A stretch of DNA of 64,000 bases from an uncultured Acidobacteriota bacterium. Lineage in GTDB: Bacteria; Acidobacteriota; Thermoanaerobaculia; Gp7-AA8. Of the stretch, positions 1-64,000 are shown in pieces. Under the pieces are notes generated by a model. It did no database searches and was not told the DNA's origin. It worked only from the letters and a program-made list of their open reading frames with translations. Each line of letters starts with the position of its first letter. Positions within the stretch are counted from its first letter, which is position 1. Both the position numbers and the translations under genes were made by a program. Location of the stretch: the NCBI GenBank assembly GCA_963822445.1, contig CAWGHO010000002.1, positions 1,984,001 to 2,048,000 on the forward strand, in the 5' to 3' direction.

Positions 1-183
1 CCCATGCCGCGCAGCGAAGTGACGAAGAAGGTGTGGGACTACATCAAGTCCAACGGCCTTCAGGACCAGACGAACAAGCGCATGATCAACGCCGATGACA
101 AGCTTCGGGTCATCTTCGGCGGCAAGGATCAGGTCTCGATGTTCGAGATGACCGCGCTCGTCAATAAACACCTCAAGGCGTAA
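1..183 (+). CDS. SWIB/MDM2-domain protein, 3' part (5' end outside window)
   Basis: Frame 1 reads PMPRSEVTKKVWDYIKSNGLQDQTNKRMINADDKLRVIFGGKDQVSMFEMTALVNKHLKA*, matching the SWIB pattern (W.YIK...LQD..NKR.I..D.KL). Not in the ORF track. Confidence 0.9.
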   Translation, partial: PMPRSEVTKKVWDYIKSNGLQDQTNKRMINADDKLRVIFGGKDQVSMFEMTALVNKHLKA

Positions 184-202
184 CGAGACGCATCTCCGGT
201 AT

Positions 203-235
203 ACACGACGGGCGGCGGGTAGCCGCCCGTTGTGT
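203..235. terminator. Hairpin between convergent genes, probable bidirectional terminator
   Basis: acacgacgggcggc-gggta-gccgcccgttgtgt, 14-bp stem with G-U pairs, lying between stops at 183 and 238. Confidence 0.7.
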
Positions 236-237
236 TT

Positions 238-597
238 CTATTTGGAGGAGAGGACGAAGATGTTCCCCTCCGAATCCTTGAACATGGCCGACGTGCCCCA
301 CGACTCGGCCTTCGGCTCCTGCGTGAACTCCACGCCGCGGCCGGCGAGCTCGTCGAAAGTCTTCTGGACGTTGTCGGTCTGGAAGACGATCGGCTGAAAC
401 CCGCCCGGTTCTTTTCCCATCTGCTTGAAGAGGACGAGCCGCGTCTCGGCGCTGCCGATCTTCAGCTCGATCCATCTCATCCCTTCTCCGAACTCCTGGT
501 CGGTGGCCACTTTGAACCCGAGCTTCTTCGTGTAGAACTCGAGGGCCCGGTTCTCGTCTGCGACGGCGATACTGGCGAATTTGATCTGTGTAATCAT
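238..597 (-). CDS. VOC/glyoxalase family protein
   Basis: MITQIKFASIAVAD..RALEFYTKKLGF...FKDSEGNIF pattern. Start moved to the ATG at 597, which has TACATT 7 nt upstream. Confidence 0.85.
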   Translation of the reverse strand: MITQIKFASIAVADENRALEFYTKKLGFKVATDQEFGEGMRWIELKIGSAETRLVLFKQMGKEPGGFQPIVFQTDNVQKTFDELAGRGVEFTQEPKAESWGTSAMFKDSEGNIFVLSSK

Positions 598-671
598 GCC
601 GAGCAATGTAGGCGCTAACTCTCGATGTTTCAAGGATCTGCGTCAAGGCTATAATGGTGAAAACTATAGCG

Positions 672-971
672 ATGACTGAGACAGTCGAGATCGACCGCTA
701 CATCCTGGAGACCCTCCTCGGCGACCTTGTCGGCCACGACCACGCCCCGTCGGCGTATGTCGTCTACCTGTATCTGTGGACGCGCACCTTTGGCAGCGGC
801 GAGAAGAGTGTCCGGGCCAGCCACCAGACCATCGCCGCGGATACGGGCTTCTCCAAGAGCGGCGTTCAGGCCGCGCTCCGGCATCTGAATCGGCGGAAGC
901 TGGTGCGGTCGGTGCGGGAGACGCAAACCGCGACGCCGGAGCACTTCGTTTTACGGCCCTGGCGCCGCTAG
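672..971 (+). CDS. Small helix-turn-helix DNA-binding protein
   Basis: ASHQTIAADTGFSKSGVQAALRHL HTH segment. TATAAT at 650-655; start is 654 or 672. Confidence 0.7.
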   Translation: MTETVEIDRYILETLLGDLVGHDHAPSAYVVYLYLWTRTFGSGEKSVRASHQTIAADTGFSKSGVQAALRHLNRRKLVRSVRETQTATPEHFVLRPWRR

Positions 972-983
972 GACCTGCTTGCC

Positions 984-1090
984 AGTTTATCCCGCGCGAA
1001 GACGCGGGATCTCCGCGTGCACCGGCAGCGCAGACGGTTCACGCGACGTCGGTGCACCGGGAGATCCCGCGTCTTCGCGCGGGATAAACT
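984..1090. repeat. REPIN-like element copy 1 (perfect 31-bp inverted arms, each arm itself palindromic)
   Basis: 984-1014 agtttatcccgcgcgaagacgcgggatctcc is the exact reverse complement of 1060-1090. Confidence 0.9.
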
Positions 1091-1097
1091 CGTGCGC

Positions 1098-2282
1098 TCA
1101 CGACAGGAGTTTCTCGACAGCGCCGATCGTCGGCTCGATCTCCACGATGTTCTCCGCGCGGTAGTTCGCCTCGGGGTCCTTGAGGATGTGTCCCGTGAGG
1201 ATGCAGACGACGCGATCCCGCTCGCTCATCACACCGGCAGCGCGCAGTTTGTGCACGCCGGCGAGGGTCGCGGCCGAGGCGGGCTCGCAGCCGATGCCCA
1301 TACGATCGATCTCGTTCTTTGCGGCCATGATCTCCGCGTCAGTCACCTGTTCGACCACGCCGTCGGTTTCCCGGATCGCGGTCACGGCCTTGTCGTGGCT
1401 GACCGGATCGCCGATGCGGATGGCGCTGGCGATGGTCTCCGCCGTCACGCGATGGCGAGTCCCGAACGACTCCTGGTAGCTGCGGAAGAACGGATTCGCT
1501 CCCACTGCCTGAATCGAAGCGAGCCGGGGCATGCGGTCGATCCAGCCGTTGGCGAGGGCTTCGCGGAGCGCTTTGCCGAAGGCGCTGGTGTTGCCGAGGT
1601 TGCCGGCGGGGACGACGATCCAGTCGGGCGATTCCCAGCGCAGGTCCTGGAGGAGCTCCCAGATGATCGTTTTCTGCCCTTCGATGCGCCAGGGATTGAT
1701 CGAGTTGACCAGGTAGATGCCGAGGCGGTCGCAGGACTCGCGCACCAACCGCATGGCGGCGTCGAAGTCGCCGCGGATGGCCAGCGCCGTGGCGCCGTAC
1801 GCGAGGGTCTGGGCGAGCTTGCCGCTGGCGACCTTGCCCGCGGGAACGAACACGATCGCGCGAAGACCGGCCTGCCCGGCGTAAGCGGCGAGCGACGCGC
1901 TCGTGTTCCCGGTCGAGGCGCAGGCAACCGCGGTTGCACCGACGCGAACGGCCTGCGTCACGGCGACGGTCATGCCGCGGTCCTTGAACGAGCCCGTCGG
2001 ATTCTCCCCTTCATGTTTGAAGTAAAGACCGTTGCGCTGGTAGAGCCGCGTGCCGCCTTCGGGATGGGTGACGACGCGCTCGACGTGCATCACCGCCTCG
2101 CGGAAGCGCCAGACGCCGCTGACGTCGATGGGCGCACGCGAGGTCAGGCGATCGTCGAAGGCGTTGCGATCGAGAAGCGAGTTCCGCTCGACGGACAGCA
2201 GACCGCCGCAGTCGCAGGTGTAGCGGACGTCGAGCTCGCCGTACCGTTTCGCGCAGGCGATGCACTGCAGCCACTCGCTCAT
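1098..2282 (-). CDS. thrC: Threonine synthase
   Basis: KHEGENPTGSFKDRG PLP-lysine motif, ASTGNT, PAGNLGN, N-terminal Cys pairs; downstream of thrB. Confidence 0.95.
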   Translation of the reverse strand: MSEWLQCIACAKRYGELDVRYTCDCGGLLSVERNSLLDRNAFDDRLTSRAPIDVSGVWRFREAVMHVERVVTHPEGGTRLYQRNGLYFKHEGENPTGSFKDRGMTVAVTQAVRVGATAVACASTGNTSASLAAYAGQAGLRAIVFVPAGKVASGKLAQTLAYGATALAIRGDFDAAMRLVRESCDRLGIYLVNSINPWRIEGQKTIIWELLQDLRWESPDWIVVPAGNLGNTSAFGKALREALANGWIDRMPRLASIQAVGANPFFRSYQESFGTRHRVTAETIASAIRIGDPVSHDKAVTAIRETDGVVEQVTDAEIMAAKNEIDRMGIGCEPASAATLAGVHKLRAAGVMSERDRVVCILTGHILKDPEANYRAENIVEIEPTIGAVEKLLS

Positions 2283-3178
2283 GCCCGCCGCACTCCTTCC
2301 CTGGCGATCGCTCCGATGTGCACGGTCGACTCCACTTCGCGAAAAGCGCGCCGCATCGCGTCAGCGCAGACGCGCGCCGATGCTTCGTTCTCGGCGATGG
2401 CGAAGAGCGTCGGACCCGATCCGCTGATCGAGCAGCCAAACGCGCCGGCTTCCAGCGCCGCGGTCTTCACGTCGTAAAAGTGGGGAATGAGGTCCGCCCG
2501 CCGTGGCTCGGCGTACCCGTCATCGAGCGCCCGTCGCAACAGGGCGCCGTCGCCGATTGCGAATGCGTGGACGAGAGCGGTGGTGTTCGCCATCTGCTGA
2601 ACCCACGACGCGCGATCGGTTTCGTCCGGCAGGAGTGCGCGGGCATCCTTCGTCTGAATGCGAACGCGAGGAGTGACCAGAGCGATCCACCAATCGGCAG
2701 CGACGGGGAGTTTGATCACGTCGATGGGATCGACGCTGCGCGCGAGCGCGAGGCCGCCGACGACGCTCGGGGCGATGTTGTCGAGATGTCGCCCCGCCAC
2801 CGCGGATTCGCTTTCGAGCGCGGCGGCGATGATGTCCACGTCGCGATTCATCGCCAGCGCGGCCGCACACGCGCCGGCCACGCTCGACGCCGCACTCCCA
2901 CCCATCCCGCCCGCCAGGGGCAGACCTTTGTGAATCGTGAGGATCGCGTTGTACCCGCTGCCGCGGAGAACGGCGGCGGCCGCGATCGCCGCGCAATTGT
3001 GTTCGGGATCGCGTGGGACGAGGTCGGCGTCGATGCCCGTCACGTCATCGATCCGCGCTGCACCTTTCGTGAGCTCGACCGTGACCCGGTCGCCGATTCC
3101 ATCGACGGCCAGGCCGAGGACGTCGAAGCCGGGGCCGACGTTACCGATGGAGCCGGGGGCGTAGGCGGTGGCTTTCAT
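2279..3178 (-). CDS. thrB: Homoserine kinase
   Basis: MKATAYAPGSIGNVGPGFDVLG, KGLPLAGGMGGSAAS, ISGSGPT. Own ATG at 3178 overlaps the true thrA stop. Confidence 0.93.
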   Translation of the reverse strand: MKATAYAPGSIGNVGPGFDVLGLAVDGIGDRVTVELTKGAARIDDVTGIDADLVPRDPEHNCAAIAAAAVLRGSGYNAILTIHKGLPLAGGMGGSAASSVAGACAAALAMNRDVDIIAAALESESAVAGRHLDNIAPSVVGGLALARSVDPIDVIKLPVAADWWIALVTPRVRIQTKDARALLPDETDRASWVQQMANTTALVHAFAIGDGALLRRALDDGYAEPRRADLIPHFYDVKTAALEAGAFGCSISGSGPTLFAIAENEASARVCADAMRRAFREVESTVHIGAIAREGVRRA

Positions 3179-5713
3179 CGCTGCGTTTTTCGCCGCTCGT
3201 GCATCGTGATCGCGACGATGTCGTTCAGCACACCTGCGGCGGTGACGCCCGCTCCGGCACCCGGCCCGGTCACGACGAGCGGATTCGTCGAATACCGCTT
3301 CGACTGAATGACCACCGTGTTGTCCGTGCCGCGCAGGCGACCGAGCGGCGAAGCGTGATCGACGGCTTCGACGCCGACGCGAATGGCGCGCTTGCCGATC
3401 TTCGCGACATACGCGAAGCACCTTGCCATCGCGTTTCGCGCGCGCGACGCGATCGGCGAACTCGGCATCGAGGGCTGTGAGTTTGTCGACGAACCGCGCC
3501 GGATCGTTGTCGTCGACGTTGGCGCCGAACAGAGGCTCCAGAGCGATGTCGCTGAGCTCGAGCCGCCGGCCGAGCGTACGCGCGAGGATCAAGGCCTTGC
3601 GCGCGACGTCGGTGCCGGAGAGATCGTCGCGAGGATCCGGCTCGGTGTAGCCGCGCTTCCAGGCCTCGCGCACAGCGTCGCTGAACCGCTGGCCATCTTC
3701 GAGGGCGGTCATGATGAAGCCGAGCGTCCCCGAGAACGCACCGACGATCGTTTCGACGCGATCCCCGGCATCCTGCAACTTGGCGATCGTGTCGAGCACC
3801 GGCAGTCCCGCGCCGGCGGTTGCCTCGTAGCGCAGCGACAGGCCGCGATCGCGCGCGGTCTGCATCAGCCGGTCGAATTCGATCTGCGAAACCGCCAGCG
3901 GCTTCTTGTTCGCCAGTACGACGTGAAAGCCATGCTCGAGCGCTTCCTGAATCAGCGGCGCGGTCTCATCGGATGTGAGATCGACGAGGATCGGCCGGTG
4001 CGAAGGCAACAGCCACAACTCCTCGGACATCATCTGCTGCAGTTGCGTGAGCGTGAGCGGTGAGTCTCGATCAAAGAGACGCGTGCCCGACGCCTTCTGC
4101 TTCGCCAGTTTCTGCAGCGCCGCGGCGGAGAATCCCTTCTCCTCGACGCGGATCCCGGAACGGTCGGCGAGCGCGATCACCTTGATGTCGAGGCCGAGCT
4201 CCTGGCGCAGATGTTTTTCCTGTGCGCGAAGCTGCGCGGCGAGCTCGCGGCCGATCTGGCCAAATCCGAGGAGCGTCAGCTTCGATTCGCGGCCCGACGT
4301 GTCGGCAAGCGGATGCAGGCGATCGAGTTGATATTCGTTGTGCAGCGCCTGCAGCGCTCGCGTCGCATCGGCCTCGTCGATGGCGATGGTGATGTTCAGC
4401 TCCGATGAGCCCTGAGCGATGGCGACGACGTTCACCTGCGCGCCGCTGAGCGCGGAGAAGGTGCGCGCGGCGATGCCGGGCTGGCCGCGCATGCCCAATC
4501 CGACGACGGCGATCAGCGCGACTTCATGCACGGGGCGGATGCGATCGATCAGCTTCGACTTCCGCTCCATGACGAACGCCTCTTCGAGCGCGGCCACGGC
4601 ATGCGCGGACTCGTCGTCGGGCAGCACGAAGCAGATGCTGGCTTCGCTCGAGGCCTGGCTGATCATCGACACGGAGTGACCGGCATTCGAAAGCGCGGTG
4701 AACGCGCGGCCGGCGACGCCGGGCACGCCGATCATGCCGCTGCCTTCGATCGAGACCATGGCCTGTTTGTGAATCGCCGTGAGGGCCTTGACCGGATACG
4801 CGCCGGGCTTGACGTCGTCGGCGATGCGCGTGACCGAGCCCTCCCGGAACGTGTTGCGGACGAAGAGCGGGATCTTGCGATCGACGAGCGGAATCATCGT
4901 CCGCGGATGCAGAACCTTCGCGCCGTAGAACGCGAGCTCCGCCGCTTCGCGGTAGTGCAGCTCGGAGAGCAATCGCGCTGACGGAACGCTTTTCGGATCG
5001 GCGGTCATCAGGCCGTCGACTTCCTTGAAAAGCGTGACGGAAGTCGCGTGGACGCTACGGGCGAGGATTGCGGCCGAGAAATCGGAACCGCCGCGGCCGA
5101 GGGTTACGACTTCGCCGTCGGGGCCGCTGCCGAGGTAGCCGGGCATGATCACCGCGCGTCCGCTTTCGATGATCGGCAATACGAGCTTTTTCGCGTTGCG
5201 CTCGCAGCGCGCGAGGTTCGGCCAGAGGCGGTTCAGACGGCGCTCGGTGACGATGACCTCGGGCGCGTCGACGTACTCCGCGGCGATCCCCTGCTCGGCG
5301 AGGATCTCCACGAAGATTTGCGCCATCAACCGCTCGCCGCGGGCGACCAGCGCATCCTTTGCGCGCGGGGTGAGCTCGCGCAGAACGGCAATGCTGTCGG
5401 CCATGGAGCGCATCTCGTGCGACAGGTCGGAGACGAGCGAATGCAGTTGCGCGGCGCGCGCGCGGTTCGTGATCAGCGCGTCGATGAGCTCGTCGTGCCG
5501 CATCTCGAATTTTTTCGCAGCGGTGATGTAGCCGGCACGGTCGCCGTTCAGCGCGGACTGGCCGGCGGCGAGCAGGAGGTCGGTGACCCCGTTCGCCGCG
5601 GAAACGATCACGGCCACGCGCGGCGCGGCACGGCGAACGTGCTCCACGGCCACGCGAATGGCCTCAGATGAGCCGACGGCAACGCCGCCGAATTTGAAGA
5701 CCTGCAGAGTCAT
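3175..5713 (-). CDS. thrA: Bifunctional aspartate kinase/homoserine dehydrogenase (one +1 frameshift near 3412)
   Basis: KFGG, TLGRGGSDFSA, two ACT domains, GFGQIG, ANKKP, YEATAGAGLP, GYTEPDPRDDLSG. The C-terminus (GPGAGAGVTAAGV) continues in ORF 3175..3468. Confidence 0.92.
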
Positions 5714-5728
5714 TGGACGAAAGGGGCG

Positions 5729-5738
5729 ATGCTAGCAT
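5729..5738. promoter_or_regulatory. Palindromic bidirectional -10 element (ATGCTAGCAT)
   Basis: Reads TAGCAT on both strands; 7 nt to ATG 5746 (+) and 15 nt to the thrA start (-). Confidence 0.55.
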
Positions 5739-5745
5739 TTCGGCG

Positions 5746-6033
5746 ATGGGGGTCCAGATGAGCGCAGCAGCGGGAGCAGCGGCAGCAGCAATGATGCAGG
5801 CGGTGCGGGCGATGGGCGTGATCGTGAAGATGAAGCCGGAGGATTTCGTCCGGATCCTCGAGCGCGTCCCGGAACCGCTCGTGGTGCGCGCGCCACACGG
5901 GATCTTTTCGAAGAAGACGAACTACATCGTCAGCTACAAAGGATTCGCTTTCTTCACCGTCTCGAAGGACGAGCTGCGCTTGCCGCCGTCGGCAGAAGTC
6001 ATCAGCGCCGATTCGATGTACGTACCCGGTTAG
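5746..6033 (+). CDS. Small hypothetical protein with Ala-rich N-terminus
   Basis: Fills the space between thrA and the next ORF, genome-like codon usage; function not recognised. Confidence 0.7.
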   Translation: MGVQMSAAAGAAAAAMMQAVRAMGVIVKMKPEDFVRILERVPEPLVVRAPHGIFSKKTNYIVSYKGFAFFTVSKDELRLPPSAEVISADSMYVPG

Positions 6034-6038
6034 CCGCC

Positions 6039-6542
6039 ATGCCTGGCATTGCCGACGACCGCGGCTACGCGCTGCAGCTTGCGCGCAGATACTTCGACGA
6101 CCGGAACGTCGAGATCGCGACCGTCGTCGCGACGTTCACCGACTCCACCGATCCGCTCATCCATCGCTTGGTCGGCCTGATGGTGAACGAACCCGCCCGC
6201 GCCGGAAAGTTCATCACCGTGTCGCAGCGCGATTACGAACGAAACTACTGGCCGCAGGTGGCCGCGGTTCTGTCGGAACTGGAGAAGGGAGAGGCCGGTG
6301 TCGTTCCGCCCCCGCCGCCGGTCACGCGCAAACGGTTGTTCTGGATCACGGTGCTGGCGGTGATGGTCACGCTGTCCGCGGTGGACAATCTGCGCGATTT
6401 CTACCGGCACATCACCGGCCAGAAAGAAGTGCACGTCGCCTTCGCGGCGCTGGACCTCGGATTCGGCCTGCTGCTGTCCGTCCTTGCCATTGCCGGAGTG
6501 ATCCGACTCGTGCAACTGATTCGCGTCTACCGATCGCAGTGA
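6039..6542 (+). CDS. Hypothetical membrane protein (two C-terminal TM helices)
   Basis: Pro-rich linker followed by two hydrophobic stretches. Confidence 0.65.
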   Translation: MPGIADDRGYALQLARRYFDDRNVEIATVVATFTDSTDPLIHRLVGLMVNEPARAGKFITVSQRDYERNYWPQVAAVLSELEKGEAGVVPPPPPVTRKRLFWITVLAVMVTLSAVDNLRDFYRHITGQKEVHVAFAALDLGFGLLLSVLAIAGVIRLVQLIRVYRSQ

Positions 6543-6549
6543 GAGAGCG

Positions 6550-7242
6550 TTAGCGCTTCACGCCGCGATACAGATACGCGATCCCAAAGGTCAGCGGAAT
6601 GTAGTCGATGGATGCGAAGTCGACCGACTCGCGCATCAACTGAACGAAATCCTCGCCGCAGGGGAACCGGCCCGCTGATTTCTGCAGGTATTCGTACGCG
6701 TCTTTTTTTCCGGTGACGAGGCCGCCGAGGCGCGGCAGCAGGTGGCGCGTGTAGACGTCGTAGAGCGCGGCGAAGACGCGGTTCCGCGGCTGGCCGAACT
6801 CGAGCACGATCACCCGGCCGCCGGTCTTCACCACGCGCGCCATCTCGGCGATGCCTTTTCGGGGCTCGTTGACGTTGCGGATGCCGAACGAGATCGTGGC
6901 CACCTCGAAGGTTGCGTCCTCGTACGGCAGTCGCGTGACGTCGGCGACCTCGAACCGGACCTCTTTCGTTTTCGCGCGAGCGAATTCGAGCATCTCCGGC
7001 ACGAAGTCCGTTCCGATGACCTGCGCGCCGGCGGCTTGAAAGGCGATGGCCAGGTCGCCGGTCCCCGTCGCGCAGTCGAGCACGCGATCGCCCGGTTTCA
7101 CAGCAGCCGTCTTCACCGCGCGGCGCCGCCAGAGGTGATGCACGCCCCCCGAAAGAATGGTGTTGGCGCGGTCGTAGCGCGAGGAGATCGACGCGAACAT
7201 GCTGCGGATGCGCGTCGGGTCGGGGCCGGAGTAGTTGGTCAT
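6550..7242 (-). CDS. menG: Demethylmenaquinone methyltransferase (UbiE/MenG)
   Basis: MFASISSRYDRAN..LSGG.H..WRR, VLDCATGTGD, ISFGIRNV; divergent from the men operon. Confidence 0.92.
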   Translation of the reverse strand: MTNYSGPDPTRIRSMFASISSRYDRANTILSGGVHHLWRRRAVKTAAVKPGDRVLDCATGTGDLAIAFQAAGAQVIGTDFVPEMLEFARAKTKEVRFEVADVTRLPYEDATFEVATISFGIRNVNEPRKGIAEMARVVKTGGRVIVLEFGQPRNRVFAALYDVYTRHLLPRLGGLVTGKKDAYEYLQKSAGRFPCGEDFVQLMRESVDFASIDYIPLTFGIAYLYRGVKR

Positions 7243-7256
7243 ACAATCTCGCGCCA

Positions 7257-8315
7257 ATGTCGCGCGACTTCGCGTTCGTGCAAACGGCTCCCGGCCGCGT
7301 GTTTGTCGGGTGGGGACCGTTCGAACAGCTTCCCTTCCGCAGGCCGGAGCGGCCGGCATTCTACGTCACCGATTTTTTCCTCGATGACCCCCATCCCTGG
7401 CGCCATCCGGCGGAGTGGGAGGAAGTGTCGACGGAGGAGCTGGCGGCGCGATTCGCGACGGACGAAGTGCCGCGGGTCGAGTGGGATCCGCCCGCGAGAG
7501 AAGACTTCCAGCGGATGTTCGCCTCGGCGCAGGAGGCGATGGCCCGCGGCGAGTTCGCGAAGATCGTTCCGGTCCTGTTCGAATCGGGCCGCTTCACCGA
7601 GCGGGGCGAGTGGTGGCGCTACTTCTTCTCGCGGCTGGCGACGTTGCCGCCCGGTTTGTGGGCGTACGGATACTCGTACAAATCACACGGCGTGATCGGC
7701 GCGACGCCGGAGCTGCTCTTCCAGGCGGAGTGGCATGGCTACCGGACGATGGCTCTTGCCGGAACACGGCCGGTCGCGCGCGCGGAAGAGCTGCTTCACG
7801 ATCCGAAAGAACGGCGCGAACATCGCCTGGTCGTCGACGACATCGCCCGGCGGCTCTCGCCGTTCGGCAATGTCGAGATCGGGCCGGTCGGGCTCCTGCG
7901 CCTTCCGAGCATCGCCCATCTCATCACTCCGATTTTTTTCGCGGAGAGCGGCGGCGCGGAGAAGATGTCGTTCACCGAAATGGTCCGTCGCCTTCACCCG
8001 ACCGCCGCCCTCGGCGTCTCCCCGCGCACATCCGCCGGTGAGCGGTGGCTGCGCGAAGCCGATCGCGGCGTGAAACGGCGGACGTTCGGAGCGCCATTTG
8101 GAGTCGAGCGCGAGGACCGGTCGGCGCTGGCGCTGGTGGCGATTCGCAACGTGCAGTGGGAGGGGGATCGCGTGCGGATCGGGTCGGGTGCGGGCGTGCT
8201 CGCGGAGAGCCAGCTCGATCGCGAGTTCGAGGAGCTGCGGCAGAAGCGCGACCAGGTCAAGGCGCTGTTTCAGATCGAGTCTGCATGGACAACATCGATT
8301 CAGCGCGGCGCCTGA
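7257..8315 (+). CDS. menF: Isochorismate synthase
   Basis: GATPELL, MALAGT, KERREH.LV, LHPTAALG, GSGAGV chorismate-binding motifs. Confidence 0.88.
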   Translation: MSRDFAFVQTAPGRVFVGWGPFEQLPFRRPERPAFYVTDFFLDDPHPWRHPAEWEEVSTEELAARFATDEVPRVEWDPPAREDFQRMFASAQEAMARGEFAKIVPVLFESGRFTERGEWWRYFFSRLATLPPGLWAYGYSYKSHGVIGATPELLFQAEWHGYRTMALAGTRPVARAEELLHDPKERREHRLVVDDIARRLSPFGNVEIGPVGLLRLPSIAHLITPIFFAESGGAEKMSFTEMVRRLHPTAALGVSPRTSAGERWLREADRGVKRRTFGAPFGVEREDRSALALVAIRNVQWEGDRVRIGSGAGVLAESQLDREFEELRQKRDQVKALFQIESAWTTSIQRGA

Positions 8316-8725
8316 TCGAAGAGGTCCGCCGCCTCGGCGCGCGCGACTTCTGCGTCTGCGCCGGCTCGCGCAACAGCCCGCTGCTGGCGGTTCTGGGCAC
8401 GGACGTTTACTCGTTCGTCGATGAGCGCTCCGCGGCGTTTTTCGCCATCGGACGTTCGAAACTGCACGGCGCGCCGGTGGCGGTGGTGACGACGTCCGGA
8501 ACGGCGGCCGCGGAACTGCTGCCCGCCGCGATCGAGGCGTATTACTCGGGCATTCCTCTGATTCTCATCACCGCCGACCGGCCGGCGCGATTCCGCGGAA
8601 CCGGCGCGCCGCAGTCGATCGAGCAGATCGGTCTCTTCGGCGTGTACGCGGAAATCGCGCTGGAATCGTGGAGCGGCGCGCGTCCGCTGCATCTCAACAT
8701 CGAGTTCGATGAGCCGCTTCTCTAA
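8285..8725 (+). CDS. menD: SEPHCHC synthase, N-terminal (Pyr) domain
   Basis: CAGSRNSPL, DERSAAFFAIG, TTSGTAAAELLPA, TADRP; ends HLNIEFDEPLL*. Confidence 0.88.
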   Translation: MDNIDSARRLIEEVRRLGARDFCVCAGSRNSPLLAVLGTDVYSFVDERSAAFFAIGRSKLHGAPVAVVTTSGTAAAELLPAAIEAYYSGIPLILITADRPARFRGTGAPQSIEQIGLFGVYAEIALESWSGARPLHLNIEFDEPLL

Positions 8726-9623
8726 GCCGCTGGTCCTGATCGGCGGGCTCGCCGCACGGCATCGCGTCCGCGTGCGCGAGCTGACCCGCGACGCCGTCAC
8801 GTACGCCGAGCCGCTATCCGGGCTGCGCGAGCATTCGTCGATCACCGCCGGGGAGCGGATGATTGCGCGCGGGCGCTTCGACGGTGTGATCCGCGTCGGG
8901 AACGTGCCGACGCTGCGCTTCTGGCGGGATCTGGAGACGCTCGATCTGCCGGTTGTGCATTACAGCGATCTGCCGTTCACCGGGTTGACGCGCGGCGAGG
9001 TGCAGCCGATCTCCGAGCTGCCGCGGATCGAATCGACGGACGACGCGTTTCTGGAAGAAGATCGCGCGTTCGCTGCGCGCATCGCGTCGATCCTCGATGG
9101 CGAGCCTGAATCCGAGCTGGCGATGATGCGCGCGCTGTCGCGCGAGCTGCCGGAAGGAACGCGCGTGTACCTCGGCAACAGCCTACCTATCCGCGAGTGG
9201 GACTTGGTCGCTGCCCGAAAGCCTTTCGAGTACGAGGGCAACCGCGGCGCGAACGGCATCGACGGTCAGCTCTCGACGTTCTTCGGCTGGTGCGACGCCT
9301 CGCGCGACAACGTCTGCATCGTCGGCGATCTGACGGCGATCTACGACCTCGGCGCGCCTTGGATCGTGCCGCAGCTCGGCCACGATCGTTTTCGCGTCGT
9401 GATCATCAACAACGGCGGCGGGCGCATCTTCGGACGGGTTGCTTCGCTGCGCGCGCTCGAGCCCGCCCTGCGCGAGCGGGTCATCGAGAACGTCCACGGC
9501 ATCCGCTTCGATCATTGGGCGGAGATGTGGGGCATCAGCGACCGCGTGACGGAGCTGGTGCCGGATGAAGCGGCGTCGAAACGCGTCTGGCAGAGGTACG
9601 ACGAGCTGTGGAGCCTGCCCTGA
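8709..9623 (+). CDS. menD: SEPHCHC synthase, middle and C-terminal TPP-binding part
   Basis: GNSLPIREWD, NRGANGIDG, GDLTAIYD...NNGGGRIF. Confidence 0.88.
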   Translation: MSRFSKPLVLIGGLAARHRVRVRELTRDAVTYAEPLSGLREHSSITAGERMIARGRFDGVIRVGNVPTLRFWRDLETLDLPVVHYSDLPFTGLTRGEVQPISELPRIESTDDAFLEEDRAFAARIASILDGEPESELAMMRALSRELPEGTRVYLGNSLPIREWDLVAARKPFEYEGNRGANGIDGQLSTFFGWCDASRDNVCIVGDLTAIYDLGAPWIVPQLGHDRFRVVIINNGGGRIFGRVASLRALEPALRERVIENVHGIRFDHWAEMWGISDRVTELVPDEAASKRVWQRYDELWSLP

Positions 9624-10214
9624 GCGGAGTCGAAGGGATCCGCACGCTGCCCGGATTTCTCGGACTCGCTTCGGATTTCGATTTTCTTCCCTGGCCGCAC
9701 AGTCCGTCCGAAGGCGATGTTCTTCTCGGTTACTCGATGGGTGGTCGCCTCGCGCTGAGGCTTCTCGAAGAACGACCGTTTCGCTGCGCGGTCATCGTGT
9801 CGGCGGGTTTGAACGCGCCGGATGACGAGCGCCGCGAACGCGATGAGACGTGGGCGCGGCGATTCGAATCGGAAGACTGGTCCTCGCTCATGCGCGACGT
9901 GGAACGCGCAGCCGGTCTTCGGAGGCCATGTTCTCGAACGACACGAAGCCGACTACGACCGCGCCGAGCTCGCGCGGCAGTTGCGCGAGTGGTCTCCGGC
10001 GGTGCTTCCGCCGCCGCGGCTGGAGTCGATCGAGACGCCGGTTCTCTGGGTCGCCGGAGAGCGCGACGCGAAATACGCCGACATCGCCAAGCGTGCGGTG
10101 GCGCGACTTCCGAACGCGGAGTTGTGGATCTGTCCGGACGCCGGCCATCGCGTTCCGTGGGAGCAGACCGAGGCGTTCGTGTCGCGGTTGCGTGCCTTCC
10201 TCGACCTGCACTAA
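9608..10214 (+). CDS. menH: SHCHC synthase, alpha/beta hydrolase (one +1 frameshift near 9899)
   Basis: LPGFLG and GYSMGGR in ORF 9608; WNAQPVF...GERDAKY...AGHRVPWE in ORF 9822. Confidence 0.85.
9613..9637. repeat. Single REP-like palindrome (CCTGAGCGGAGTCGAAGG type) inside the menD/menH overlap
   Basis: gcctgccctgagcggagtcgaaggg; translates ALSGVEG / PERSRR / PFDSAQGR depending on frame. Confidence 0.65.
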
Positions 10215-10226
10215 CGTGCCTCGCCT

Positions 10227-11051
10227 ATGGCTGAGACGTGGCACAAGCTGCACGACTTCGAAGACATCAAGTACGAGCGCACCGAGGACGGGATCGCGAA
10301 GATCACCATCAATCGCCCGGAGGTGCGGAACTCTTTCCGGCCGGCGACGGTGGCGGAGCTGAAGGTCGCGTTCGACATGGCCCGCGACGATGGCGACATC
10401 GGCGTGATCATCCTGACCGGCGAAGGACCCGACGCGTTCTGCGCGGGCGGCGATCAGAAGGTGCGCGGCAAGGGCGGGTACGTCGATCCGAAGGAGAAGA
10501 TCCCGCGGCTGAACATCCTCGACGTGCAGAAGCAGATCCGCAGCATGCCCAAGCCGGTCGTGGCGATGGTGGCCGGATATGCGATCGGCGGGGGTCACGT
10601 TCTGCACGTCGTCTGCGATCTGACGATTGCCGCGGACAATGCGCGCTTCGGACAGACCGGGCCGAAAGTCGGATCGTTCGATGCCGGACTGGGCTCGTCG
10701 TACCTGTCGCGGATCGTCGGCCAGAAGAAAGCGCGGGAGATCTGGTTCCTTTGCCGCCAGTACGACGCGCAGCAGGCGCTGGAAATGGGACTCGTCAATA
10801 CCGTCGTGCCGCTCGACCAGCTCGAGGAAGAGACGCTGAAGTGGTGCCGGGAGATGCTGGCACTGTCGCCGATGGCGCTGCGGTTCCTCAAAGCCGCCAT
10901 GAACGCCGACTGTGACGGTCAGGTCGGGTTGCTCGATTTCGGCGGCAGCGCGACACTCCTTTATTACCTGTCCGAAGAGGCCCAGGAGGGGCGGGACGCG
11001 TTCGTGGAGAAGCGCAAGCCGGATTTCAGGAAATTCAAGAGATTCCCGTGA
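10227..11051 (+). CDS. menB: 1,4-dihydroxy-2-naphthoyl-CoA synthase
   Basis: [33 protein letters not shown]; intact. Confidence 0.97.
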
Positions 11052-11895
11052 TCCGGAGCGTGGCTTCTCGCGCGCGCGGCCGAAGACGCTGTCCGCCGCG
11101 ATCGTCCCGGTGCTGATGGGCAGCGCGCTCGCGGCGGCGGCCGCGGCGTCCATTGGCTGGGTGTTTGCGTGCGCGCTCGCCGGCGCGGTGCTGATTCAGA
11201 TCGCGACGAATTTCATCAACGACGCGCTCGATTTCAAGAAGGGCGCGGATACGAGCGAGCGGCTCGGGCCGGTTCGGGTCACGCAGGCGGGGCTGATCGG
11301 ACCGCAAGCGGTGATGCGGGCCGCGTTCGCCTGCCTGTTCGGCGCGGCGTTGTGCGGCATTCCGATCGTTTTTCGCGGCGGCTGGCCGATGCTGGTTGTC
11401 GGTGTCGTGTCGATGGTGATGGCTTATGCGTACACCGGCGGGCCGTATCCGCTCGCGTATCACGGGCTCGGTGAATTGTTCGTCATTCTGTTTTTCGGGT
11501 TCGATTGCCGTCGGCGGGACGTATTACCTGCATACGCTGCCGTTGACGCGGGATCGCACTGTTGGCCGGTCTCGCCGCGGGATGTCTGGCGACGGTGCTG
11601 ATCGTGATCAATAACCTGCGCGATGTGGAGAGCGATCAGAAGAGCGCGAAGAAGACGCTGGCCGTGCGATTCGGCGAGCGCTTTGGGCGGGCCGAGGTTG
11701 CGACCTTTGCGCTTGTGCCGTTGTGTCGCTGTCGGTGTCATCACTTTGCTACCGCTCGTCGCGTTGCCTTTGGCGATTGCTTTGATTCTGCGCGTGTACC
11801 GAAGTCGCGGTGCCGAGTTGAATCGTTGCCTGGGAATGGCCGGCGCTCTGCAGTGGAGCTTCGGAATTCTCTTCGTCGCCGGTTGTCTCCTCTGA
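11048..11895 (+). CDS. menA: DHNA polyprenyltransferase (about five +1 frameshifts)
   Basis: [52 protein letters not shown]...KKTLAVRFG spread over successive frames (shifts near 11055, 11073, 11503, 11555, 11725). Confidence 0.85.
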
Positions 11896-12693
11896 TGTCG
11901 ATTCACGTTCATCGCTACGCTCTCGAATGCGCGCCGCGGCGCGTTGATCCGCGTCGATGGGGGATTTGCAGACGTGCATCCCTGGCCGGAGTTCGGCGAC
12001 GCGCCGTTGGATGAACAATTGAGACTCCTGGCGGGAGGCGAGACGACGCCGCTGACGCGCGCGTCGTTGCATTGGGCGCGGGTCGACGCGGACGCGCGAG
12101 CTCGCGGTGTTTCGTTGTTCGAGGGATTGACCATTCCTGAGAGTCATTGGCCGGGAAGCGAGCCGCCGCCTGGATTCGACACGATCAAAATCAAGGGAGT
12201 CATGCCGGTGCCGCCGCACGTTCGATTGCGGATCGATTTCAATGCCCGGCTTTCGGCCGAGGAGTTTCTGCAGATTGCGCCGACCTTACCGAAGGAACAG
12301 ATCGATTTCATCGAGGATCCCTGTCCGTACGACGAAGCGGTCTGGCAGGACTTGCGCGGAAAGACCGGTTTGCGGCTGGCGCTCGATCGATTCGAGGGAG
12401 TGCGGACGTGCTCGTGCATAAGCCAGCGCTGCACACGTCGTTTCCGCGGTTCAATGGCGAGGTCGTGGTTACCTCGTACATGGATCACCCGGTGGGACAG
12501 TTCTTCGCGGCCTATGTCGCGGCTACGAATCGGGTCAGCTGCGCGGTGTGGGTTGTTTACACACGTTCTGTACGAGCCGGACGCGTTCATTGAGCGAATT
12601 CGGAGCGATGGTGCGCGATTGTTGCCGCCGGAGGGAACGGGCGTGGGGTTCGACGAACTACTGGAGGGCCTTCCGTGGACAACGATTGGGTAA
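11895..12693 (+). CDS. menC: o-Succinylbenzoate synthase, compact form (frameshifts near 11925, 12400, 12540)
   Basis: GFADVHPWPEFGD, KIK, RIDFN, FIEDP, ALD, KP, TSYMDHPVGQ, GTGVGF enolase-superfamily motifs. Confidence 0.8.
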
Positions 12694-13728
12694 TCGACTG
12701 GCGCTCGACGAGTCGCATCTGCTGCTCAATCCGCGCATGCCGCGGGAGGAGCGGCGGCGGCTGGAGACGTACGTCGTCCCGCTTCGCGCCCACGTCTGGC
12801 TGGCCACCTCGGGCACAACGGGCGCATTGAAATTGACGGCGCTGTCGAAAAAGGCGCTGCTCGCATCGGCCGCGTCGGTCAATCGCCATCTCCAGTCCGA
12901 TGAAAAGGACGTCTGGTGCTGTGTGCTGCCGACTTTTCACGTGGGCGGTCTTGGGATTTACGCGCGGGCGTTATTGTCCCGCGCTCGGGTGATTGCCGAG
13001 GCGTGGGATCCGGTGCGGCTTGCGTCGCATGACGAGGTGACCCTGGCGTCGCTCGTCCCGGCTCAGGTTGCCGATCTGGTGCGGCTGGAACTCCGGGCGC
13101 CGCCGTTGTTGCGGGCGGTCATCGTGGGTGGAGGGGCGCTGAGCGAGAGCTTGTACGCGGAGGCGATGGCACTCGGCTGGCCGCTACTGCCGAGTTATGG
13201 GATGACGGAGTGCAGTTCGCAGGTCGCCACAGCCCGACTGGGCTCGGCTGAGCTCGTTCTACTGGATGCTTGGAGGCGCGGGTTGAGAAGGATGGGCGGC
13301 TGGCGTTCCGTGGAGAGCCGCTTTTGACCGGGTACGGCACGGCGGGTGGGTTTATCGATCCGAAGCGACGGGGCTGGTTCGTTACGGAAGACCTCGGCAG
13401 CCTTCGCGGCTCTGTATTAGAGGTGAGCCGCCGGCGCGGAGACTTCGTGAAGATCGGCGGCGAGTCAGTCGACTTGGCCCGACTGGACGCCATCCTGAGC
13501 ACCGTGGCGGGGCCGCACGCGGCGGTCGTAGCCGTCTCCGACGAGCGCTTGGGCCAGGTCATCCACTTGGTGGTCGACGCTACCGCTGATCCTGCCGCGG
13601 TTGGGGCCGCTTTCGCTGAGCGGGTTCATCCGTTCGAGCGACCGCGGCGGGTTCATCAGGTCCGGGAGATCCCCCGTTCTCCCCTCGGAAAGCTCATCCG
13701 TTCGAAGCTTCTCGACCTCCTGGAATAG
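12675..13728 (+). CDS. menE: o-Succinylbenzoate-CoA ligase (frameshifts near 12706 and 13268)
   Basis: ATSGTTG, LPTFHVGG, SYGMTE, TEDLG, KIGGE, PRSPLGK; likely N-terminus GTG-DNDWVIDWRS. Confidence 0.85.
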
Positions 13729-13912
13729 CACCCGGGGAGGGCCGGTTATGGCTGGTCCCGACGCGGTAAGGCTCTCTGAAAAACGAACGGTAACTCGAAC
13801 GCCAGCAAGGATTTGCGGGCGGGCTCCGATGAAAATCGGCGCTGCCGGTAGCGGGTGGTCGGCTGAAATACCAGCTACCGCCGTCCGGTTATCTGAAGTT
13901 ACCTCGGCGACG

Positions 13913-13941
13913 TTGACAAAGTCGCCGGCGGCACGTAAGAT
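13913..13941 (+). promoter_or_regulatory. rrn promoter P1 (sigma70-type)
   Basis: TTGACA-17 nt-TAAGAT. Confidence 0.8.
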
Positions 13942-14050
13942 CTTCGGTCCCTGCAGTACAGCTTCCCGATCTTTTCAACCACTGACAATCGAGTAGTTTA
14001 CGTAGTCCGGGTCAACCGGAATGGGTTCGTATCGCACGGAAACATTCCGC

Positions 14051-14079
14051 TTGACACGGACGGAGGGGTCTGGCAATCT
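14051..14079 (+). promoter_or_regulatory. Possible rrn promoter P2
   Basis: TTGACA-17 nt-CAATCT preceded by TGg. Confidence 0.55.
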
Positions 14080-14101
14080 TGCCGCCCTTTCGGCGAGGCC
14101 G

Positions 14102-14127
14102 GGTTCTTTGACAACTGAATAGGAAAG
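14102..14127 (+). promoter_or_regulatory. boxA-like antitermination site and 5' arm of the 16S processing stem
   Basis: gttctttgacaa; 14102-14127 can pair with ctttcctgttcagttttcagagaacc at 15891-15916. A second cttctttgacaa at 16331-16342 precedes 23S. Confidence 0.7.
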
Positions 14128-14250
14128 CAACGAAGGCAAACGTGATTCCTTTGAGTCCTGAAACATGGACTCGTCAGAAACAAATCAAGAAGTATCCGAA
14201 TAAGCAACAGTCGTTACTGACTGATGCTAGAGCTTCAAATTCAACAGATA

Positions 14251-15795
<1,545 letters not shown>

Positions 15796-15997
15796 CATCG
15801 TCGCCTCGGATCAAAACGAGGTCGTGATTGCAACCTAGGTCGAAAGGAATCGGCTGAGCGCAATGCTCGGCAAGCGTTTTCCCTAGATGTCTTTCCTGTT
15901 CAGTTTTCAGAGAACCATCCTCATTGCCAGTTCTATGAAAATCGAGCGCTGCGGTTGGCCGGAACGGACGGCTATCGACCGACACGAATCCCGAAGC

Positions 15998-16074
<77 letters not shown>

Positions 16075-16078
16075 CGTC

Positions 16079-16160
16079 AAGTCAGAAGGATGAAGGCAGA
16101 AAGCAGAAGTGCTCGCGGGCACGTCTGAGTTCTGCCTTCTGCCTTCTGACCTCTGCCTTT
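16079..16160. repeat. Mirrored tandem heptamer hairpin (AGGCAGA-type x4 / TCTGCCT-type x5)
   Basis: aagtcag aaggatg aaggcag aaagcag ... tctgagt tctgcct tctgcct tctgacc tctgcct. Confidence 0.8.
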
Positions 16161-16164
16161 CCTT

Positions 16165-16240
16165 GGGGCTGTAGCTCAGCTGGGAGAGCACCTGGTTTGC
16201 AACCAGGGGGTCGTCGGTTCGATCCCGATCAGCTCCACCA
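16165..16240 (+). tRNA. tRNA-Ala(TGC)
   Basis: ggggctgtagctcag...ttTGCaa...ggttcgatc...agctccacca. Confidence 0.98.
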
Positions 16241-16430
16241 ATCACAGCGCTTCGCGCCTTTCCTCGCGAGTGTCAACGGTGTTCACGATCACCTCATCGT
16301 GTGCAGCGTCGATCTTCGCGATTTTCAGCGCTTCTTTGACAATTGAATACGGGTAAGTAAATGAGATGCAAGCGTCATACGTGAAGTAACGTGTGGTAGC
16401 TGCAGATCGCATGAGATCAAGGCACTTTAT

Positions 16431-19394
<2,964 letters not shown>

Positions 19395-19488
19395 TATTTG
19401 TCTTGATTTGATGTTGTCTGCTAGCTACAACGCCGACCATCTCACTGCTACCCGTATTCAATTTGCTTTATCCAACCAGAAACCAAGT

Positions 19489-19606
19489 TTCCGGTGGTCA
19501 TAGAGCGGAGGAAATACCCGTTCCCATTCCGAACACGGCAGTCAAGCTCCGCATCGCCAATGATACTGCGCGGGCAACTGCGTGGGAAAGTAGGACGCCG
19601 CCGGGA
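19489..19606 (+). rRNA. rrf: 5S rRNA
   Basis: ttccggtggtcatag...cccattccgaacac...agtaggacgccgccggga. Confidence 0.97.
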
Positions 19607-19617
19607 TATAATTTTGC

Positions 19618-19655
19618 TAAAGGCCCTCGGGTAAAACCGAGGGCCTTTATTCTTT
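19618..19655 (+). terminator. rrn intrinsic terminator
   Basis: taaaggccctcgg-gtaaaa-ccgagggccttta followed by ttcttt. Confidence 0.9.
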
Positions 19656-19663
19656 GTGACGCA

Positions 19664-20401
19664 ATGAGCCGGAAAGCAGCAGAACAGCAGTTCTACGACC
19701 GTTACTACAAGGCCGACCAGGCCCCGTCGCTCAACGGCTTCTACTTCATTTCCGGCGGTCCCGCTTACTACAAGCAGCGCGTCCTGGTCGAGTGCGAGAA
19801 CAAACGCGTCCTCGAGTACGGCTGCGGCACGGGCGGGGCCGGCATGACCTGGGACCTGGCTGACCGCGGCGCGACCGTCACCGCAATCGACATCTCCGAG
19901 ACAGCCATTGCGCTCGCCCGGGAGCGCGCGACGCACTATCCTCCGGGAGTCCTGACACTCGAGCGCGCCGATGCCGAAGCGCTGCCTTTTCCGGACGCGA
20001 GTTTCGACATCATCTGCGGGTCGGGGATCCTGCACCATCTCGACATCCAGCGCGCCATCGCCGAGGTCCGGCGCGTTCTCAAGCCGGGTGGCCGGGCCGT
20101 GTTCTACGAGCCACTCGCGTATAACCCGATCGCGCGACTGTACCGCTTCCTCACCCCGGGCGAGCACACCCCGGATGAGCATCCGCTGACGACTGTGGAT
20201 CTCGCTCTGTTCCGGTCCTCGTTTCCCCAGGCGTCCTTCCGCTGGTTCGATTTCTTCTCGATCGGAGCGATCCCGTTCCTGCGCTTCGCTTCCGGGCGGC
20301 GCTTGCTGCGCGCGCTCGAGGCGGCCGATCGGGCGCTTTTTCGCGCGATGCCGATCGCCCGGCATTGGGCGATGGCCCTCGTCCTCGAGGGCGGCGGATA
20401 G
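19664..20401 (+). CDS. Class I SAM-dependent methyltransferase
   Basis: VLEYGCGTG, DAEALPFPDASFD, LKPGG. Start at the ATG after the rrn terminator, not 19463. Confidence 0.88.
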   Translation: MSRKAAEQQFYDRYYKADQAPSLNGFYFISGGPAYYKQRVLVECENKRVLEYGCGTGGAGMTWDLADRGATVTAIDISETAIALARERATHYPPGVLTLERADAEALPFPDASFDIICGSGILHHLDIQRAIAEVRRVLKPGGRAVFYEPLAYNPIARLYRFLTPGEHTPDEHPLTTVDLALFRSSFPQASFRWFDFFSIGAIPFLRFASGRRLLRALEAADRALFRAMPIARHWAMALVLEGGG

Positions 20402-20433
20402 CCGTCATGGTCGACATGAGCGCGTAGATCCCG

Positions 20434-21657
20434 ATGGCCGTGCAGAACCGAGACATGGTGGCGCTGGTGGTCGGATCCACCGTCGCGTCGGTGCTCAACC
20501 TCGCCTTCGTCGCGTTTGCCGGGAGAGCTCTCGGGCCGATCGAATTCGCCGATTTCTCAGCCGGTCTCGCACTCCTCTACCTGGTCGGGGGAGCGCTCAG
20601 TCCGATCGTGCCGAGCGTCTCTCACTTCGCCGCCCTGCATCTCGAGCGCGGCGATCCCAGCATGATCGCGGCGTTGCGCTGGGGATTGTGGAAGTGGACG
20701 GCGATCGCTTCTGCGGTTCTCGCGCCGTTCGCAGTCGCTGCAACGTTCCTTCTCACCGACGCTCTTCGCTTTCGCTCGCCCGCAACGATGGCGCTCGCGC
20801 TGACCGCGGTGTTCGTTTACGTCTTCGTGACCATCGACCGGGCCGTGCTTCAGGGGTCGTTCCGCTTCCGTGGTTATGCCGTGGCTGCGACCGCCGAGGC
20901 GGCGTTGCGAGTCGCGGGCATTGGGCTGCTGTTCGCATGGCCGTTCGCACGCACGGCGATGGGGTGGTACGTCGGTTCTCTCGGCGCGGCGCTCTTGCTG
21001 TCCGCGTGGCAGTTGCGCCATTTCCGAAGATCGAACGTCCGCGTGGAGTGGCCTGAAGTCCTTGCCTTTGCCGCACCGAACTTTCTGCTCATGCTGAATC
21101 TCGCTGTGCAGCAGAATGCAGATGTCCTGGCGGTGAAGCTCTGGATGCCTGCGTCGGACGCTGGTAATTACGGTGCGGCGGCGGTTCTGGTACGGGCGGT
21201 CGGCATCGTAGCCGTACCGCTCGCCGCAATTGCGGTTCCCGTCCTGACGGTGCTGCGCGAGCGGAAGCAGCCCATCGGCGCGGCGCTACTGCGGACGTTC
21301 GGAACGTTCGTGCTTCTCGCGGCAGCGGGCGTCACGATCGCCGTAATGTTTGCTGACGACGTTTTGCGTTTGCTCTACGGCGCGGAATTCGCTGGCGCCG
21401 CGCCAGTGCTGCGGCGCCTTGTCGGCGTAGCGATGCTGTCATGGCTGGCCTATCTCATGGCACAGTCCCTGGTGGCACTGCACCGCTTCCGATTCCTTTG
21501 GTTGTACAGCGCGATCACAGGCGTCCAACTCGCCGGCTTCGCCCTCCTCCACCGCGACGTCACTCAAATCATCGCGGTCCAGTTGGTCTGTCAGGCAGTA
21601 CTCGTCGTGATCCTGACTATCGCGGCGGTGCGTGCGGCGCAGGCTCGCGCGGTCTGA
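20434..21657 (+). CDS. Wzx/MOP-type oligosaccharide flippase
   Basis: Multi-TM protein; GRALGPIEFADF, NADVLAVK..AGNYGAA, LLYGAEFAGAAP patterns. Confidence 0.8.
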   Translation: MAVQNRDMVALVVGSTVASVLNLAFVAFAGRALGPIEFADFSAGLALLYLVGGALSPIVPSVSHFAALHLERGDPSMIAALRWGLWKWTAIASAVLAPFAVAATFLLTDALRFRSPATMALALTAVFVYVFVTIDRAVLQGSFRFRGYAVAATAEAALRVAGIGLLFAWPFARTAMGWYVGSLGAALLLSAWQLRHFRRSNVRVEWPEVLAFAAPNFLLMLNLAVQQNADVLAVKLWMPASDAGNYGAAAVLVRAVGIVAVPLAAIAVPVLTVLRERKQPIGAALLRTFGTFVLLAAAGVTIAVMFADDVLRLLYGAEFAGAAPVLRRLVGVAMLSWLAYLMAQSLVALHRFRFLWLYSAITGVQLAGFALLHRDVTQIIAVQLVCQAVLVVILTIAAVRAAQARAV

Positions 21658-21674
21658 CGGCTATACTCCTCACC

Positions 21675-23195
21675 GTGTCGCGCCGCCGCTCCGAACTGCT
21701 CATTCTGGCGGCGCTGATCGTCGCGCTCGTCGCGCTCCGGTTCTCGCTCCATTGTGGCAGTGGACCGTATGGCGTCGACGGCAGCTACTATCTGCAAGTC
21801 GCACGCAGCGTCGCCGAGGGGCGCGGGCTGATGACGCATGTCGACCTGTACCACCAGGGACTCGACCCGCTTCCCGCACCGACGAACATTTATCCCCTTT
21901 GGCCCCTGCTCCTTGGTGGTACGGCGCGTCTGATCGGGATGACGGCGGCCGTTCATCACGTCTCGCGAGTGTTGTACGTGGTGACGCTACTGCTGCTCTA
22001 TGCGTGTACTCGGAAAATCACGGAACGGCAGTCGGTGGCCGGCCCGTTCAACGCGGCGCATCTCGTCGTGTTGCTCTTCGGACTCAACAGCCTGTTCTTC
22101 GACGCGACCACGTTCCCGTACACGGAAGGACTCGCTTTCACGATGGCCACGGCGGCGTTGCTGAGCGTCTTTAGGGATCATGAGGCATGGCGCTTCGTCA
22201 CCGGGGTCTTGACAGGCCTGGCGCTCCTGACGCGCTCGCAGATGCTGGTCCTGGCGATCGCCATCGGGATCGCGCTGGTATTGGCGGCTTACCGCGCGCG
22301 CGACTGGAAGCCGCCAGTGCTGTTCGCGGTCGGAACGGTCATTACGGTCGGGCCGTGGCTGGTGTGGATGACGACATTCGCGCGTCCTTTCTCGCTGAGC
22401 CTCATCTGGGCGAGCTACCACCAGACGGCGGCGGTGCCGGCCTATCCGCTCGGCTACCCGACCGCGACGGCGCTCGAGTGGCTGGTCGTTCGCCTGCGCG
22501 GCCTCGGCGTCATGTTCCGCGTCGGAGATTCCAACTCCTTCGTCGCGCTCTTCGGCGCAGCCGCGTTCCTTGTGCCGCTTGCGTTGTTGCATTGGATCGT
22601 TCGCGTCCGGCGCGAGCGGCCCGTCATCGCCCCGCCTGTGCTCGCCGTCGTGCTGGCCGGCTCGTTTCTCTCATTCATGCTCTTGCTGACGCCGCAACAG
22701 TTCTTTCGTATGTGGCTCTTCGGCTGGCGGCACGGCCTGCCGCTCATTTTCCTGATTGCAGTCTCGCTCGTGGAGCTCGTTGCGTTCGGTAAACCGCTCG
22801 TGCGGGGCGCGGCGGTCCTGCTGACCACGATCTCGATCGTGGCCGGCGCCGCGGACGTGATTGCCACGGTACGACGGGGGCCGCCGCGCGGACTGTCGCC
22901 GGTCGAGCGGCAGCTCACGTCCTGGCTCGATGAGAACGCGCGGGGATCGATCGTATTGACGACGAACGCGCAGGTACTGGCTCCCTATAGTCACGCGAGC
23001 TTCCGCTGGGCGACGTGCGCAGAGCCGGCGCACTACACGCGAGCGATTCTCGATCACGTGCGCACCGATTACGTCGCGTTGTACGAGCGCGAGCGGGACT
23101 GCGCATTCGTCCGCGGTCTGGGCGACGAGTTGGCGCCGGCGGTGATGTTCGGCCGTGCGCCGAACCGGATCATGCTCCTGCGAAACCGTCAGTAG
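21675..23195 (+). CDS. GT-C-like (ArnT/PMT-type) membrane glycosyltransferase
   Basis: TM1 then DGSYYLQVARSVAEGRG, YPLWPLLL, YTEGL, LALLTR; soluble C-terminus. Confidence 0.7.
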   Translation: MSRRRSELLILAALIVALVALRFSLHCGSGPYGVDGSYYLQVARSVAEGRGLMTHVDLYHQGLDPLPAPTNIYPLWPLLLGGTARLIGMTAAVHHVSRVLYVVTLLLLYACTRKITERQSVAGPFNAAHLVVLLFGLNSLFFDATTFPYTEGLAFTMATAALLSVFRDHEAWRFVTGVLTGLALLTRSQMLVLAIAIGIALVLAAYRARDWKPPVLFAVGTVITVGPWLVWMTTFARPFSLSLIWASYHQTAAVPAYPLGYPTATALEWLVVRLRGLGVMFRVGDSNSFVALFGAAAFLVPLALLHWIVRVRRERPVIAPPVLAVVLAGSFLSFMLLLTPQQFFRMWLFGWRHGLPLIFLIAVSLVELVAFGKPLVRGAAVLLTTISIVAGAADVIATVRRGPPRGLSPVERQLTSWLDENARGSIVLTTNAQVLAPYSHASFRWATCAEPAHYTRAILDHVRTDYVALYERERDCAFVRGLGDELAPAVMFGRAPNRIMLLRNRQ

Positions 23196-24967
23196 CCGTA
23201 CGGGTCTTCATGGAAGAAGTGGTCCGGCTGATCGCGAAACCGCGCGTCGAGCCGCTCCGCGCCGGGCGGCATAAGCTGAAGGCGGATGCTCTCCCCCGCG
23301 TAGGCGATCGTGTGCCTGCCGCGGCGTAAGTGCAGGACCGTGCCGACAGGAACGCGCCGGCCATTCACGGTTACTTCGGTTGGAAGGGGGCCCTGTTTTG
23401 CTGGACGAATCTTGAGGCCGAGCTCCTTGAGGCGAAAGACCGGTATCGGCATGAGCGGGTCGGGATAGACGCGATAGTGACCGTCGTATTTGAGCTCGAA
23501 TGTGCCCGGCCAGACGCGCGGTGCGTAGACGTAAATGTGACCCCAGAGATGGTCGTACTGGTCGCGCAGGTAGATGCGCAGCGGCGGCGAAATGCGATTG
23601 ACCATGTAGGTCCGCACGAGAAACTTCAGGTTCGACTGATGCAGCGTTTCCGCGACCGCGTAATGCCATGACTTGGGCGCAGCGAGCAAAGCGAACGGCG
23701 TGCGGTGATCGAAAACACGAAGCGCCGTCGTAACTTCGGGCCGCGAGTACAGCAGCTGGATCGCGGCGAAGTAACCGTCATTCCGTCCGAGCAGCATCTC
23801 CAGCGCATTGAGCGTTCGGCGTTGGGCGGCGCCATTGGCCGCGTAGAAGGACCAGGGCACGCGTATCAACGAAAGAAGGATGACACCGATATAGACCGCG
23901 CGCGCGATCGGTAGGAGCCGTCGTCGATCAGGGCGTGTCAGGAATCGATGCAACATCTCCATGGTCACGATCGAGACGACGAAGAGCGTCGGAAGGATGA
24001 GCACGAAGGAGTATGGCCACGGCTGCTTGAGCAGGATCACGGCGGCGAGGATTGCCGCGCCAAAGCCGAGGACGATTGCGTCGCGACGAGCCCCTGTTCG
24101 CAGCGACCGAACCAGCACCGCCAGGCCGGCGACTGTCCCTAACCATAAACCGGGATCGCGTGAGATCACCTGCGGCCAGTAACGTTCTCGCAGGCTCACC
24201 TTCAGTTCGGGAAGCTCGTCCTGGGCGACGCGCAGGGCGCTGAGAAACGTCGTATCGAAAATGGTTTTGAGCGGTGCGACGAGCGAAAACAGGGCAAAGT
24301 ACGCTACGAGCGGCGCCAGTGCACCTGCGGCAAATGCAAAAGCGGCGCGGGAGCCGCGGCGGATGTCGCGGCTCTGAATGATCCACAGCACGATGGCCAC
24401 GCCGCCGGCCACCGGGTAGAAAGCGCCTTTCTGGGAGACGAGAAAACTGAGGCCCGACAGCAGGCCGGCTGCGGCGTGACGCTGCTCCAGCAACAGCAGC
24501 AAGGCGATGAACCCGCAGATGCCAGTGAGCATGTCCACGCGCAGCTCGGCGCTGCGCTCGAGGAACGTCGATGTCGAGAGAAAGACCCCGAGCGCGAGAA
24601 GGATGGCCTTGCGCTCGAAGTGGCGGGGCAAGACGCGTACGGCGTAAAGAAGCGTGAGCGTGACGAGCAGCGCCGCCTGCAGCTTCACGAGGATCATCCC
24701 GGTCCACGTCGACGGTGCGATGGCGACGAGCGGCGCCTGGATGGCGTATCCGAGGATGGTTTTGTACGGCTGGTAGTCGCGGTACGGCATCTGGTGCGCG
24801 ACCTGCCACGCCGCGACGGCGCCGTGGAATTCATCCTCGATGAGCGGTCGATGGAGGACGTACGCGATTTCGATCAGGAGATAGGCGACGCAGATCGCGA
24901 TGGCGATCTTGTGGTACTGCCGGCCGTCGAATGATGACTCCGCGTCAGTCGTCGATTGGGAATGCAT
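23189..24967 (-). CDS. GT-C-like membrane glycosyltransferase
   Basis: DEFHGAVAAW...PYRDY after TM1, ELRVDML, SQKG, many TMs, C-terminal soluble domain. Confidence 0.7.
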   Translation of the reverse strand: MHSQSTTDAESSFDGRQYHKIAIAICVAYLLIEIAYVLHRPLIEDEFHGAVAAWQVAHQMPYRDYQPYKTILGYAIQAPLVAIAPSTWTGMILVKLQAALLVTLTLLYAVRVLPRHFERKAILLALGVFLSTSTFLERSAELRVDMLTGICGFIALLLLLEQRHAAAGLLSGLSFLVSQKGAFYPVAGGVAIVLWIIQSRDIRRGSRAAFAFAAGALAPLVAYFALFSLVAPLKTIFDTTFLSALRVAQDELPELKVSLRERYWPQVISRDPGLWLGTVAGLAVLVRSLRTGARRDAIVLGFGAAILAAVILLKQPWPYSFVLILPTLFVVSIVTMEMLHRFLTRPDRRRLLPIARAVYIGVILLSLIRVPWSFYAANGAAQRRTLNALEMLLGRNDGYFAAIQLLYSRPEVTTALRVFDHRTPFALLAAPKSWHYAVAETLHQSNLKFLVRTYMVNRISPPLRIYLRDQYDHLWGHIYVYAPRVWPGTFELKYDGHYRVYPDPLMPIPVFRLKELGLKIRPAKQGPLPTEVTVNGRRVPVGTVLHLRRGRHTIAYAGESIRLQLMPPGAERLDARFRDQPDHFFHEDPYGY

Positions 24968-24999
24968 TCGATTGTGCGTGAGGGACCGGCGCCATCATA

Positions 25000-25815
25000 T
25001 CAACCGCTGCCGAGAACGAGCTTGCGGAACATCCAGTGAATCAACCTCGGAGGCAGCGGAAGCAACACGATGAGCATGAGGATGCTGAAAGCGATCCCGG
25101 GCGTCAGTTCGTAACCGTAGTGCCGAAGGGCGTGGATCTTCAGACGGAGCGTGTCGCGCAGCGCGATCTTCAATCGCAGGTTTTTCCCCGACTCCTCGTG
25201 GATGCGATACGAAATCAACGCCTCGGGAAAGTTGTAGAACCTGCCATGCCGCGCGAGCCGCAACCAGAGGTCGTAATCTTCGGCCCACGGGAATTCATCG
25301 GTGTAGCCGCCGGCTGCGATCAGCGCGTCGCGCCGGGCCATCGTCGATGGCTGGGCGATGCAATTCATTCTCAATAGCGTGCGCTTGATCTCGTCGTCGT
25401 ACTCCGGATACTTGCGAAACCCGACCTCATTGGAATCGGCATCGACGAGGCGCAACGCCGATCCGACCAGAACGTGATCCGGATGTTCGCGGAGGAACGC
25501 GATCTGTTTCTCGAACCGTCCCGGCTCGCAGTAGTCATCGGCATCGATCATGGCGAACAGCTCGCCGCGCGCTTCCGCGAGGCCACGCTCGCGCGAGCGG
25601 GCGATGCCCTGACGCGTCTGATTGATGATCCGGATTCGCGGGTCACGGAACGTCGCGACGATGCGCTCGCTCTCGGCGGGATCGCCGTCATTGATGATCA
25701 GGAATTCGAATTCGCCGAACGACTGGGCGAGAGTTGTGGCGATGGCCTGATCGAGGTGGCGGCGGTCGACCTTGTAGAACGTCGTGAAGACCGTCAGTGG
25801 TGGGTTAGCGGCCAT
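25000..25815 (-). CDS. Family 2 glycosyltransferase
   Basis: IINDGD, ARGELFAMIDADD, AEDYDLWLR. Confidence 0.9.
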   Translation of the reverse strand: MAANPPLTVFTTFYKVDRRHLDQAIATTLAQSFGEFEFLIINDGDPAESERIVATFRDPRIRIINQTRQGIARSRERGLAEARGELFAMIDADDYCEPGRFEKQIAFLREHPDHVLVGSALRLVDADSNEVGFRKYPEYDDEIKRTLLRMNCIAQPSTMARRDALIAAGGYTDEFPWAEDYDLWLRLARHGRFYNFPEALISYRIHEESGKNLRLKIALRDTLRLKIHALRHYGYELTPGIAFSILMLIVLLPLPPRLIHWMFRKLVLGSG

Positions 25816-26791
25816 ATCCCGACGAACGATAGATGGTCTCGACCACTTCCAGCGCCGCACGCGCGTCGTCGAGATTGGCGGCGGGCCGCCGGCGCTGCGC
25901 AATGTCGTCGATCAACTCCGCCATCTCCAGTTCCCACGAACGATCGTTGCGGGGGTACTCCCACGCCGTCGTTTCCGGCGGGCCCATCTCCGGCAGCATG
26001 CGGTAGTGGGTGATGCGCTCGATCCCGTAACTGCCGCCGAGGCCCTCGATCTGGATCTTGCCGGTGCGACCGTAGATCTCGAACGAGAAGATGTTCTTCC
26101 ATTCGGTGCAGCTGACGTGCAGGAACGCAATGCGGCGCGCGCTCGTGGTGAGCGTCATGAAGGCGTTGTCGTCCACCGGCATGTCCCAGAAAAACGTGCG
26201 GGCGACGCCGTCGACGCCGGTGAAATCGCCAAGGAACCAGCGGGCCAGATCGATGAGATGCACGCCCTGATCGATGAGCTCTCCGCCACCGGAAAGTGCC
26301 GGGTTCGCGCGCCATTCCTTTTCGTATCCCAGGCGGCCGCCATGGCCGTAGCGTCCGCGGACGAACATCAGTTCCCCGACGGCGCCGGCATCGACCAGCT
26401 CGCGTGCCTTGATAAGCGCGGGATGGTAGCGATGGTTGAACCCGGCGCGAACGCGAACGTCGTGTGTCCGCTCGAGTGCGATGAGGCGCTCGATCTCCGC
26501 AACGGATCGACCACCCGGTTTCTCGAGGAGCACATGCTTGCCGGCCTGGATGGCGGCGGCGGCAATCTCCGCGAGGGCCTCGTTCGTTGTCGCGACCACG
26601 ACGGCGTCGACGCCATCGTGATCGAGAATCTCGCGCCAGTCGCGCGCCAGCTTGGCGCCGGTCGCCGAGGCGAGAGCGATCGCGCGATCGAGGTTGGCGT
26701 CGGCGCAGGCAATCAACCTCGCACCGGCGAGCGCGCCGGCGCGCCTCGCGCCGATCACCCCGCAGCCGATGATGCCGACGCCCAGCGTCAA
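25805..26791 (-). CDS. Gfo/Idh/MocA oxidoreductase (LmbZ-like)
   Basis: GIIGCGVIG, HVLLEKP, GFNHRYHP, YGHGGRLGYEKEWR, GGGELIDQGVHLID; TTG start overlaps the SDR stop. Confidence 0.88.
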   Translation of the reverse strand: MTLGVGIIGCGVIGARRAGALAGARLIACADANLDRAIALASATGAKLARDWREILDHDGVDAVVVATTNEALAEIAAAAIQAGKHVLLEKPGGRSVAEIERLIALERTHDVRVRAGFNHRYHPALIKARELVDAGAVGELMFVRGRYGHGGRLGYEKEWRANPALSGGGELIDQGVHLIDLARWFLGDFTGVDGVARTFFWDMPVDDNAFMTLTTSARRIAFLHVSCTEWKNIFSFEIYGRTGKIQIEGLGGSYGIERITHYRMLPEMGPPETTAWEYPRNDRSWELEMAELIDDIAQRRRPAANLDDARAALEVVETIYRSSGYGR

Positions 26792-27633
26792 CGCGAGCCC
26801 CAGTCCGGCACCACACGCCGGAGTGTGTAAATGTCGCTGCCACGCATCTCTTCGGCGCGCGAGGGGAGCTCGCGCCAGGGATCCCATGGCGCGCTGATGA
26901 GCTTTCCGGTGATCCCATCGCTCTCTGCCGAAGCGAGGAAGACGGCACAGGCGGCCGCCTCCTCGATGGACTGCCCCCCCGACGTCTGTTGCGCGAGCGC
27001 GCGGGCGTAGACCTCTTCGCCCACGCGCTCGGGTCCGGCTGTCAGCACGTCGTCGAGAAGACGTGTGTTCAGCGCGCCGGGCGCCAGGGCGTTGACCGAG
27101 ATGCGATGTTCCTTCAGTTCTTCGGCGATCGTTTCGGCGAAACGGACGGATGCCGCCTTTGACGCGGCGTAGGCGGACATGCGCGGCATCGGTTTGGTCG
27201 CGCCGCCGCCCGAGATCTGGATGATCTTTCCGTAGCCGCGGCGCTTCATGTGTGGCACCACGGCGCGGCAAAGCAGGACTGAACCGAGCAGGTTCACTTC
27301 GATCGCGGCGCGCCATTCATCCCAATCCGTCTCTTCGAACGGGCCCTTCGGCCCGTGGATGCCGGCGTTGTTGACGAGGACGTCGACACCGCCGAATGCG
27401 CTCACGGCCTCCGCGACGAGCGATTCGACGTCGTCCGGGCTGGCGACGTTGGCGCGGACAGCGAGGACGTCGCTGCCGAGGACGCGCCTTGCCTCCTGGA
27501 GTGAAGCCTCGTCGCGGCCGCAGATGGCGATGCGTGCACCCTCTGCGGCGAAGGCCTGGGCGATGGCCAACCCGAGTCCCTGAGAGCCGCCAGTGATGAT
27601 CGCGGCACGACCTTCCAGCCTCAGTTGCTTCAA
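26788..27633 (-). CDS. Short-chain dehydrogenase/reductase
   Basis: TGGSQGLG, VNNAG, YAASK. Confidence 0.9.
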   Translation of the reverse strand: MKQLRLEGRAAIITGGSQGLGLAIAQAFAAEGARIAICGRDEASLQEARRVLGSDVLAVRANVASPDDVESLVAEAVSAFGGVDVLVNNAGIHGPKGPFEETDWDEWRAAIEVNLLGSVLLCRAVVPHMKRRGYGKIIQISGGGATKPMPRMSAYAASKAASVRFAETIAEELKEHRISVNALAPGALNTRLLDDVLTAGPERVGEEVYARALAQQTSGGQSIEEAAACAVFLASAESDGITGKLISAPWDPWRELPSRAEEMRGSDIYTLRRVVPDWGSR

Positions 27634-27644
27634 GGCGGGCGATC

Positions 27645-28592
27645 TTAGCGCGAAGGGCTGGCCGTCTGCAGGTAGGTCAGGGTGCGCAGCACGGCCTCGC
27701 GGATCGACAGCGACGGCTTCCAACCGAGGCCGCGGATGCGGCTGCAGTCGAGAAAGATGAACGGGTTATCGCCGACCCATCCGCGCGAGCCGCCGCTGTA
27801 GGTCAGGCGTGGGCTGATGCCGAGCGCTTCGGTGATCCATCCCACCGAGTCGTTGACCTCGCAGTACTCGTCGGTGCCGAGGTTGAAGATGTTCACCTTC
27901 TGAGCCGCGTTGTCCAGCGCCAGAAGCATGGCGTCGATGCAGTCCTGAACGTAGAGGTACGACTTCTTCTGATGCCCGTCGCCGAGGATGTGCAGCTCGC
28001 CGGGGCTCTCGCGCAGCTTGCGATAGAAGTCGAAGACATGTCCGTGCGTGTATCGCTCACCGAGAATCGAGACGAACCGGAAAATGAAGCCCTGAAACCC
28101 GTAGGCCTCGCAATGGGCCTCGATCAACCCCTCGCCAGCCAGTTTTGACGAGGCATAGAAGGACGTCTGCACCGGAAAGGGAGCGTCTTCCGGTGTCGGG
28201 ATGACGCCGGCTTCGCCGTACACCGATCCGGTCGACGAGAACGCGATGCGGCGGACGCCGTTGTTGCGCATCGCTTCGAGGACGTTGAACGTGGCGATCG
28301 TGTTCTGTTCCAGGTCACGTCGCGGATCGAGTGCGCCGAAGCGGACGTCGGCATTTGCGGCGAGATGAAAGACGATCTCGCAGCCGCGCATCGCTTCGGT
28401 GAGGGCGGCAGTGTCGAGCGTGTCGCCACGGACGATCCTGGCGCGCGGCGAGGTCCGGGCGGAGGTGAGGAAATCCTCGCGACCGGTGGAGAAATTGTCG
28501 TAAATGACGACCTCGTCGCCGCGCTCGAGCAGACGGTCGGTGAGGTTGCTTCCGATGAAGCCGGCGCCTCCGGTGATGAAGATCCTGGTCAT
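27645..28592 (-). CDS. NAD-dependent NDP-sugar epimerase/dehydratase (LmbM-like)
   Basis: TGGAGFIG, HLAANADVRFG, SSTGSVYG, YASSK. Confidence 0.92.
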   Translation of the reverse strand: MTRIFITGGAGFIGSNLTDRLLERGDEVVIYDNFSTGREDFLTSARTSPRARIVRGDTLDTAALTEAMRGCEIVFHLAANADVRFGALDPRRDLEQNTIATFNVLEAMRNNGVRRIAFSSTGSVYGEAGVIPTPEDAPFPVQTSFYASSKLAGEGLIEAHCEAYGFQGFIFRFVSILGERYTHGHVFDFYRKLRESPGELHILGDGHQKKSYLYVQDCIDAMLLALDNAAQKVNIFNLGTDEYCEVNDSVGWITEALGISPRLTYSGGSRGWVGDNPFIFLDCSRIRGLGWKPSLSIREAVLRTLTYLQTASPSR

Positions 28593-28643
28593 TACGGACG
28601 GCGAGCGAGTATACGGGAAGCTTCTGCTACTCTGCGCTCCTTC

Positions 28644-30503
28644 ATGCTCATCGTGCTGTCGGTGCTCGCGTTCCTGTTCTTTGGATGGGAGAGCGCGAGA
28701 GTTCTGGCGCGCAAGCATGAGAGCGGCCCATTCGAGCATGCCACGTGGGCGGCCGTCATCGCCGTAGCGTTATGGCTGGGAAGCGTCTGGGCTCTGGCGC
28801 TGGCTAAGCTGATGATCCCGTGGGTGCTGTTGACGCGCAGCGCCGTCGTGGCCGTCCTGGCGGTCGTCATGCGGCGGCGTTGGGGCGGCCACAAACCGCC
28901 CGCCGTTGCTCCCAAATACCTGCTTCTGCTAGCACCCATCGCGCTCTGGATGGTCTTCGTGATGTGGCGAGGGACGATCATTCCGCCGCTGACGCACGAC
29001 GCGCTGGCGTACCACCTCCCGAAGGCGGTCATGTATGCGCGCGCCGGCGGTTTCGAGGTTTTAGAAGCGCTCGATCCGCGCATTCGCGACATTCCGGCAA
29101 GCTACGAGATGCTGCTCGCCGAGAGTCTTGTCCTCGAAGGGAACGACGACCTGACCGAATGGCATAGCACGCTGTTCTATCTCTTGTTCGCCGTGGCGGC
29201 GGGGGCGCTTGCCGAGCGTTGGTGGCGCGGACGGGAGCTGGGTGCAGCGGCGGCATGTCTCCTGACCGCGGGCGTGCCGGTGGTGCTCCTCGGCAGCGGA
29301 CTGCACAAGAACGATCTGATGATCGGGTGGGCGGTCGTGGCGGCACTGGTGGCGGCGGGACGATGGCTCACTACCGGAGAGCGATTCTCGCTCCTGCTGT
29401 CGATCACCGCCTTCGCCATCGCGGTGGGGACCAAGCCCCAGGGGGGATTGCTGGCGCTGGCGATCACACCGTTCCTGGCGTGGCGCTGGTGGCGGATGCC
29501 GCGGAGATGGCGCGAGCTCGCGATCGCCGTGCCCTTCGCGGTCGCGGCGTTTTTTCTGCTGGGCGGCGTCGTTTACGTCACCACGCCGCCGACTACCGGA
29601 CAAACGCCGATCGTGTACGGCGACTGGAGCAATCTCTGGCAAGGGCCCTGGGTGCTGCTCGCGGCGCCGTTCTCGCCGAACCCATTCGCGTTGCGGGTGC
29701 CGTGGGAAACGACGTCCTGGTTCTGGCGCAAGTACGAGATCTATTTCTCGCACGCGGGCGTGCCGTTCGTCCTCTGCGCATTGGCCCTGCCGCTCGTTCT
29801 CGCGCGGATCCGTGGTTCGGAAGGCCCGGCGTTCGAGAGGATCGCCGTGACAGTCGCAAGCGTCATCACGGTTGCGATCATGCTTCCGGTGGTCTTCACG
29901 CCGCACGGTCTCTACACAGTGTCCCTGCCGCGCTACGTGGTGTTCCTCTACCCCGTCGCGTTCGCGGCGGTGATTCCGGCAATGACGATGCGTGCGGGGC
30001 GTGGTGTCGTGGTCGGTTCGCTGGTCGTCTTCGTCTGGTACGCGATCGAGAACGGCACGCGGGACACGTTCGTCCCGCCCCGATACCTGAAGTATGCGAT
30101 CGAGCATCGTGGCACGCGGGTCGTGGCCTTCGAACCGAATCGGGCCGCAAGCGTGCTCGATCGCGCGGCGGGACCGCACGAAACGGTCGCCTTCGACGCC
30201 GGGTTCGGCTCGTGGCTGCATCCGGCGTTCGGCCGCGAGCTGACGCGTAAGCTGGTGGTGATCCCGCAGGACGGCGCGATTCCTGATGAGGCGGATTGGG
30301 TGGTGGTGGACCGCGCCTGGAGCATCATCTGGGGCCATCCCGACCTTCGCGATCTCAGCCAGACGCGCTATCTTCTCGGGCGAGGTTGGCCGCTCCCGGA
30401 GGACCTGCGCGTCGTGCACGCGCTTCGCCGCGACGAGCGCTTCGAGACGGTGTTCTACAATCCGAGGATCAACCAGGCCGTCTTCCGTCGCGTCCACAAA
30501 TGA
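28644..30503 (+). CDS. GT-C-like multi-TM membrane protein
   Basis: HDALAYHLPKA, KNDL, AVGTK motifs; many TMs. Confidence 0.7.
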   Translation: MLIVLSVLAFLFFGWESARVLARKHESGPFEHATWAAVIAVALWLGSVWALALAKLMIPWVLLTRSAVVAVLAVVMRRRWGGHKPPAVAPKYLLLLAPIALWMVFVMWRGTIIPPLTHDALAYHLPKAVMYARAGGFEVLEALDPRIRDIPASYEMLLAESLVLEGNDDLTEWHSTLFYLLFAVAAGALAERWWRGRELGAAAACLLTAGVPVVLLGSGLHKNDLMIGWAVVAALVAAGRWLTTGERFSLLLSITAFAIAVGTKPQGGLLALAITPFLAWRWWRMPRRWRELAIAVPFAVAAFFLLGGVVYVTTPPTTGQTPIVYGDWSNLWQGPWVLLAAPFSPNPFALRVPWETTSWFWRKYEIYFSHAGVPFVLCALALPLVLARIRGSEGPAFERIAVTVASVITVAIMLPVVFTPHGLYTVSLPRYVVFLYPVAFAAVIPAMTMRAGRGVVVGSLVVFVWYAIENGTRDTFVPPRYLKYAIEHRGTRVVAFEPNRAASVLDRAAGPHETVAFDAGFGSWLHPAFGRELTRKLVVIPQDGAIPDEADWVVVDRAWSIIWGHPDLRDLSQTRYLLGRGWPLPEDLRVVHALRRDERFETVFYNPRINQAVFRRVHK

Positions 30504-31177
30504 GCACTCGGGTATTCATTGTCGTTCCCGCCTACAACGAGGCGGCAGCCATAGGCGCGGTGGTGCGCACCGTGCGCAAAGTCTGGACGAACGTGGTCGT
30601 GGTGGATGACGGCTCGGCCGACGAGACTGCAGCGGAGGCGCGCGGGGCCGGCGCGACCGTCCTGCGCCACATCTTCAACCGCGGTCAGGGTGCTGCGCTG
30701 CAGACCGGGATCGACTACAGCCTGCGGCGCGGCGCGGACGTCATCGTCACATTCGACGCCGACGGCCAGCATCGTGTCGAGGACGTACGAAAGCTCCTCG
30801 ACGCGCTCTCCGTCAGCGGTGCCGACATCGCCATCGGCTCGCGCTTCCTTGGAAGCCCGAAGAACATCCCCATCCTCCGCCGGGCAGTGCTCCGCATCGC
30901 CACGGTCTTCATGCGCTTCACTTCCGGCGTCCCGCTGACCGACGCGCACAATGGACTCCGCGCATTCACCGCGTCGGCGGCGCGGCGGATTCACATCACA
31001 CTCGACGGCATGGCTCACGCGAGCGAGATCGTCGACCAGATCTACTGGAATGACCTCGAGGTAGTCGAAGTGCCGGTCGTCATCGAGTACACGGAATACT
31101 CGCGCACGAAAGGACAGTCTGGATTCGCCGCGATCCGCATTGCGTTCGACTATCTGCTCAAGCGATGGCTACGTTGA
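30500..31177 (+). CDS. DPM1-like GT2 (polyprenol-phosphate glycosyltransferase)
   Basis: VPAYNE, VDDGSAD, NRGQGAAL, FDADGQH, GSRF, TDAHNGLR. Confidence 0.9.
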   Translation: MSTRVFIVVPAYNEAAAIGAVVRTVRKVWTNVVVVDDGSADETAAEARGAGATVLRHIFNRGQGAALQTGIDYSLRRGADVIVTFDADGQHRVEDVRKLLDALSVSGADIAIGSRFLGSPKNIPILRRAVLRIATVFMRFTSGVPLTDAHNGLRAFTASAARRIHITLDGMAHASEIVDQIYWNDLEVVEVPVVIEYTEYSRTKGQSGFAAIRIAFDYLLKRWLR

Positions 31178-31563
31178 CCACCTTCCAGCTGATCGTCCTG
31201 CCGTTCATCGCCCTCGTGATCGTGGTGACTGGAATCGCGACGGCGCGCAATCGCATCGGGCGCCGCACCGGCGTGGCCTGGATCGTCCTGTGGCTTGCCG
31301 CCGCGATCTTCATCGCCCGACCCGACTATCTGGTGACGCTGGCGAACCTCCTCGGCATCGGACGAGGGGCCGATCTCGCGCTCTACGCGTCGATCCTTTT
31401 CACGTTCGCAGGATTCTTCGTGCTGTACCTGCGATACAGGCGGGTCACGGAACAGCTCACTGCCATCGTCCGGCACCTGGCCATTGCCGAGGCCGAGCGG
31501 AAAGCCGAGAAAGCCGACGCGCCGGCCGAGGCGTTGTCTCGAGAACAGACCGAAACGTGCTGA
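31165..31563 (+). CDS. DUF2304-like small membrane partner of the GT2
   Basis: Three TMs, LANLLGIGRGADL, ..TAIVRHLAI; overlaps the GT2 stop. Confidence 0.8.
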   Translation: MATLTTFQLIVLPFIALVIVVTGIATARNRIGRRTGVAWIVLWLAAAIFIARPDYLVTLANLLGIGRGADLALYASILFTFAGFFVLYLRYRRVTEQLTAIVRHLAIAEAERKAEKADAPAEALSREQTETC

Positions 31564-32270
31564 AGAATTTTTTCACCAACCTGTACGCCGCGGCGTCGAA
31601 CCTCAACCGCGCCAACATCACCGCGTTACTGCGGCGGGGGAGCGGCGGGAAACCGGTCGAGCGGTTGCTCGATCTCGGCTGTGACGACGGCGTGTGGAGC
31701 CTCAATCTCGCTCGGGCGACCGGCGCCGCCGAGGTGCACGGCGTGGAGATCGTCCCCGAGGCGGCGGAAAAGGCGGAAGCGCTGGGAGTACGCGTGTGGA
31801 GGCTCAATCTCAACGCGAAGCTGGACGAGCTGCCGAGCAACCACTATGACCTCATCCACGCCAACCAGGTCATCGAGCACGTGACGAACGTCGACATGTT
31901 CGTTTCGGAGGTCTACCGTCTGCTGAAGCCGGGGGGCTATGCCGTGATCAGCACCGAGAACGGAAGCAGCTGGCACAACGTCTTCGCCGCGATCATGGGG
32001 TGGCAGATATTCTCCCTCACGAACGTATCCGAGAAGATCGCGGGCCTCGGCAATCCGTGCGCGATCCAGCGCGGCAGTGAAGCGTTCGCCGCGACCTGGA
32101 CGCACAAGACGATCTTCAACTACCGCGGACTCATCGAGATGTTCGAGGTCCACGGCTTCCGCGACATCGCCATGAGCGGGGCCGGCTACTTCCCGTTGCC
32201 GGCGCGGCTCGGCACTCTCGATGTGCGCCACAGCGCGTTCATCACCATCGGTGCGCGGAAGGAAAAATAG
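31557..32270 (+). CDS. Class I SAM-dependent methyltransferase
   Basis: LDLGCDDG, NQVIEH, LKPGG. Confidence 0.88.
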   Translation: MLKNFFTNLYAAASNLNRANITALLRRGSGGKPVERLLDLGCDDGVWSLNLARATGAAEVHGVEIVPEAAEKAEALGVRVWRLNLNAKLDELPSNHYDLIHANQVIEHVTNVDMFVSEVYRLLKPGGYAVISTENGSSWHNVFAAIMGWQIFSLTNVSEKIAGLGNPCAIQRGSEAFAATWTHKTIFNYRGLIEMFEVHGFRDIAMSGAGYFPLPARLGTLDVRHSAFITIGARKEK

Positions 32271-32303
32271 GCAGGCCGGCTTCCCGAGTAAAATGGCCGC
32301 CCT

Positions 32304-33017
32304 GTGATGGTCCCTCAACTCAAAATATCCATTTACGCCGACGGTGCCGACGTGCGCGACATGATTGCCGCCCGCGACGGCGGCCTCGTGAAAGGCTTCA
32401 CCACCAACCCGACCCTGATGCGGAAGTGCGGCGTCGCCGATTACGCCGCATTTGCCCGCGAGGCGTTGGACGCAACCGGCGGGATGCCGATCTCCTTCGA
32501 AGTCTTCGCCGACGACTTCGACGAGATGGAGCGCCAGGCGAAGCTCATCGCCACCTGGGGCGAGCCGGTCTTCGTGAAGATCCCCATCACGAACACGAAA
32601 GGGGAGTCGGCCATCCCGCTGATCAAACGGCTCGCCGATGCAGGCGTAAAGCTGAACGTGACCGCGATTCTCACCCTCGATCAGGTTCGGGCAGTGGTCG
32701 ACGCGCTGAATCCCGATATTCCCGCGATCGTCTCCGTGTTCGCGGGGCGCATCGCCGATACCGGTCGCGATCCCGTTCCACTCATGCGAGAGGCCGCTGA
32801 GATCTGCGCCGCGAAACCAAAAGCGGAACTGCTCTGGGCCAGTCCTCGCGAGTTGCTGAACATCTTTCAGGCCGAGGAGTGCGGCTGCCGCATCATCACC
32901 GTCACGTCGGACATCCTCAAGAAGCTGGCCATGGTCGGCAAGTCGCTCGACGAGCTGTCGCTGGACACGGTGAAGATGTTCTACAACGACGCCTCCGCGG
33001 CCGGATTCAAGCTGTGA
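32304..33017 (+). CDS. Short transaldolase (glycan-cluster type)
   Basis: YADGAD, GFTTNPTL, VFVKIP, NVTA, SVFAGRIAD. Confidence 0.92.
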   Translation: MMVPQLKISIYADGADVRDMIAARDGGLVKGFTTNPTLMRKCGVADYAAFAREALDATGGMPISFEVFADDFDEMERQAKLIATWGEPVFVKIPITNTKGESAIPLIKRLADAGVKLNVTAILTLDQVRAVVDALNPDIPAIVSVFAGRIADTGRDPVPLMREAAEICAAKPKAELLWASPRELLNIFQAEECGCRIITVTSDILKKLAMVGKSLDELSLDTVKMFYNDASAAGFKL

Positions 33018-34015
33018 TCGTCACGCGCACGCCTTTCCGGGTCACCCTCGGCGGCGGCGGAACCGATCTTCCCTCGTACTACTCGCAGCATGGCGGCTTC
33101 ATCTTCGCGATGGGCCTCGACAAATACATGTACGTGACGGTGAACCGCCCGACCGTCGGCCGGAAGATCCGCCTGCATTACTCGCAGAGCGAAGTCGTCG
33201 ATCACGTCTCCGAGCTGCGCCACGAGCTGGCCCGCGAGGCCCTGCGCGCGCACGGGATCGAGCACAGCTTCGAGGTCGCCTCGATCGCTGACCTGCCCGC
33301 CGGCACCGGCCTCGGCTCGTCGAGTTGCTACCTCGTCGGTCTCCTCAACGCCCTTCATCACGACCGCCGCGACTACGTTCCGCTGCAGTCGCTCGCCGAA
33401 GAGGCCTGCCGCATCGAGCTGGAGATCCTGAAGCAGCCGATCGGCAAGCAGGATCAGTACATGGCTTCCTACGGCGGCCTGACCGTGCTCGAGATCGCGC
33501 GTGACGGCGCGGTGGCGGTTCGCCAGTTGCGGCCCAGCAGCAGCGACATCGCAGAGATGGTCGCGCACACGCACATCTACTACACCGGCTCGCAGCGCGA
33601 CGCGCGCGAAGTTCTGCACGAGCAGAACATGGCCATGCACAAGAAGGACGGCACCGACCACGCGCGTGTTTCGGAGAGCCTCCAGCGGATTCAGGACCTC
33701 GGCTACCGGATCCTCGAAGCCATCGAAAACTCGAACTTCGATCGCTGGGGCGAGCTCCTGCACGAGCATTGGACGAGCAAAAAGAAAATGTCCTCGAAGA
33801 TCTCGCTGACGAAGGTGGATGAGATCTATGACGAGGTGCGCGATCGCTTCGGCGTGCTCGGTGGAAAGATCATCGGCGCGGGCGGCGGCGGATTTCTGAT
33901 GCTGTACTGCCCGGCCCATCACGGCTCGCTCGAGCGATTCATGGAAGACCAGGACATGCCGCGCATGCACTACACCATCGAGCCCGAGGGGACGAAGGTC
34001 GTGGCGCAGACGTGA
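33014..34015 (+). CDS. GHMP sugar-phosphate kinase (HddA/LmbP-like)
   Basis: RTPFRVTLGGGGTD, PAGTGLGSS, GKQDQY, GGKIIGAGGGGF. Confidence 0.92.
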   Translation: MIVTRTPFRVTLGGGGTDLPSYYSQHGGFIFAMGLDKYMYVTVNRPTVGRKIRLHYSQSEVVDHVSELRHELAREALRAHGIEHSFEVASIADLPAGTGLGSSSCYLVGLLNALHHDRRDYVPLQSLAEEACRIELEILKQPIGKQDQYMASYGGLTVLEIARDGAVAVRQLRPSSSDIAEMVAHTHIYYTGSQRDAREVLHEQNMAMHKKDGTDHARVSESLQRIQDLGYRILEAIENSNFDRWGELLHEHWTSKKKMSSKISLTKVDEIYDEVRDRFGVLGGKIIGAGGGGFLMLYCPAHHGSLERFMEDQDMPRMHYTIEPEGTKVVAQT

Positions 34016-34018
34016 TTT

Positions 34019-34993
34019 TCACGGTCCGCTGGACCGGAGAGCGATCGGACCCTCTTCCGCAAACACGTAATCGATCACGAACAGCGGCCTGCGTTTGACC
34101 TCGATGTAGATGCGGCCGAGGTACTCGCCCATGATGCCGAGGATGATCAGGATCAGACCGCTGAGGAAAAAGAGGCCCACGGCGAGCGTCGCCAGACCGG
34201 GCGTTTCTTCAGGCGTGTGGCCAAGGACGTAAAGCCCGAACGTCCGGATGACGATGAAGTAGATGCCGGTGAGAAACGACGGGATGGCGATCAGGAAGCC
34301 GAGGTAGCTCGCCAGGCGGAGCGGGACCATCGAGAAACTGAACAGGCCATCGACCGCGAGCTTGATCAGGCCCTTGAACGTGTAGCTCGGCGTCCCCGCG
34401 AAACGCTCGTGACGCTCGTAGGCAATGCCGATCTGGCGGAACCCGACATACGCGCGCAGCCCCCGGATGAAGCGGACCTGTTCAGGCAGCGCGAAGTTCA
34501 GCGCGTCCACGACCTTCCGGTCCATCAGACAGAAATCGCCGGAGTCGAGGGGGATGTCGATGTCGCTGATCAGGTGCAGCGCGCGATAGAACGTCGCGTA
34601 GGCGATCCGCATCGGCAGCGATTCCTTCCGCTGCTGCCGGATGCCGAACACGACCTCGTAGCCCTCCCGCCACTTGGCGACGAACTTGTGGAGCTCCTCC
34701 GGCGGATCCTGGAGGTCGCCGTCCATCACGATCACCGCTGCGCCCCGGGCCTGCTGGATGCCGGCGGAGATGGCCGCCTGATGGCCGAAATTGCGGGACA
34801 GCTTGACGATGCGGACGTGCGGATCGCGCCTTGCCGCTTCCATCAGCAGCGCCAGAGAGCCGTCGCGCGAGCCGTCGTCGACCAGTACGAGCTCGAAGTC
34901 GTCGCCCCATGTACGCCCGGCTGCGAGCGTCCGCTCCAGCAACTGCGGGATCACGGGCTCCTCGTTGTGGATGGGAATGACGACTGAGATCAC
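34019..34993 (-). CDS. GtrB/ArnC-like GT2 with two C-terminal TMs
   Basis: VDDGSRD, SRNFGHQAA, MDGDLQDPP, GDFCLMDR, GEYLGRIY.EVK.RP. Confidence 0.92.
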   Translation of the reverse strand: MISVVIPIHNEEPVIPQLLERTLAAGRTWGDDFELVLVDDGSRDGSLALLMEAARRDPHVRIVKLSRNFGHQAAISAGIQQARGAAVIVMDGDLQDPPEELHKFVAKWREGYEVVFGIRQQRKESLPMRIAYATFYRALHLISDIDIPLDSGDFCLMDRKVVDALNFALPEQVRFIRGLRAYVGFRQIGIAYERHERFAGTPSYTFKGLIKLAVDGLFSFSMVPLRLASYLGFLIAIPSFLTGIYFIVIRTFGLYVLGHTPEETPGLATLAVGLFFLSGLILIILGIMGEYLGRIYIEVKRRPLFVIDYVFAEEGPIALRSSGP

Positions 34994-35016
34994 CGGGGTA
35001 ACATAACCCCCTCGCC

Positions 35017-36336
35017 ATGGCCCCTCAACTCAAAATGTCGAAACGATCGATCGGCATCCTCGGCGGCGGCATCTCCGGAATCGCGCTCGCCGCTCATCTC
35101 GGCGAGGACGTCGAGGTCGTCGAGAAGAGCTCCCGCATCGGCGGCTTGTGCGGCACGATCGTCGAGGACGGCTTCACCTTCGACGCGGCAGGCCCGCACA
35201 TCATGTTCAGCAAGAACAAGGAAGTCCTGAACCTGATGATCAGCGTCCTCGGCGACAACGTCCATCAGAACCGCCGCGAGAACCGCATCTACTTCAAAGG
35301 GAACCTGGTCAAGTATCCCTTCGAGAACGACCTGGCCGCGCTGCCGAAGCAGGACAACTTCGAGTGCATTTACGAGTACATCGTCAATCCGCGGGCCGGT
35401 GAGACTCCGGCGAGTCTCGCGGACTGGTCCTACGCGACCTTCGGCGCCGGGATCTCGGAGAAGTACTTCATCCCCTACAACCGCAAGATCTGGAACTACG
35501 ACCCGCAGAAGATCGGGCTCGAGTTCGTGTCCCGCATTCCGAAGCCGCCGATGGAAGACGTGCTGAAGTCTTCGATCGGCATTTCGACCGAGGGGTATCT
35601 GCATCAGTTGTACTACTCGTATCCGACCCATGGCGGATTCGAGTCGATCGTGAAGGCCTTCGCCGAGCGGGTCAAAGGCGACATCCGGACGAACTGGGCG
35701 GTCGCGTCAGTCGAGAAAGACGGGAACGGTTGGCGGGTGACGTCGGCGGATGGCGACGAGCGGCATTACGAGACGCTCGTGTCGACGTTGCCGATTCACG
35801 AACTGCTGAAAGTCTGGAAAGACGCGCCGGCGGCGGCACACGAAACCGCGGCGAAGCTCCGGTACAACTCGCTGGTCAACATCCTCATCGGCTGCAACAC
35901 CGATCCCGGTCACAACTACACGGCGCTGTACGTCCCCGATCCGGAGATCATGTTTCACCGGCTCTCCTTTCCGAAGGCATTCGGCGAACAATGCGTGCCG
36001 CCGGGCGGCTCGTCGATCATGGCCGAGATCACGACGAACGAAGGCGATGGCATCTGGGAGACGAGCGATGACGCGCTGATCGCGCGGGCCGTCGACGAGA
36101 TCGAGCGGATCGGCTTTGTCGATCGCCAGAGCATCGTGTACACGCGGGTCGTCCGTTTTCTCTACGGCTACCCGGTCTACGACCTCGAGTACCGCCGTAA
36201 TGTCACGGAGATGCGCGAAGCCGTCGCGGCGACGGGATTGCGCCTTCTCGGGCGGTTCGCGCAGTTCGACTACATCAACTCGGACGTGTGCATCGAGAGG
36301 GCGCTGGCCATGGCCGGCGAGCTTCGCGATGCGTGA
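35017..36336 (+). CDS. FAD-dependent oxidoreductase, NDP-pyranose mutase-like
   Basis: GGGISG, GGLC, FDAAGPH, PYNRKIW, YPVY, GRFAQFDYINSD. Confidence 0.75.
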   Translation: MAPQLKMSKRSIGILGGGISGIALAAHLGEDVEVVEKSSRIGGLCGTIVEDGFTFDAAGPHIMFSKNKEVLNLMISVLGDNVHQNRRENRIYFKGNLVKYPFENDLAALPKQDNFECIYEYIVNPRAGETPASLADWSYATFGAGISEKYFIPYNRKIWNYDPQKIGLEFVSRIPKPPMEDVLKSSIGISTEGYLHQLYYSYPTHGGFESIVKAFAERVKGDIRTNWAVASVEKDGNGWRVTSADGDERHYETLVSTLPIHELLKVWKDAPAAAHETAAKLRYNSLVNILIGCNTDPGHNYTALYVPDPEIMFHRLSFPKAFGEQCVPPGGSSIMAEITTNEGDGIWETSDDALIARAVDEIERIGFVDRQSIVYTRVVRFLYGYPVYDLEYRRNVTEMREAVAATGLRLLGRFAQFDYINSDVCIERALAMAGELRDA

Positions 36337-37072
36337 GCGGGAGCACTACCTCTACCACGAGGACGTCAACGAGGCGCTGCTGAGACTCTGGGGAAAACGG
36401 ACCGGCCTGCGCGTGCTCGACGTCGGTTGCGGCTTCGCCACGACCAGCGCGCGGATTCAGAAGCTCGGCAACGACGTGACGGGAATCGACGCCAGTCCGG
36501 AAATCGTCAGCGTCGCGCGCCAGCGGCTCGGTCGAGTCGTGCACGCGGACCTCGAAGACTTCGAAACGGTCGCCGCGGAGTTGGGGTCGGTCACGTTCGA
36601 CGTCGTGATCTTCGCGGACGTTCTCGAGCATCTGGTCTGGCCGGTTAGCACGCTGCGCCGGTACCTGCGGTTCCTTCGAGACGGTGGCACGGTCATCGTC
36701 TCGCTGCCGAACGTCGGTCTCTGGTCCGTGCGATTCGGCCATCTCTTCGGCAATTGGGACTACGCCGAGACCGGCGTGCTCGATCGCACGCATCTGCGGT
36801 TCTTCACGCGAAAGAGCGCGAAGTGGCTGCTCGATCAAGCCGGGCTGGAACCCATTCGGACGACGTACAACCCCGGGCTCGTGCGTCCGTTGGTGCCGCT
36901 GGCCAAGAAGTTTCTCGCGCCGGGCGAGAGTTCCGATCCGTCCGCGCTCATGAATTCGACGCCGTACCGGCTCTATCTCAGGACGATTCATCCGATCGAG
37001 CGCACCATCGCTTCGCTCTGGCCGGGGATGCTCGCATTTCAGATGATCTACGAGGCGAAACGGAAAGCATGA
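36329..37072 (+). CDS. Class I SAM-dependent methyltransferase
   Basis: VLDVGCG, ADVLEHL, SLPNV, GVLDRTHLRFFT. Confidence 0.88.
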   Translation: MREREHYLYHEDVNEALLRLWGKRTGLRVLDVGCGFATTSARIQKLGNDVTGIDASPEIVSVARQRLGRVVHADLEDFETVAAELGSVTFDVVIFADVLEHLVWPVSTLRRYLRFLRDGGTVIVSLPNVGLWSVRFGHLFGNWDYAETGVLDRTHLRFFTRKSAKWLLDQAGLEPIRTTYNPGLVRPLVPLAKKFLAPGESSDPSALMNSTPYRLYLRTIHPIERTIASLWPGMLAFQMIYEAKRKA

Positions 37073-37725
37073 AACTGACGGTCTCGATGATCACCATGAA
37101 CGAGGAGGGTGCCGTCGCGAAGGTGGTGAAGGACATTCGCGCGGTCGCACCGGACGCGGAGATTCTGCTCGTCGATTCGAGCAAGGACCGCACAGCGGAA
37201 ATCGCCGAAGGGCTGGGTTGCCGGGTGATCAAGCAGTTCCCGCCGCAGGGCTACGGGCCGGCAATGGACCGCGCGGTGCGCGAGGCCTCGGGCGACATCG
37301 TGGTTACCCTCGACTGCGACGACACGTATCCGGTCGAAGTCATCCCGCAGCTCGTGAAAATGATCGACGAGGGCTACGACCTGGTGAACACGACCCGCGT
37401 GCACAAGCGCCCGAAGGCGATGCCCTTCGCGAATTTCATCGCCAACCGCGTCTTCGCCCTCGGCGCGAGGATCCTCCACGGGATCAAGACCACCGACGTG
37501 CACAGCGGCATGCGCGCGTATCGCAAGTCGATGATCGACGCCGTGAAGTGGACGGCCAAAGGGGCCGCGCTGCCGGTGGACATGCTGATCATTCCGTTCC
37601 GGCGCGGCTACAAAGTGGCCGAGGTGAAGATCGATTACCGGGAACGGATCGGCGATACGACCCTGCACCGGTGGTCGAGCACGATCTGGACGTTCAGGCG
37701 GCTATGGAACGCGCGTCGAGCTTGA
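37069..37725 (+). CDS. DPM1-like GT2
   Basis: MNEEGA, VDSSKDRT, GYGPA, LDCDDTYP, DVHSGMRAY, YRERIG. Confidence 0.88.
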   Translation: MKLTVSMITMNEEGAVAKVVKDIRAVAPDAEILLVDSSKDRTAEIAEGLGCRVIKQFPPQGYGPAMDRAVREASGDIVVTLDCDDTYPVEVIPQLVKMIDEGYDLVNTTRVHKRPKAMPFANFIANRVFALGARILHGIKTTDVHSGMRAYRKSMIDAVKWTAKGAALPVDMLIIPFRRGYKVAEVKIDYRERIGDTTLHRWSSTIWTFRRLWNARRA

Positions 37726-37736
37726 TTCGCTCCCTG

Positions 37737-37842
37737 AGTTCACCCCGCGCGAAGACGCGGGGTCAACGGAGCAGCCTTCGTGACGTGTGCACCGTGCGTT
37801 GCCGGTGCGCCATTGACCCCGCGTCTGCGCGCGGGGTGAACT
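37737..37842. repeat. REPIN-like element copy 2
   Basis: 37737-37766 agttcaccccgcgcgaagacgcggggtcaa versus 37813-37842, 29/30 complementary. Confidence 0.9.
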
Positions 37843-37855
37843 GGGGAAGCCGCCG

Positions 37856-38527
37856 ATGACCAGAGTCGCCATCCTCTGCGGCGGCTTCGGCACCCGCCTC
37901 GGCGAGCTGACCCGCGGCCTGCCCAAGCCGATGATCGAGATCGGAAGCCGGCCCTATCTCGAACGGGTCATCGACTCTTTCGCGGAGCGCGGCCTTCGCG
38001 ATTTCGTTCTGCTCACCGGTCACCGCGCGGAGGTAATCGAAGGGCACTTCGGCGACGGCTCGCGCTTCGGCGTGACCATCGCCTACAGCCGCGAGACCGA
38101 GCCGCTCGGCACGGGCGGGGCGTTGCGCGAGGCCCGCGACCTCCTCGGCGACCGGTTCATTCTCACCTTCGGCGATGTGCTCCGCCGCTTCGACTACGAT
38201 CGCTTCGTGGAGCAGCACATCGGCAACTGCCTCGCGGTCTACCCGCGGCGCACCAGCGGCAACGCGGATGTCGCGGAAGGCCACGTCGTCCGCTTCTGCA
38301 AGCACGCGCCGGAGCTGCCGTACGTCGACGCGGGGTTCGCGGTGATGCTGGCGGGAACGATCGATCTGCTGCCCGAAGCGGGGCCATGCTCGTTTGAAGA
38401 AGTCGTGTACGCGAACCTGGCCGAGCACGGGAGCCTCGAAGCGGAGATCGTCGATCACGACTTCTTCGACATCGGCACGCCGGAAGAGCTGGCGGCGACG
38501 CGCGCGGCACTGGAGACCGATTCTTGA
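37856..38527 (+). CDS. Sugar-1-phosphate nucleotidyltransferase (HddC/LmbO-like)
   Basis: ILCGGFGTRL, PKPM, EPLGTGGAL, FFDIGTPE. Confidence 0.9.
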   Translation: MTRVAILCGGFGTRLGELTRGLPKPMIEIGSRPYLERVIDSFAERGLRDFVLLTGHRAEVIEGHFGDGSRFGVTIAYSRETEPLGTGGALREARDLLGDRFILTFGDVLRRFDYDRFVEQHIGNCLAVYPRRTSGNADVAEGHVVRFCKHAPELPYVDAGFAVMLAGTIDLLPEAGPCSFEEVVYANLAEHGSLEAEIVDHDFFDIGTPEELAATRAALETDS

Positions 38528-39483
38528 GAATTCTCGTGACCGGCGCGGCCGGTTTCATCGCCTCGAACCTCATTCCCCGCCTGCTCGCGCGCGGCGATGT
38601 CGTAGCCGGCGCCGACAACTTCTTCCTCGGCAAGCGGGCCTACGTCGCGAAGCATCCCAACTTTCACTTTCACGAGATGGATCTGCTCGATCTCGATGGC
38701 TTGATCGCGCTGATGAGCGACTTCAAGCCGGATCGCGTCTGGCATCTCGCCGCGAACAGCGACATCAGCTACGGAACGAGGTACACCGACTTCGATCTCA
38801 AGGGCGGCACGCTGGTCACGTACAACGTGCTGGAAGCCATGCGCCGCACGGACGTGAAAGAGATCGTCTTCTCCAGCAGCGGGGCGGTCTACGGCGAGCC
38901 GACGGTCATGCCGACGCCCGAGGATTACGGGCCGATTCTGCCGATCTCGCTTTATGCGGCGAGCAAGGCCGCCTGCGAGGCGCTGATCACCGCGTACGCG
39001 CACAACTACGATCAGTACGCGTGGATCTACCGCTTTGGAAACATCGTCGGTCCCAACCCGACCCATGGCGTGATTCACGACTTCGTGCTCCGCCTCCGCG
39101 AGGAGAAAACAAAACTGACCGTGCTTGGCGACGGCTCGCAGGCCAAGCCGTACGTGTACGTCGAGGATTGCCTCGACGGCATGGAGTTCGGCGTCGCCAA
39201 CGTCAGGGAGCACATCAACTACTACAACCTCGCCGTCGACGATCAGACCTCCGTCCGGGAGATCACCGACTGGACGATCGAAGCCATGGGCATCGACCGC
39301 AACACCATCGACGTGCAGTACGGCGACAGCCCGCGCGGCTGGCGCGGCGACGTCCCGCAGGTAAAGCTCGACACGCGGAAGATGACCGCGCTGGGCTGGC
39401 GGCCGACGCTCTCCAGCAACGAATCTGTTCGGCGGACGATCGTCGAGGTGGTCGAGCAGTTCCGGAGCGGACCGCTGACATGA
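38524..39483 (+). CDS. NAD-dependent NDP-sugar epimerase/dehydratase
   Basis: TGAAGFIAS, HLAANSDISYG, YAASK; TTG start. Confidence 0.92.
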   Translation: MRILVTGAAGFIASNLIPRLLARGDVVAGADNFFLGKRAYVAKHPNFHFHEMDLLDLDGLIALMSDFKPDRVWHLAANSDISYGTRYTDFDLKGGTLVTYNVLEAMRRTDVKEIVFSSSGAVYGEPTVMPTPEDYGPILPISLYAASKAACEALITAYAHNYDQYAWIYRFGNIVGPNPTHGVIHDFVLRLREEKTKLTVLGDGSQAKPYVYVEDCLDGMEFGVANVREHINYYNLAVDDQTSVREITDWTIEAMGIDRNTIDVQYGDSPRGWRGDVPQVKLDTRKMTALGWRPTLSSNESVRRTIVEVVEQFRSGPLT

Positions 39484-41321
39484 GCCAGGTCCGGATCGCG
39501 ATCGCGTTGGCGATCAGCGGCGCTACGGCGCGGCTCGTCATGATGCAGTGGCTTCATCCACTCAACATCGACGAGCGGGAGTTCTACCGTGCCGCGCGTT
39601 GGATTGCCGAAGGACGCCTGCCGTTCCGCGACTTCTGGGAACACCACACGCCGTTCTCCTGGTTCGTCTACGCGCCATTCACGCTGCTGACCGACAGCCC
39701 CGGCGTGGCCGCGGTACTGGTGATGCGCTGGGTGCAGGTGCCGGTGTGGATCGCGACCTTCTGGCTCGTCAATGTCTGGATGCGCAACGCCGGCGTGGAG
39801 CGGTTCGCACGCTGGAGCGCGATGACCTTGGCGCTCTGCAGCTCGTTTCTGATGCTGCCGGCGGTGGAGTTCCGTGTCGATCCGCTGGCCTGCATGTGTT
39901 TCATGGCTGCGCTCGTCTGTTTGCAGAGGTCGGCGTTCCTGGGCGCAGGCATCGCCTTGGGCCTGGCGGTGTTGACGAACCTCCGCCTCGTTCCGCTCGT
40001 CGCCGTCACCACGCTGGTGCTGCTGATCGCGGACACGCAGGAGCGGACCTGGCGTGCCGCGGCGCAGCGCGTACGGGTCATCGCCGGCGGCGCCATCACG
40101 GCCGCGGCCGCAGCGATGTACTTCGTGGTCACCGGCTCGTGGTCGGCGATGGTCCGCTATCTCTATATCGAGAACACGATCGGCTATGGGGAAGCGCAGC
40201 TGGTCGGGATGATCGGTGGCGGCGTGCACCGCTTCCTCCTCGTGCCTTTCGGCATTCGCATCATCACCACCGATCGATTTTTCGACGTGGCGGCCATCGA
40301 TGTTGGCGGAGCGACGCTGCTGATTCTGAGCTACATCGGCCTGGTGCGGGCCATCCGCTCGTGGCGTACTCCCGATGATTTCTGGGTGCTGGCCTTCGTA
40401 CAGACCGTCAATCTCGTCGTCGTCCTGGGGTTGCCCTTCATTCACAACTACCACACCGAGCTTTTCGGGGTGTTGATGATTCCACTGGCGGCGTTGGTCA
40501 TCGCGCGCATTCCGCGCCGGGCGATGGTGATGGCCGTGCTCGCGCTGGCGTGGTGCGTCAGTCTCTTCGCGTCGCTGTTCCGCGGGAAGGAGCTCGATCT
40601 CGCATATCAGGACCTCATCCTTCGGGAGGTCCATGCACGCACGCGGCCGGGCGACAAGGTCTGGAGCGGAATGGTCTGGTCGCTGCGACGTGAGCCGGCG
40701 TATCACTTCTGGTTCCTTCCCGGCATCGTGCGGCCGCTGGTGAGGCTCGGGCACGCACCGCCGTACGTACCCGTCGAGCCGCCCGCAGCCGTCGTGGCCG
40801 ACTTCTGGTCCCTCGGCTGGTTCATCACCGTGCAGCCCGATGTCGGGCTCTACTTCATCCGGCACTACATGCCGGTATGGCACGACCTCTGGCTTCCCGG
40901 GCTAAACGCGCGACTGCGACCGAACACCGAGCCGGCGCAGTGGGCCGTGCCGATGGACGGGACGTATCGGGTGTACGTCTCGCGCGAGCTGGCCCGGCAT
41001 CGCTGGTACCGCAGGCCGATGTCCGTCGCGGCGGTGGAGGCTACGTACTCGCCGTATCTGGCGTTCACGTTGCCTGACCCGGGATCGGACGCGCGCGTGC
41101 AGTGGTGGATCGACGGAAAACCGGTCGTCCCCGGAGAGGCTGTCGATCTGCGTCGCGGACAACGCGTTGCGGCGGCGCTGCGGGAAGGCGAGCCCGTGGC
41201 TGTGCTTCTCTTGCGCGGCGACGACCGCAAGCTGTTCCGGCTGCCACCGCCCGGGATCTCGCTCGAGGGTTCAGCTTCGAAGGTCACGCACGTTCCGCAA
41301 TTCGGAGTGCGGATCGAATGA
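39480..41321 (+). CDS. GT-C-like membrane glycosyltransferase
   Basis: DEREFYRAARWIAEGRLPFRDFWEHHTP, EFRVDPL, many TMs. Confidence 0.72.
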   Translation: MSQVRIAIALAISGATARLVMMQWLHPLNIDEREFYRAARWIAEGRLPFRDFWEHHTPFSWFVYAPFTLLTDSPGVAAVLVMRWVQVPVWIATFWLVNVWMRNAGVERFARWSAMTLALCSSFLMLPAVEFRVDPLACMCFMAALVCLQRSAFLGAGIALGLAVLTNLRLVPLVAVTTLVLLIADTQERTWRAAAQRVRVIAGGAITAAAAAMYFVVTGSWSAMVRYLYIENTIGYGEAQLVGMIGGGVHRFLLVPFGIRIITTDRFFDVAAIDVGGATLLILSYIGLVRAIRSWRTPDDFWVLAFVQTVNLVVVLGLPFIHNYHTELFGVLMIPLAALVIARIPRRAMVMAVLALAWCVSLFASLFRGKELDLAYQDLILREVHARTRPGDKVWSGMVWSLRREPAYHFWFLPGIVRPLVRLGHAPPYVPVEPPAAVVADFWSLGWFITVQPDVGLYFIRHYMPVWHDLWLPGLNARLRPNTEPAQWAVPMDGTYRVYVSRELARHRWYRRPMSVAAVEATYSPYLAFTLPDPGSDARVQWWIDGKPVVPGEAVDLRRGQRVAAALREGEPVAVLLLRGDDRKLFRLPPPGISLEGSASKVTHVPQFGVRIE

Positions 41322-41869
41322 AACGCGCCCTCTTCCTCGATCGCGACGGCGTGCTCGACGAGCTCGTGTTCTACGAGTCCAGCGGGGAGTGGGAGGCGCC
41401 ACGCGTCGTCGAGGACGTGCGGATGATCGACGGCGCGGCCGCGGCTCTCGAGCGATTCGTCGATGCGGGCTGGATGCTGTTCCTCATCACCAATCAGCCG
41501 AACGTGGCCAAAGGGAAAGCGTCTCGCGCGGACGTCGAGAGAGTGCACAAGGCCGTGATGCGCGCACTGAACGTGCCGGTCGCGCACAGCTTCATCTGCT
41601 TTCATCAGGCCGACGACGCCTGCGCCTGCCGCAAGCCGAAGCCGTTTTTCCTGCACAAGGCGCAAACCGCGTTCGGCGTCGATCTCGCGCAGTCATGGAT
41701 GGTCGGCGACCAGGACAGCGATCTTCTGTGTGGGCGCGCGGCGGGCTGCAAGGTCGCGCTGATCGAGCATCGCGGCTCGGAGCACAAGCGGGGGAACGTC
41801 GAGCCGGATTTGCGGGTGCGCGATCTCGACGAGCTGGCTAGCGCACTGATTCCCACTTCGTCTGGGTGA
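41318..41869 (+). CDS. gmhB: HAD-IIIA heptose/octose bisphosphate phosphatase
   Basis: LFLDRDGV, ITNQP, CFH..DDACACRKPKP, MVGDQDSD. Confidence 0.88.
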   Translation: MKRALFLDRDGVLDELVFYESSGEWEAPRVVEDVRMIDGAAAALERFVDAGWMLFLITNQPNVAKGKASRADVERVHKAVMRALNVPVAHSFICFHQADDACACRKPKPFFLHKAQTAFGVDLAQSWMVGDQDSDLLCGRAAGCKVALIEHRGSEHKRGNVEPDLRVRDLDELASALIPTSSG

Positions 41870-42438
41870 CCTTCAGCGCTGGGTGCGACACCAGGAGGTG
41901 CCACACCACCGCCGCGAGCCCCTCCGTGTGCGGTGTGATGCGCTCCGTCGAAACGACCGGGATGAGCACGCAAGCGTCGGCGACCTGTTTCGTGTAGCCG
42001 CCGTCCTTGCCGACGATGCCGAAGACCTTCGCGCCGCGGCCGCGGGCTTCGTCGATGGCGCGCACGAGATTCACCGAGACGTTCTTCTCGACGTTTCCGC
42101 CGCCGACGGAGAAGACCAGCAGGGCGTCTTTGTCGTTCATGCGCGAGCCTTTCAGCCACTCGGAGAAGCAGCTGTCCCAGCCCTCGTCGTTCACGCGGGC
42201 GGTTAGCTCGGAGACGTTGTCGGTCGGCGTGTATGCCTCGAACTGGCAGATCTTGCGGAAGTCGTTGACGGCGTGACTGGCGTGTCCTGCGGAGCCGCCG
42301 ACGCCGAGGATGAAGAGGCGGCCGCCGGCTTCCCGGGCGGCGGCGAGGCCGGCGGCGACGCGATCGATGGCATCGGCGATCGATGCGGCGAATGACTTCG
42401 ATGCTCTCCTCGAGAAACGCGCGGCTGAACGACTCCAT
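41838..42438 (-). CDS. gmhA: SIS-domain phosphoheptose isomerase family protein (one +1 frameshift near 42378)
   Basis: MESFSRAFLEESIEVIRRID joins GVGGSAGHASHAVNDFRK, TARVNDEGW, SVGGG, TPHTE. Confidence 0.82.
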
Positions 42439-42463
42439 GGCGCCGGATCATACAATCCCTGAC

Positions 42464-44125
42464 ATGGCGGGCATGGGGCGCGTCGGCGCGGGAGCGGTGA
42501 TCGGCGCGGCCGTCGCGGCGGCGATTGCGCCATTTCTCGAGCCGCTGTTCGGCCCGCCGACAGGTGGCGTCGGCCTCCTGACCGTCCACGCGTATCCAAA
42601 AGGTTGGGATTACGCGGTCGTGGCGCTGCTGACGCTCGGCGCTTTCATCGGCGCGTGTAGTGTGGGCCTCCGGCCTACCTCTCCGGCGCCCGCCGCCGAA
42701 AAGGTGCGCGGAGTTTGGATTACGACCCTCGTCGTCTTCCTCCTCATGCTCTTCATCCACGACCACCCCCACGCCCTCATGGACCCCTTCCACGAAGGCG
42801 AGCACCTTACTCCCGGTTTCCTCTTCCAATCCGGCGAACGCCCTTTCCACGACGTCTTCGTTTTGCACGGTCTCGCCACGGACGGCGGTCTCGACGCGCT
42901 CGTTCTCGGCGATCCGCCATCGCCGCGTCGCGCGCGGCGGCTGCAGACTGTGCTTGATGCCGCGACTCTGGCGCTGCTCGTTCCGATCGCCGCGGAAGTC
43001 GTGGCGACGACGGCGGGTCTCGTCGCCGCGGTGCTGGCCTCGCTGTGTGCGACGGCGGCGTTCTGGGTTCCCGTCTTCCCCTACTTTCGCCTTGCGCCGG
43101 TTCTGATCGCGACGCTGGCGTTGCTGCGTTACGTCCGGACGAAGAGCCTCGTTCCGTTGTTCGTCGCGTTCTTCGCGTCGAGCGCCGGCTTGCTGTGGAG
43201 TCTCGACACGGGAACGTACGCCCTCGCGGGAACGGCGATCGTGGCCGCGCTCGTCGCCCGGAAGCGCGCGCTGTGGCTCCTGGCGTTCCTGCTTCCGCTG
43301 GTGCTGCTGCCGCGGCAGTTCTGGATCGATTCCTTCGTGATCATCCCCCGTGCGATCGATGCGGTCTGGTCGCTGCCGGCGCCGAAACCGTTCACCGTCG
43401 AAGGCCTGCACTACTACCTGCCGCCGGCTTTCTACGGGTTCCTGCTCGCCCTCGCATGGAAGCGGCGCGACCTGCGGATGGCGATCATCACTATCTTCGC
43501 TTTGCTCCTCTTTCGCACGGCGACGGGGCGGGTGAGCTGGAGTCACACCCGCTACGCCGTGCCGCTCCTCGGCATCGCCGCGGTGACCTTCGTCGTCGAA
43601 CCGCTGAGGAAGAAGCGCGTGTTGAGTACGATCGCGGTCGTCCTGCTGATCGTCTACTTCGAAGTGCCGCAGAACCTCGCCGCGGGCGGCAAGCTGCTCG
43701 CGGGCTGGCGCGCGCGACAGAAGCACGAAGGCCTCGTTCGCTATCCCTTCGCCACGGGCAAGGGCATTTACACCACCGAGCAGAACGCGAAAGAGCTGGC
43801 CGCGCTCAACGGCATGATCGAGTCGCTGGGCAAGGGTCCGATCCTCGACTTCAGCAACGAGCGCGCGCTGTACTACCTCATGCAGCGCAAGCCGCCGATG
43901 CGCTGCTTCGACATCCCCATGCTGTCGAATCCGGATCTGCTGGCCGAGGCGATGGGGGAGCTGGCTGCGAACCCGCCGGTTGCGGTGATCCTCGGCGGCG
44001 ATCCGAACGTGGCCACCTTCGACGGCGTCCCGAATCGCGACCGCGTCCCGGATCTGGCCGCCTGGATCGATGCGAACTATCCGCGGCGGTTCGAGGTGGG
44101 GCGGTTCGTCGTGGCTGCGCCGTGA
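42464..44125 (+). CDS. GT-C-like multi-TM membrane protein
   Basis: DPFHEGEHL...GERPFHDVFVLHG, WSLDTG, many TMs, soluble C-terminus. Confidence 0.68.
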   Translation: MAGMGRVGAGAVIGAAVAAAIAPFLEPLFGPPTGGVGLLTVHAYPKGWDYAVVALLTLGAFIGACSVGLRPTSPAPAAEKVRGVWITTLVVFLLMLFIHDHPHALMDPFHEGEHLTPGFLFQSGERPFHDVFVLHGLATDGGLDALVLGDPPSPRRARRLQTVLDAATLALLVPIAAEVVATTAGLVAAVLASLCATAAFWVPVFPYFRLAPVLIATLALLRYVRTKSLVPLFVAFFASSAGLLWSLDTGTYALAGTAIVAALVARKRALWLLAFLLPLVLLPRQFWIDSFVIIPRAIDAVWSLPAPKPFTVEGLHYYLPPAFYGFLLALAWKRRDLRMAIITIFALLLFRTATGRVSWSHTRYAVPLLGIAAVTFVVEPLRKKRVLSTIAVVLLIVYFEVPQNLAAGGKLLAGWRARQKHEGLVRYPFATGKGIYTTEQNAKELAALNGMIESLGKGPILDFSNERALYYLMQRKPPMRCFDIPMLSNPDLLAEAMGELAANPPVAVILGGDPNVATFDGVPNRDRVPDLAAWIDANYPRRFEVGRFVVAAP

Positions 44126-44165
44126 AAGGGGACGCCCCTGGTCGTTCCTTTAAACTAGCCGACCT

Positions 44166-44531
44166 ATGCCGACGCACATTCAACAGCCGTCCATCGTTCA
44201 GGCCGCCGGGAACAAGCCGAAGATCATCGAGGAGTACATCGGCCGAGTGAACTCGGGCACCGAAGGGGTGAGCGTGGCCCGCATGAAGAGTCCGAGCGGG
44301 TGGGTGGAGCCTGGCCAGACCCCGGAGTTCGACGAGTACACAGTCGTCCTCCGCGGCACGCTCCGGGTGACCAGTCAGGGCGGCGGCTCGATCGACGTCC
44401 AGGCCGGCCAGGGAGTCATCGCCCACGCCGGCGAATGGGTGCAGTACTCGACGCCCGGGCCGGAAGGGGCGGAGTACGTCGCCGTTTGCCTGCCCGCGTT
44501 TTCTCCCGGAACCGTGCACCGCGATGCGTAG
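44166..44531 (+). CDS. Cupin domain protein
   Basis: EPGQTPEFDEYTVVLRG...AGEWVQYSTP. Confidence 0.85.
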   Translation: MPTHIQQPSIVQAAGNKPKIIEEYIGRVNSGTEGVSVARMKSPSGWVEPGQTPEFDEYTVVLRGTLRVTSQGGGSIDVQAGQGVIAHAGEWVQYSTPGPEGAEYVAVCLPAFSPGTVHRDA

Positions 44532-44620
44532 TTGCTCGGTTGCTGAGTTGCTGAGTTGCTGGGTTGCTGAGCAAAGGCCCCCAGGAACCCAGCAACCCAG
44601 CAACCCAGGAACCCAGCAAC
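44531..44620. repeat. Mirrored tandem octamer hairpin (GTTGCTGR x5 / CCAGSAAC x5)
   Basis: gttgctcg gttgctga gttgctga gttgctgg gttgctga - 10 nt - ccaggaac ccagcaac ccagcaac ccaggaac ccagcaac. Confidence 0.92.
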
Positions 44621-44621
44621 C

Positions 44622-45545
44622 ATGAAACTCCTCGTCCTCTCTGAACACGACGTCAACGAGCTCCTCACCATGAGCGAGTGCATCGCCGTGATGGAGGACG
44701 CCCTCGCCGCGCTGGCCCGTGGGGAGGTTCACAACCCCTTGCGGCAGAAGGTCCACGCGGCCGGCGCTCCCGGCCTCCTCGGGTTGATGTCGGCCTGGCG
44801 GGGCGGTGAGCAGCCGTACTACGCGCTCAAGGAAGTGTGCGTGTTCCCCCAGAACCCAAAACGCGGCCTGGACACCCACCTCGGCGCGGTCATCCTTCAC
44901 AGCGGGGAGACCGGCGAGCCTCTGGCGATCGTCAACGCCGCGGCTGTGACCGCCATCCGCACGGCGGCCGTTTCCGCGGTTGCCACGAAGCTCCTCGCCC
45001 GTCCCGACGCGTCCGTTCTGGCGATTCTCGGCACCGGCGTCCAGGCGAAGAGTCACCGCGAGGCCATCCCGCTGGTCCGGCCGATCAGGGAGATCCGGAT
45101 GTGCGGTCGGGAGGGGAACGCCGAGGAGACCGTGCGTGGGGCCGATATCGTCGTGACCGCCACGAATTCGCGCGAGCCGGTGCTGCGCCGCGAATGGCTG
45201 AGCCCGGGCGTGCACATCAACGCAGTCGGGTCCAGTATTGCCGCCGCCCGCGAGCTCGACGGCGCTACGGTCGCGGCCGCTTCGCTCTTCGTCGACCGCC
45301 GCGAGTCCACAATCAATGAATCGGGCGATTACCTCTTCGCCGTCGTCGATGGCGCCATCAGCGGCCCCGACCACATCAAAGCCGAGCTCGGCGAGATTCT
45401 GACCGGTACCGCAACCGGCCGGAAATCAGATGACGAAATCACGCTGTTCAAGTCCCTCGGCCTGGCCATCGAAGATCTGGCGTCAGCCGCGTTTCTCTAC
45501 GAAAAAGCGCGGGCGGAGGGGCGGGGCGTTTGGGTGGACTTCTAA
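44622..45545 (+). CDS. Ornithine cyclodeaminase/mu-crystallin family protein
   Basis: TAIRTAAVSAVA, LGTGVQA, HINAVG, FKSLGLAIEDL. Confidence 0.92.
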   Translation: MKLLVLSEHDVNELLTMSECIAVMEDALAALARGEVHNPLRQKVHAAGAPGLLGLMSAWRGGEQPYYALKEVCVFPQNPKRGLDTHLGAVILHSGETGEPLAIVNAAAVTAIRTAAVSAVATKLLARPDASVLAILGTGVQAKSHREAIPLVRPIREIRMCGREGNAEETVRGADIVVTATNSREPVLRREWLSPGVHINAVGSSIAAARELDGATVAAASLFVDRRESTINESGDYLFAVVDGAISGPDHIKAELGEILTGTATGRKSDDEITLFKSLGLAIEDLASAAFLYEKARAEGRGVWVDF

Positions 45546-45588
45546 GCGGAATAAGAGGTTAGCGCCTCAGGTTGAGCCAGTTCCGGAC

Positions 45589-45617
45589 TTGACAAAGCCG
45601 ACCCACGTGCCTAAAGT
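45589..45617 (+). promoter_or_regulatory. str operon promoter
   Basis: TTGACA-17 nt-TAAAGT, 74 nt upstream of rpsL. Confidence 0.8.
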
Positions 45618-45691
45618 GCGCGGGTTTTCCCTTCCGGGAGCAGTCTTTTCGCTGTAGGTGTCTTCAGAGTAATCAGAAGGATAAGCAACGA

Positions 45692-46069
45692 ATGCCAACG
45701 ATCAACCAGCTTGTCGCGCGCGGCCGTGATGCCGTCAAGTACAAGACGAAGTCTCCGGCCCTGCAGTCCAGCCCGCAGAAGCGTGGCGTCTGCACCCGCG
45801 TGTACACCTCGACGCCCAAGAAGCCGAACTCGGCCCTCCGCAAGGTCGCCCGTGTGCGCCTGACCAACGGCGTCGAAGTGACCACCTACATCCCCGGCGT
45901 CGGCCACAACCTGCAGGAGCACTCGATCGTGCTCATTCGCGGTGGCCGTGTGAAGGACCTGCCGGGTGTTCGTTACCACGTCATCCGCGGAACGCTGGAC
46001 GCCGTCGGCGTCGCCAAGCGCAACCAGAGCCGCTCCAAGTACGGGGCGAAACGACCCAAGAAGGCGTAA
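45692..46069 (+). CDS. rpsL: 30S ribosomal protein S12
   Basis: [30 protein letters not shown]. Confidence 0.99.
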
Positions 46070-46074
46070 CCACG

Positions 46075-46545
46075 ATGCCGAGACGCAGAGAAGTTCCGAA
46101 ACGCGAGATCCTTCCGGATCCGGTTTACAACAGCCAGCTCATCACCAAGTTCATCAACTCGCTGATGTCCGACGGGAAGAAGTCCGTCGCCGAGCGCGTG
46201 TTCTACGGCGCGCTGAAGAAGGTCGAGGATCGCGCGAAAGACGATCCGCTCAAGGTCTTCAAGAAGGCGGTCGACAACGTCAAGCCGGCGCTCGAAGTGA
46301 AGAGCCGCCGCGTCGGTGGCTCGAACTACCAGGTGCCGATCGAGGTCCGTCCGACCCGCCGCACCGCTCTGGCCATCCGCTGGCTGATCAGCTATGCCGC
46401 CGCGCGCGGTGAGAAGACCATGCAGGACAAGCTCGCGGGCGAGATTCTCGACGCCGCGAACAACCGTGGCAACGCGATCAAGAAGCGCGAAGACACGCAC
46501 AAGATGGCGGAAGCCAACAAGGCATTCGCACACTATCGGTGGTAA
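46075..46545 (+). CDS. rpsG: 30S ribosomal protein S7
   Basis: [29 protein letters not shown]. Confidence 0.99.
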
Positions 46546-46702
46546 ACTCTCCGGCCCTTCGGGGTTGGATTTTACGGTCGGATGCCTTAATCCGGCCCCC
46601 AACATCTAGCAGCTTTCCGTAGCTCCGTCTCGACCGGATAACACAGAACAGGTTCTGCGGTTCCGGACCGAGCAACGGGAAACCTAAAACTCGACTGAAT
46701 CA

Positions 46703-46763
46703 CGTGTGGCCTCAGGCCTCCGTGTCTGCCATTTGGAGGCAGGCTGGAAGCCCGCACCACACG
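46703..46763. repeat. Degenerate REP doublet in the rpsG-fusA spacer
   Basis: cgtgtgg...ggcctcc..tctgcc - atttgga - ggcaggctggaagcccgcaccacacg, imperfect inverted pair. Confidence 0.55.
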
Positions 46764-46792
46764 GTGTCCGCGGTAGAAGAAGAACACTCAAA

Positions 46793-48884
<2,092 letters not shown>

Positions 48885-48931
48885 TCTCAGCGACTACACC
48901 AGTCGGATTAGAACAGGGAGGTTAGATTCAC

Positions 48932-50122
<1,191 letters not shown>

Positions 50123-50131
50123 CTCACACGA

Positions 50132-50167
50132 TGGGCGCCGGTCATACGCCGGCGCCCACTGTTCTTT
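50132..50167 (+). terminator. Hairpin after tuf (terminator/attenuator or processing site)
   Basis: tgggcgccgg-tcatacg-ccggcgccca followed by ctgttcttt. Confidence 0.6.
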
Positions 50168-50182
50168 GAGGAAAACGACATC

Positions 50183-50500
50183 ATGATGAACGAAAAGATC
50201 CGCATCCGACTCAAGGCTTACGACTACCGCGTGCTCGACCAGTCGACGTCCGAAATCGTCGACACGGCCAAGCGCACGGGGGCCAAGGTGGCGGGACCGA
50301 TCCCCCTGCCGACGCAGATCTCCAAGTACACGGTTCTGCGCTCGCCGCACGTCGACAAGAAGTCGCGTGAGCAGTTCGAGATGCGGACCCACAAGCGGCT
50401 GCTCGACATTCTCGAGCCGACGACGCAGACGGTCGACGCGCTCATGAAGCTCGAGCTCCCGGCCGGCGTCGACGTCGAGATCAAGGCGTTCGGCAAATAG
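50183..50500 (+). CDS. rpsJ: 30S ribosomal protein S10
   Basis: [29 protein letters not shown]. Confidence 0.99.
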
Positions 50501-50546
50501 ACCACATGAACCGGAGCACTCCGGTTCCAAGTGAAAGAACAGACAA

Positions 50547-51189
50547 ATGGCAATCGAAGGAATCATTGGCAAGAAGGTCGGAATGACCCAGGTGTTCGCC
50601 GCGGACGGAGCACTCGTCCCGGTCACCGTCATCCAGGCCGGACCGTGCCTCGTCGTCCAGAAGAAGACGTCCGAGAAGGACGGCTACGACGCCGTGCAGA
50701 TCGGGCTGGTCGAGAAGGTCTCGAACCGCCGCATCACTTCGGCGATGCGCGGCCATTTCGAGAAGGCCGGCGTCCAGCCGCTGCGCACGCTCGCCGAAGT
50801 CGACGTACTCGGGCGACGTCAACATCGGCGACCGGGTCCAGGCCGACCTCTTCAAGGAAGGCGATGCGATCGACGTGGTCGGTCAGTCCAAAGGCAAGGG
50901 TTACCAGGGCGTGGTCAAGCGCCACGGGTTCGCGGGTGGTCGTGAGTCGCACGGCTCGATGTTCCACCGCGCTCCCGGCTCGATCGGCGCGTCGGCGTTT
51001 CCGTCGCGCGTCATGAAGGGCATGCGCATGGCCGGCCGGATGGGCGGCGATCAGGTCACGGTCAAGAACCTCCGCGTGGCGAAGGTCGATGCCGAGAACA
51101 ACCTGCTCTACGTCCGCGGCGCAGTCCCGGGCGGCCGCAACGGACTCGTCTTCGTACGGTTCTCCAAGAACGGGAAGCGGGGCGAATAA
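50547..51189 (+). CDS. rplC: 50S ribosomal protein L3 (one +1 frameshift near 50804)
   Basis: [10 protein letters not shown] in ORF 50547; [21 protein letters not shown] in ORF 50875. Confidence 0.96.
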
Positions 51190-51191
51190 CC

Positions 51192-51824
51192 ATGCCGACC
51201 ATTGACATCAAAGACTGGAACAACAAGAAGGTCGGGTCGGTCGATCTGTCCGACGACATCTTCGGCTATCCGTACAAAGAGCACCTCATTCACGAGGCAG
51301 TGCGCAACTACCTCGCCGGTCTCCGCCAGGGAACGCACAAGACCAAGACCCGCTCGGAAGTCGCGGGCTCGGGCAAGAAGCCGTTCAAGCAGAAGGGCAC
51401 CGGCCGCGCGCGTCAGGGCGGCAGCCGTCCGCCGATCCACCGCCACGGCGGCACGGTCTTCGGTCCGCAGCCGCGCGACTACTCCTACAAGATGAACACG
51501 AAGGAGAAGAAGGCCGCCCTCAAGTCGGCTCTCTCCCAGCGCGTGAAGGAAGGGAAGTTCGTGGTCGTCTCCGACATGTCGGTCGACGAAGCGAAGACCA
51601 AGTCCTTCGCCGCGAAGGTCGCCAACATCGGCGTGGAGGGGAAGGCTCTTCTCATCGACACGGCCGAGAACACCAACGCCCTGCTCGCGTCCCGCAACAA
51701 CCCGAAGCTGCATTTCGTCGACGCCCTGCACGTGAACGTGTACGACGTGGTGAACAGCCGCTACGTCGTCCTGAGCCAGGCCGCGCTCGATCGTCTGACG
51801 GAGGCACTCAGCAATGAACGCTAA
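51192..51824 (+). CDS. rplD: 50S ribosomal protein L4
   Basis: [22 protein letters not shown]. Confidence 0.98.
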
Positions 51825-52104
51825 TCAGATCATCCGCCGGCCGCTGGTCACCGAGAAGTCGACCATGCTCCGCGAAGACACCAACGTCATCGCCTTCGAA
51901 GTCGATCCGCACGCGAACAAGATCGAGGTCAAGAAGGCCGTCGAAGAGCTGTTCAAGGTCAAGGTCGAAGAGGTCCGCCTCTTCAACGTCCGCGGAAAGA
52001 TGAAGCGGATGGGCCGCTGGGCAGGCAAGCGCCGCGACTGGCGCAAAGCCTACGTCCGGCTCAAGGAAGGCGAGAAGGCGCCCGATTTCGTCGAGGGCGT
52101 GTAA
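51814..52104 (+). CDS. rplW: 50S ribosomal protein L23
   Basis: [26 protein letters not shown]. Confidence 0.98.
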
Positions 52105-52134
52105 TCGCACCGTAGCCGATAAGAAAGAAAAACT

Positions 52135-52959
<825 letters not shown>

Positions 52960-53251
52960 ATGCGCTCACAGAAAAAAGGTGCATTCGTCGACGACCATCT
53001 GACCAAGAAGGTCGAGGCGATGAACAAGCGAGCGCGACAAGAAGGTCATCAAGACCTGGTCGCGCCGCTCCACGGTCATCCCGGAGATGGTCGGCCACAC
53101 GATCGCGGTCCACAACGGCCGCAAGTTCACGCCGGTGTACGTCTCCGAGAACATGGTCGGCCACAAGCTGGGCGAGTTCGCGCTCACCCGCACGTTCAAG
53201 GGACACAGCGGCAAGAAGGTCGAGAAGACCGCCAAGCCTGCTGGCAAATAA
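52960..53251 (+). CDS. rpsS: 30S ribosomal protein S19 (one +1 frameshift near 53030)
   Basis: [14 protein letters not shown] then [29 protein letters not shown] in the next frame; TAA at 53249-53251. Confidence 0.95.
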
Positions 53252-53260
53252 GCGGAGAAC

Positions 53261-53656
53261 ATGATGGAAGCAACGGCAACTCTCAGATACCTCAAAGCCT
53301 CGCCGCAGAAGGTGCGCCTGGTGGCGGACCTGGTGCGCGGCAAGAAGGTCGAGGAAGCGCTCAGCATCCTCCGCTTCACCCGCAAGGGCTGCGCGAAGGA
53401 CCTGGAGAAGCTCCTCCGCTCGGCCGTGGCGAACGCGGAGAACAAGGAAACGAACGTCGACACCGACGATCTGGTGGTCTCGAAGATCTACGTGAACGAG
53501 GGACCGCGCGAGAAGCGCGTGCAGCCGGCTCCGATGGGCCGCGCCTACCGCATTCAGAAGCGCAAGGCCCACGTGACGGTGCATGTCTCGGACGAAGTCA
53601 AAGCGGTCAACGAGCGGAGCGGTGGCAAGCAAACCCGCGCCCGCGCCAGAAAGTAA
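53261..53656 (+). CDS. rplV: 50S ribosomal protein L22
   Basis: SPQKVRLVADLVRG, SAVANAE. Confidence 0.98.
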   Translation: MMEATATLRYLKASPQKVRLVADLVRGKKVEEALSILRFTRKGCAKDLEKLLRSAVANAENKETNVDTDDLVVSKIYVNEGPREKRVQPAPMGRAYRIQKRKAHVTVHVSDEVKAVNERSGGKQTRARARK

Positions 53657-53668
53657 CGGAGGCTACTC

Positions 53669-54319
<651 letters not shown>

Positions 54320-54347
54320 CCCGAACAGAGTCTAGGAGAAACGCATC

Positions 54348-54772
<425 letters not shown>

Positions 54773-54773
<1 letters not shown>

Positions 54774-54985
54774 TGGCCAGCAAGAAGACACTCAGCACGC
54801 TCAAAGACAAGAGCATCGACGAGCTCCGCAACCGTGAGCGCGACCTGAAGGAGCAGCTCTTCAAGCTGCGCTTCCAGCGCGCCACCGGCCGGATCGAGAA
54901 CCCCATGAAGATGCGGCAGGTCCGCCGCGAGATCGCGCAGATCGAAACGCTGCTCAACGAGCGCAATCGCGCGACGAACGCCTAA
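54773..54985 (+). CDS. rpmC: 50S ribosomal protein L29
   Basis: LFKLRFQ.ATG..ENP, VRREIA. Confidence 0.96.
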
Positions 54986-54996
54986 GGAATACGCAG

Positions 54997-55281
54997 ATGG
55001 CAACGAAGGAAACGAAGAACGAGTCGCAGGCCGCGCAGAACAAGCGGACCAAGACCGGCGTGGTGGTCTCGAACAAGATGCAGAAGACCGTCGTCGTCGC
55101 CGTGGAAAACCTGGTCAAGCACGGGATGTATCAGAAGTACATCAAGCGCACGAGCAAGTTCCTCGCGCACAGCGAACAGCCGGACATCAAGATCGGCGAT
55201 CGCGTGGTGATCGAGGAGACCCGTCCGCTGTCCAAGCGGAAGCGGTGGAACGTCCGCGAAGTCATGGAGAAGTCGTCATGA
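54997..55281 (+). CDS. rpsQ: 30S ribosomal protein S17
   Basis: [25 protein letters not shown]. Confidence 0.98.
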
Positions 55282-55649
55282 TCCAGATGGGAACGGTTCT
55301 CCAGGTCGCCGACAACACCGGCGCCAAGAAAATCGCCTGCATCAAGATGCTGGGCGGCTCCACGGCCGGCCAGTACGCGCGGGTGGGCGACGTCATCACC
55401 GCCTCGGTCAAGGAAGCCTCGCCGGACGGCACGGTCAAGAAGGGTGCGGTCGTCAAGGCCGTCATCGTCCGGACCGTGAAAGAGACCCGCCGCCGCGACG
55501 GTTCGTACATCAAGTTCGACGACAACGCGGCCGTTCTGATCAATGACGCGCGCGAGCCGGTAGGCACGCGTGTGTTCGGCCCGGTGGCCCGCGAGCTTCG
55601 TGAGCGCAAGTTCATGAAGATCATCTCGCTGGCCCCCGAAGTCATCTAA
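55278..55649 (+). CDS. rplN: 50S ribosomal protein L14
   Basis: [23 protein letters not shown]. Confidence 0.99.
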
Positions 55650-55661
55650 AGGAAAAGCAGC

Positions 55662-56027
55662 ATGTACGGGAAAGCCACTTCGAAATTCAAACCAGAGCCG
55701 CCGAAACCGCACGTGAAGAAGGGCGACACCGTCGTCGTTCTCTCGGGCAAGGACGCGGGCAAGCAGGGACGCGTTCTGCGCGTCCTGTCCGCCAAGGGCA
55801 AGGCCATCGTCGAGCGGGTGAACTTCACCAAGAAGCACACCCGTCCGAACCCCGGCAAGAACGTCAAGGGCGGCATCCTCGAGCGCGAGTCGCCGATCTC
55901 GGTCGACAAGCTCCAGGTGGTCTGTCCGAGCTGTAACGAGCCGGCCCGCCTCGGCTCACACCGCAACGAAGAAGGCGTCGCGATCCGTTTCTGCCGCAAG
56001 TGCAAAGCGGATCTCGGCGGCAAGTAG
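55662..56027 (+). CDS. rplX: 50S ribosomal protein L24
   Basis: KKGDTVVVLSGKDAGKQG KOW motif. Confidence 0.97.
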   Translation: MYGKATSKFKPEPPKPHVKKGDTVVVLSGKDAGKQGRVLRVLSAKGKAIVERVNFTKKHTRPNPGKNVKGGILERESPISVDKLQVVCPSCNEPARLGSHRNEEGVAIRFCRKCKADLGGK

Positions 56028-56074
56028 CCAGTCACCGGATTCGTACAACGCCGAATCCATAAAGAGGAACCACG

Positions 56075-56617
56075 ATGGCACCAAGACTCAAAGAGCGGTA
56101 CCTGAACGAAGTCCGGAAGCGGATTCAGGACGAGTTCGGGATCAAGAACCCCATGGCAATTCCGAAGATCGAGAAGGTCGTGCTCAACATGGGCATGGGC
56201 GAGGCCATCTCGAACGCGAAGATCCTCGACACGGCCGTCGAGGAGCTCTCGACGATCACCGGCCAGAAGCCGGTGGTGACCAAGGCCAAGAAGTCGATCG
56301 CCAGCTTCAAGCTCCGTGAAGGGCAGTCCATCGGCACGATGGTCACGCTTCGCGGCGAAAAGATGTACGAGTTTCTCGACCGTCTGATCAACATCGCTCT
56401 TCCGCGCGTCCGCGACTTCCGCGGCGTGCCGGCGAAGTCGTTCGACGGCCGCGGCAATTACACCCTCGGCATTCGCGACCACCTGATCTTTCCGGAGATC
56501 GACGCGGGCAAGGTCGACAAGGCGAAGGGCATGAACATCACCATCGTGACGAGCGCGAAGAACGACGACCAGGCTCGTTTCCTTCTCCGCGAGCTCGGGA
56601 TGCCTTTCGGCAAGTAA
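56075..56617 (+). CDS. rplE: 50S ribosomal protein L5
   Basis: [23 protein letters not shown]. Confidence 0.99.
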
Positions 56618-56630
56618 GAGGAAAGATCAA

Positions 56631-56816
56631 ATGGCCAAGACCTCAATGATCGTGAAGGCGGAGCGGAAGCCGAAGTTCTCGACTCGCCAGCGCAACCGCT
56701 GCAAGCAGTGCGGACGTCCGCGTGGATTTCTGCGCAAGTTCCAGCTTTGCCGCATCTGCTTCCGCATGCTCTCGCTCGGTGGATACATCCCCGGCGTGAC
56801 GAAATCGAGCTGGTAG
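56631..56816 (+). CDS. rpsN: 30S ribosomal protein S14, zinc-binding type Z
   Basis: 61 aa, CKQCGRPR...[12 protein letters not shown]. Confidence 0.98.
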
Positions 56817-56843
56817 CTCGGACTGATTACAGGAGCAACACAC

Positions 56844-57248
56844 ATGTCGATGACAGATCCCATCGCGGACATGCTCACCAGAATCCGGAACGGAATTCAG
56901 GCGCACCATGACCGCATCGAGCTGCCCACCTCCAAGCTGAAGGTGGAAGTGGCGCGCATCCTCAAGTCCGAGGGTTTCATTGCGAACTTCAAAGAGGTGA
57001 GCGAGGACGGCAAGCCCCAGGGCACCCTCCGCGTGTACCTCAAGTACTCGGAAGACGGCGAGCCGGTCATTCACGGCATCGAGCGGGTCTCGCGCCCCGG
57101 CCGTCGCGTCTATCGCGGCAAGGAAGAGATCCCCGCGGTCCTGGGCGGACTCGGCCTCGCCATCGTCTCCACGTCCAAGGGCGTGCTCTCGGGTACCGAG
57201 GCCGCTCGCCAGGGCGTCGGCGGCGAAGTCCTCTGCCAGGTCTGGTAA
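56844..57248 (+). CDS. rpsH: 30S ribosomal protein S8
   Basis: DPIADMLTRIRN, SRPGRRVY, GGEVLC. Confidence 0.99.
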   Translation: MSMTDPIADMLTRIRNGIQAHHDRIELPTSKLKVEVARILKSEGFIANFKEVSEDGKPQGTLRVYLKYSEDGEPVIHGIERVSRPGRRVYRGKEEIPAVLGGLGLAIVSTSKGVLSGTEAARQGVGGEVLCQVW

Positions 57249-57258
57249 GGAGCTGCAC

Positions 57259-57801
57259 ATGTCTCGTATCGGAAAGAAAGAGCTTCCCCTGCCGAAAGGC
57301 GTCGAGGTTCGTCAGGAAGGCAACAACGTCTTCGTGAAGGGGCCCAAGGGCACCCTGACCACGCCCATCGTCACCGGCATCTCCATGAAGGTGGACAACA
57401 ACGTGGTCAAGTTCGAGCGGCAGGACGACGAGGGGAAATCCCGCGCCTTCCACGGCCTCATGCGCGCGCTCGTGGCCAACAACGTCAAGGGTGTGAGCGA
57501 AGGCTTCAAGCGCGAGCTCGACATCGTCGGCGTCGGCTACCGCGCCGAGGTGAAGGGCAAGGAAGTGGTCTTCCAGCTCGGCTATTCACACCCGGTCCGG
57601 TTCCCGGTTCCGGAAGGCATCGACATCACCGTCGACGCCAAGACCGGCCACATCACCATCACCGGCATCGACAAACAGAAGGTCGGCCAGACGGCCGCCG
57701 AGATCCGCTCGCTGCGCCAGCCCGATCCCTACAAGGGCAAGGGCATCAAGTACAGCGACGAGATCATTCGCCGCAAGGCCGGCAAGGCCGCGGGCAAGTA
57801 A
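57259..57801 (+). CDS. rplF: 50S ribosomal protein L6
   Basis: MSRIGK, GVGYRA, PDPYKGKG. Confidence 0.99.
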   Translation: MSRIGKKELPLPKGVEVRQEGNNVFVKGPKGTLTTPIVTGISMKVDNNVVKFERQDDEGKSRAFHGLMRALVANNVKGVSEGFKRELDIVGVGYRAEVKGKEVVFQLGYSHPVRFPVPEGIDITVDAKTGHITITGIDKQKVGQTAAEIRSLRQPDPYKGKGIKYSDEIIRRKAGKAAGK

Positions 57802-57858
57802 CGCGTAAGGCGACGACTAGTTCGCTGGCCATCAAACGTCAGCGAAGAGGAAAAGCAA

Positions 57859-58221
57859 ATGGCAGATCGTGCAAAAGAACGGGTAGCAGCAAGAGGCCGG
57901 GTCCGCGAGCGGATTCGCGGCAAGGTTCGCGGTACGCAGGAGCGGCCGCGTCTGGCGGTCTTCCGCAGCCTCAAGGGCATTTACGCGCAGGTGATCGATG
58001 ATGCCTCGGGCAACACGATCGTCTCGGCGTCGAGCCTGGAGAAGGACAGCGGAGCGAAAGGCTCGAATGCCGCGGCCGCGAAGGCCGTCGGCGAGCTGAT
58101 CGCCAAGAAGGCGAAGAGCAAGGGCGTGACGCGCGTGGTCTTCGACCGCGGCGGCTACCTCTATCACGGCAACATCAAGGCGCTCGCGGATGCGGCGCGT
58201 GCGAACGGTTTGGAATTCTAG
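57859..58221 (+). CDS. rplR: 50S ribosomal protein L18
   Basis: [20 protein letters not shown]. Confidence 0.98.
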
Positions 58222-58229
58222 GAGATCAC

Positions 58230-58802
58230 ATGCAGCGTCCAATGCAGCGTCCCGGTCAGGGCGGCGGTCCTCGCGGGGATCGTCGTCAGGAAGAGCGTTC
58301 CGAGAGCGGGATGATCGACAAGGTCGTCCACATCAACCGCGTCACCAAGGTCGTCAAGGGCGGCAAGAACTTCAGCTTCTCCGCGCTGGTCGTCGTCGGT
58401 GACGGTAAGGGCAAGGTGGGCTTCGGTTCCGGCAAGGCCAAGGAAGTTCCGGCGGCCATCAAGAAGGGCATCGAGATCGCCAAGAAGAACATGATCTCGA
58501 TCGCGCTTTCGGGCACGACCATCCCTCACGCCATCGTCGGTCACTACGGCGCGGGCAAGGTCATGCTCAAGCCCGCATCGGAAGGTACCGGCGTCATCGC
58601 CGGCGGTCCGGTGCGCGCCATCCTCGAGTCGGCCGGCATCCAGAACATCCTCACCAAGTCCCTCGGCACCGCCAACCCGCACAACGTGGTCAAGGCGACG
58701 TTCGAGGCGCTCAAGGCGCTTCGCACCGAGGAGCAGTACAAGAACCTGCGCGGCGAGCGTGAAGTGGCCGCGGCGCCGGTGGTGGAAGGAGCCGAGGCAT
58801 GA
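58230..58802 (+). CDS. rpsE: 30S ribosomal protein S5
   Basis: [19 protein letters not shown]. Confidence 0.99.
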
Positions 58803-59017
58803 AGCTGAAGCTTTTCCGCAGCAGAGAAAAGAAGAGCGGCGGCAAGACCATCCGCATCCGGCAGATCCGGAGCGGCATCGGCTGCCCGGTCGAGATGCGG
58901 GAGACCCTCAAGGCTCTCGGTCTCGGCAAGATGCATCGCGTCGCCGAGCGCGCCGACACGAAGGAAGTGCGCGGCATGATCGCCAAGATCCCGCACCTCG
59001 TTGAAGTAGTCGACTAG
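58799..59017 (+). CDS. rpmD: 50S ribosomal protein L30
   Basis: RSGIG, TLKALGL, RGMI..IPHLV. Confidence 0.95.
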
Positions 59018-59028
59018 GAGTTACGACC

Positions 59029-59472
59029 ATGGAACTCAACAACCTCAAACCCAAAAAAGGCGCGCGCCACGCCAAGAAGCGTGTCGGCCGCGGTCCGGGC
59101 TCCGGCCACGGCAAGACCTCCTCGCGCGGTGAGAAGGGCCAGAAGTCGCGGTCCGGCTACAGCCGCCAGATGGGCTTCGAAGGCGGCCAGATGCCCCTTC
59201 ACCGCCGCCTGCCGAAGCGCGGCTTCACCAACATCTTCAAGAAGACCTACGCCGTCGTGAACCTGGCCGACCTGGAGCGCTTCGACAACGGCGCGACCGT
59301 CGACGAGGCAGCGCTGCGTCAGGCCGGCATCGTCAAGGGCCGCAATGACGGGATCAAGGTCCTCGGCAACGGCAAGCTCTCCAAGAAGCTCACCGTTTCC
59401 GCAACGAAGTTCTCCGAGACCGCCAAGCAGTCCATCGAGGCCGCCGGCGGGACCGTGCAGGAGATTCAGTAA
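59029..59472 (+). CDS. rplO: 50S ribosomal protein L15
   Basis: [27 protein letters not shown]. Confidence 0.99.
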
Positions 59473-60885
59473 GTGCCTAACGTCGTCGACACAGTCCGCA
59501 ACATCTGGGCGATCGAGGATCTCCGCAAGCGCGTGATCTTCACCTTCGCGCTGCTCGCGGTCTATCGCCTCGGCTCGTTCATTCCGACGCCGGGTGTCGA
59601 TCCGGTGGCGCTGACGGAGTTCTTCAAGGCGATCAACACCGGTGTGTTCGGCTTCCTCGATCTCTTCTCCGGCGGCGCTCTGAGCCGCCTGTCGGTGTTC
59701 GCGCTCGGGATCATGCCGTACATCTCGGCGTCGATCATCCTGCAGCTCCTCACCGTGGTCTGGCCGTATCTCGAGAAGCTCTCCAAAGAGGGCGAGATGG
59801 GCCGCCGCAAGATCAATCAGTACACCCGCTACGGCACGATCGTGCTCGCCATCGTCCAGTCGCTCGGCGTCGCCTTCTGGCTTCGCACCCAGCAGGCTCC
59901 GGGCGGCGCGCCGCTCGTTCCGCCGCACGTGCAGGACGCTCTGTGGGGCCTCGGCTTCCCGATCCTGACCGTGCTCACGCTCACCACCGGCACCGCGTTC
60001 ATCATGTGGCTCGGTGAGCAGATCTCCGAGCGCGGCATCGGCAACGGCATCTCGCTGATCATCTTCGCCGGCATCGTGGTCGGTCTTCCGGCTGCCGTCG
60101 TCGGCACGGTCGACGACATCCGCACCGGCGAGCGCAACATCTTCGCGATGCTGTTCCTGGTGGTCTTCATGGTCGCCGTGACGGCCTTCGTCGTCTTCAT
60201 GGAGCGCGCGCAGCGGCGGATTCCGGTGCAGTACGCGAAGCGCGTCGTCGGCCGCAAGGTCTACGGCGGTGCCAACACGTACCTCCCGCTCCGGGTCAAC
60301 ACCGCCGGCGTCATCCCGGTCATCTTCGCGTCGTCGATCCTGGTCATTCCCCAGACGATCGCCACGATGATCAAGCAGCCCTGGGCCACGGCCATCGGCA
60401 ATCAGCTGCAGATGGGCGAGCCGCTCTACTACCTGCTGCAGGTGGTGGGCATCATCTTCTTCGCGTACTTCTACACGTCGATCGTCTTCAATCCGGTCGA
60501 CACGGCCGACAACATGCGCAAGTACGGCGGCTTCATCCCCGGCATCCGTCCGGGCAAGAGGACGTCGGATTACATCGACCGCGTGCTGACCCGCATCACC
60601 TTCGTCGGCTCGGTTTACCTGGCCCTGGTCTGCATCATTCCGGAGTTTCTGATCTCCGGCGTGCACGTGGCCCAGCTGCCGTTCGGCGTCGGCGCGACAC
60701 TCGACCGCTGGCTGCCGATCTGGTTCACCGAGGGTATGGGTCTGAACTTCTACTTCGGCGGCACGTCGCTGCTGATCGTGGTCGGCGTGGCCATGGACAC
60801 CATGAATCAGATCGAGTCGCAGCTGGTCATGCGCCACTACGACGGGTTCATGAAAAAAGGCCGCATCCGCGGACGTAGAGGCTAA
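59473..60885 (+). CDS. secY: Preprotein translocase SecY
   Basis: LGIMPYISASII, GIGNGISLIIF, PGIRPG, GGTSLLI. Confidence 0.99.
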   Translation: MPNVVDTVRNIWAIEDLRKRVIFTFALLAVYRLGSFIPTPGVDPVALTEFFKAINTGVFGFLDLFSGGALSRLSVFALGIMPYISASIILQLLTVVWPYLEKLSKEGEMGRRKINQYTRYGTIVLAIVQSLGVAFWLRTQQAPGGAPLVPPHVQDALWGLGFPILTVLTLTTGTAFIMWLGEQISERGIGNGISLIIFAGIVVGLPAAVVGTVDDIRTGERNIFAMLFLVVFMVAVTAFVVFMERAQRRIPVQYAKRVVGRKVYGGANTYLPLRVNTAGVIPVIFASSILVIPQTIATMIKQPWATAIGNQLQMGEPLYYLLQVVGIIFFAYFYTSIVFNPVDTADNMRKYGGFIPGIRPGKRTSDYIDRVLTRITFVGSVYLALVCIIPEFLISGVHVAQLPFGVGATLDRWLPIWFTEGMGLNFYFGGTSLLIVVGVAMDTMNQIESQLVMRHYDGFMKKGRIRGRRG

Positions 60886-60893
60886 AGAACAGC

Positions 60894-61544
60894 TTGAAGA
60901 TCATCTTCATCGGACCGCCGGGAAGCGGAAAGGGAACTCAGGCGAAGCGGCTCGCGGGCCGCTTCGAGATTCCGCATATCTCGACGGGCGACATGCTTCG
61001 CGAGGCGGTGGCCGCCGGTACGCCGGTGGGGCAGCAGGCCTCGTCGATCATGGCCGCGGGGCAGCTCGTTCCGGATGACCTGATGATCAGGATGATCGAC
61101 GAGCGTCTGGCCCGGCCGGACGCGTCGAAAGGCTTCATCCTGGACGGTTTCCCGAGGACGCTGGTTCAGGCCGAAAAGCTCGAAACCCTGGTCGGGAATG
61201 GGAAGGGGGACCTCCGGGTTCTCCAACTGCTCGTTCCCGACGACGCCATCGTCCGCCGCATTACTCTGCGACGGACGTGTGCGCAGTGCGGGGCGATTTA
61301 CCATTTGGAGAATCAACCCCCGGCGAACGACAGCGTGTGCGACCGCTGTGGCGCCGAAGTCATTGCACGGCCCGATGACACGGAAGAGGCCGTGCGCAAG
61401 CGTCTGGAGTCATTCCATCGTCAAACGATGCCGGTCGCTACGTTTTACAAGTCGAAAAGCATTCTCCGTGAGGTCGACGGGATTGGTCCCGTCGATGAGG
61501 TCTTTGAACGAATTGAACAGTCCCTTGCCAACGGAACGGTTTGA
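60894..61544 (+). CDS. adk: Adenylate kinase (Zn-binding LID)
   Basis: GPPGSGKGTQ, LDGFPR, CAQC...CDRC. Confidence 0.97.
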   Translation: MKIIFIGPPGSGKGTQAKRLAGRFEIPHISTGDMLREAVAAGTPVGQQASSIMAAGQLVPDDLMIRMIDERLARPDASKGFILDGFPRTLVQAEKLETLVGNGKGDLRVLQLLVPDDAIVRRITLRRTCAQCGAIYHLENQPPANDSVCDRCGAEVIARPDDTEEAVRKRLESFHRQTMPVATFYKSKSILREVDGIGPVDEVFERIEQSLANGTV

Positions 61545-61550
61545 ACGCCG

Positions 61551-62375
61551 ATGCTCGATCGCATGAAGGGACCGACACTCAAGAATCGCGAAGAGATCGC
61601 GATCATGGACCGGGCGAACCGGATCGTGGTCGAGATCCTCGAGATGATGCGCGACATGGTCAAGCCCGGCGCGACCACGGCGCAGCTCAACGCGATGGCC
61701 GAGGAAGAGCTGGCCCGGCGCGGCGCGAAATCGCCGTTCAAGGGTTACGCTCCGGGCGGCCTGCCGCCGTATCCCGCGGTGGTCTGCGCGTCGGTCAATG
61801 ACGTGATCGTCCATGGCATCCCCAGCCGGGCCAAGCTGCAGGAAGGCGACATCATCGGGCTCGACTTCGGATCGATCTTCGAGGGTTTCGTCGGCGACGC
61901 GGCCATCACGGTTCCGGTCGGCAACGTCAGCGCGAAAGCGAAGACGCTGATGGATACGACCCGGGAATGCCTGGAGCTGGCCATCGAGGAGATGCGTCCG
62001 GGCCGGCACATCGGGGACATCGGCGCGGCGGTTCAGGAACACGCCGAGTCGCGCGGATTCCACGTCATCCGGACCTTCGTCGGTCACGGCATCGGCCGCC
62101 GGATGCACGAGGAGCCTCAGGTCTACAACTTCGGCAAGCGCGGGCGCGGGCTGGAGCTGCGGGAGGGGATGGTTCTGGCCATCGAGCCGATGCTCTGTGA
62201 GATCGGGTCGAAGCTGCGGTCCAGACTGGACCGGGCCGGTTCGAACGGGATGTTGCAGGACACGCGAACCGATGCCGACGGTTGGACGGCGCGGACGGTC
62301 GATGGATCGCTCGCGGCGCACTTCGAGAATTCGATTGCAGTGACGGCCAACGGGCCGATGGTGTTAGGAAAATGA
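61551..62375 (+). CDS. map: Methionine aminopeptidase type I
   Basis: [34 protein letters not shown]. Confidence 0.96.
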
Positions 62376-62451
62376 GGAAAAAGAATGGTGTTGTTTGATT
62401 AGGGGAGCACGAGCTCCACAGCGCGCAGCACCGAGGCCTGCAAAGGAAAGT

Positions 62452-62670
62452 ATGTCGAAGGAAGAAGCGATCGAAGTGACGGGGACGGTCCTGGAGACCC
62501 TGCCCAACGCTATGTTTCAGGTCGAGCTGGAGAACAAGCACAAGGTGCTTGCACACATCTCCGGCAAGATGAGGAAGCACTTCATTCGCATCCTTCCGGG
62601 TGACAAAGTTCTGGTCGAGCTCTCGCCGTACGATCTGACGCGCGGGCGCATCACGTATCGCTACAAGTGA
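62452..62670 (+). CDS. infA: Translation initiation factor IF-1
   Basis: [25 protein letters not shown]. Confidence 0.99.
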
Positions 62671-62680
62671 GCCACAAATC

Positions 62681-62794
62681 ATGAAAGTACGTTCATCAGT
62701 CAAACGCATCTGCACGAAATGCAAGGTCGTCCGCCGTCAGGGCGTCATTCGGATCATCTGTGAGAATCCGAAGCACAAGCAGCGTCAGGGATAG
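62681..62794 (+). CDS. rpmJ: 50S ribosomal protein L36
   Basis: [37 protein letters not shown]; below the ORF-track cutoff. Confidence 0.98.
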
Positions 62795-62797
62795 TTT

Positions 62798-62891
62798 TTA
62801 GTCGTTAGTCGTTAGTGATTAGTCGTTAGTAGTCGGAAACGGTGATGTCCTCGGTTTTACTAACGACTAACCACTAACGACTAATCACTAG
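62798..62891. repeat. Mirrored tandem heptamer hairpin (TTAGTCG x5 / CGACTAA x5)
   Basis: ttagtcg ttagtcg ttagtga ttagtcg ttagtag - 24 nt - ttactaa cgactaa ccactaa cgactaa tcactag. Confidence 0.92.
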
Positions 62892-62922
62892 TCGTCAGAC
62901 AGGCAACGGAGACAAGTAAGCA

Positions 62923-63306
62923 ATGGCACGTATCGCGGGTGTGGATCTTCCCCTCAACAAGCGGGTCGAAATCGGCCTGACCTATATCTTTGGCATCGGC
63001 CGCACGCGCTCGGGAAACATTCTCGAGCAGGCGGGCGTGGACCGGAACGTGCGCGTCAAGGACCTCACCGAGGACGACGTGCGCAAGATCCGCCAGATCA
63101 TCACCGACGAAGGTAAGGTCGAGGGTGATCTGCGCAAGGACGTCGGCCTCGACATCAAGCGGCTGATGGAGATCAACTGCTACCGCGGGATGCGTCATCG
63201 CCGCGGCCTGCCGGTGCGCGGCCAGCGGACGCACACCAATGCGCGCACGCGCAAAGGCCCGCGCAAGGGCGCGGTTGCCGGTAAGAAGAAAGCAACGAAG
63301 AAGTAA
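62923..63306 (+). CDS. rpsM: 30S ribosomal protein S13
   Basis: [29 protein letters not shown]. Confidence 0.99.
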
Positions 63307-63318
63307 GGGACGATACCA

Positions 63319-63732
63319 ATGGCAACTGCAAGAGCACCGAAAGCGGGCGCGCGTCGCGCCGGTACCAAGCGCAAGGAGCGGAAGAACGTTCCGCACGGCG
63401 TCGCGTCCATCGCGGCGACTTTCAACAACACCATCGTGGCCATCACCGATCCGACCGGAAACATCCTGTCGTGGTCGAGCGCCGGCCGCATCGGCTTCAA
63501 GGGGTCGCGTAAAGGCACTCCCTTCGCGGCGCAGGTCGCGGCCCAGAACGCCGCCCAGCTCGCGCAGGAGCACGGCATCCGCTCGGTCGACGTCAAGGTC
63601 AAGGGCCCCGGTGCCGGTCGCGAATCCGCGATCCGCGCGCTGGCCGCCTCCGGCCTCGACATCAAGTCGATCAAGGACGTCACCCCGATCCCGCACAACG
63701 GTTGCCGGCCGCCGAAGCGCCGCCGCGTCTGA
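63319..63732 (+). CDS. rpsK: 30S ribosomal protein S11
   Basis: [32 protein letters not shown]. Confidence 0.99.
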
Positions 63733-63826
63733 CCCGCGGTTTCAGTAGTCATCAAGTTACGCCGTGCAGCAGCCGGCGTAGACGCAACGCGCCATGGTGG
63801 CGCGGGTGCGAACGACAGGAGGCATA

Positions 63827-64000
63827 GTGGCTCGTTACACCGATCCCGTCTGCCGGCTTTGCCGGCGCGAGGGCATGAAGCTGTTTCTCAAGGGCGACCG
63901 TTGTTTCAAGGACAAGTGCGCCATCGAGCGCCGCAACTACGCGCCCGGCCAGCATGGCCGCCGCCGTTCCAAGGTTCTGGGATACGGCATCCAGCTTCGC
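63827..64000 (+). CDS. rpsD: 30S ribosomal protein S4, 5' part
   Basis: [28 protein letters not shown]...YAPGQHG; runs off the window. Confidence 0.97.

What the first reader, a model, noticed from the sequence alone, without database searches (positions are those of the whole stretch)
25805..42438. Lincosamide-like higher-carbon sugar (GDP-heptose or GDP-octose) pathway in a surface-glycan locus
Seen: dedicated transaldolase (32304), SIS isomerase (41838), GHMP kinase (33014), HAD phosphatase (41318), nucleotidyltransferase (37856), two epimerases, an SDR and a Gfo/Idh/MocA enzyme. Known: GmhA-HddA-GmhB-HddC makes GDP-D-glycero-alpha-D-manno-heptose from housekeeping sedoheptulose-7-P. Lincomycin biosynthesis adds a transaldolase (LmbR) to make octulose-8-P, then uses LmbN/P/K/O to make GDP-octose, tailored by epimerase LmbM and Gfo/Idh/MocA LmbZ. 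The family inventory here matches LmbR,N,P,K,O,M,Z, and the isomerase has a non-canonical GVGGSAG..SHAVND motif rather than GNGGSAADAQH. No LmbL- or LmbS-like gene is in the window. Inference: a possibly undescribed octose-containing cell-surface glycan.
Basis: partly seen in the sequence, partly recalled or inferred. Interest (0 to 1): 0.8.

Follow-up and report, generated by a model that had tools for sequence, protein, structure and literature searches.

The report
Transaldolase-primed octose-or-heptose sugar cassette
An uncultured acidobacterium's surface-sugar gene cluster carries a widespread, unstudied enzyme module whose key isomerase is kin to the one that makes the eight-carbon sugar of the antibiotic lincomycin, so it may build an eight-carbon sugar for the cell surface, although a seven-carbon sugar is not excluded.

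Summary
The isomerase lies on the minus strand and carries a one-base frameshift after codon 20.

Five of the genes form a cassette: transaldolase, SIS isomerase, GHMP kinase, HAD phosphatase and nucleotidyltransferase. This cassette recurs across many phyla. This scan has noted it before on other DNA.

New here:
- I found six lmb-like amino-octose gene sets among 401 unnamed Streptomyces genomes.
- In trees rooted on DiaA, the cassette isomerase groups with their LmbN-like isomerases and away from canonical GmhA (AU p 0.014).
- The two groups share two insertions and the changes E65 to D and loss of Q172.
- The window's nucleotidyltransferase groups with the LmbO-like enzymes. The kinase tree is unresolved.
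- Every untruncated cassette-type isomerase in an Acidobacteriota sample has a transaldolase beside it (18 of 18).
- This genome also holds a housekeeping transaldolase and has no canonical GmhA.

Verdict: this is a real NDP-higher-sugar pathway. The sugar is most likely Lmb-type, with eight carbons (about 0.5). Heptose remains a serious rival (about 0.3). No chemistry has been done.

The parts
25000..25902 (-). GT2 glycosyltransferase
   Evidence: PF00535 81.1 bits. 53-61% identical copies sit beside the Gfo gene in relatives L016, L018, L023, L025, L027 and L029.
25805..26833 (-). Gfo/Idh/MocA oxidoreductase (LmbZ-like family); start codon uncertain
   Evidence: PF01408, PF22725 and PF02894. 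35-41% identical to the Gfo gene of the lmb-like Streptomyces loci. 58-61% identical in Lawsonia and R. jaguaris and 59% in the Methanoperedens MAGs.
26788..27723 (-). FabG-like short-chain dehydrogenase; proposed ketoreductase of the tailoring module
   Evidence: PF00106 188.8 bits. Travels with the Gfo and epimerase genes in relatives.
27645..28739 (-). NAD-dependent epimerase/dehydratase (LmbM-like family)
   Evidence: PF01370 171.8 bits. 40-42% identical to the epimerase of the lmb-like loci. 60-69% identical in Lawsonia, R. jaguaris and Methanoperedens.
28365..30503 (+). Polytopic membrane protein with no family; start uncertain
   Evidence: No Pfam match. 10 TM-like segments. 33-47% identical copies in relatives.
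30296..31177 (+). GT2 glycosyltransferase
   Evidence: PF00535 83.2 bits.
31140..32270 (+). SAM-dependent methyltransferase
   Evidence: PF13489 77.9 bits.
32304..33017 (+). Small transaldolase of the TIGR02134 type; first enzyme of the cassette
   Evidence: TIGR02134 348.8 bits, above the cut-off of 281.95. It is an extra copy: a long-type transaldolase lies at G000 C2:934710-935744. Its stop overlaps the kinase start.
33014..34015 (+). GHMP sugar kinase (HddA/LmbP-like)
   Evidence: PF00288 and PF08544. On the HddA model NF049969 it scores 129.7 bits against a cut-off of 600. It sits in its own cassette clade.
34019..34993 (-). GT2 glycosyltransferase
   Evidence: PF00535 117.1 bits.
35017..36336 (+). 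FAD oxidoreductase (amine-oxidase / UDP-galactopyranose-mutase-like, PRK07208 type)
   Evidence: PF01593 85.9 bits. NF005548 202 bits, below its cut-off of 389. 67-86% identical in close relatives.
36116..37072 (+). SAM-dependent methyltransferase; start uncertain
   Evidence: PF13489 76.2 bits.
36754..37725 (+). GT2 glycosyltransferase. The ORF is as listed; the domain begins at residue 110, so the true start is probably near 37070.
   Evidence: PF00535 81 bits over residues 110-262. 63-82% identical in close relatives.
37856..38527 (+). Sugar-1-phosphate nucleotidyltransferase (HddC/LmbO-like)
   Evidence: PF00483 72.5 bits. On the HddC model it scores 90.3 bits against a cut-off of 300. It groups with LmbO-like enzymes at SH-aLRT 97 in a quick tree.
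38524..39483 (+). NAD-dependent epimerase/dehydratase
   Evidence: PF01370 151 bits. 42-44% identical to the epimerase of the lmb-like loci.
39480..41321 (+). Polytopic membrane protein, possibly a GT-C-type transferase
   Evidence: Weak PF05007 (PIG-M) match, 21.2 bits, below its cut-off of 23.4. 9 TM-like segments; ATG at 39480.
41318..41869 (+). HAD-IIIA sugar-bisphosphate phosphatase (GmhB/LmbK-like)
   Evidence: TIGR01656 104.3 bits (cut-off 84.15) and TIGR01662 74.2 bits (cut-off 44.6). On the GmhB model NF006506 it scores 105.6 bits against a cut-off of 178.
41838..42438 (-). SIS_2 sugar-phosphate isomerase (LmbN-like clade), with a +1 frameshift at about 42378
   Evidence: PF13580 37.4 bits. 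TIGR00441 55.3 bits against a cut-off of 209.45. Placed in one clade with lmb-like isomerases. Frameshift shown.
42383..44125 (+). Polytopic membrane protein with no family; start uncertain
   Evidence: No Pfam match. 9 TM-like segments. 41-65% identical in relatives.

Best explanation
The locus encodes a transaldolase-primed route to a nucleotide-activated higher-carbon sugar. That sugar feeds a surface glycan built by GT2 enzymes and large membrane transferases.

Proposed steps (all inferred from family and homology; none assayed):
1. The extra TIGR02134 transaldolase (32304) moves a C3 unit from fructose-6-P or sedoheptulose-7-P onto ribose-5-P, giving octulose-8-P.
2. The LmbN-clade SIS isomerase (41838) converts this to the aldose-8-P.
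3. The GHMP kinase (33014) phosphorylates C1.
4. The HAD-IIIA phosphatase (41318) removes the distal phosphate.
5. The LmbO-like nucleotidyltransferase (37856) makes the NDP-octose, probably the GDP form.
6. The two epimerases, the Gfo/Idh/MocA enzyme and the FabG-like SDR re-set hydroxyl configurations through keto intermediates, and the two methyltransferases O-methylate.
7. A GT2 loads the sugar on a lipid carrier, and a polytopic membrane transferase places it outside the cell.

This window lacks the LmbL-like dehydrogenase that the full nine-gene form of the cassette carries. No 8-deoxygenation is therefore proposed here.
For: 1. The cassette is a unit.
- Among transaldolase-anchored loci with at least 8 kb on both sides, 14 of 14 close relatives hold isomerase, kinase, phosphatase and nucleotidyltransferase.
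- Among loci from other phyla, 15 of 21 hold all four, and 19 of 21 hold the isomerase.

2. The isomerase is not a canonical GmhA.
- It scores 55.3 bits against the 209.45 cut-off. The same model gives 180-218 bits for the GmhAs of five other Acidobacteriota.
- The catalytic E-Q-H triad described in PMC4697000 section 11 reads D-T-H here.

3. The isomerase groups with LmbN-like isomerases.
- In trees rooted on E. coli DiaA, the cassette isomerases and those of the lmb-like Streptomyces loci form one clade at 99/100.
- With intermediate sequences added, support is 93/91, inside a 100/99 non-canonical clade.
- The AU test rejects placing the lmb-like isomerases with canonical GmhA (p 0.014).
- The two groups share a 6-9-residue insertion in the STSGxS loop. 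The cassette and Streptomyces lmb-like isomerases also share a 4-residue insertion before TP..E, which the two intermediate sequences L274 and L275 lack. GmhA and DiaA lack both insertions.

4. The transaldolase link is kept under selection. Of 21 other Acidobacteriota with a cassette-type isomerase, 15 have a TIGR02134 transaldolase within 10 kb. Three have a divergent small transaldolase (27-30% identical). The three without one are cut by a contig end.

5. The transaldolase is not needed for sedoheptulose-7-P supply. G000, G484, G622 and G440 each hold a housekeeping transaldolase as well. The five near-canonical HddA loci show no transaldolase in the fetched flanks of 6-10 kb per side (two stretches are cut by contig ends).

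6. The window's nucleotidyltransferase groups with LmbO-like enzymes (SH-aLRT 97).

7. The tailoring families parallel LmbM, LmbZ and, in relatives, LmbL.

8. Published functions of LmbR, N, K and O were read as passages in PMC4351081, PMC5854111 and PMC7014725.
Against: - No chemistry exists for any member of the cassette.
- The kinase tree gives three separate clades with no cassette-plus-Lmb grouping. The phosphatase grouping has only 89 support, with two canonical references.
- LmbR-like transaldolases are not TIGR02134 members (67 and 104 bits). They join the cassette transaldolases at only 82/88.
- Cassette transaldolases are mixed in the tree with TIGR02134 enzymes that stand alone in Companilactobacillus and on a Streptomyces plasmid. 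They therefore look like ordinary transaldolases.
- The non-canonical isomerase clade also holds members with no transaldolase nearby. These are the R. etli plasmids and L278. One loop-insert member, L275, lies in a 95%-complete genome that has no small transaldolase.
They are called lmb-like from gene content and order only.
- Long branches meet in the isomerase tree (warnings).
- As assembled, the isomerase gene in this window is frameshifted.
Confidence: 0.5

Rival explanations
1. The cassette makes an NDP-heptose, a GDP-D-glycero-D-manno-heptose-type sugar or an epimer of it. The transaldolase only boosts local supply of sedoheptulose-7-P from fructose-6-P and erythrose-4-P. The divergent isomerase is a GmhA variant that still acts on sedoheptulose-7-P.
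For: - The best named NCBIfam matches of four enzymes are the heptose enzymes GmhA, HddA, GmhB and HddC, all below cut-off.
- The transaldolase is a full TIGR02134 member, a family annotated as ordinary transaldolase. It is not separable in the tree from stand-alone members.
- This genome has no canonical GmhA, so the cassette isomerase is its only GmhA-like protein.
- The kinase does not group with LmbP-like enzymes.
- A cassette-type kinase works without any transaldolase in R. etli plasmids.
- From recall, not from any call: heptoses are common in bacterial surface glycans, and glycan loci often carry spare copies of precursor-supply genes.
Against: - The isomerase clade, the two shared insertions and the changed catalytic triad tie it to LmbN-like enzymes rather than to GmhA.
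- The five near-canonical HddA loci show no transaldolase in the fetched flanks.
- Carriers already hold a housekeeping transaldolase.
- The transaldolase is retained in 18 of 18 untruncated isomerase-anchored loci, three of them with a divergent transaldolase lineage.
Confidence: 0.32
2. The cassette makes another phosphosugar-derived NDP-sugar. Examples are a different acceptor for the transaldolase (arabinose-5-P, a hexose-6-P giving a nonose, or a deoxy acceptor), or an isomerase acting on a substrate that is neither S7P nor octulose-8-P.
For: - All five enzymes sit outside every curated equivalog except the transaldolase.
- The cassette isomerase has its own very long stem (3.05-3.87 changes per column) and a C-terminal extension ending in KWES that neither GmhA nor the lmb-like enzymes have.
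Against: No positive evidence exists for any particular alternative. The step logic isomerase-kinase-phosphatase-nucleotidyltransferase is the same as in both known pathways.
Confidence: 0.1
3. In this particular organism the pathway is dead or impaired, because the isomerase gene carries a genuine one-base insertion after codon 20. The locus would then be a decaying copy of the cassette.
For: The extra C at about 42378 breaks the frame. Five close relatives (L001, L007, L016, L018, L032) read through it. No other cassette-type isomerase was found in the genome.
Against: - All other cassette genes aligned to relatives as single full-length matches.
- The site lies in a short repeat containing GATC. 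From recall, this is a typical place for long-read consensus errors, and the assembly is 3 contigs for 6.0 Mb.
- No public run holding this stretch was found to check it; the best share of words was 0.09.
Confidence: 0.25

Closest known systems
Lincosamide GDP-octose sub-pathway of Streptomyces: LmbR transaldolase, LmbN isomerase, LmbP kinase, LmbK phosphatase, LmbO guanylyltransferase, then LmbM, LmbL, LmbZ and LmbS
   Same: - The step logic is the same, and seven of nine families match (R, N, P, K, O, M, Z).
- The isomerase is in the same clade, with two shared insertions and the same E-to-D and Q-loss changes.
- The nucleotidyltransferase groups with LmbO-like enzymes.
- The full nine-gene form in Methanoperedens MAGs and R. 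jaguaris, and the same families in another order in Lawsonia, also has an LmbL-like dehydrogenase.
   Different: - The transaldolase is of another subfamily, TIGR02134. LmbR-like proteins are divergent FSA/TalC-like and score 67-104 bits on TIGR02134.
- Identities to the lmb-like proteins are only 22-44%.
- There is no DegT aminotransferase and, in this window, no LmbL-like gene. A FabG-like SDR stands where the aminotransferase would act.
- The setting is a surface-glycan locus with GT2 and membrane transferases, not an antibiotic cluster.
- The kinase is not shown to be LmbP-like.
[quoted passage not shown]
   Same: The four enzyme families and the order of reactions are the same. Apart from a generic mannose-1-P guanylyltransferase model (NF052502, 112.3 bits) and a MurU model for the nucleotidyltransferase, the best named NCBIfam hits are these enzymes. 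Both sit in surface-glycan loci.
   Different: - All four score far below the curated cut-offs: 55 against 209, 130 against 600, 106 against 178, and 90 against 300.
- The isomerase lies outside the GmhA clade, and its E-Q-H triad reads D-T-H.
- A transaldolase is hard-wired into the cassette, whereas the five near-canonical loci show none in the fetched flanks.
TIGR02134 small transaldolases (named 'transald_staph' in NCBIfam)
   Same: The window's transaldolase passes the model's cut-off (348.8 against 281.95). It is 55-59% identical to stand-alone members in Ligilactobacillus, Lactobacillus and Companilactobacillus.
   Different: Here it is a second copy beside a housekeeping long-type transaldolase. 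Its gene overlaps the sugar kinase gene.
Rhizobium etli / R. leguminosarum plasmid locus with a cassette-type GHMP kinase
   Same: The kinase is 43% identical and sits in the same clade. The locus also has an epimerase, a GT2 and a membrane protein.
   Different: It has no transaldolase. Its isomerase lacks both insertions, and its nucleotidyltransferase and phosphatase are fused.

Membership tests
GmhA (D-sedoheptulose-7-phosphate isomerase) | Score over NCBIfam TIGR00441 cut-off (209.45 bits) | tested here: not met
   55.3 bits. The GmhAs of five other Acidobacteriota score 180-218 bits.
GmhA (D-sedoheptulose-7-phosphate isomerase) | Conserved catalytic E-Q-H triad (E. coli Glu65, Gln172 and a histidine I number His180 from recall; triad from PMC4697000 section 11, read) | tested here: not met
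   The alignment gives Asp, Thr, His in the window. The lmb-like isomerases have Asp, Ile, His.
GmhA (D-sedoheptulose-7-phosphate isomerase) | SIS_2 fold family | tested here: met
   PF13580 37.4 bits against a cut-off of 27. The best solved relatives are phosphoheptose isomerases, with E about 2e-11.
[quoted passage not shown] | Score over NCBIfam NF049969 cut-off (600 bits) | tested here: not met
   129.7 bits. It forms a clade separate from near-canonical HddA-like kinases that score 319-487 bits.
HddC (heptose-1-phosphate guanylyltransferase) | Score over NCBIfam NF049965 cut-off (300 bits) | tested here: not met
   90.3 bits.
GmhB (heptose-1,7-bisphosphate 7-phosphatase) | Score over NF006506 (178 bits) or TIGR00213 (149.6 bits) | tested here: not met
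   105.6 and 78.1 bits. The broader HAD-IIIA and histidinol-phosphatase-domain models are passed (74.2 against 44.6; 104.3 against 84.15).
TIGR02134 transaldolase | Score over the model cut-off (281.95 bits) | tested here: met
   348.8 bits.
Lmb-type GDP-octose module | A dedicated transaldolase encoded with the isomerase, kinase, phosphatase and nucleotidyltransferase | tested here: met
   All five lie within 32304-42438. The link is conserved in relatives.
Lmb-type GDP-octose module | Isomerase in the LmbN clade | tested here: met
   The clade with isomerases of the lmb-like Streptomyces loci has 99/100 support and 93/91 with intermediates added. AU p is 0.014 against the alternative. Two insertions are shared. 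Caveat: the lmb-like loci are unnamed and are identified by gene order and content.
Lmb-type GDP-octose module | Transaldolase orthologous to LmbR | tested here: inconclusive
   The subfamilies differ. The rooted tree joins TIGR02134, divergent cassette-linked and LmbR-like transaldolases at only 82/88.
Lmb-type GDP-octose module | Kinase in the LmbP clade and phosphatase in the LmbK clade | tested here: inconclusive
   The kinase tree is an unresolved polytomy. The phosphatase groups with the LmbK-like enzymes at SH-aLRT 89, with only two canonical references.
Lmb-type GDP-octose module | LmbL-like dehydrogenase and LmbS-like aminotransferase for the amino-deoxy-octose | tested here: not met
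   Neither is in the window. An LmbL-like gene is present in the fuller cassette of relatives L016, L018, L023, L031, L069, L076, L080, L086 and L198.
Lmb-type GDP-octose module | Product is a GDP-activated eight-carbon aldose | not testable with these tools
   Needs enzyme assays or sugar analysis.

The most novel reading that the evidence does not exclude
The cassette is the primary-metabolism counterpart, and possibly the evolutionary source, of the lincosamide sugar pathway. On this reading it makes a nucleotide-activated straight-chain eight-carbon aldose for cell-surface glycans in Acidobacteriota, Ignavibacteria, Melainabacteria, candidate-phyla bacteria, Actinomycetota, Rhizobium, Lawsonia and Methanoperedens archaea. 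Its nine-gene form, with LmbL-like and LmbZ-like enzymes plus a reductase where Lmb has the aminotransferase, would make an 8-deoxy-octose. Octoses would then be a widespread, overlooked class of surface sugars.
Probability: 0.45. Interest if true: 0.8.

Novelty: new variant of a known kind. Interest (0 to 1): 0.65.

Why it matters
If the product is an octose, a sugar class so far tied to one antibiotic family would be a common building block of microbial surfaces across many phyla. It would also give a plausible origin for the lincosamide sugar genes.

The question is directly testable. The cassette occurs in cultured strains: Rugosimonospora africana NBRC 104875, Dactylosporangium siamense NBRC 106093 and Rhizobium jaguaris CCGE525. 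Five soluble enzymes could be reconstituted in vitro.

If the product is a heptose, the finding still defines a large, uncharacterised branch of the heptose enzymes, with a remodelled isomerase active site and an obligatory transaldolase.

Tried and rejected
- **Protein homologue search for LmbR.** The search for homologous proteins with the transaldolase returned only the 120 closest relatives (83-100% identical), all named 'transaldolase' or unnamed. It gave no route to LmbR.
- **Primary Lmb papers.** PMC3486926, PMC3932030 and PMC7547251 are not held. The substrate ranges of LmbN and LmbR and the exact LmbM/L/Z/S steps could not be read.
- **Streptomyces plasmid transaldolase.** The plasmid of Streptomyces sp. 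3211 has a TIGR02134-type transaldolase but no cassette. Using it as a query found 18 loci, none of them lmb clusters.
- **Rejected call.** The first try at genome search with a locus as centre was rejected as a format error. It was corrected through a handle.
- **Trees that did not settle the question.** The kinase tree is unresolved. The phosphatase tree is weak. The first isomerase tree had no outgroup and so could not show a clade; it was redone with DiaA.
- **Sequencing runs.** The look-up of sequencing runs showed no run holding more than 0.09 of the sampled words. Read laying was therefore not run, the frameshift stays unchecked, and no habitat is claimed.
- **Literature searches** listed no paper in the held library on a transaldolase-linked heptose or octose surface-glycan cassette. 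The single hit (PMC6849830, passages read) mentions the terms separately. In one search only two of the 25 listed papers hold the word 'octose'; I did not read either.
- **Structure prediction** was considered and left out, because pocket length cannot be read from the summaries returned.

Full report
**What is in the window.**
The window is about 64% G+C. It carries an rRNA operon at 14251-19606 and ribosomal-protein and EF-G genes from about 45.6 kb. Between them lies a glycan locus of about 24 kb.

Pfam and NCBIfam give the following genes:
- GT2, 25000-25902 (-)
- Gfo/Idh/MocA, 25805 to about 26833 (-)
- FabG-like SDR, 26788-27723 (-)
- Epimerase/dehydratase, 27645-28739 (-)
- GT2, 30296-31177 (+)
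- Methyltransferase, 31140-32270 (+)
- Transaldolase, 32304-33017 (+)
- GHMP kinase, 33014-34015 (+)
- GT2, 34019-34993 (-)
- FAD oxidoreductase, 35017-36336 (+)
- Methyltransferase, 36116-37072 (+)
- GT2, 36754-37725 (+)
- Nucleotidyltransferase, 37856-38527 (+)
- Epimerase/dehydratase, 38524-39483 (+)
- HAD-IIIA phosphatase, 41318-41869 (+)
- SIS_2 isomerase, 41838-42438 (-)

Six large proteins have no family: 20428-21657, 21441-23195, 23189-24967, 28365-30503, 39480-41321 and 42383-44125. Each has 7-10 hydrophobic segments of transmembrane length.

One correction concerns the isomerase. It is on the minus strand and its frame is broken. The ATG at 42438 opens MESFSRAFLEESIEVIRRID, an extra C at about 42378 shifts the frame, and the protein then continues as ADAIDRVAAGL.... 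Five close relatives read ...RRIDAEAIDR... in one frame.

**The cassette elsewhere.**
A scan of one genome per species found 462 relatives of the transaldolase, of which 80 loci were kept. The closest (73-89% identical) are Thermoanaerobaculia/Acidobacteriota MAGs, so the window is from that group.

I ran tblastn with the window's proteins against the 80 loci. I then counted only loci with at least 8 kb on both sides of the transaldolase (35 of the 80):
- All 14 close relatives hold isomerase, kinase, phosphatase and nucleotidyltransferase.
- Of 21 loci from other groups, 19 hold the isomerase, 17 the kinase, 18 the phosphatase, 16 the nucleotidyltransferase, and 15 all four. These are Ignavibacteria, Melainabacteria, Margulisbacteria, Paceibacteria, Syntrophobacteraceae, Rhizobium and Methanoperedens MAGs.

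Across phyla the transaldolase and isomerase stay 61-70% identical. The other three enzymes drop to 22-53%.

The cassette is also found in:
- Annotated plasmids of Lawsonia intracellularis and Rhizobium jaguaris.
- The cultured actinomycetes Rugosimonospora africana NBRC 104875 and Dactylosporangium siamense NBRC 106093.

Earlier notes of this scan describe the same cassette on other DNA and leave seven versus eight carbons open. I read them after forming the cassette reading and tested the points below myself.

**This genome.**
The assembly is 6.0 Mb in 3 contigs. It has a second, long-type transaldolase at C2:934710-935744 (287.6 bits on PF00923). The cassette transaldolase is therefore an extra copy.

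The genome has no canonical GmhA. The best TIGR00441 match is the cassette isomerase itself, at 55 bits against a cut-off of 209. Three other carriers that I checked (G484, G622, G440) also hold one or two housekeeping transaldolases besides the cassette copy.

**Distance from the textbook heptose enzymes.**
Only the transaldolase passes a curated equivalog: TIGR02134, 348.8 bits against 281.95. The other four fall far short:

| Enzyme | Model | Score (bits) | Cut-off (bits) |
|---|---|---|---|
| Isomerase | GmhA | 55 | 209 |
| Kinase | HddA | 130 | 600 |
| Phosphatase | GmhB | 106 | 178 |
| Nucleotidyltransferase | HddC | 90 | 300 |

In a sample of 301 Acidobacteriota no kinase passes the HddA cut-off, but six score 281-487 bits. 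That sample includes two genomes flagged unpublished, G553 and G425, from which nothing else is used.

I fetched five of those six loci. None shows a transaldolase in the fetched flanks of 6-10 kb per side; two stretches are cut by contig ends. The GmhAs of those five genomes score 180-218 bits.

**Finding Lmb-like references.**
Named Lmb sequences could not be fetched, and the primary papers are not held. I therefore sampled 401 unnamed Streptomyces genomes with the window's transaldolase. Six had a small transaldolase, 28-32% identical.

All six sit beside a nucleotidyltransferase, a GHMP kinase and a Gfo/Idh/MocA gene. Five of the six show an SIS isomerase; in L192 only its start was fetched. 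Four of the six show an epimerase and a HAD phosphatase.

Pfam adds further genes:
- In L196, a DegT aminotransferase lies between the transaldolase and the nucleotidyltransferase. A UDP-glucose-dehydrogenase-family gene follows the epimerase, and a GT1 comes next.
- In L191, there are a PmbA/TldD protein next to the transaldolase, an AMP-binding enzyme, a class I/II aminotransferase and an O-methyltransferase.

This is the content, and nearly the order, published for lmbK-L-M-N-Z-P-O-S-R-Q. The order and transcription units were read as passages of PMC7014725. The gene functions come from the table passage of PMC4351081.

The six loci fall into two kinds: L191-L192 and L193-L196. The kinds are only 35-50% identical to each other. 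That is further apart than the 59-71% the paper gives for Lmb against Ccb, so at most one kind is lmb/ccb proper. I call both 'lmb-like'.

**Trees.**

Isomerase:
- The tree was rooted on E. coli DiaA and had 28 rows: 14 cassette, 5 lmb-like, 6 acidobacterial GmhA, E. coli GmhA, the R. etli SIS and DiaA.
- Cassette and lmb-like isomerases form one clade at 99/100, with the GmhAs outside.
- The AU test rejects the tree that holds lmb-like and canonical isomerases together (lnL 19.8 lower, p 0.014). The group was named after seeing the tree.
- After adding eight more sequences and thinning the cassette rows (31 rows), a 100/99 clade holds all non-canonical isomerases. Inside it a 93/91 group holds the cassette, the lmb-like and two intermediate sequences.
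- The tool warns that long branches meet. Shared insertions do not suffer from that problem.
- Cassette and lmb-like isomerases have FSVxGG...VS, with 6-9 extra residues, where GmhA and DiaA have STSGxS. They also have 4 extra residues before TP..E. Both read S-H...D where GmhA reads Q-H...E. Both lack the glutamine of the E-Q-H triad (triad from PMC4697000 section 11).

Nucleotidyltransferase (quick tree, 26 rows): the window and its three close relatives join the six LmbO-like enzymes at SH-aLRT 97. They stand apart from the cassette enzymes of other phyla and from the near-canonical ones.

Phosphatase: cassette, lmb-like and R. etli group at 89, against only two canonical references.

Kinase: canonical-like, cassette and lmb-like kinases are three clades in a polytomy.

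Transaldolase, rooted on TalB: housekeeping small transaldolases plus E. coli FsaA and FsaB form one group (94/94). TIGR02134, three divergent cassette-linked transaldolases and the LmbR-like ones form the other, at 82/88. LmbR-like proteins are not TIGR02134 members (67 and 104 bits).

**Is the transaldolase really tied to this isomerase?**
I anchored on the isomerase instead. In 301 Acidobacteriota, 28 have a match at E up to 1e-15. Of these, 22 including this genome are cassette-type (51-100% identical) and 6 are more distant at 35-44%.

Of the 21 other cassette-type loci:
- 15 have a TIGR02134 transaldolase (55-77% identical) within 10 kb.
- 3 have a divergent small transaldolase (27-30% identical).
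- 3 have none, and in all three the isomerase lies within 2 kb of a contig end.

So 18 of 18 untruncated loci keep a transaldolase.

None of the five fetched loci with a more distant isomerase has a transaldolase within 10 kb:
- Two of them carry the long loop insertion. One of these (L274) has a small transaldolase 17.6 kb away on the same contig. The other (L275) lies in a 95%-complete genome with only a long-type transaldolase.
- The R. etli / R. leguminosarum plasmid locus has a cassette-type kinase and no transaldolase, and its isomerase has no insertion.

The link is therefore strong for the cassette type but not absolute for the wider clade.

**Tailoring genes.**
In the Methanoperedens MAGs and R. 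jaguaris the cassette is a nine-gene run: epimerase, nucleotide-sugar dehydrogenase, SDR, Gfo/Idh/MocA, kinase, nucleotidyltransferase, isomerase, phosphatase, transaldolase. Lawsonia has the same families in another order.

The dehydrogenase is 29-35% identical to the LmbL-like gene of L196. The Gfo gene is 35-41% identical to the LmbZ-like one, and the epimerases are 40-44% identical to the LmbM-like one.

The review PMC12945683 states that LmbM, LmbL, CcbZ and CcbS turn GDP-octose into GDP-lincosamide (passages). That these steps are 6-epimerisation, 6,8-dehydration, 4-epimerisation and 6-transamination is my recall of Wang et al. 2020, which I could not read.

The cassette thus has counterparts of eight of the nine Lmb sugar genes, with an SDR where Lmb has the aminotransferase. 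In this window, as in relatives L025 and L032, the SDR and epimerase genes abut and the dehydrogenase is missing.

**Reading.**
- Shown: the genes, their families, the conserved cassette, the extra transaldolase, the non-canonical isomerase and its kinship with lmb-like isomerases.
- Inferred: every reaction.

I put about 0.5 on an Lmb-type eight-carbon sugar. I put about 0.3 on a heptose made with a private supply of sedoheptulose-7-P, and about 0.1 on some other sugar. Separately, I put about 0.25 on the pathway being broken in this strain by a genuine frameshift.

The strongest points for heptose:
- The transaldolase is an ordinary family member, mixed in the tree with stand-alone enzymes.
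- The kinase tree is unresolved.
- The wider isomerase clade has members without a transaldolase.

The strongest points for octose:
- The isomerase clade with its shared insertions.
- The altered catalytic triad.
- The transaldolase retained in genomes that already have one.
- The LmbO-like nucleotidyltransferase.
- The LmbM/L/Z-like tailoring set.

**Literature.**
Searches of the held library listed no paper on such a cassette or on a straight-chain octose in a surface glycan. I saw listings and abstracts only, plus the passages named above. Supplements are closed. The supplementary document of PMC4351081 on the ccb cluster and the primer tables might have given named sequences. Subscription journals are mostly not held, so 'not in print' is not claimed beyond these searches.

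**Limits.**
- The lmb-like loci are unnamed and are identified by content and order.
- Canonical references are E. coli plus Acidobacteriota only.
- Three of the five family trees (the kinase, phosphatase and nucleotidyltransferase trees) are quick trees.
- Related genomes are not independent samples.

Noticed in passing
window 20428-21657, 21441-23195, 23189-24967, 28365-30503, 39480-41321, 42383-44125: Six large polytopic membrane proteins (7-10 TM-like segments each) in one glycan locus. None has a Pfam family; one has a weak PIG-M mannosyltransferase match of 21 bits. With five GT2 genes beside them, they may be lipid-carrier-dependent transferases or polymerases of an undescribed kind.
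   Followed up: partly
window 41838-42438 (site about 42378): A one-base insertion (extra C) after codon 20 of the isomerase gene, inside the short repeat ATCGATCGCC...ATCGATCGCG, which contains GATC. It may be a real mutation or an assembly error. No public run held the stretch, so it could not be checked.
   Followed up: partly
L234:8787-10661 (G000 C2:1200786-1202660): A second HddA-like GHMP kinase in the same genome. It is 624 aa, with the kinase domain followed by about 300 residues of no known family. It sits beside an M23 peptidase, LolA and tRNA-guanine transglycosylase, not in a glycan locus. Same-family genomes have a similar long form.
   Followed up: partly
L197 (R. etli plasmid NZ_CP020908.1, 22539-43420): A Rhizobium plasmid locus, seen in 58 Rhizobium records. 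It has a cassette-type kinase, a fused nucleotidyltransferase-phosphatase of about 650 aa, a GmhA-like isomerase without the loop insertions, and no transaldolase. It is a natural contrast to the cassette.
   Followed up: partly
L193-L196 (unnamed Streptomyces genomes G119, G217, G384, G188): A second kind of lmb-like amino-octose gene set. It has the order R-S-O-P-Z-N-M-L-K followed by a GT1, and in L196 an ANT(2'')-like gene (PF10706) lies upstream. It is only 35-50% identical to the L191/L192 kind, so it may belong to an undescribed octose-containing natural product.
   Followed up: no
L085 (Streptomyces sp. 3211 plasmid NZ_CP020040.1, 350827-381519): A TIGR02134-type transaldolase stands between a D-arabinono-1,4-lactone oxidase and hexitol phosphatase HxpB, next to an MFS transporter. 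It is surrounded by IS elements and there is no cassette.
   Followed up: no
L255, L268, L272 (G622, G440, G578): Three Acidobacteriota carry a cassette-type isomerase next to a divergent small transaldolase, 27-30% identical to the window's. In the tree it groups with neither the housekeeping transaldolases nor TIGR02134.
   Followed up: partly
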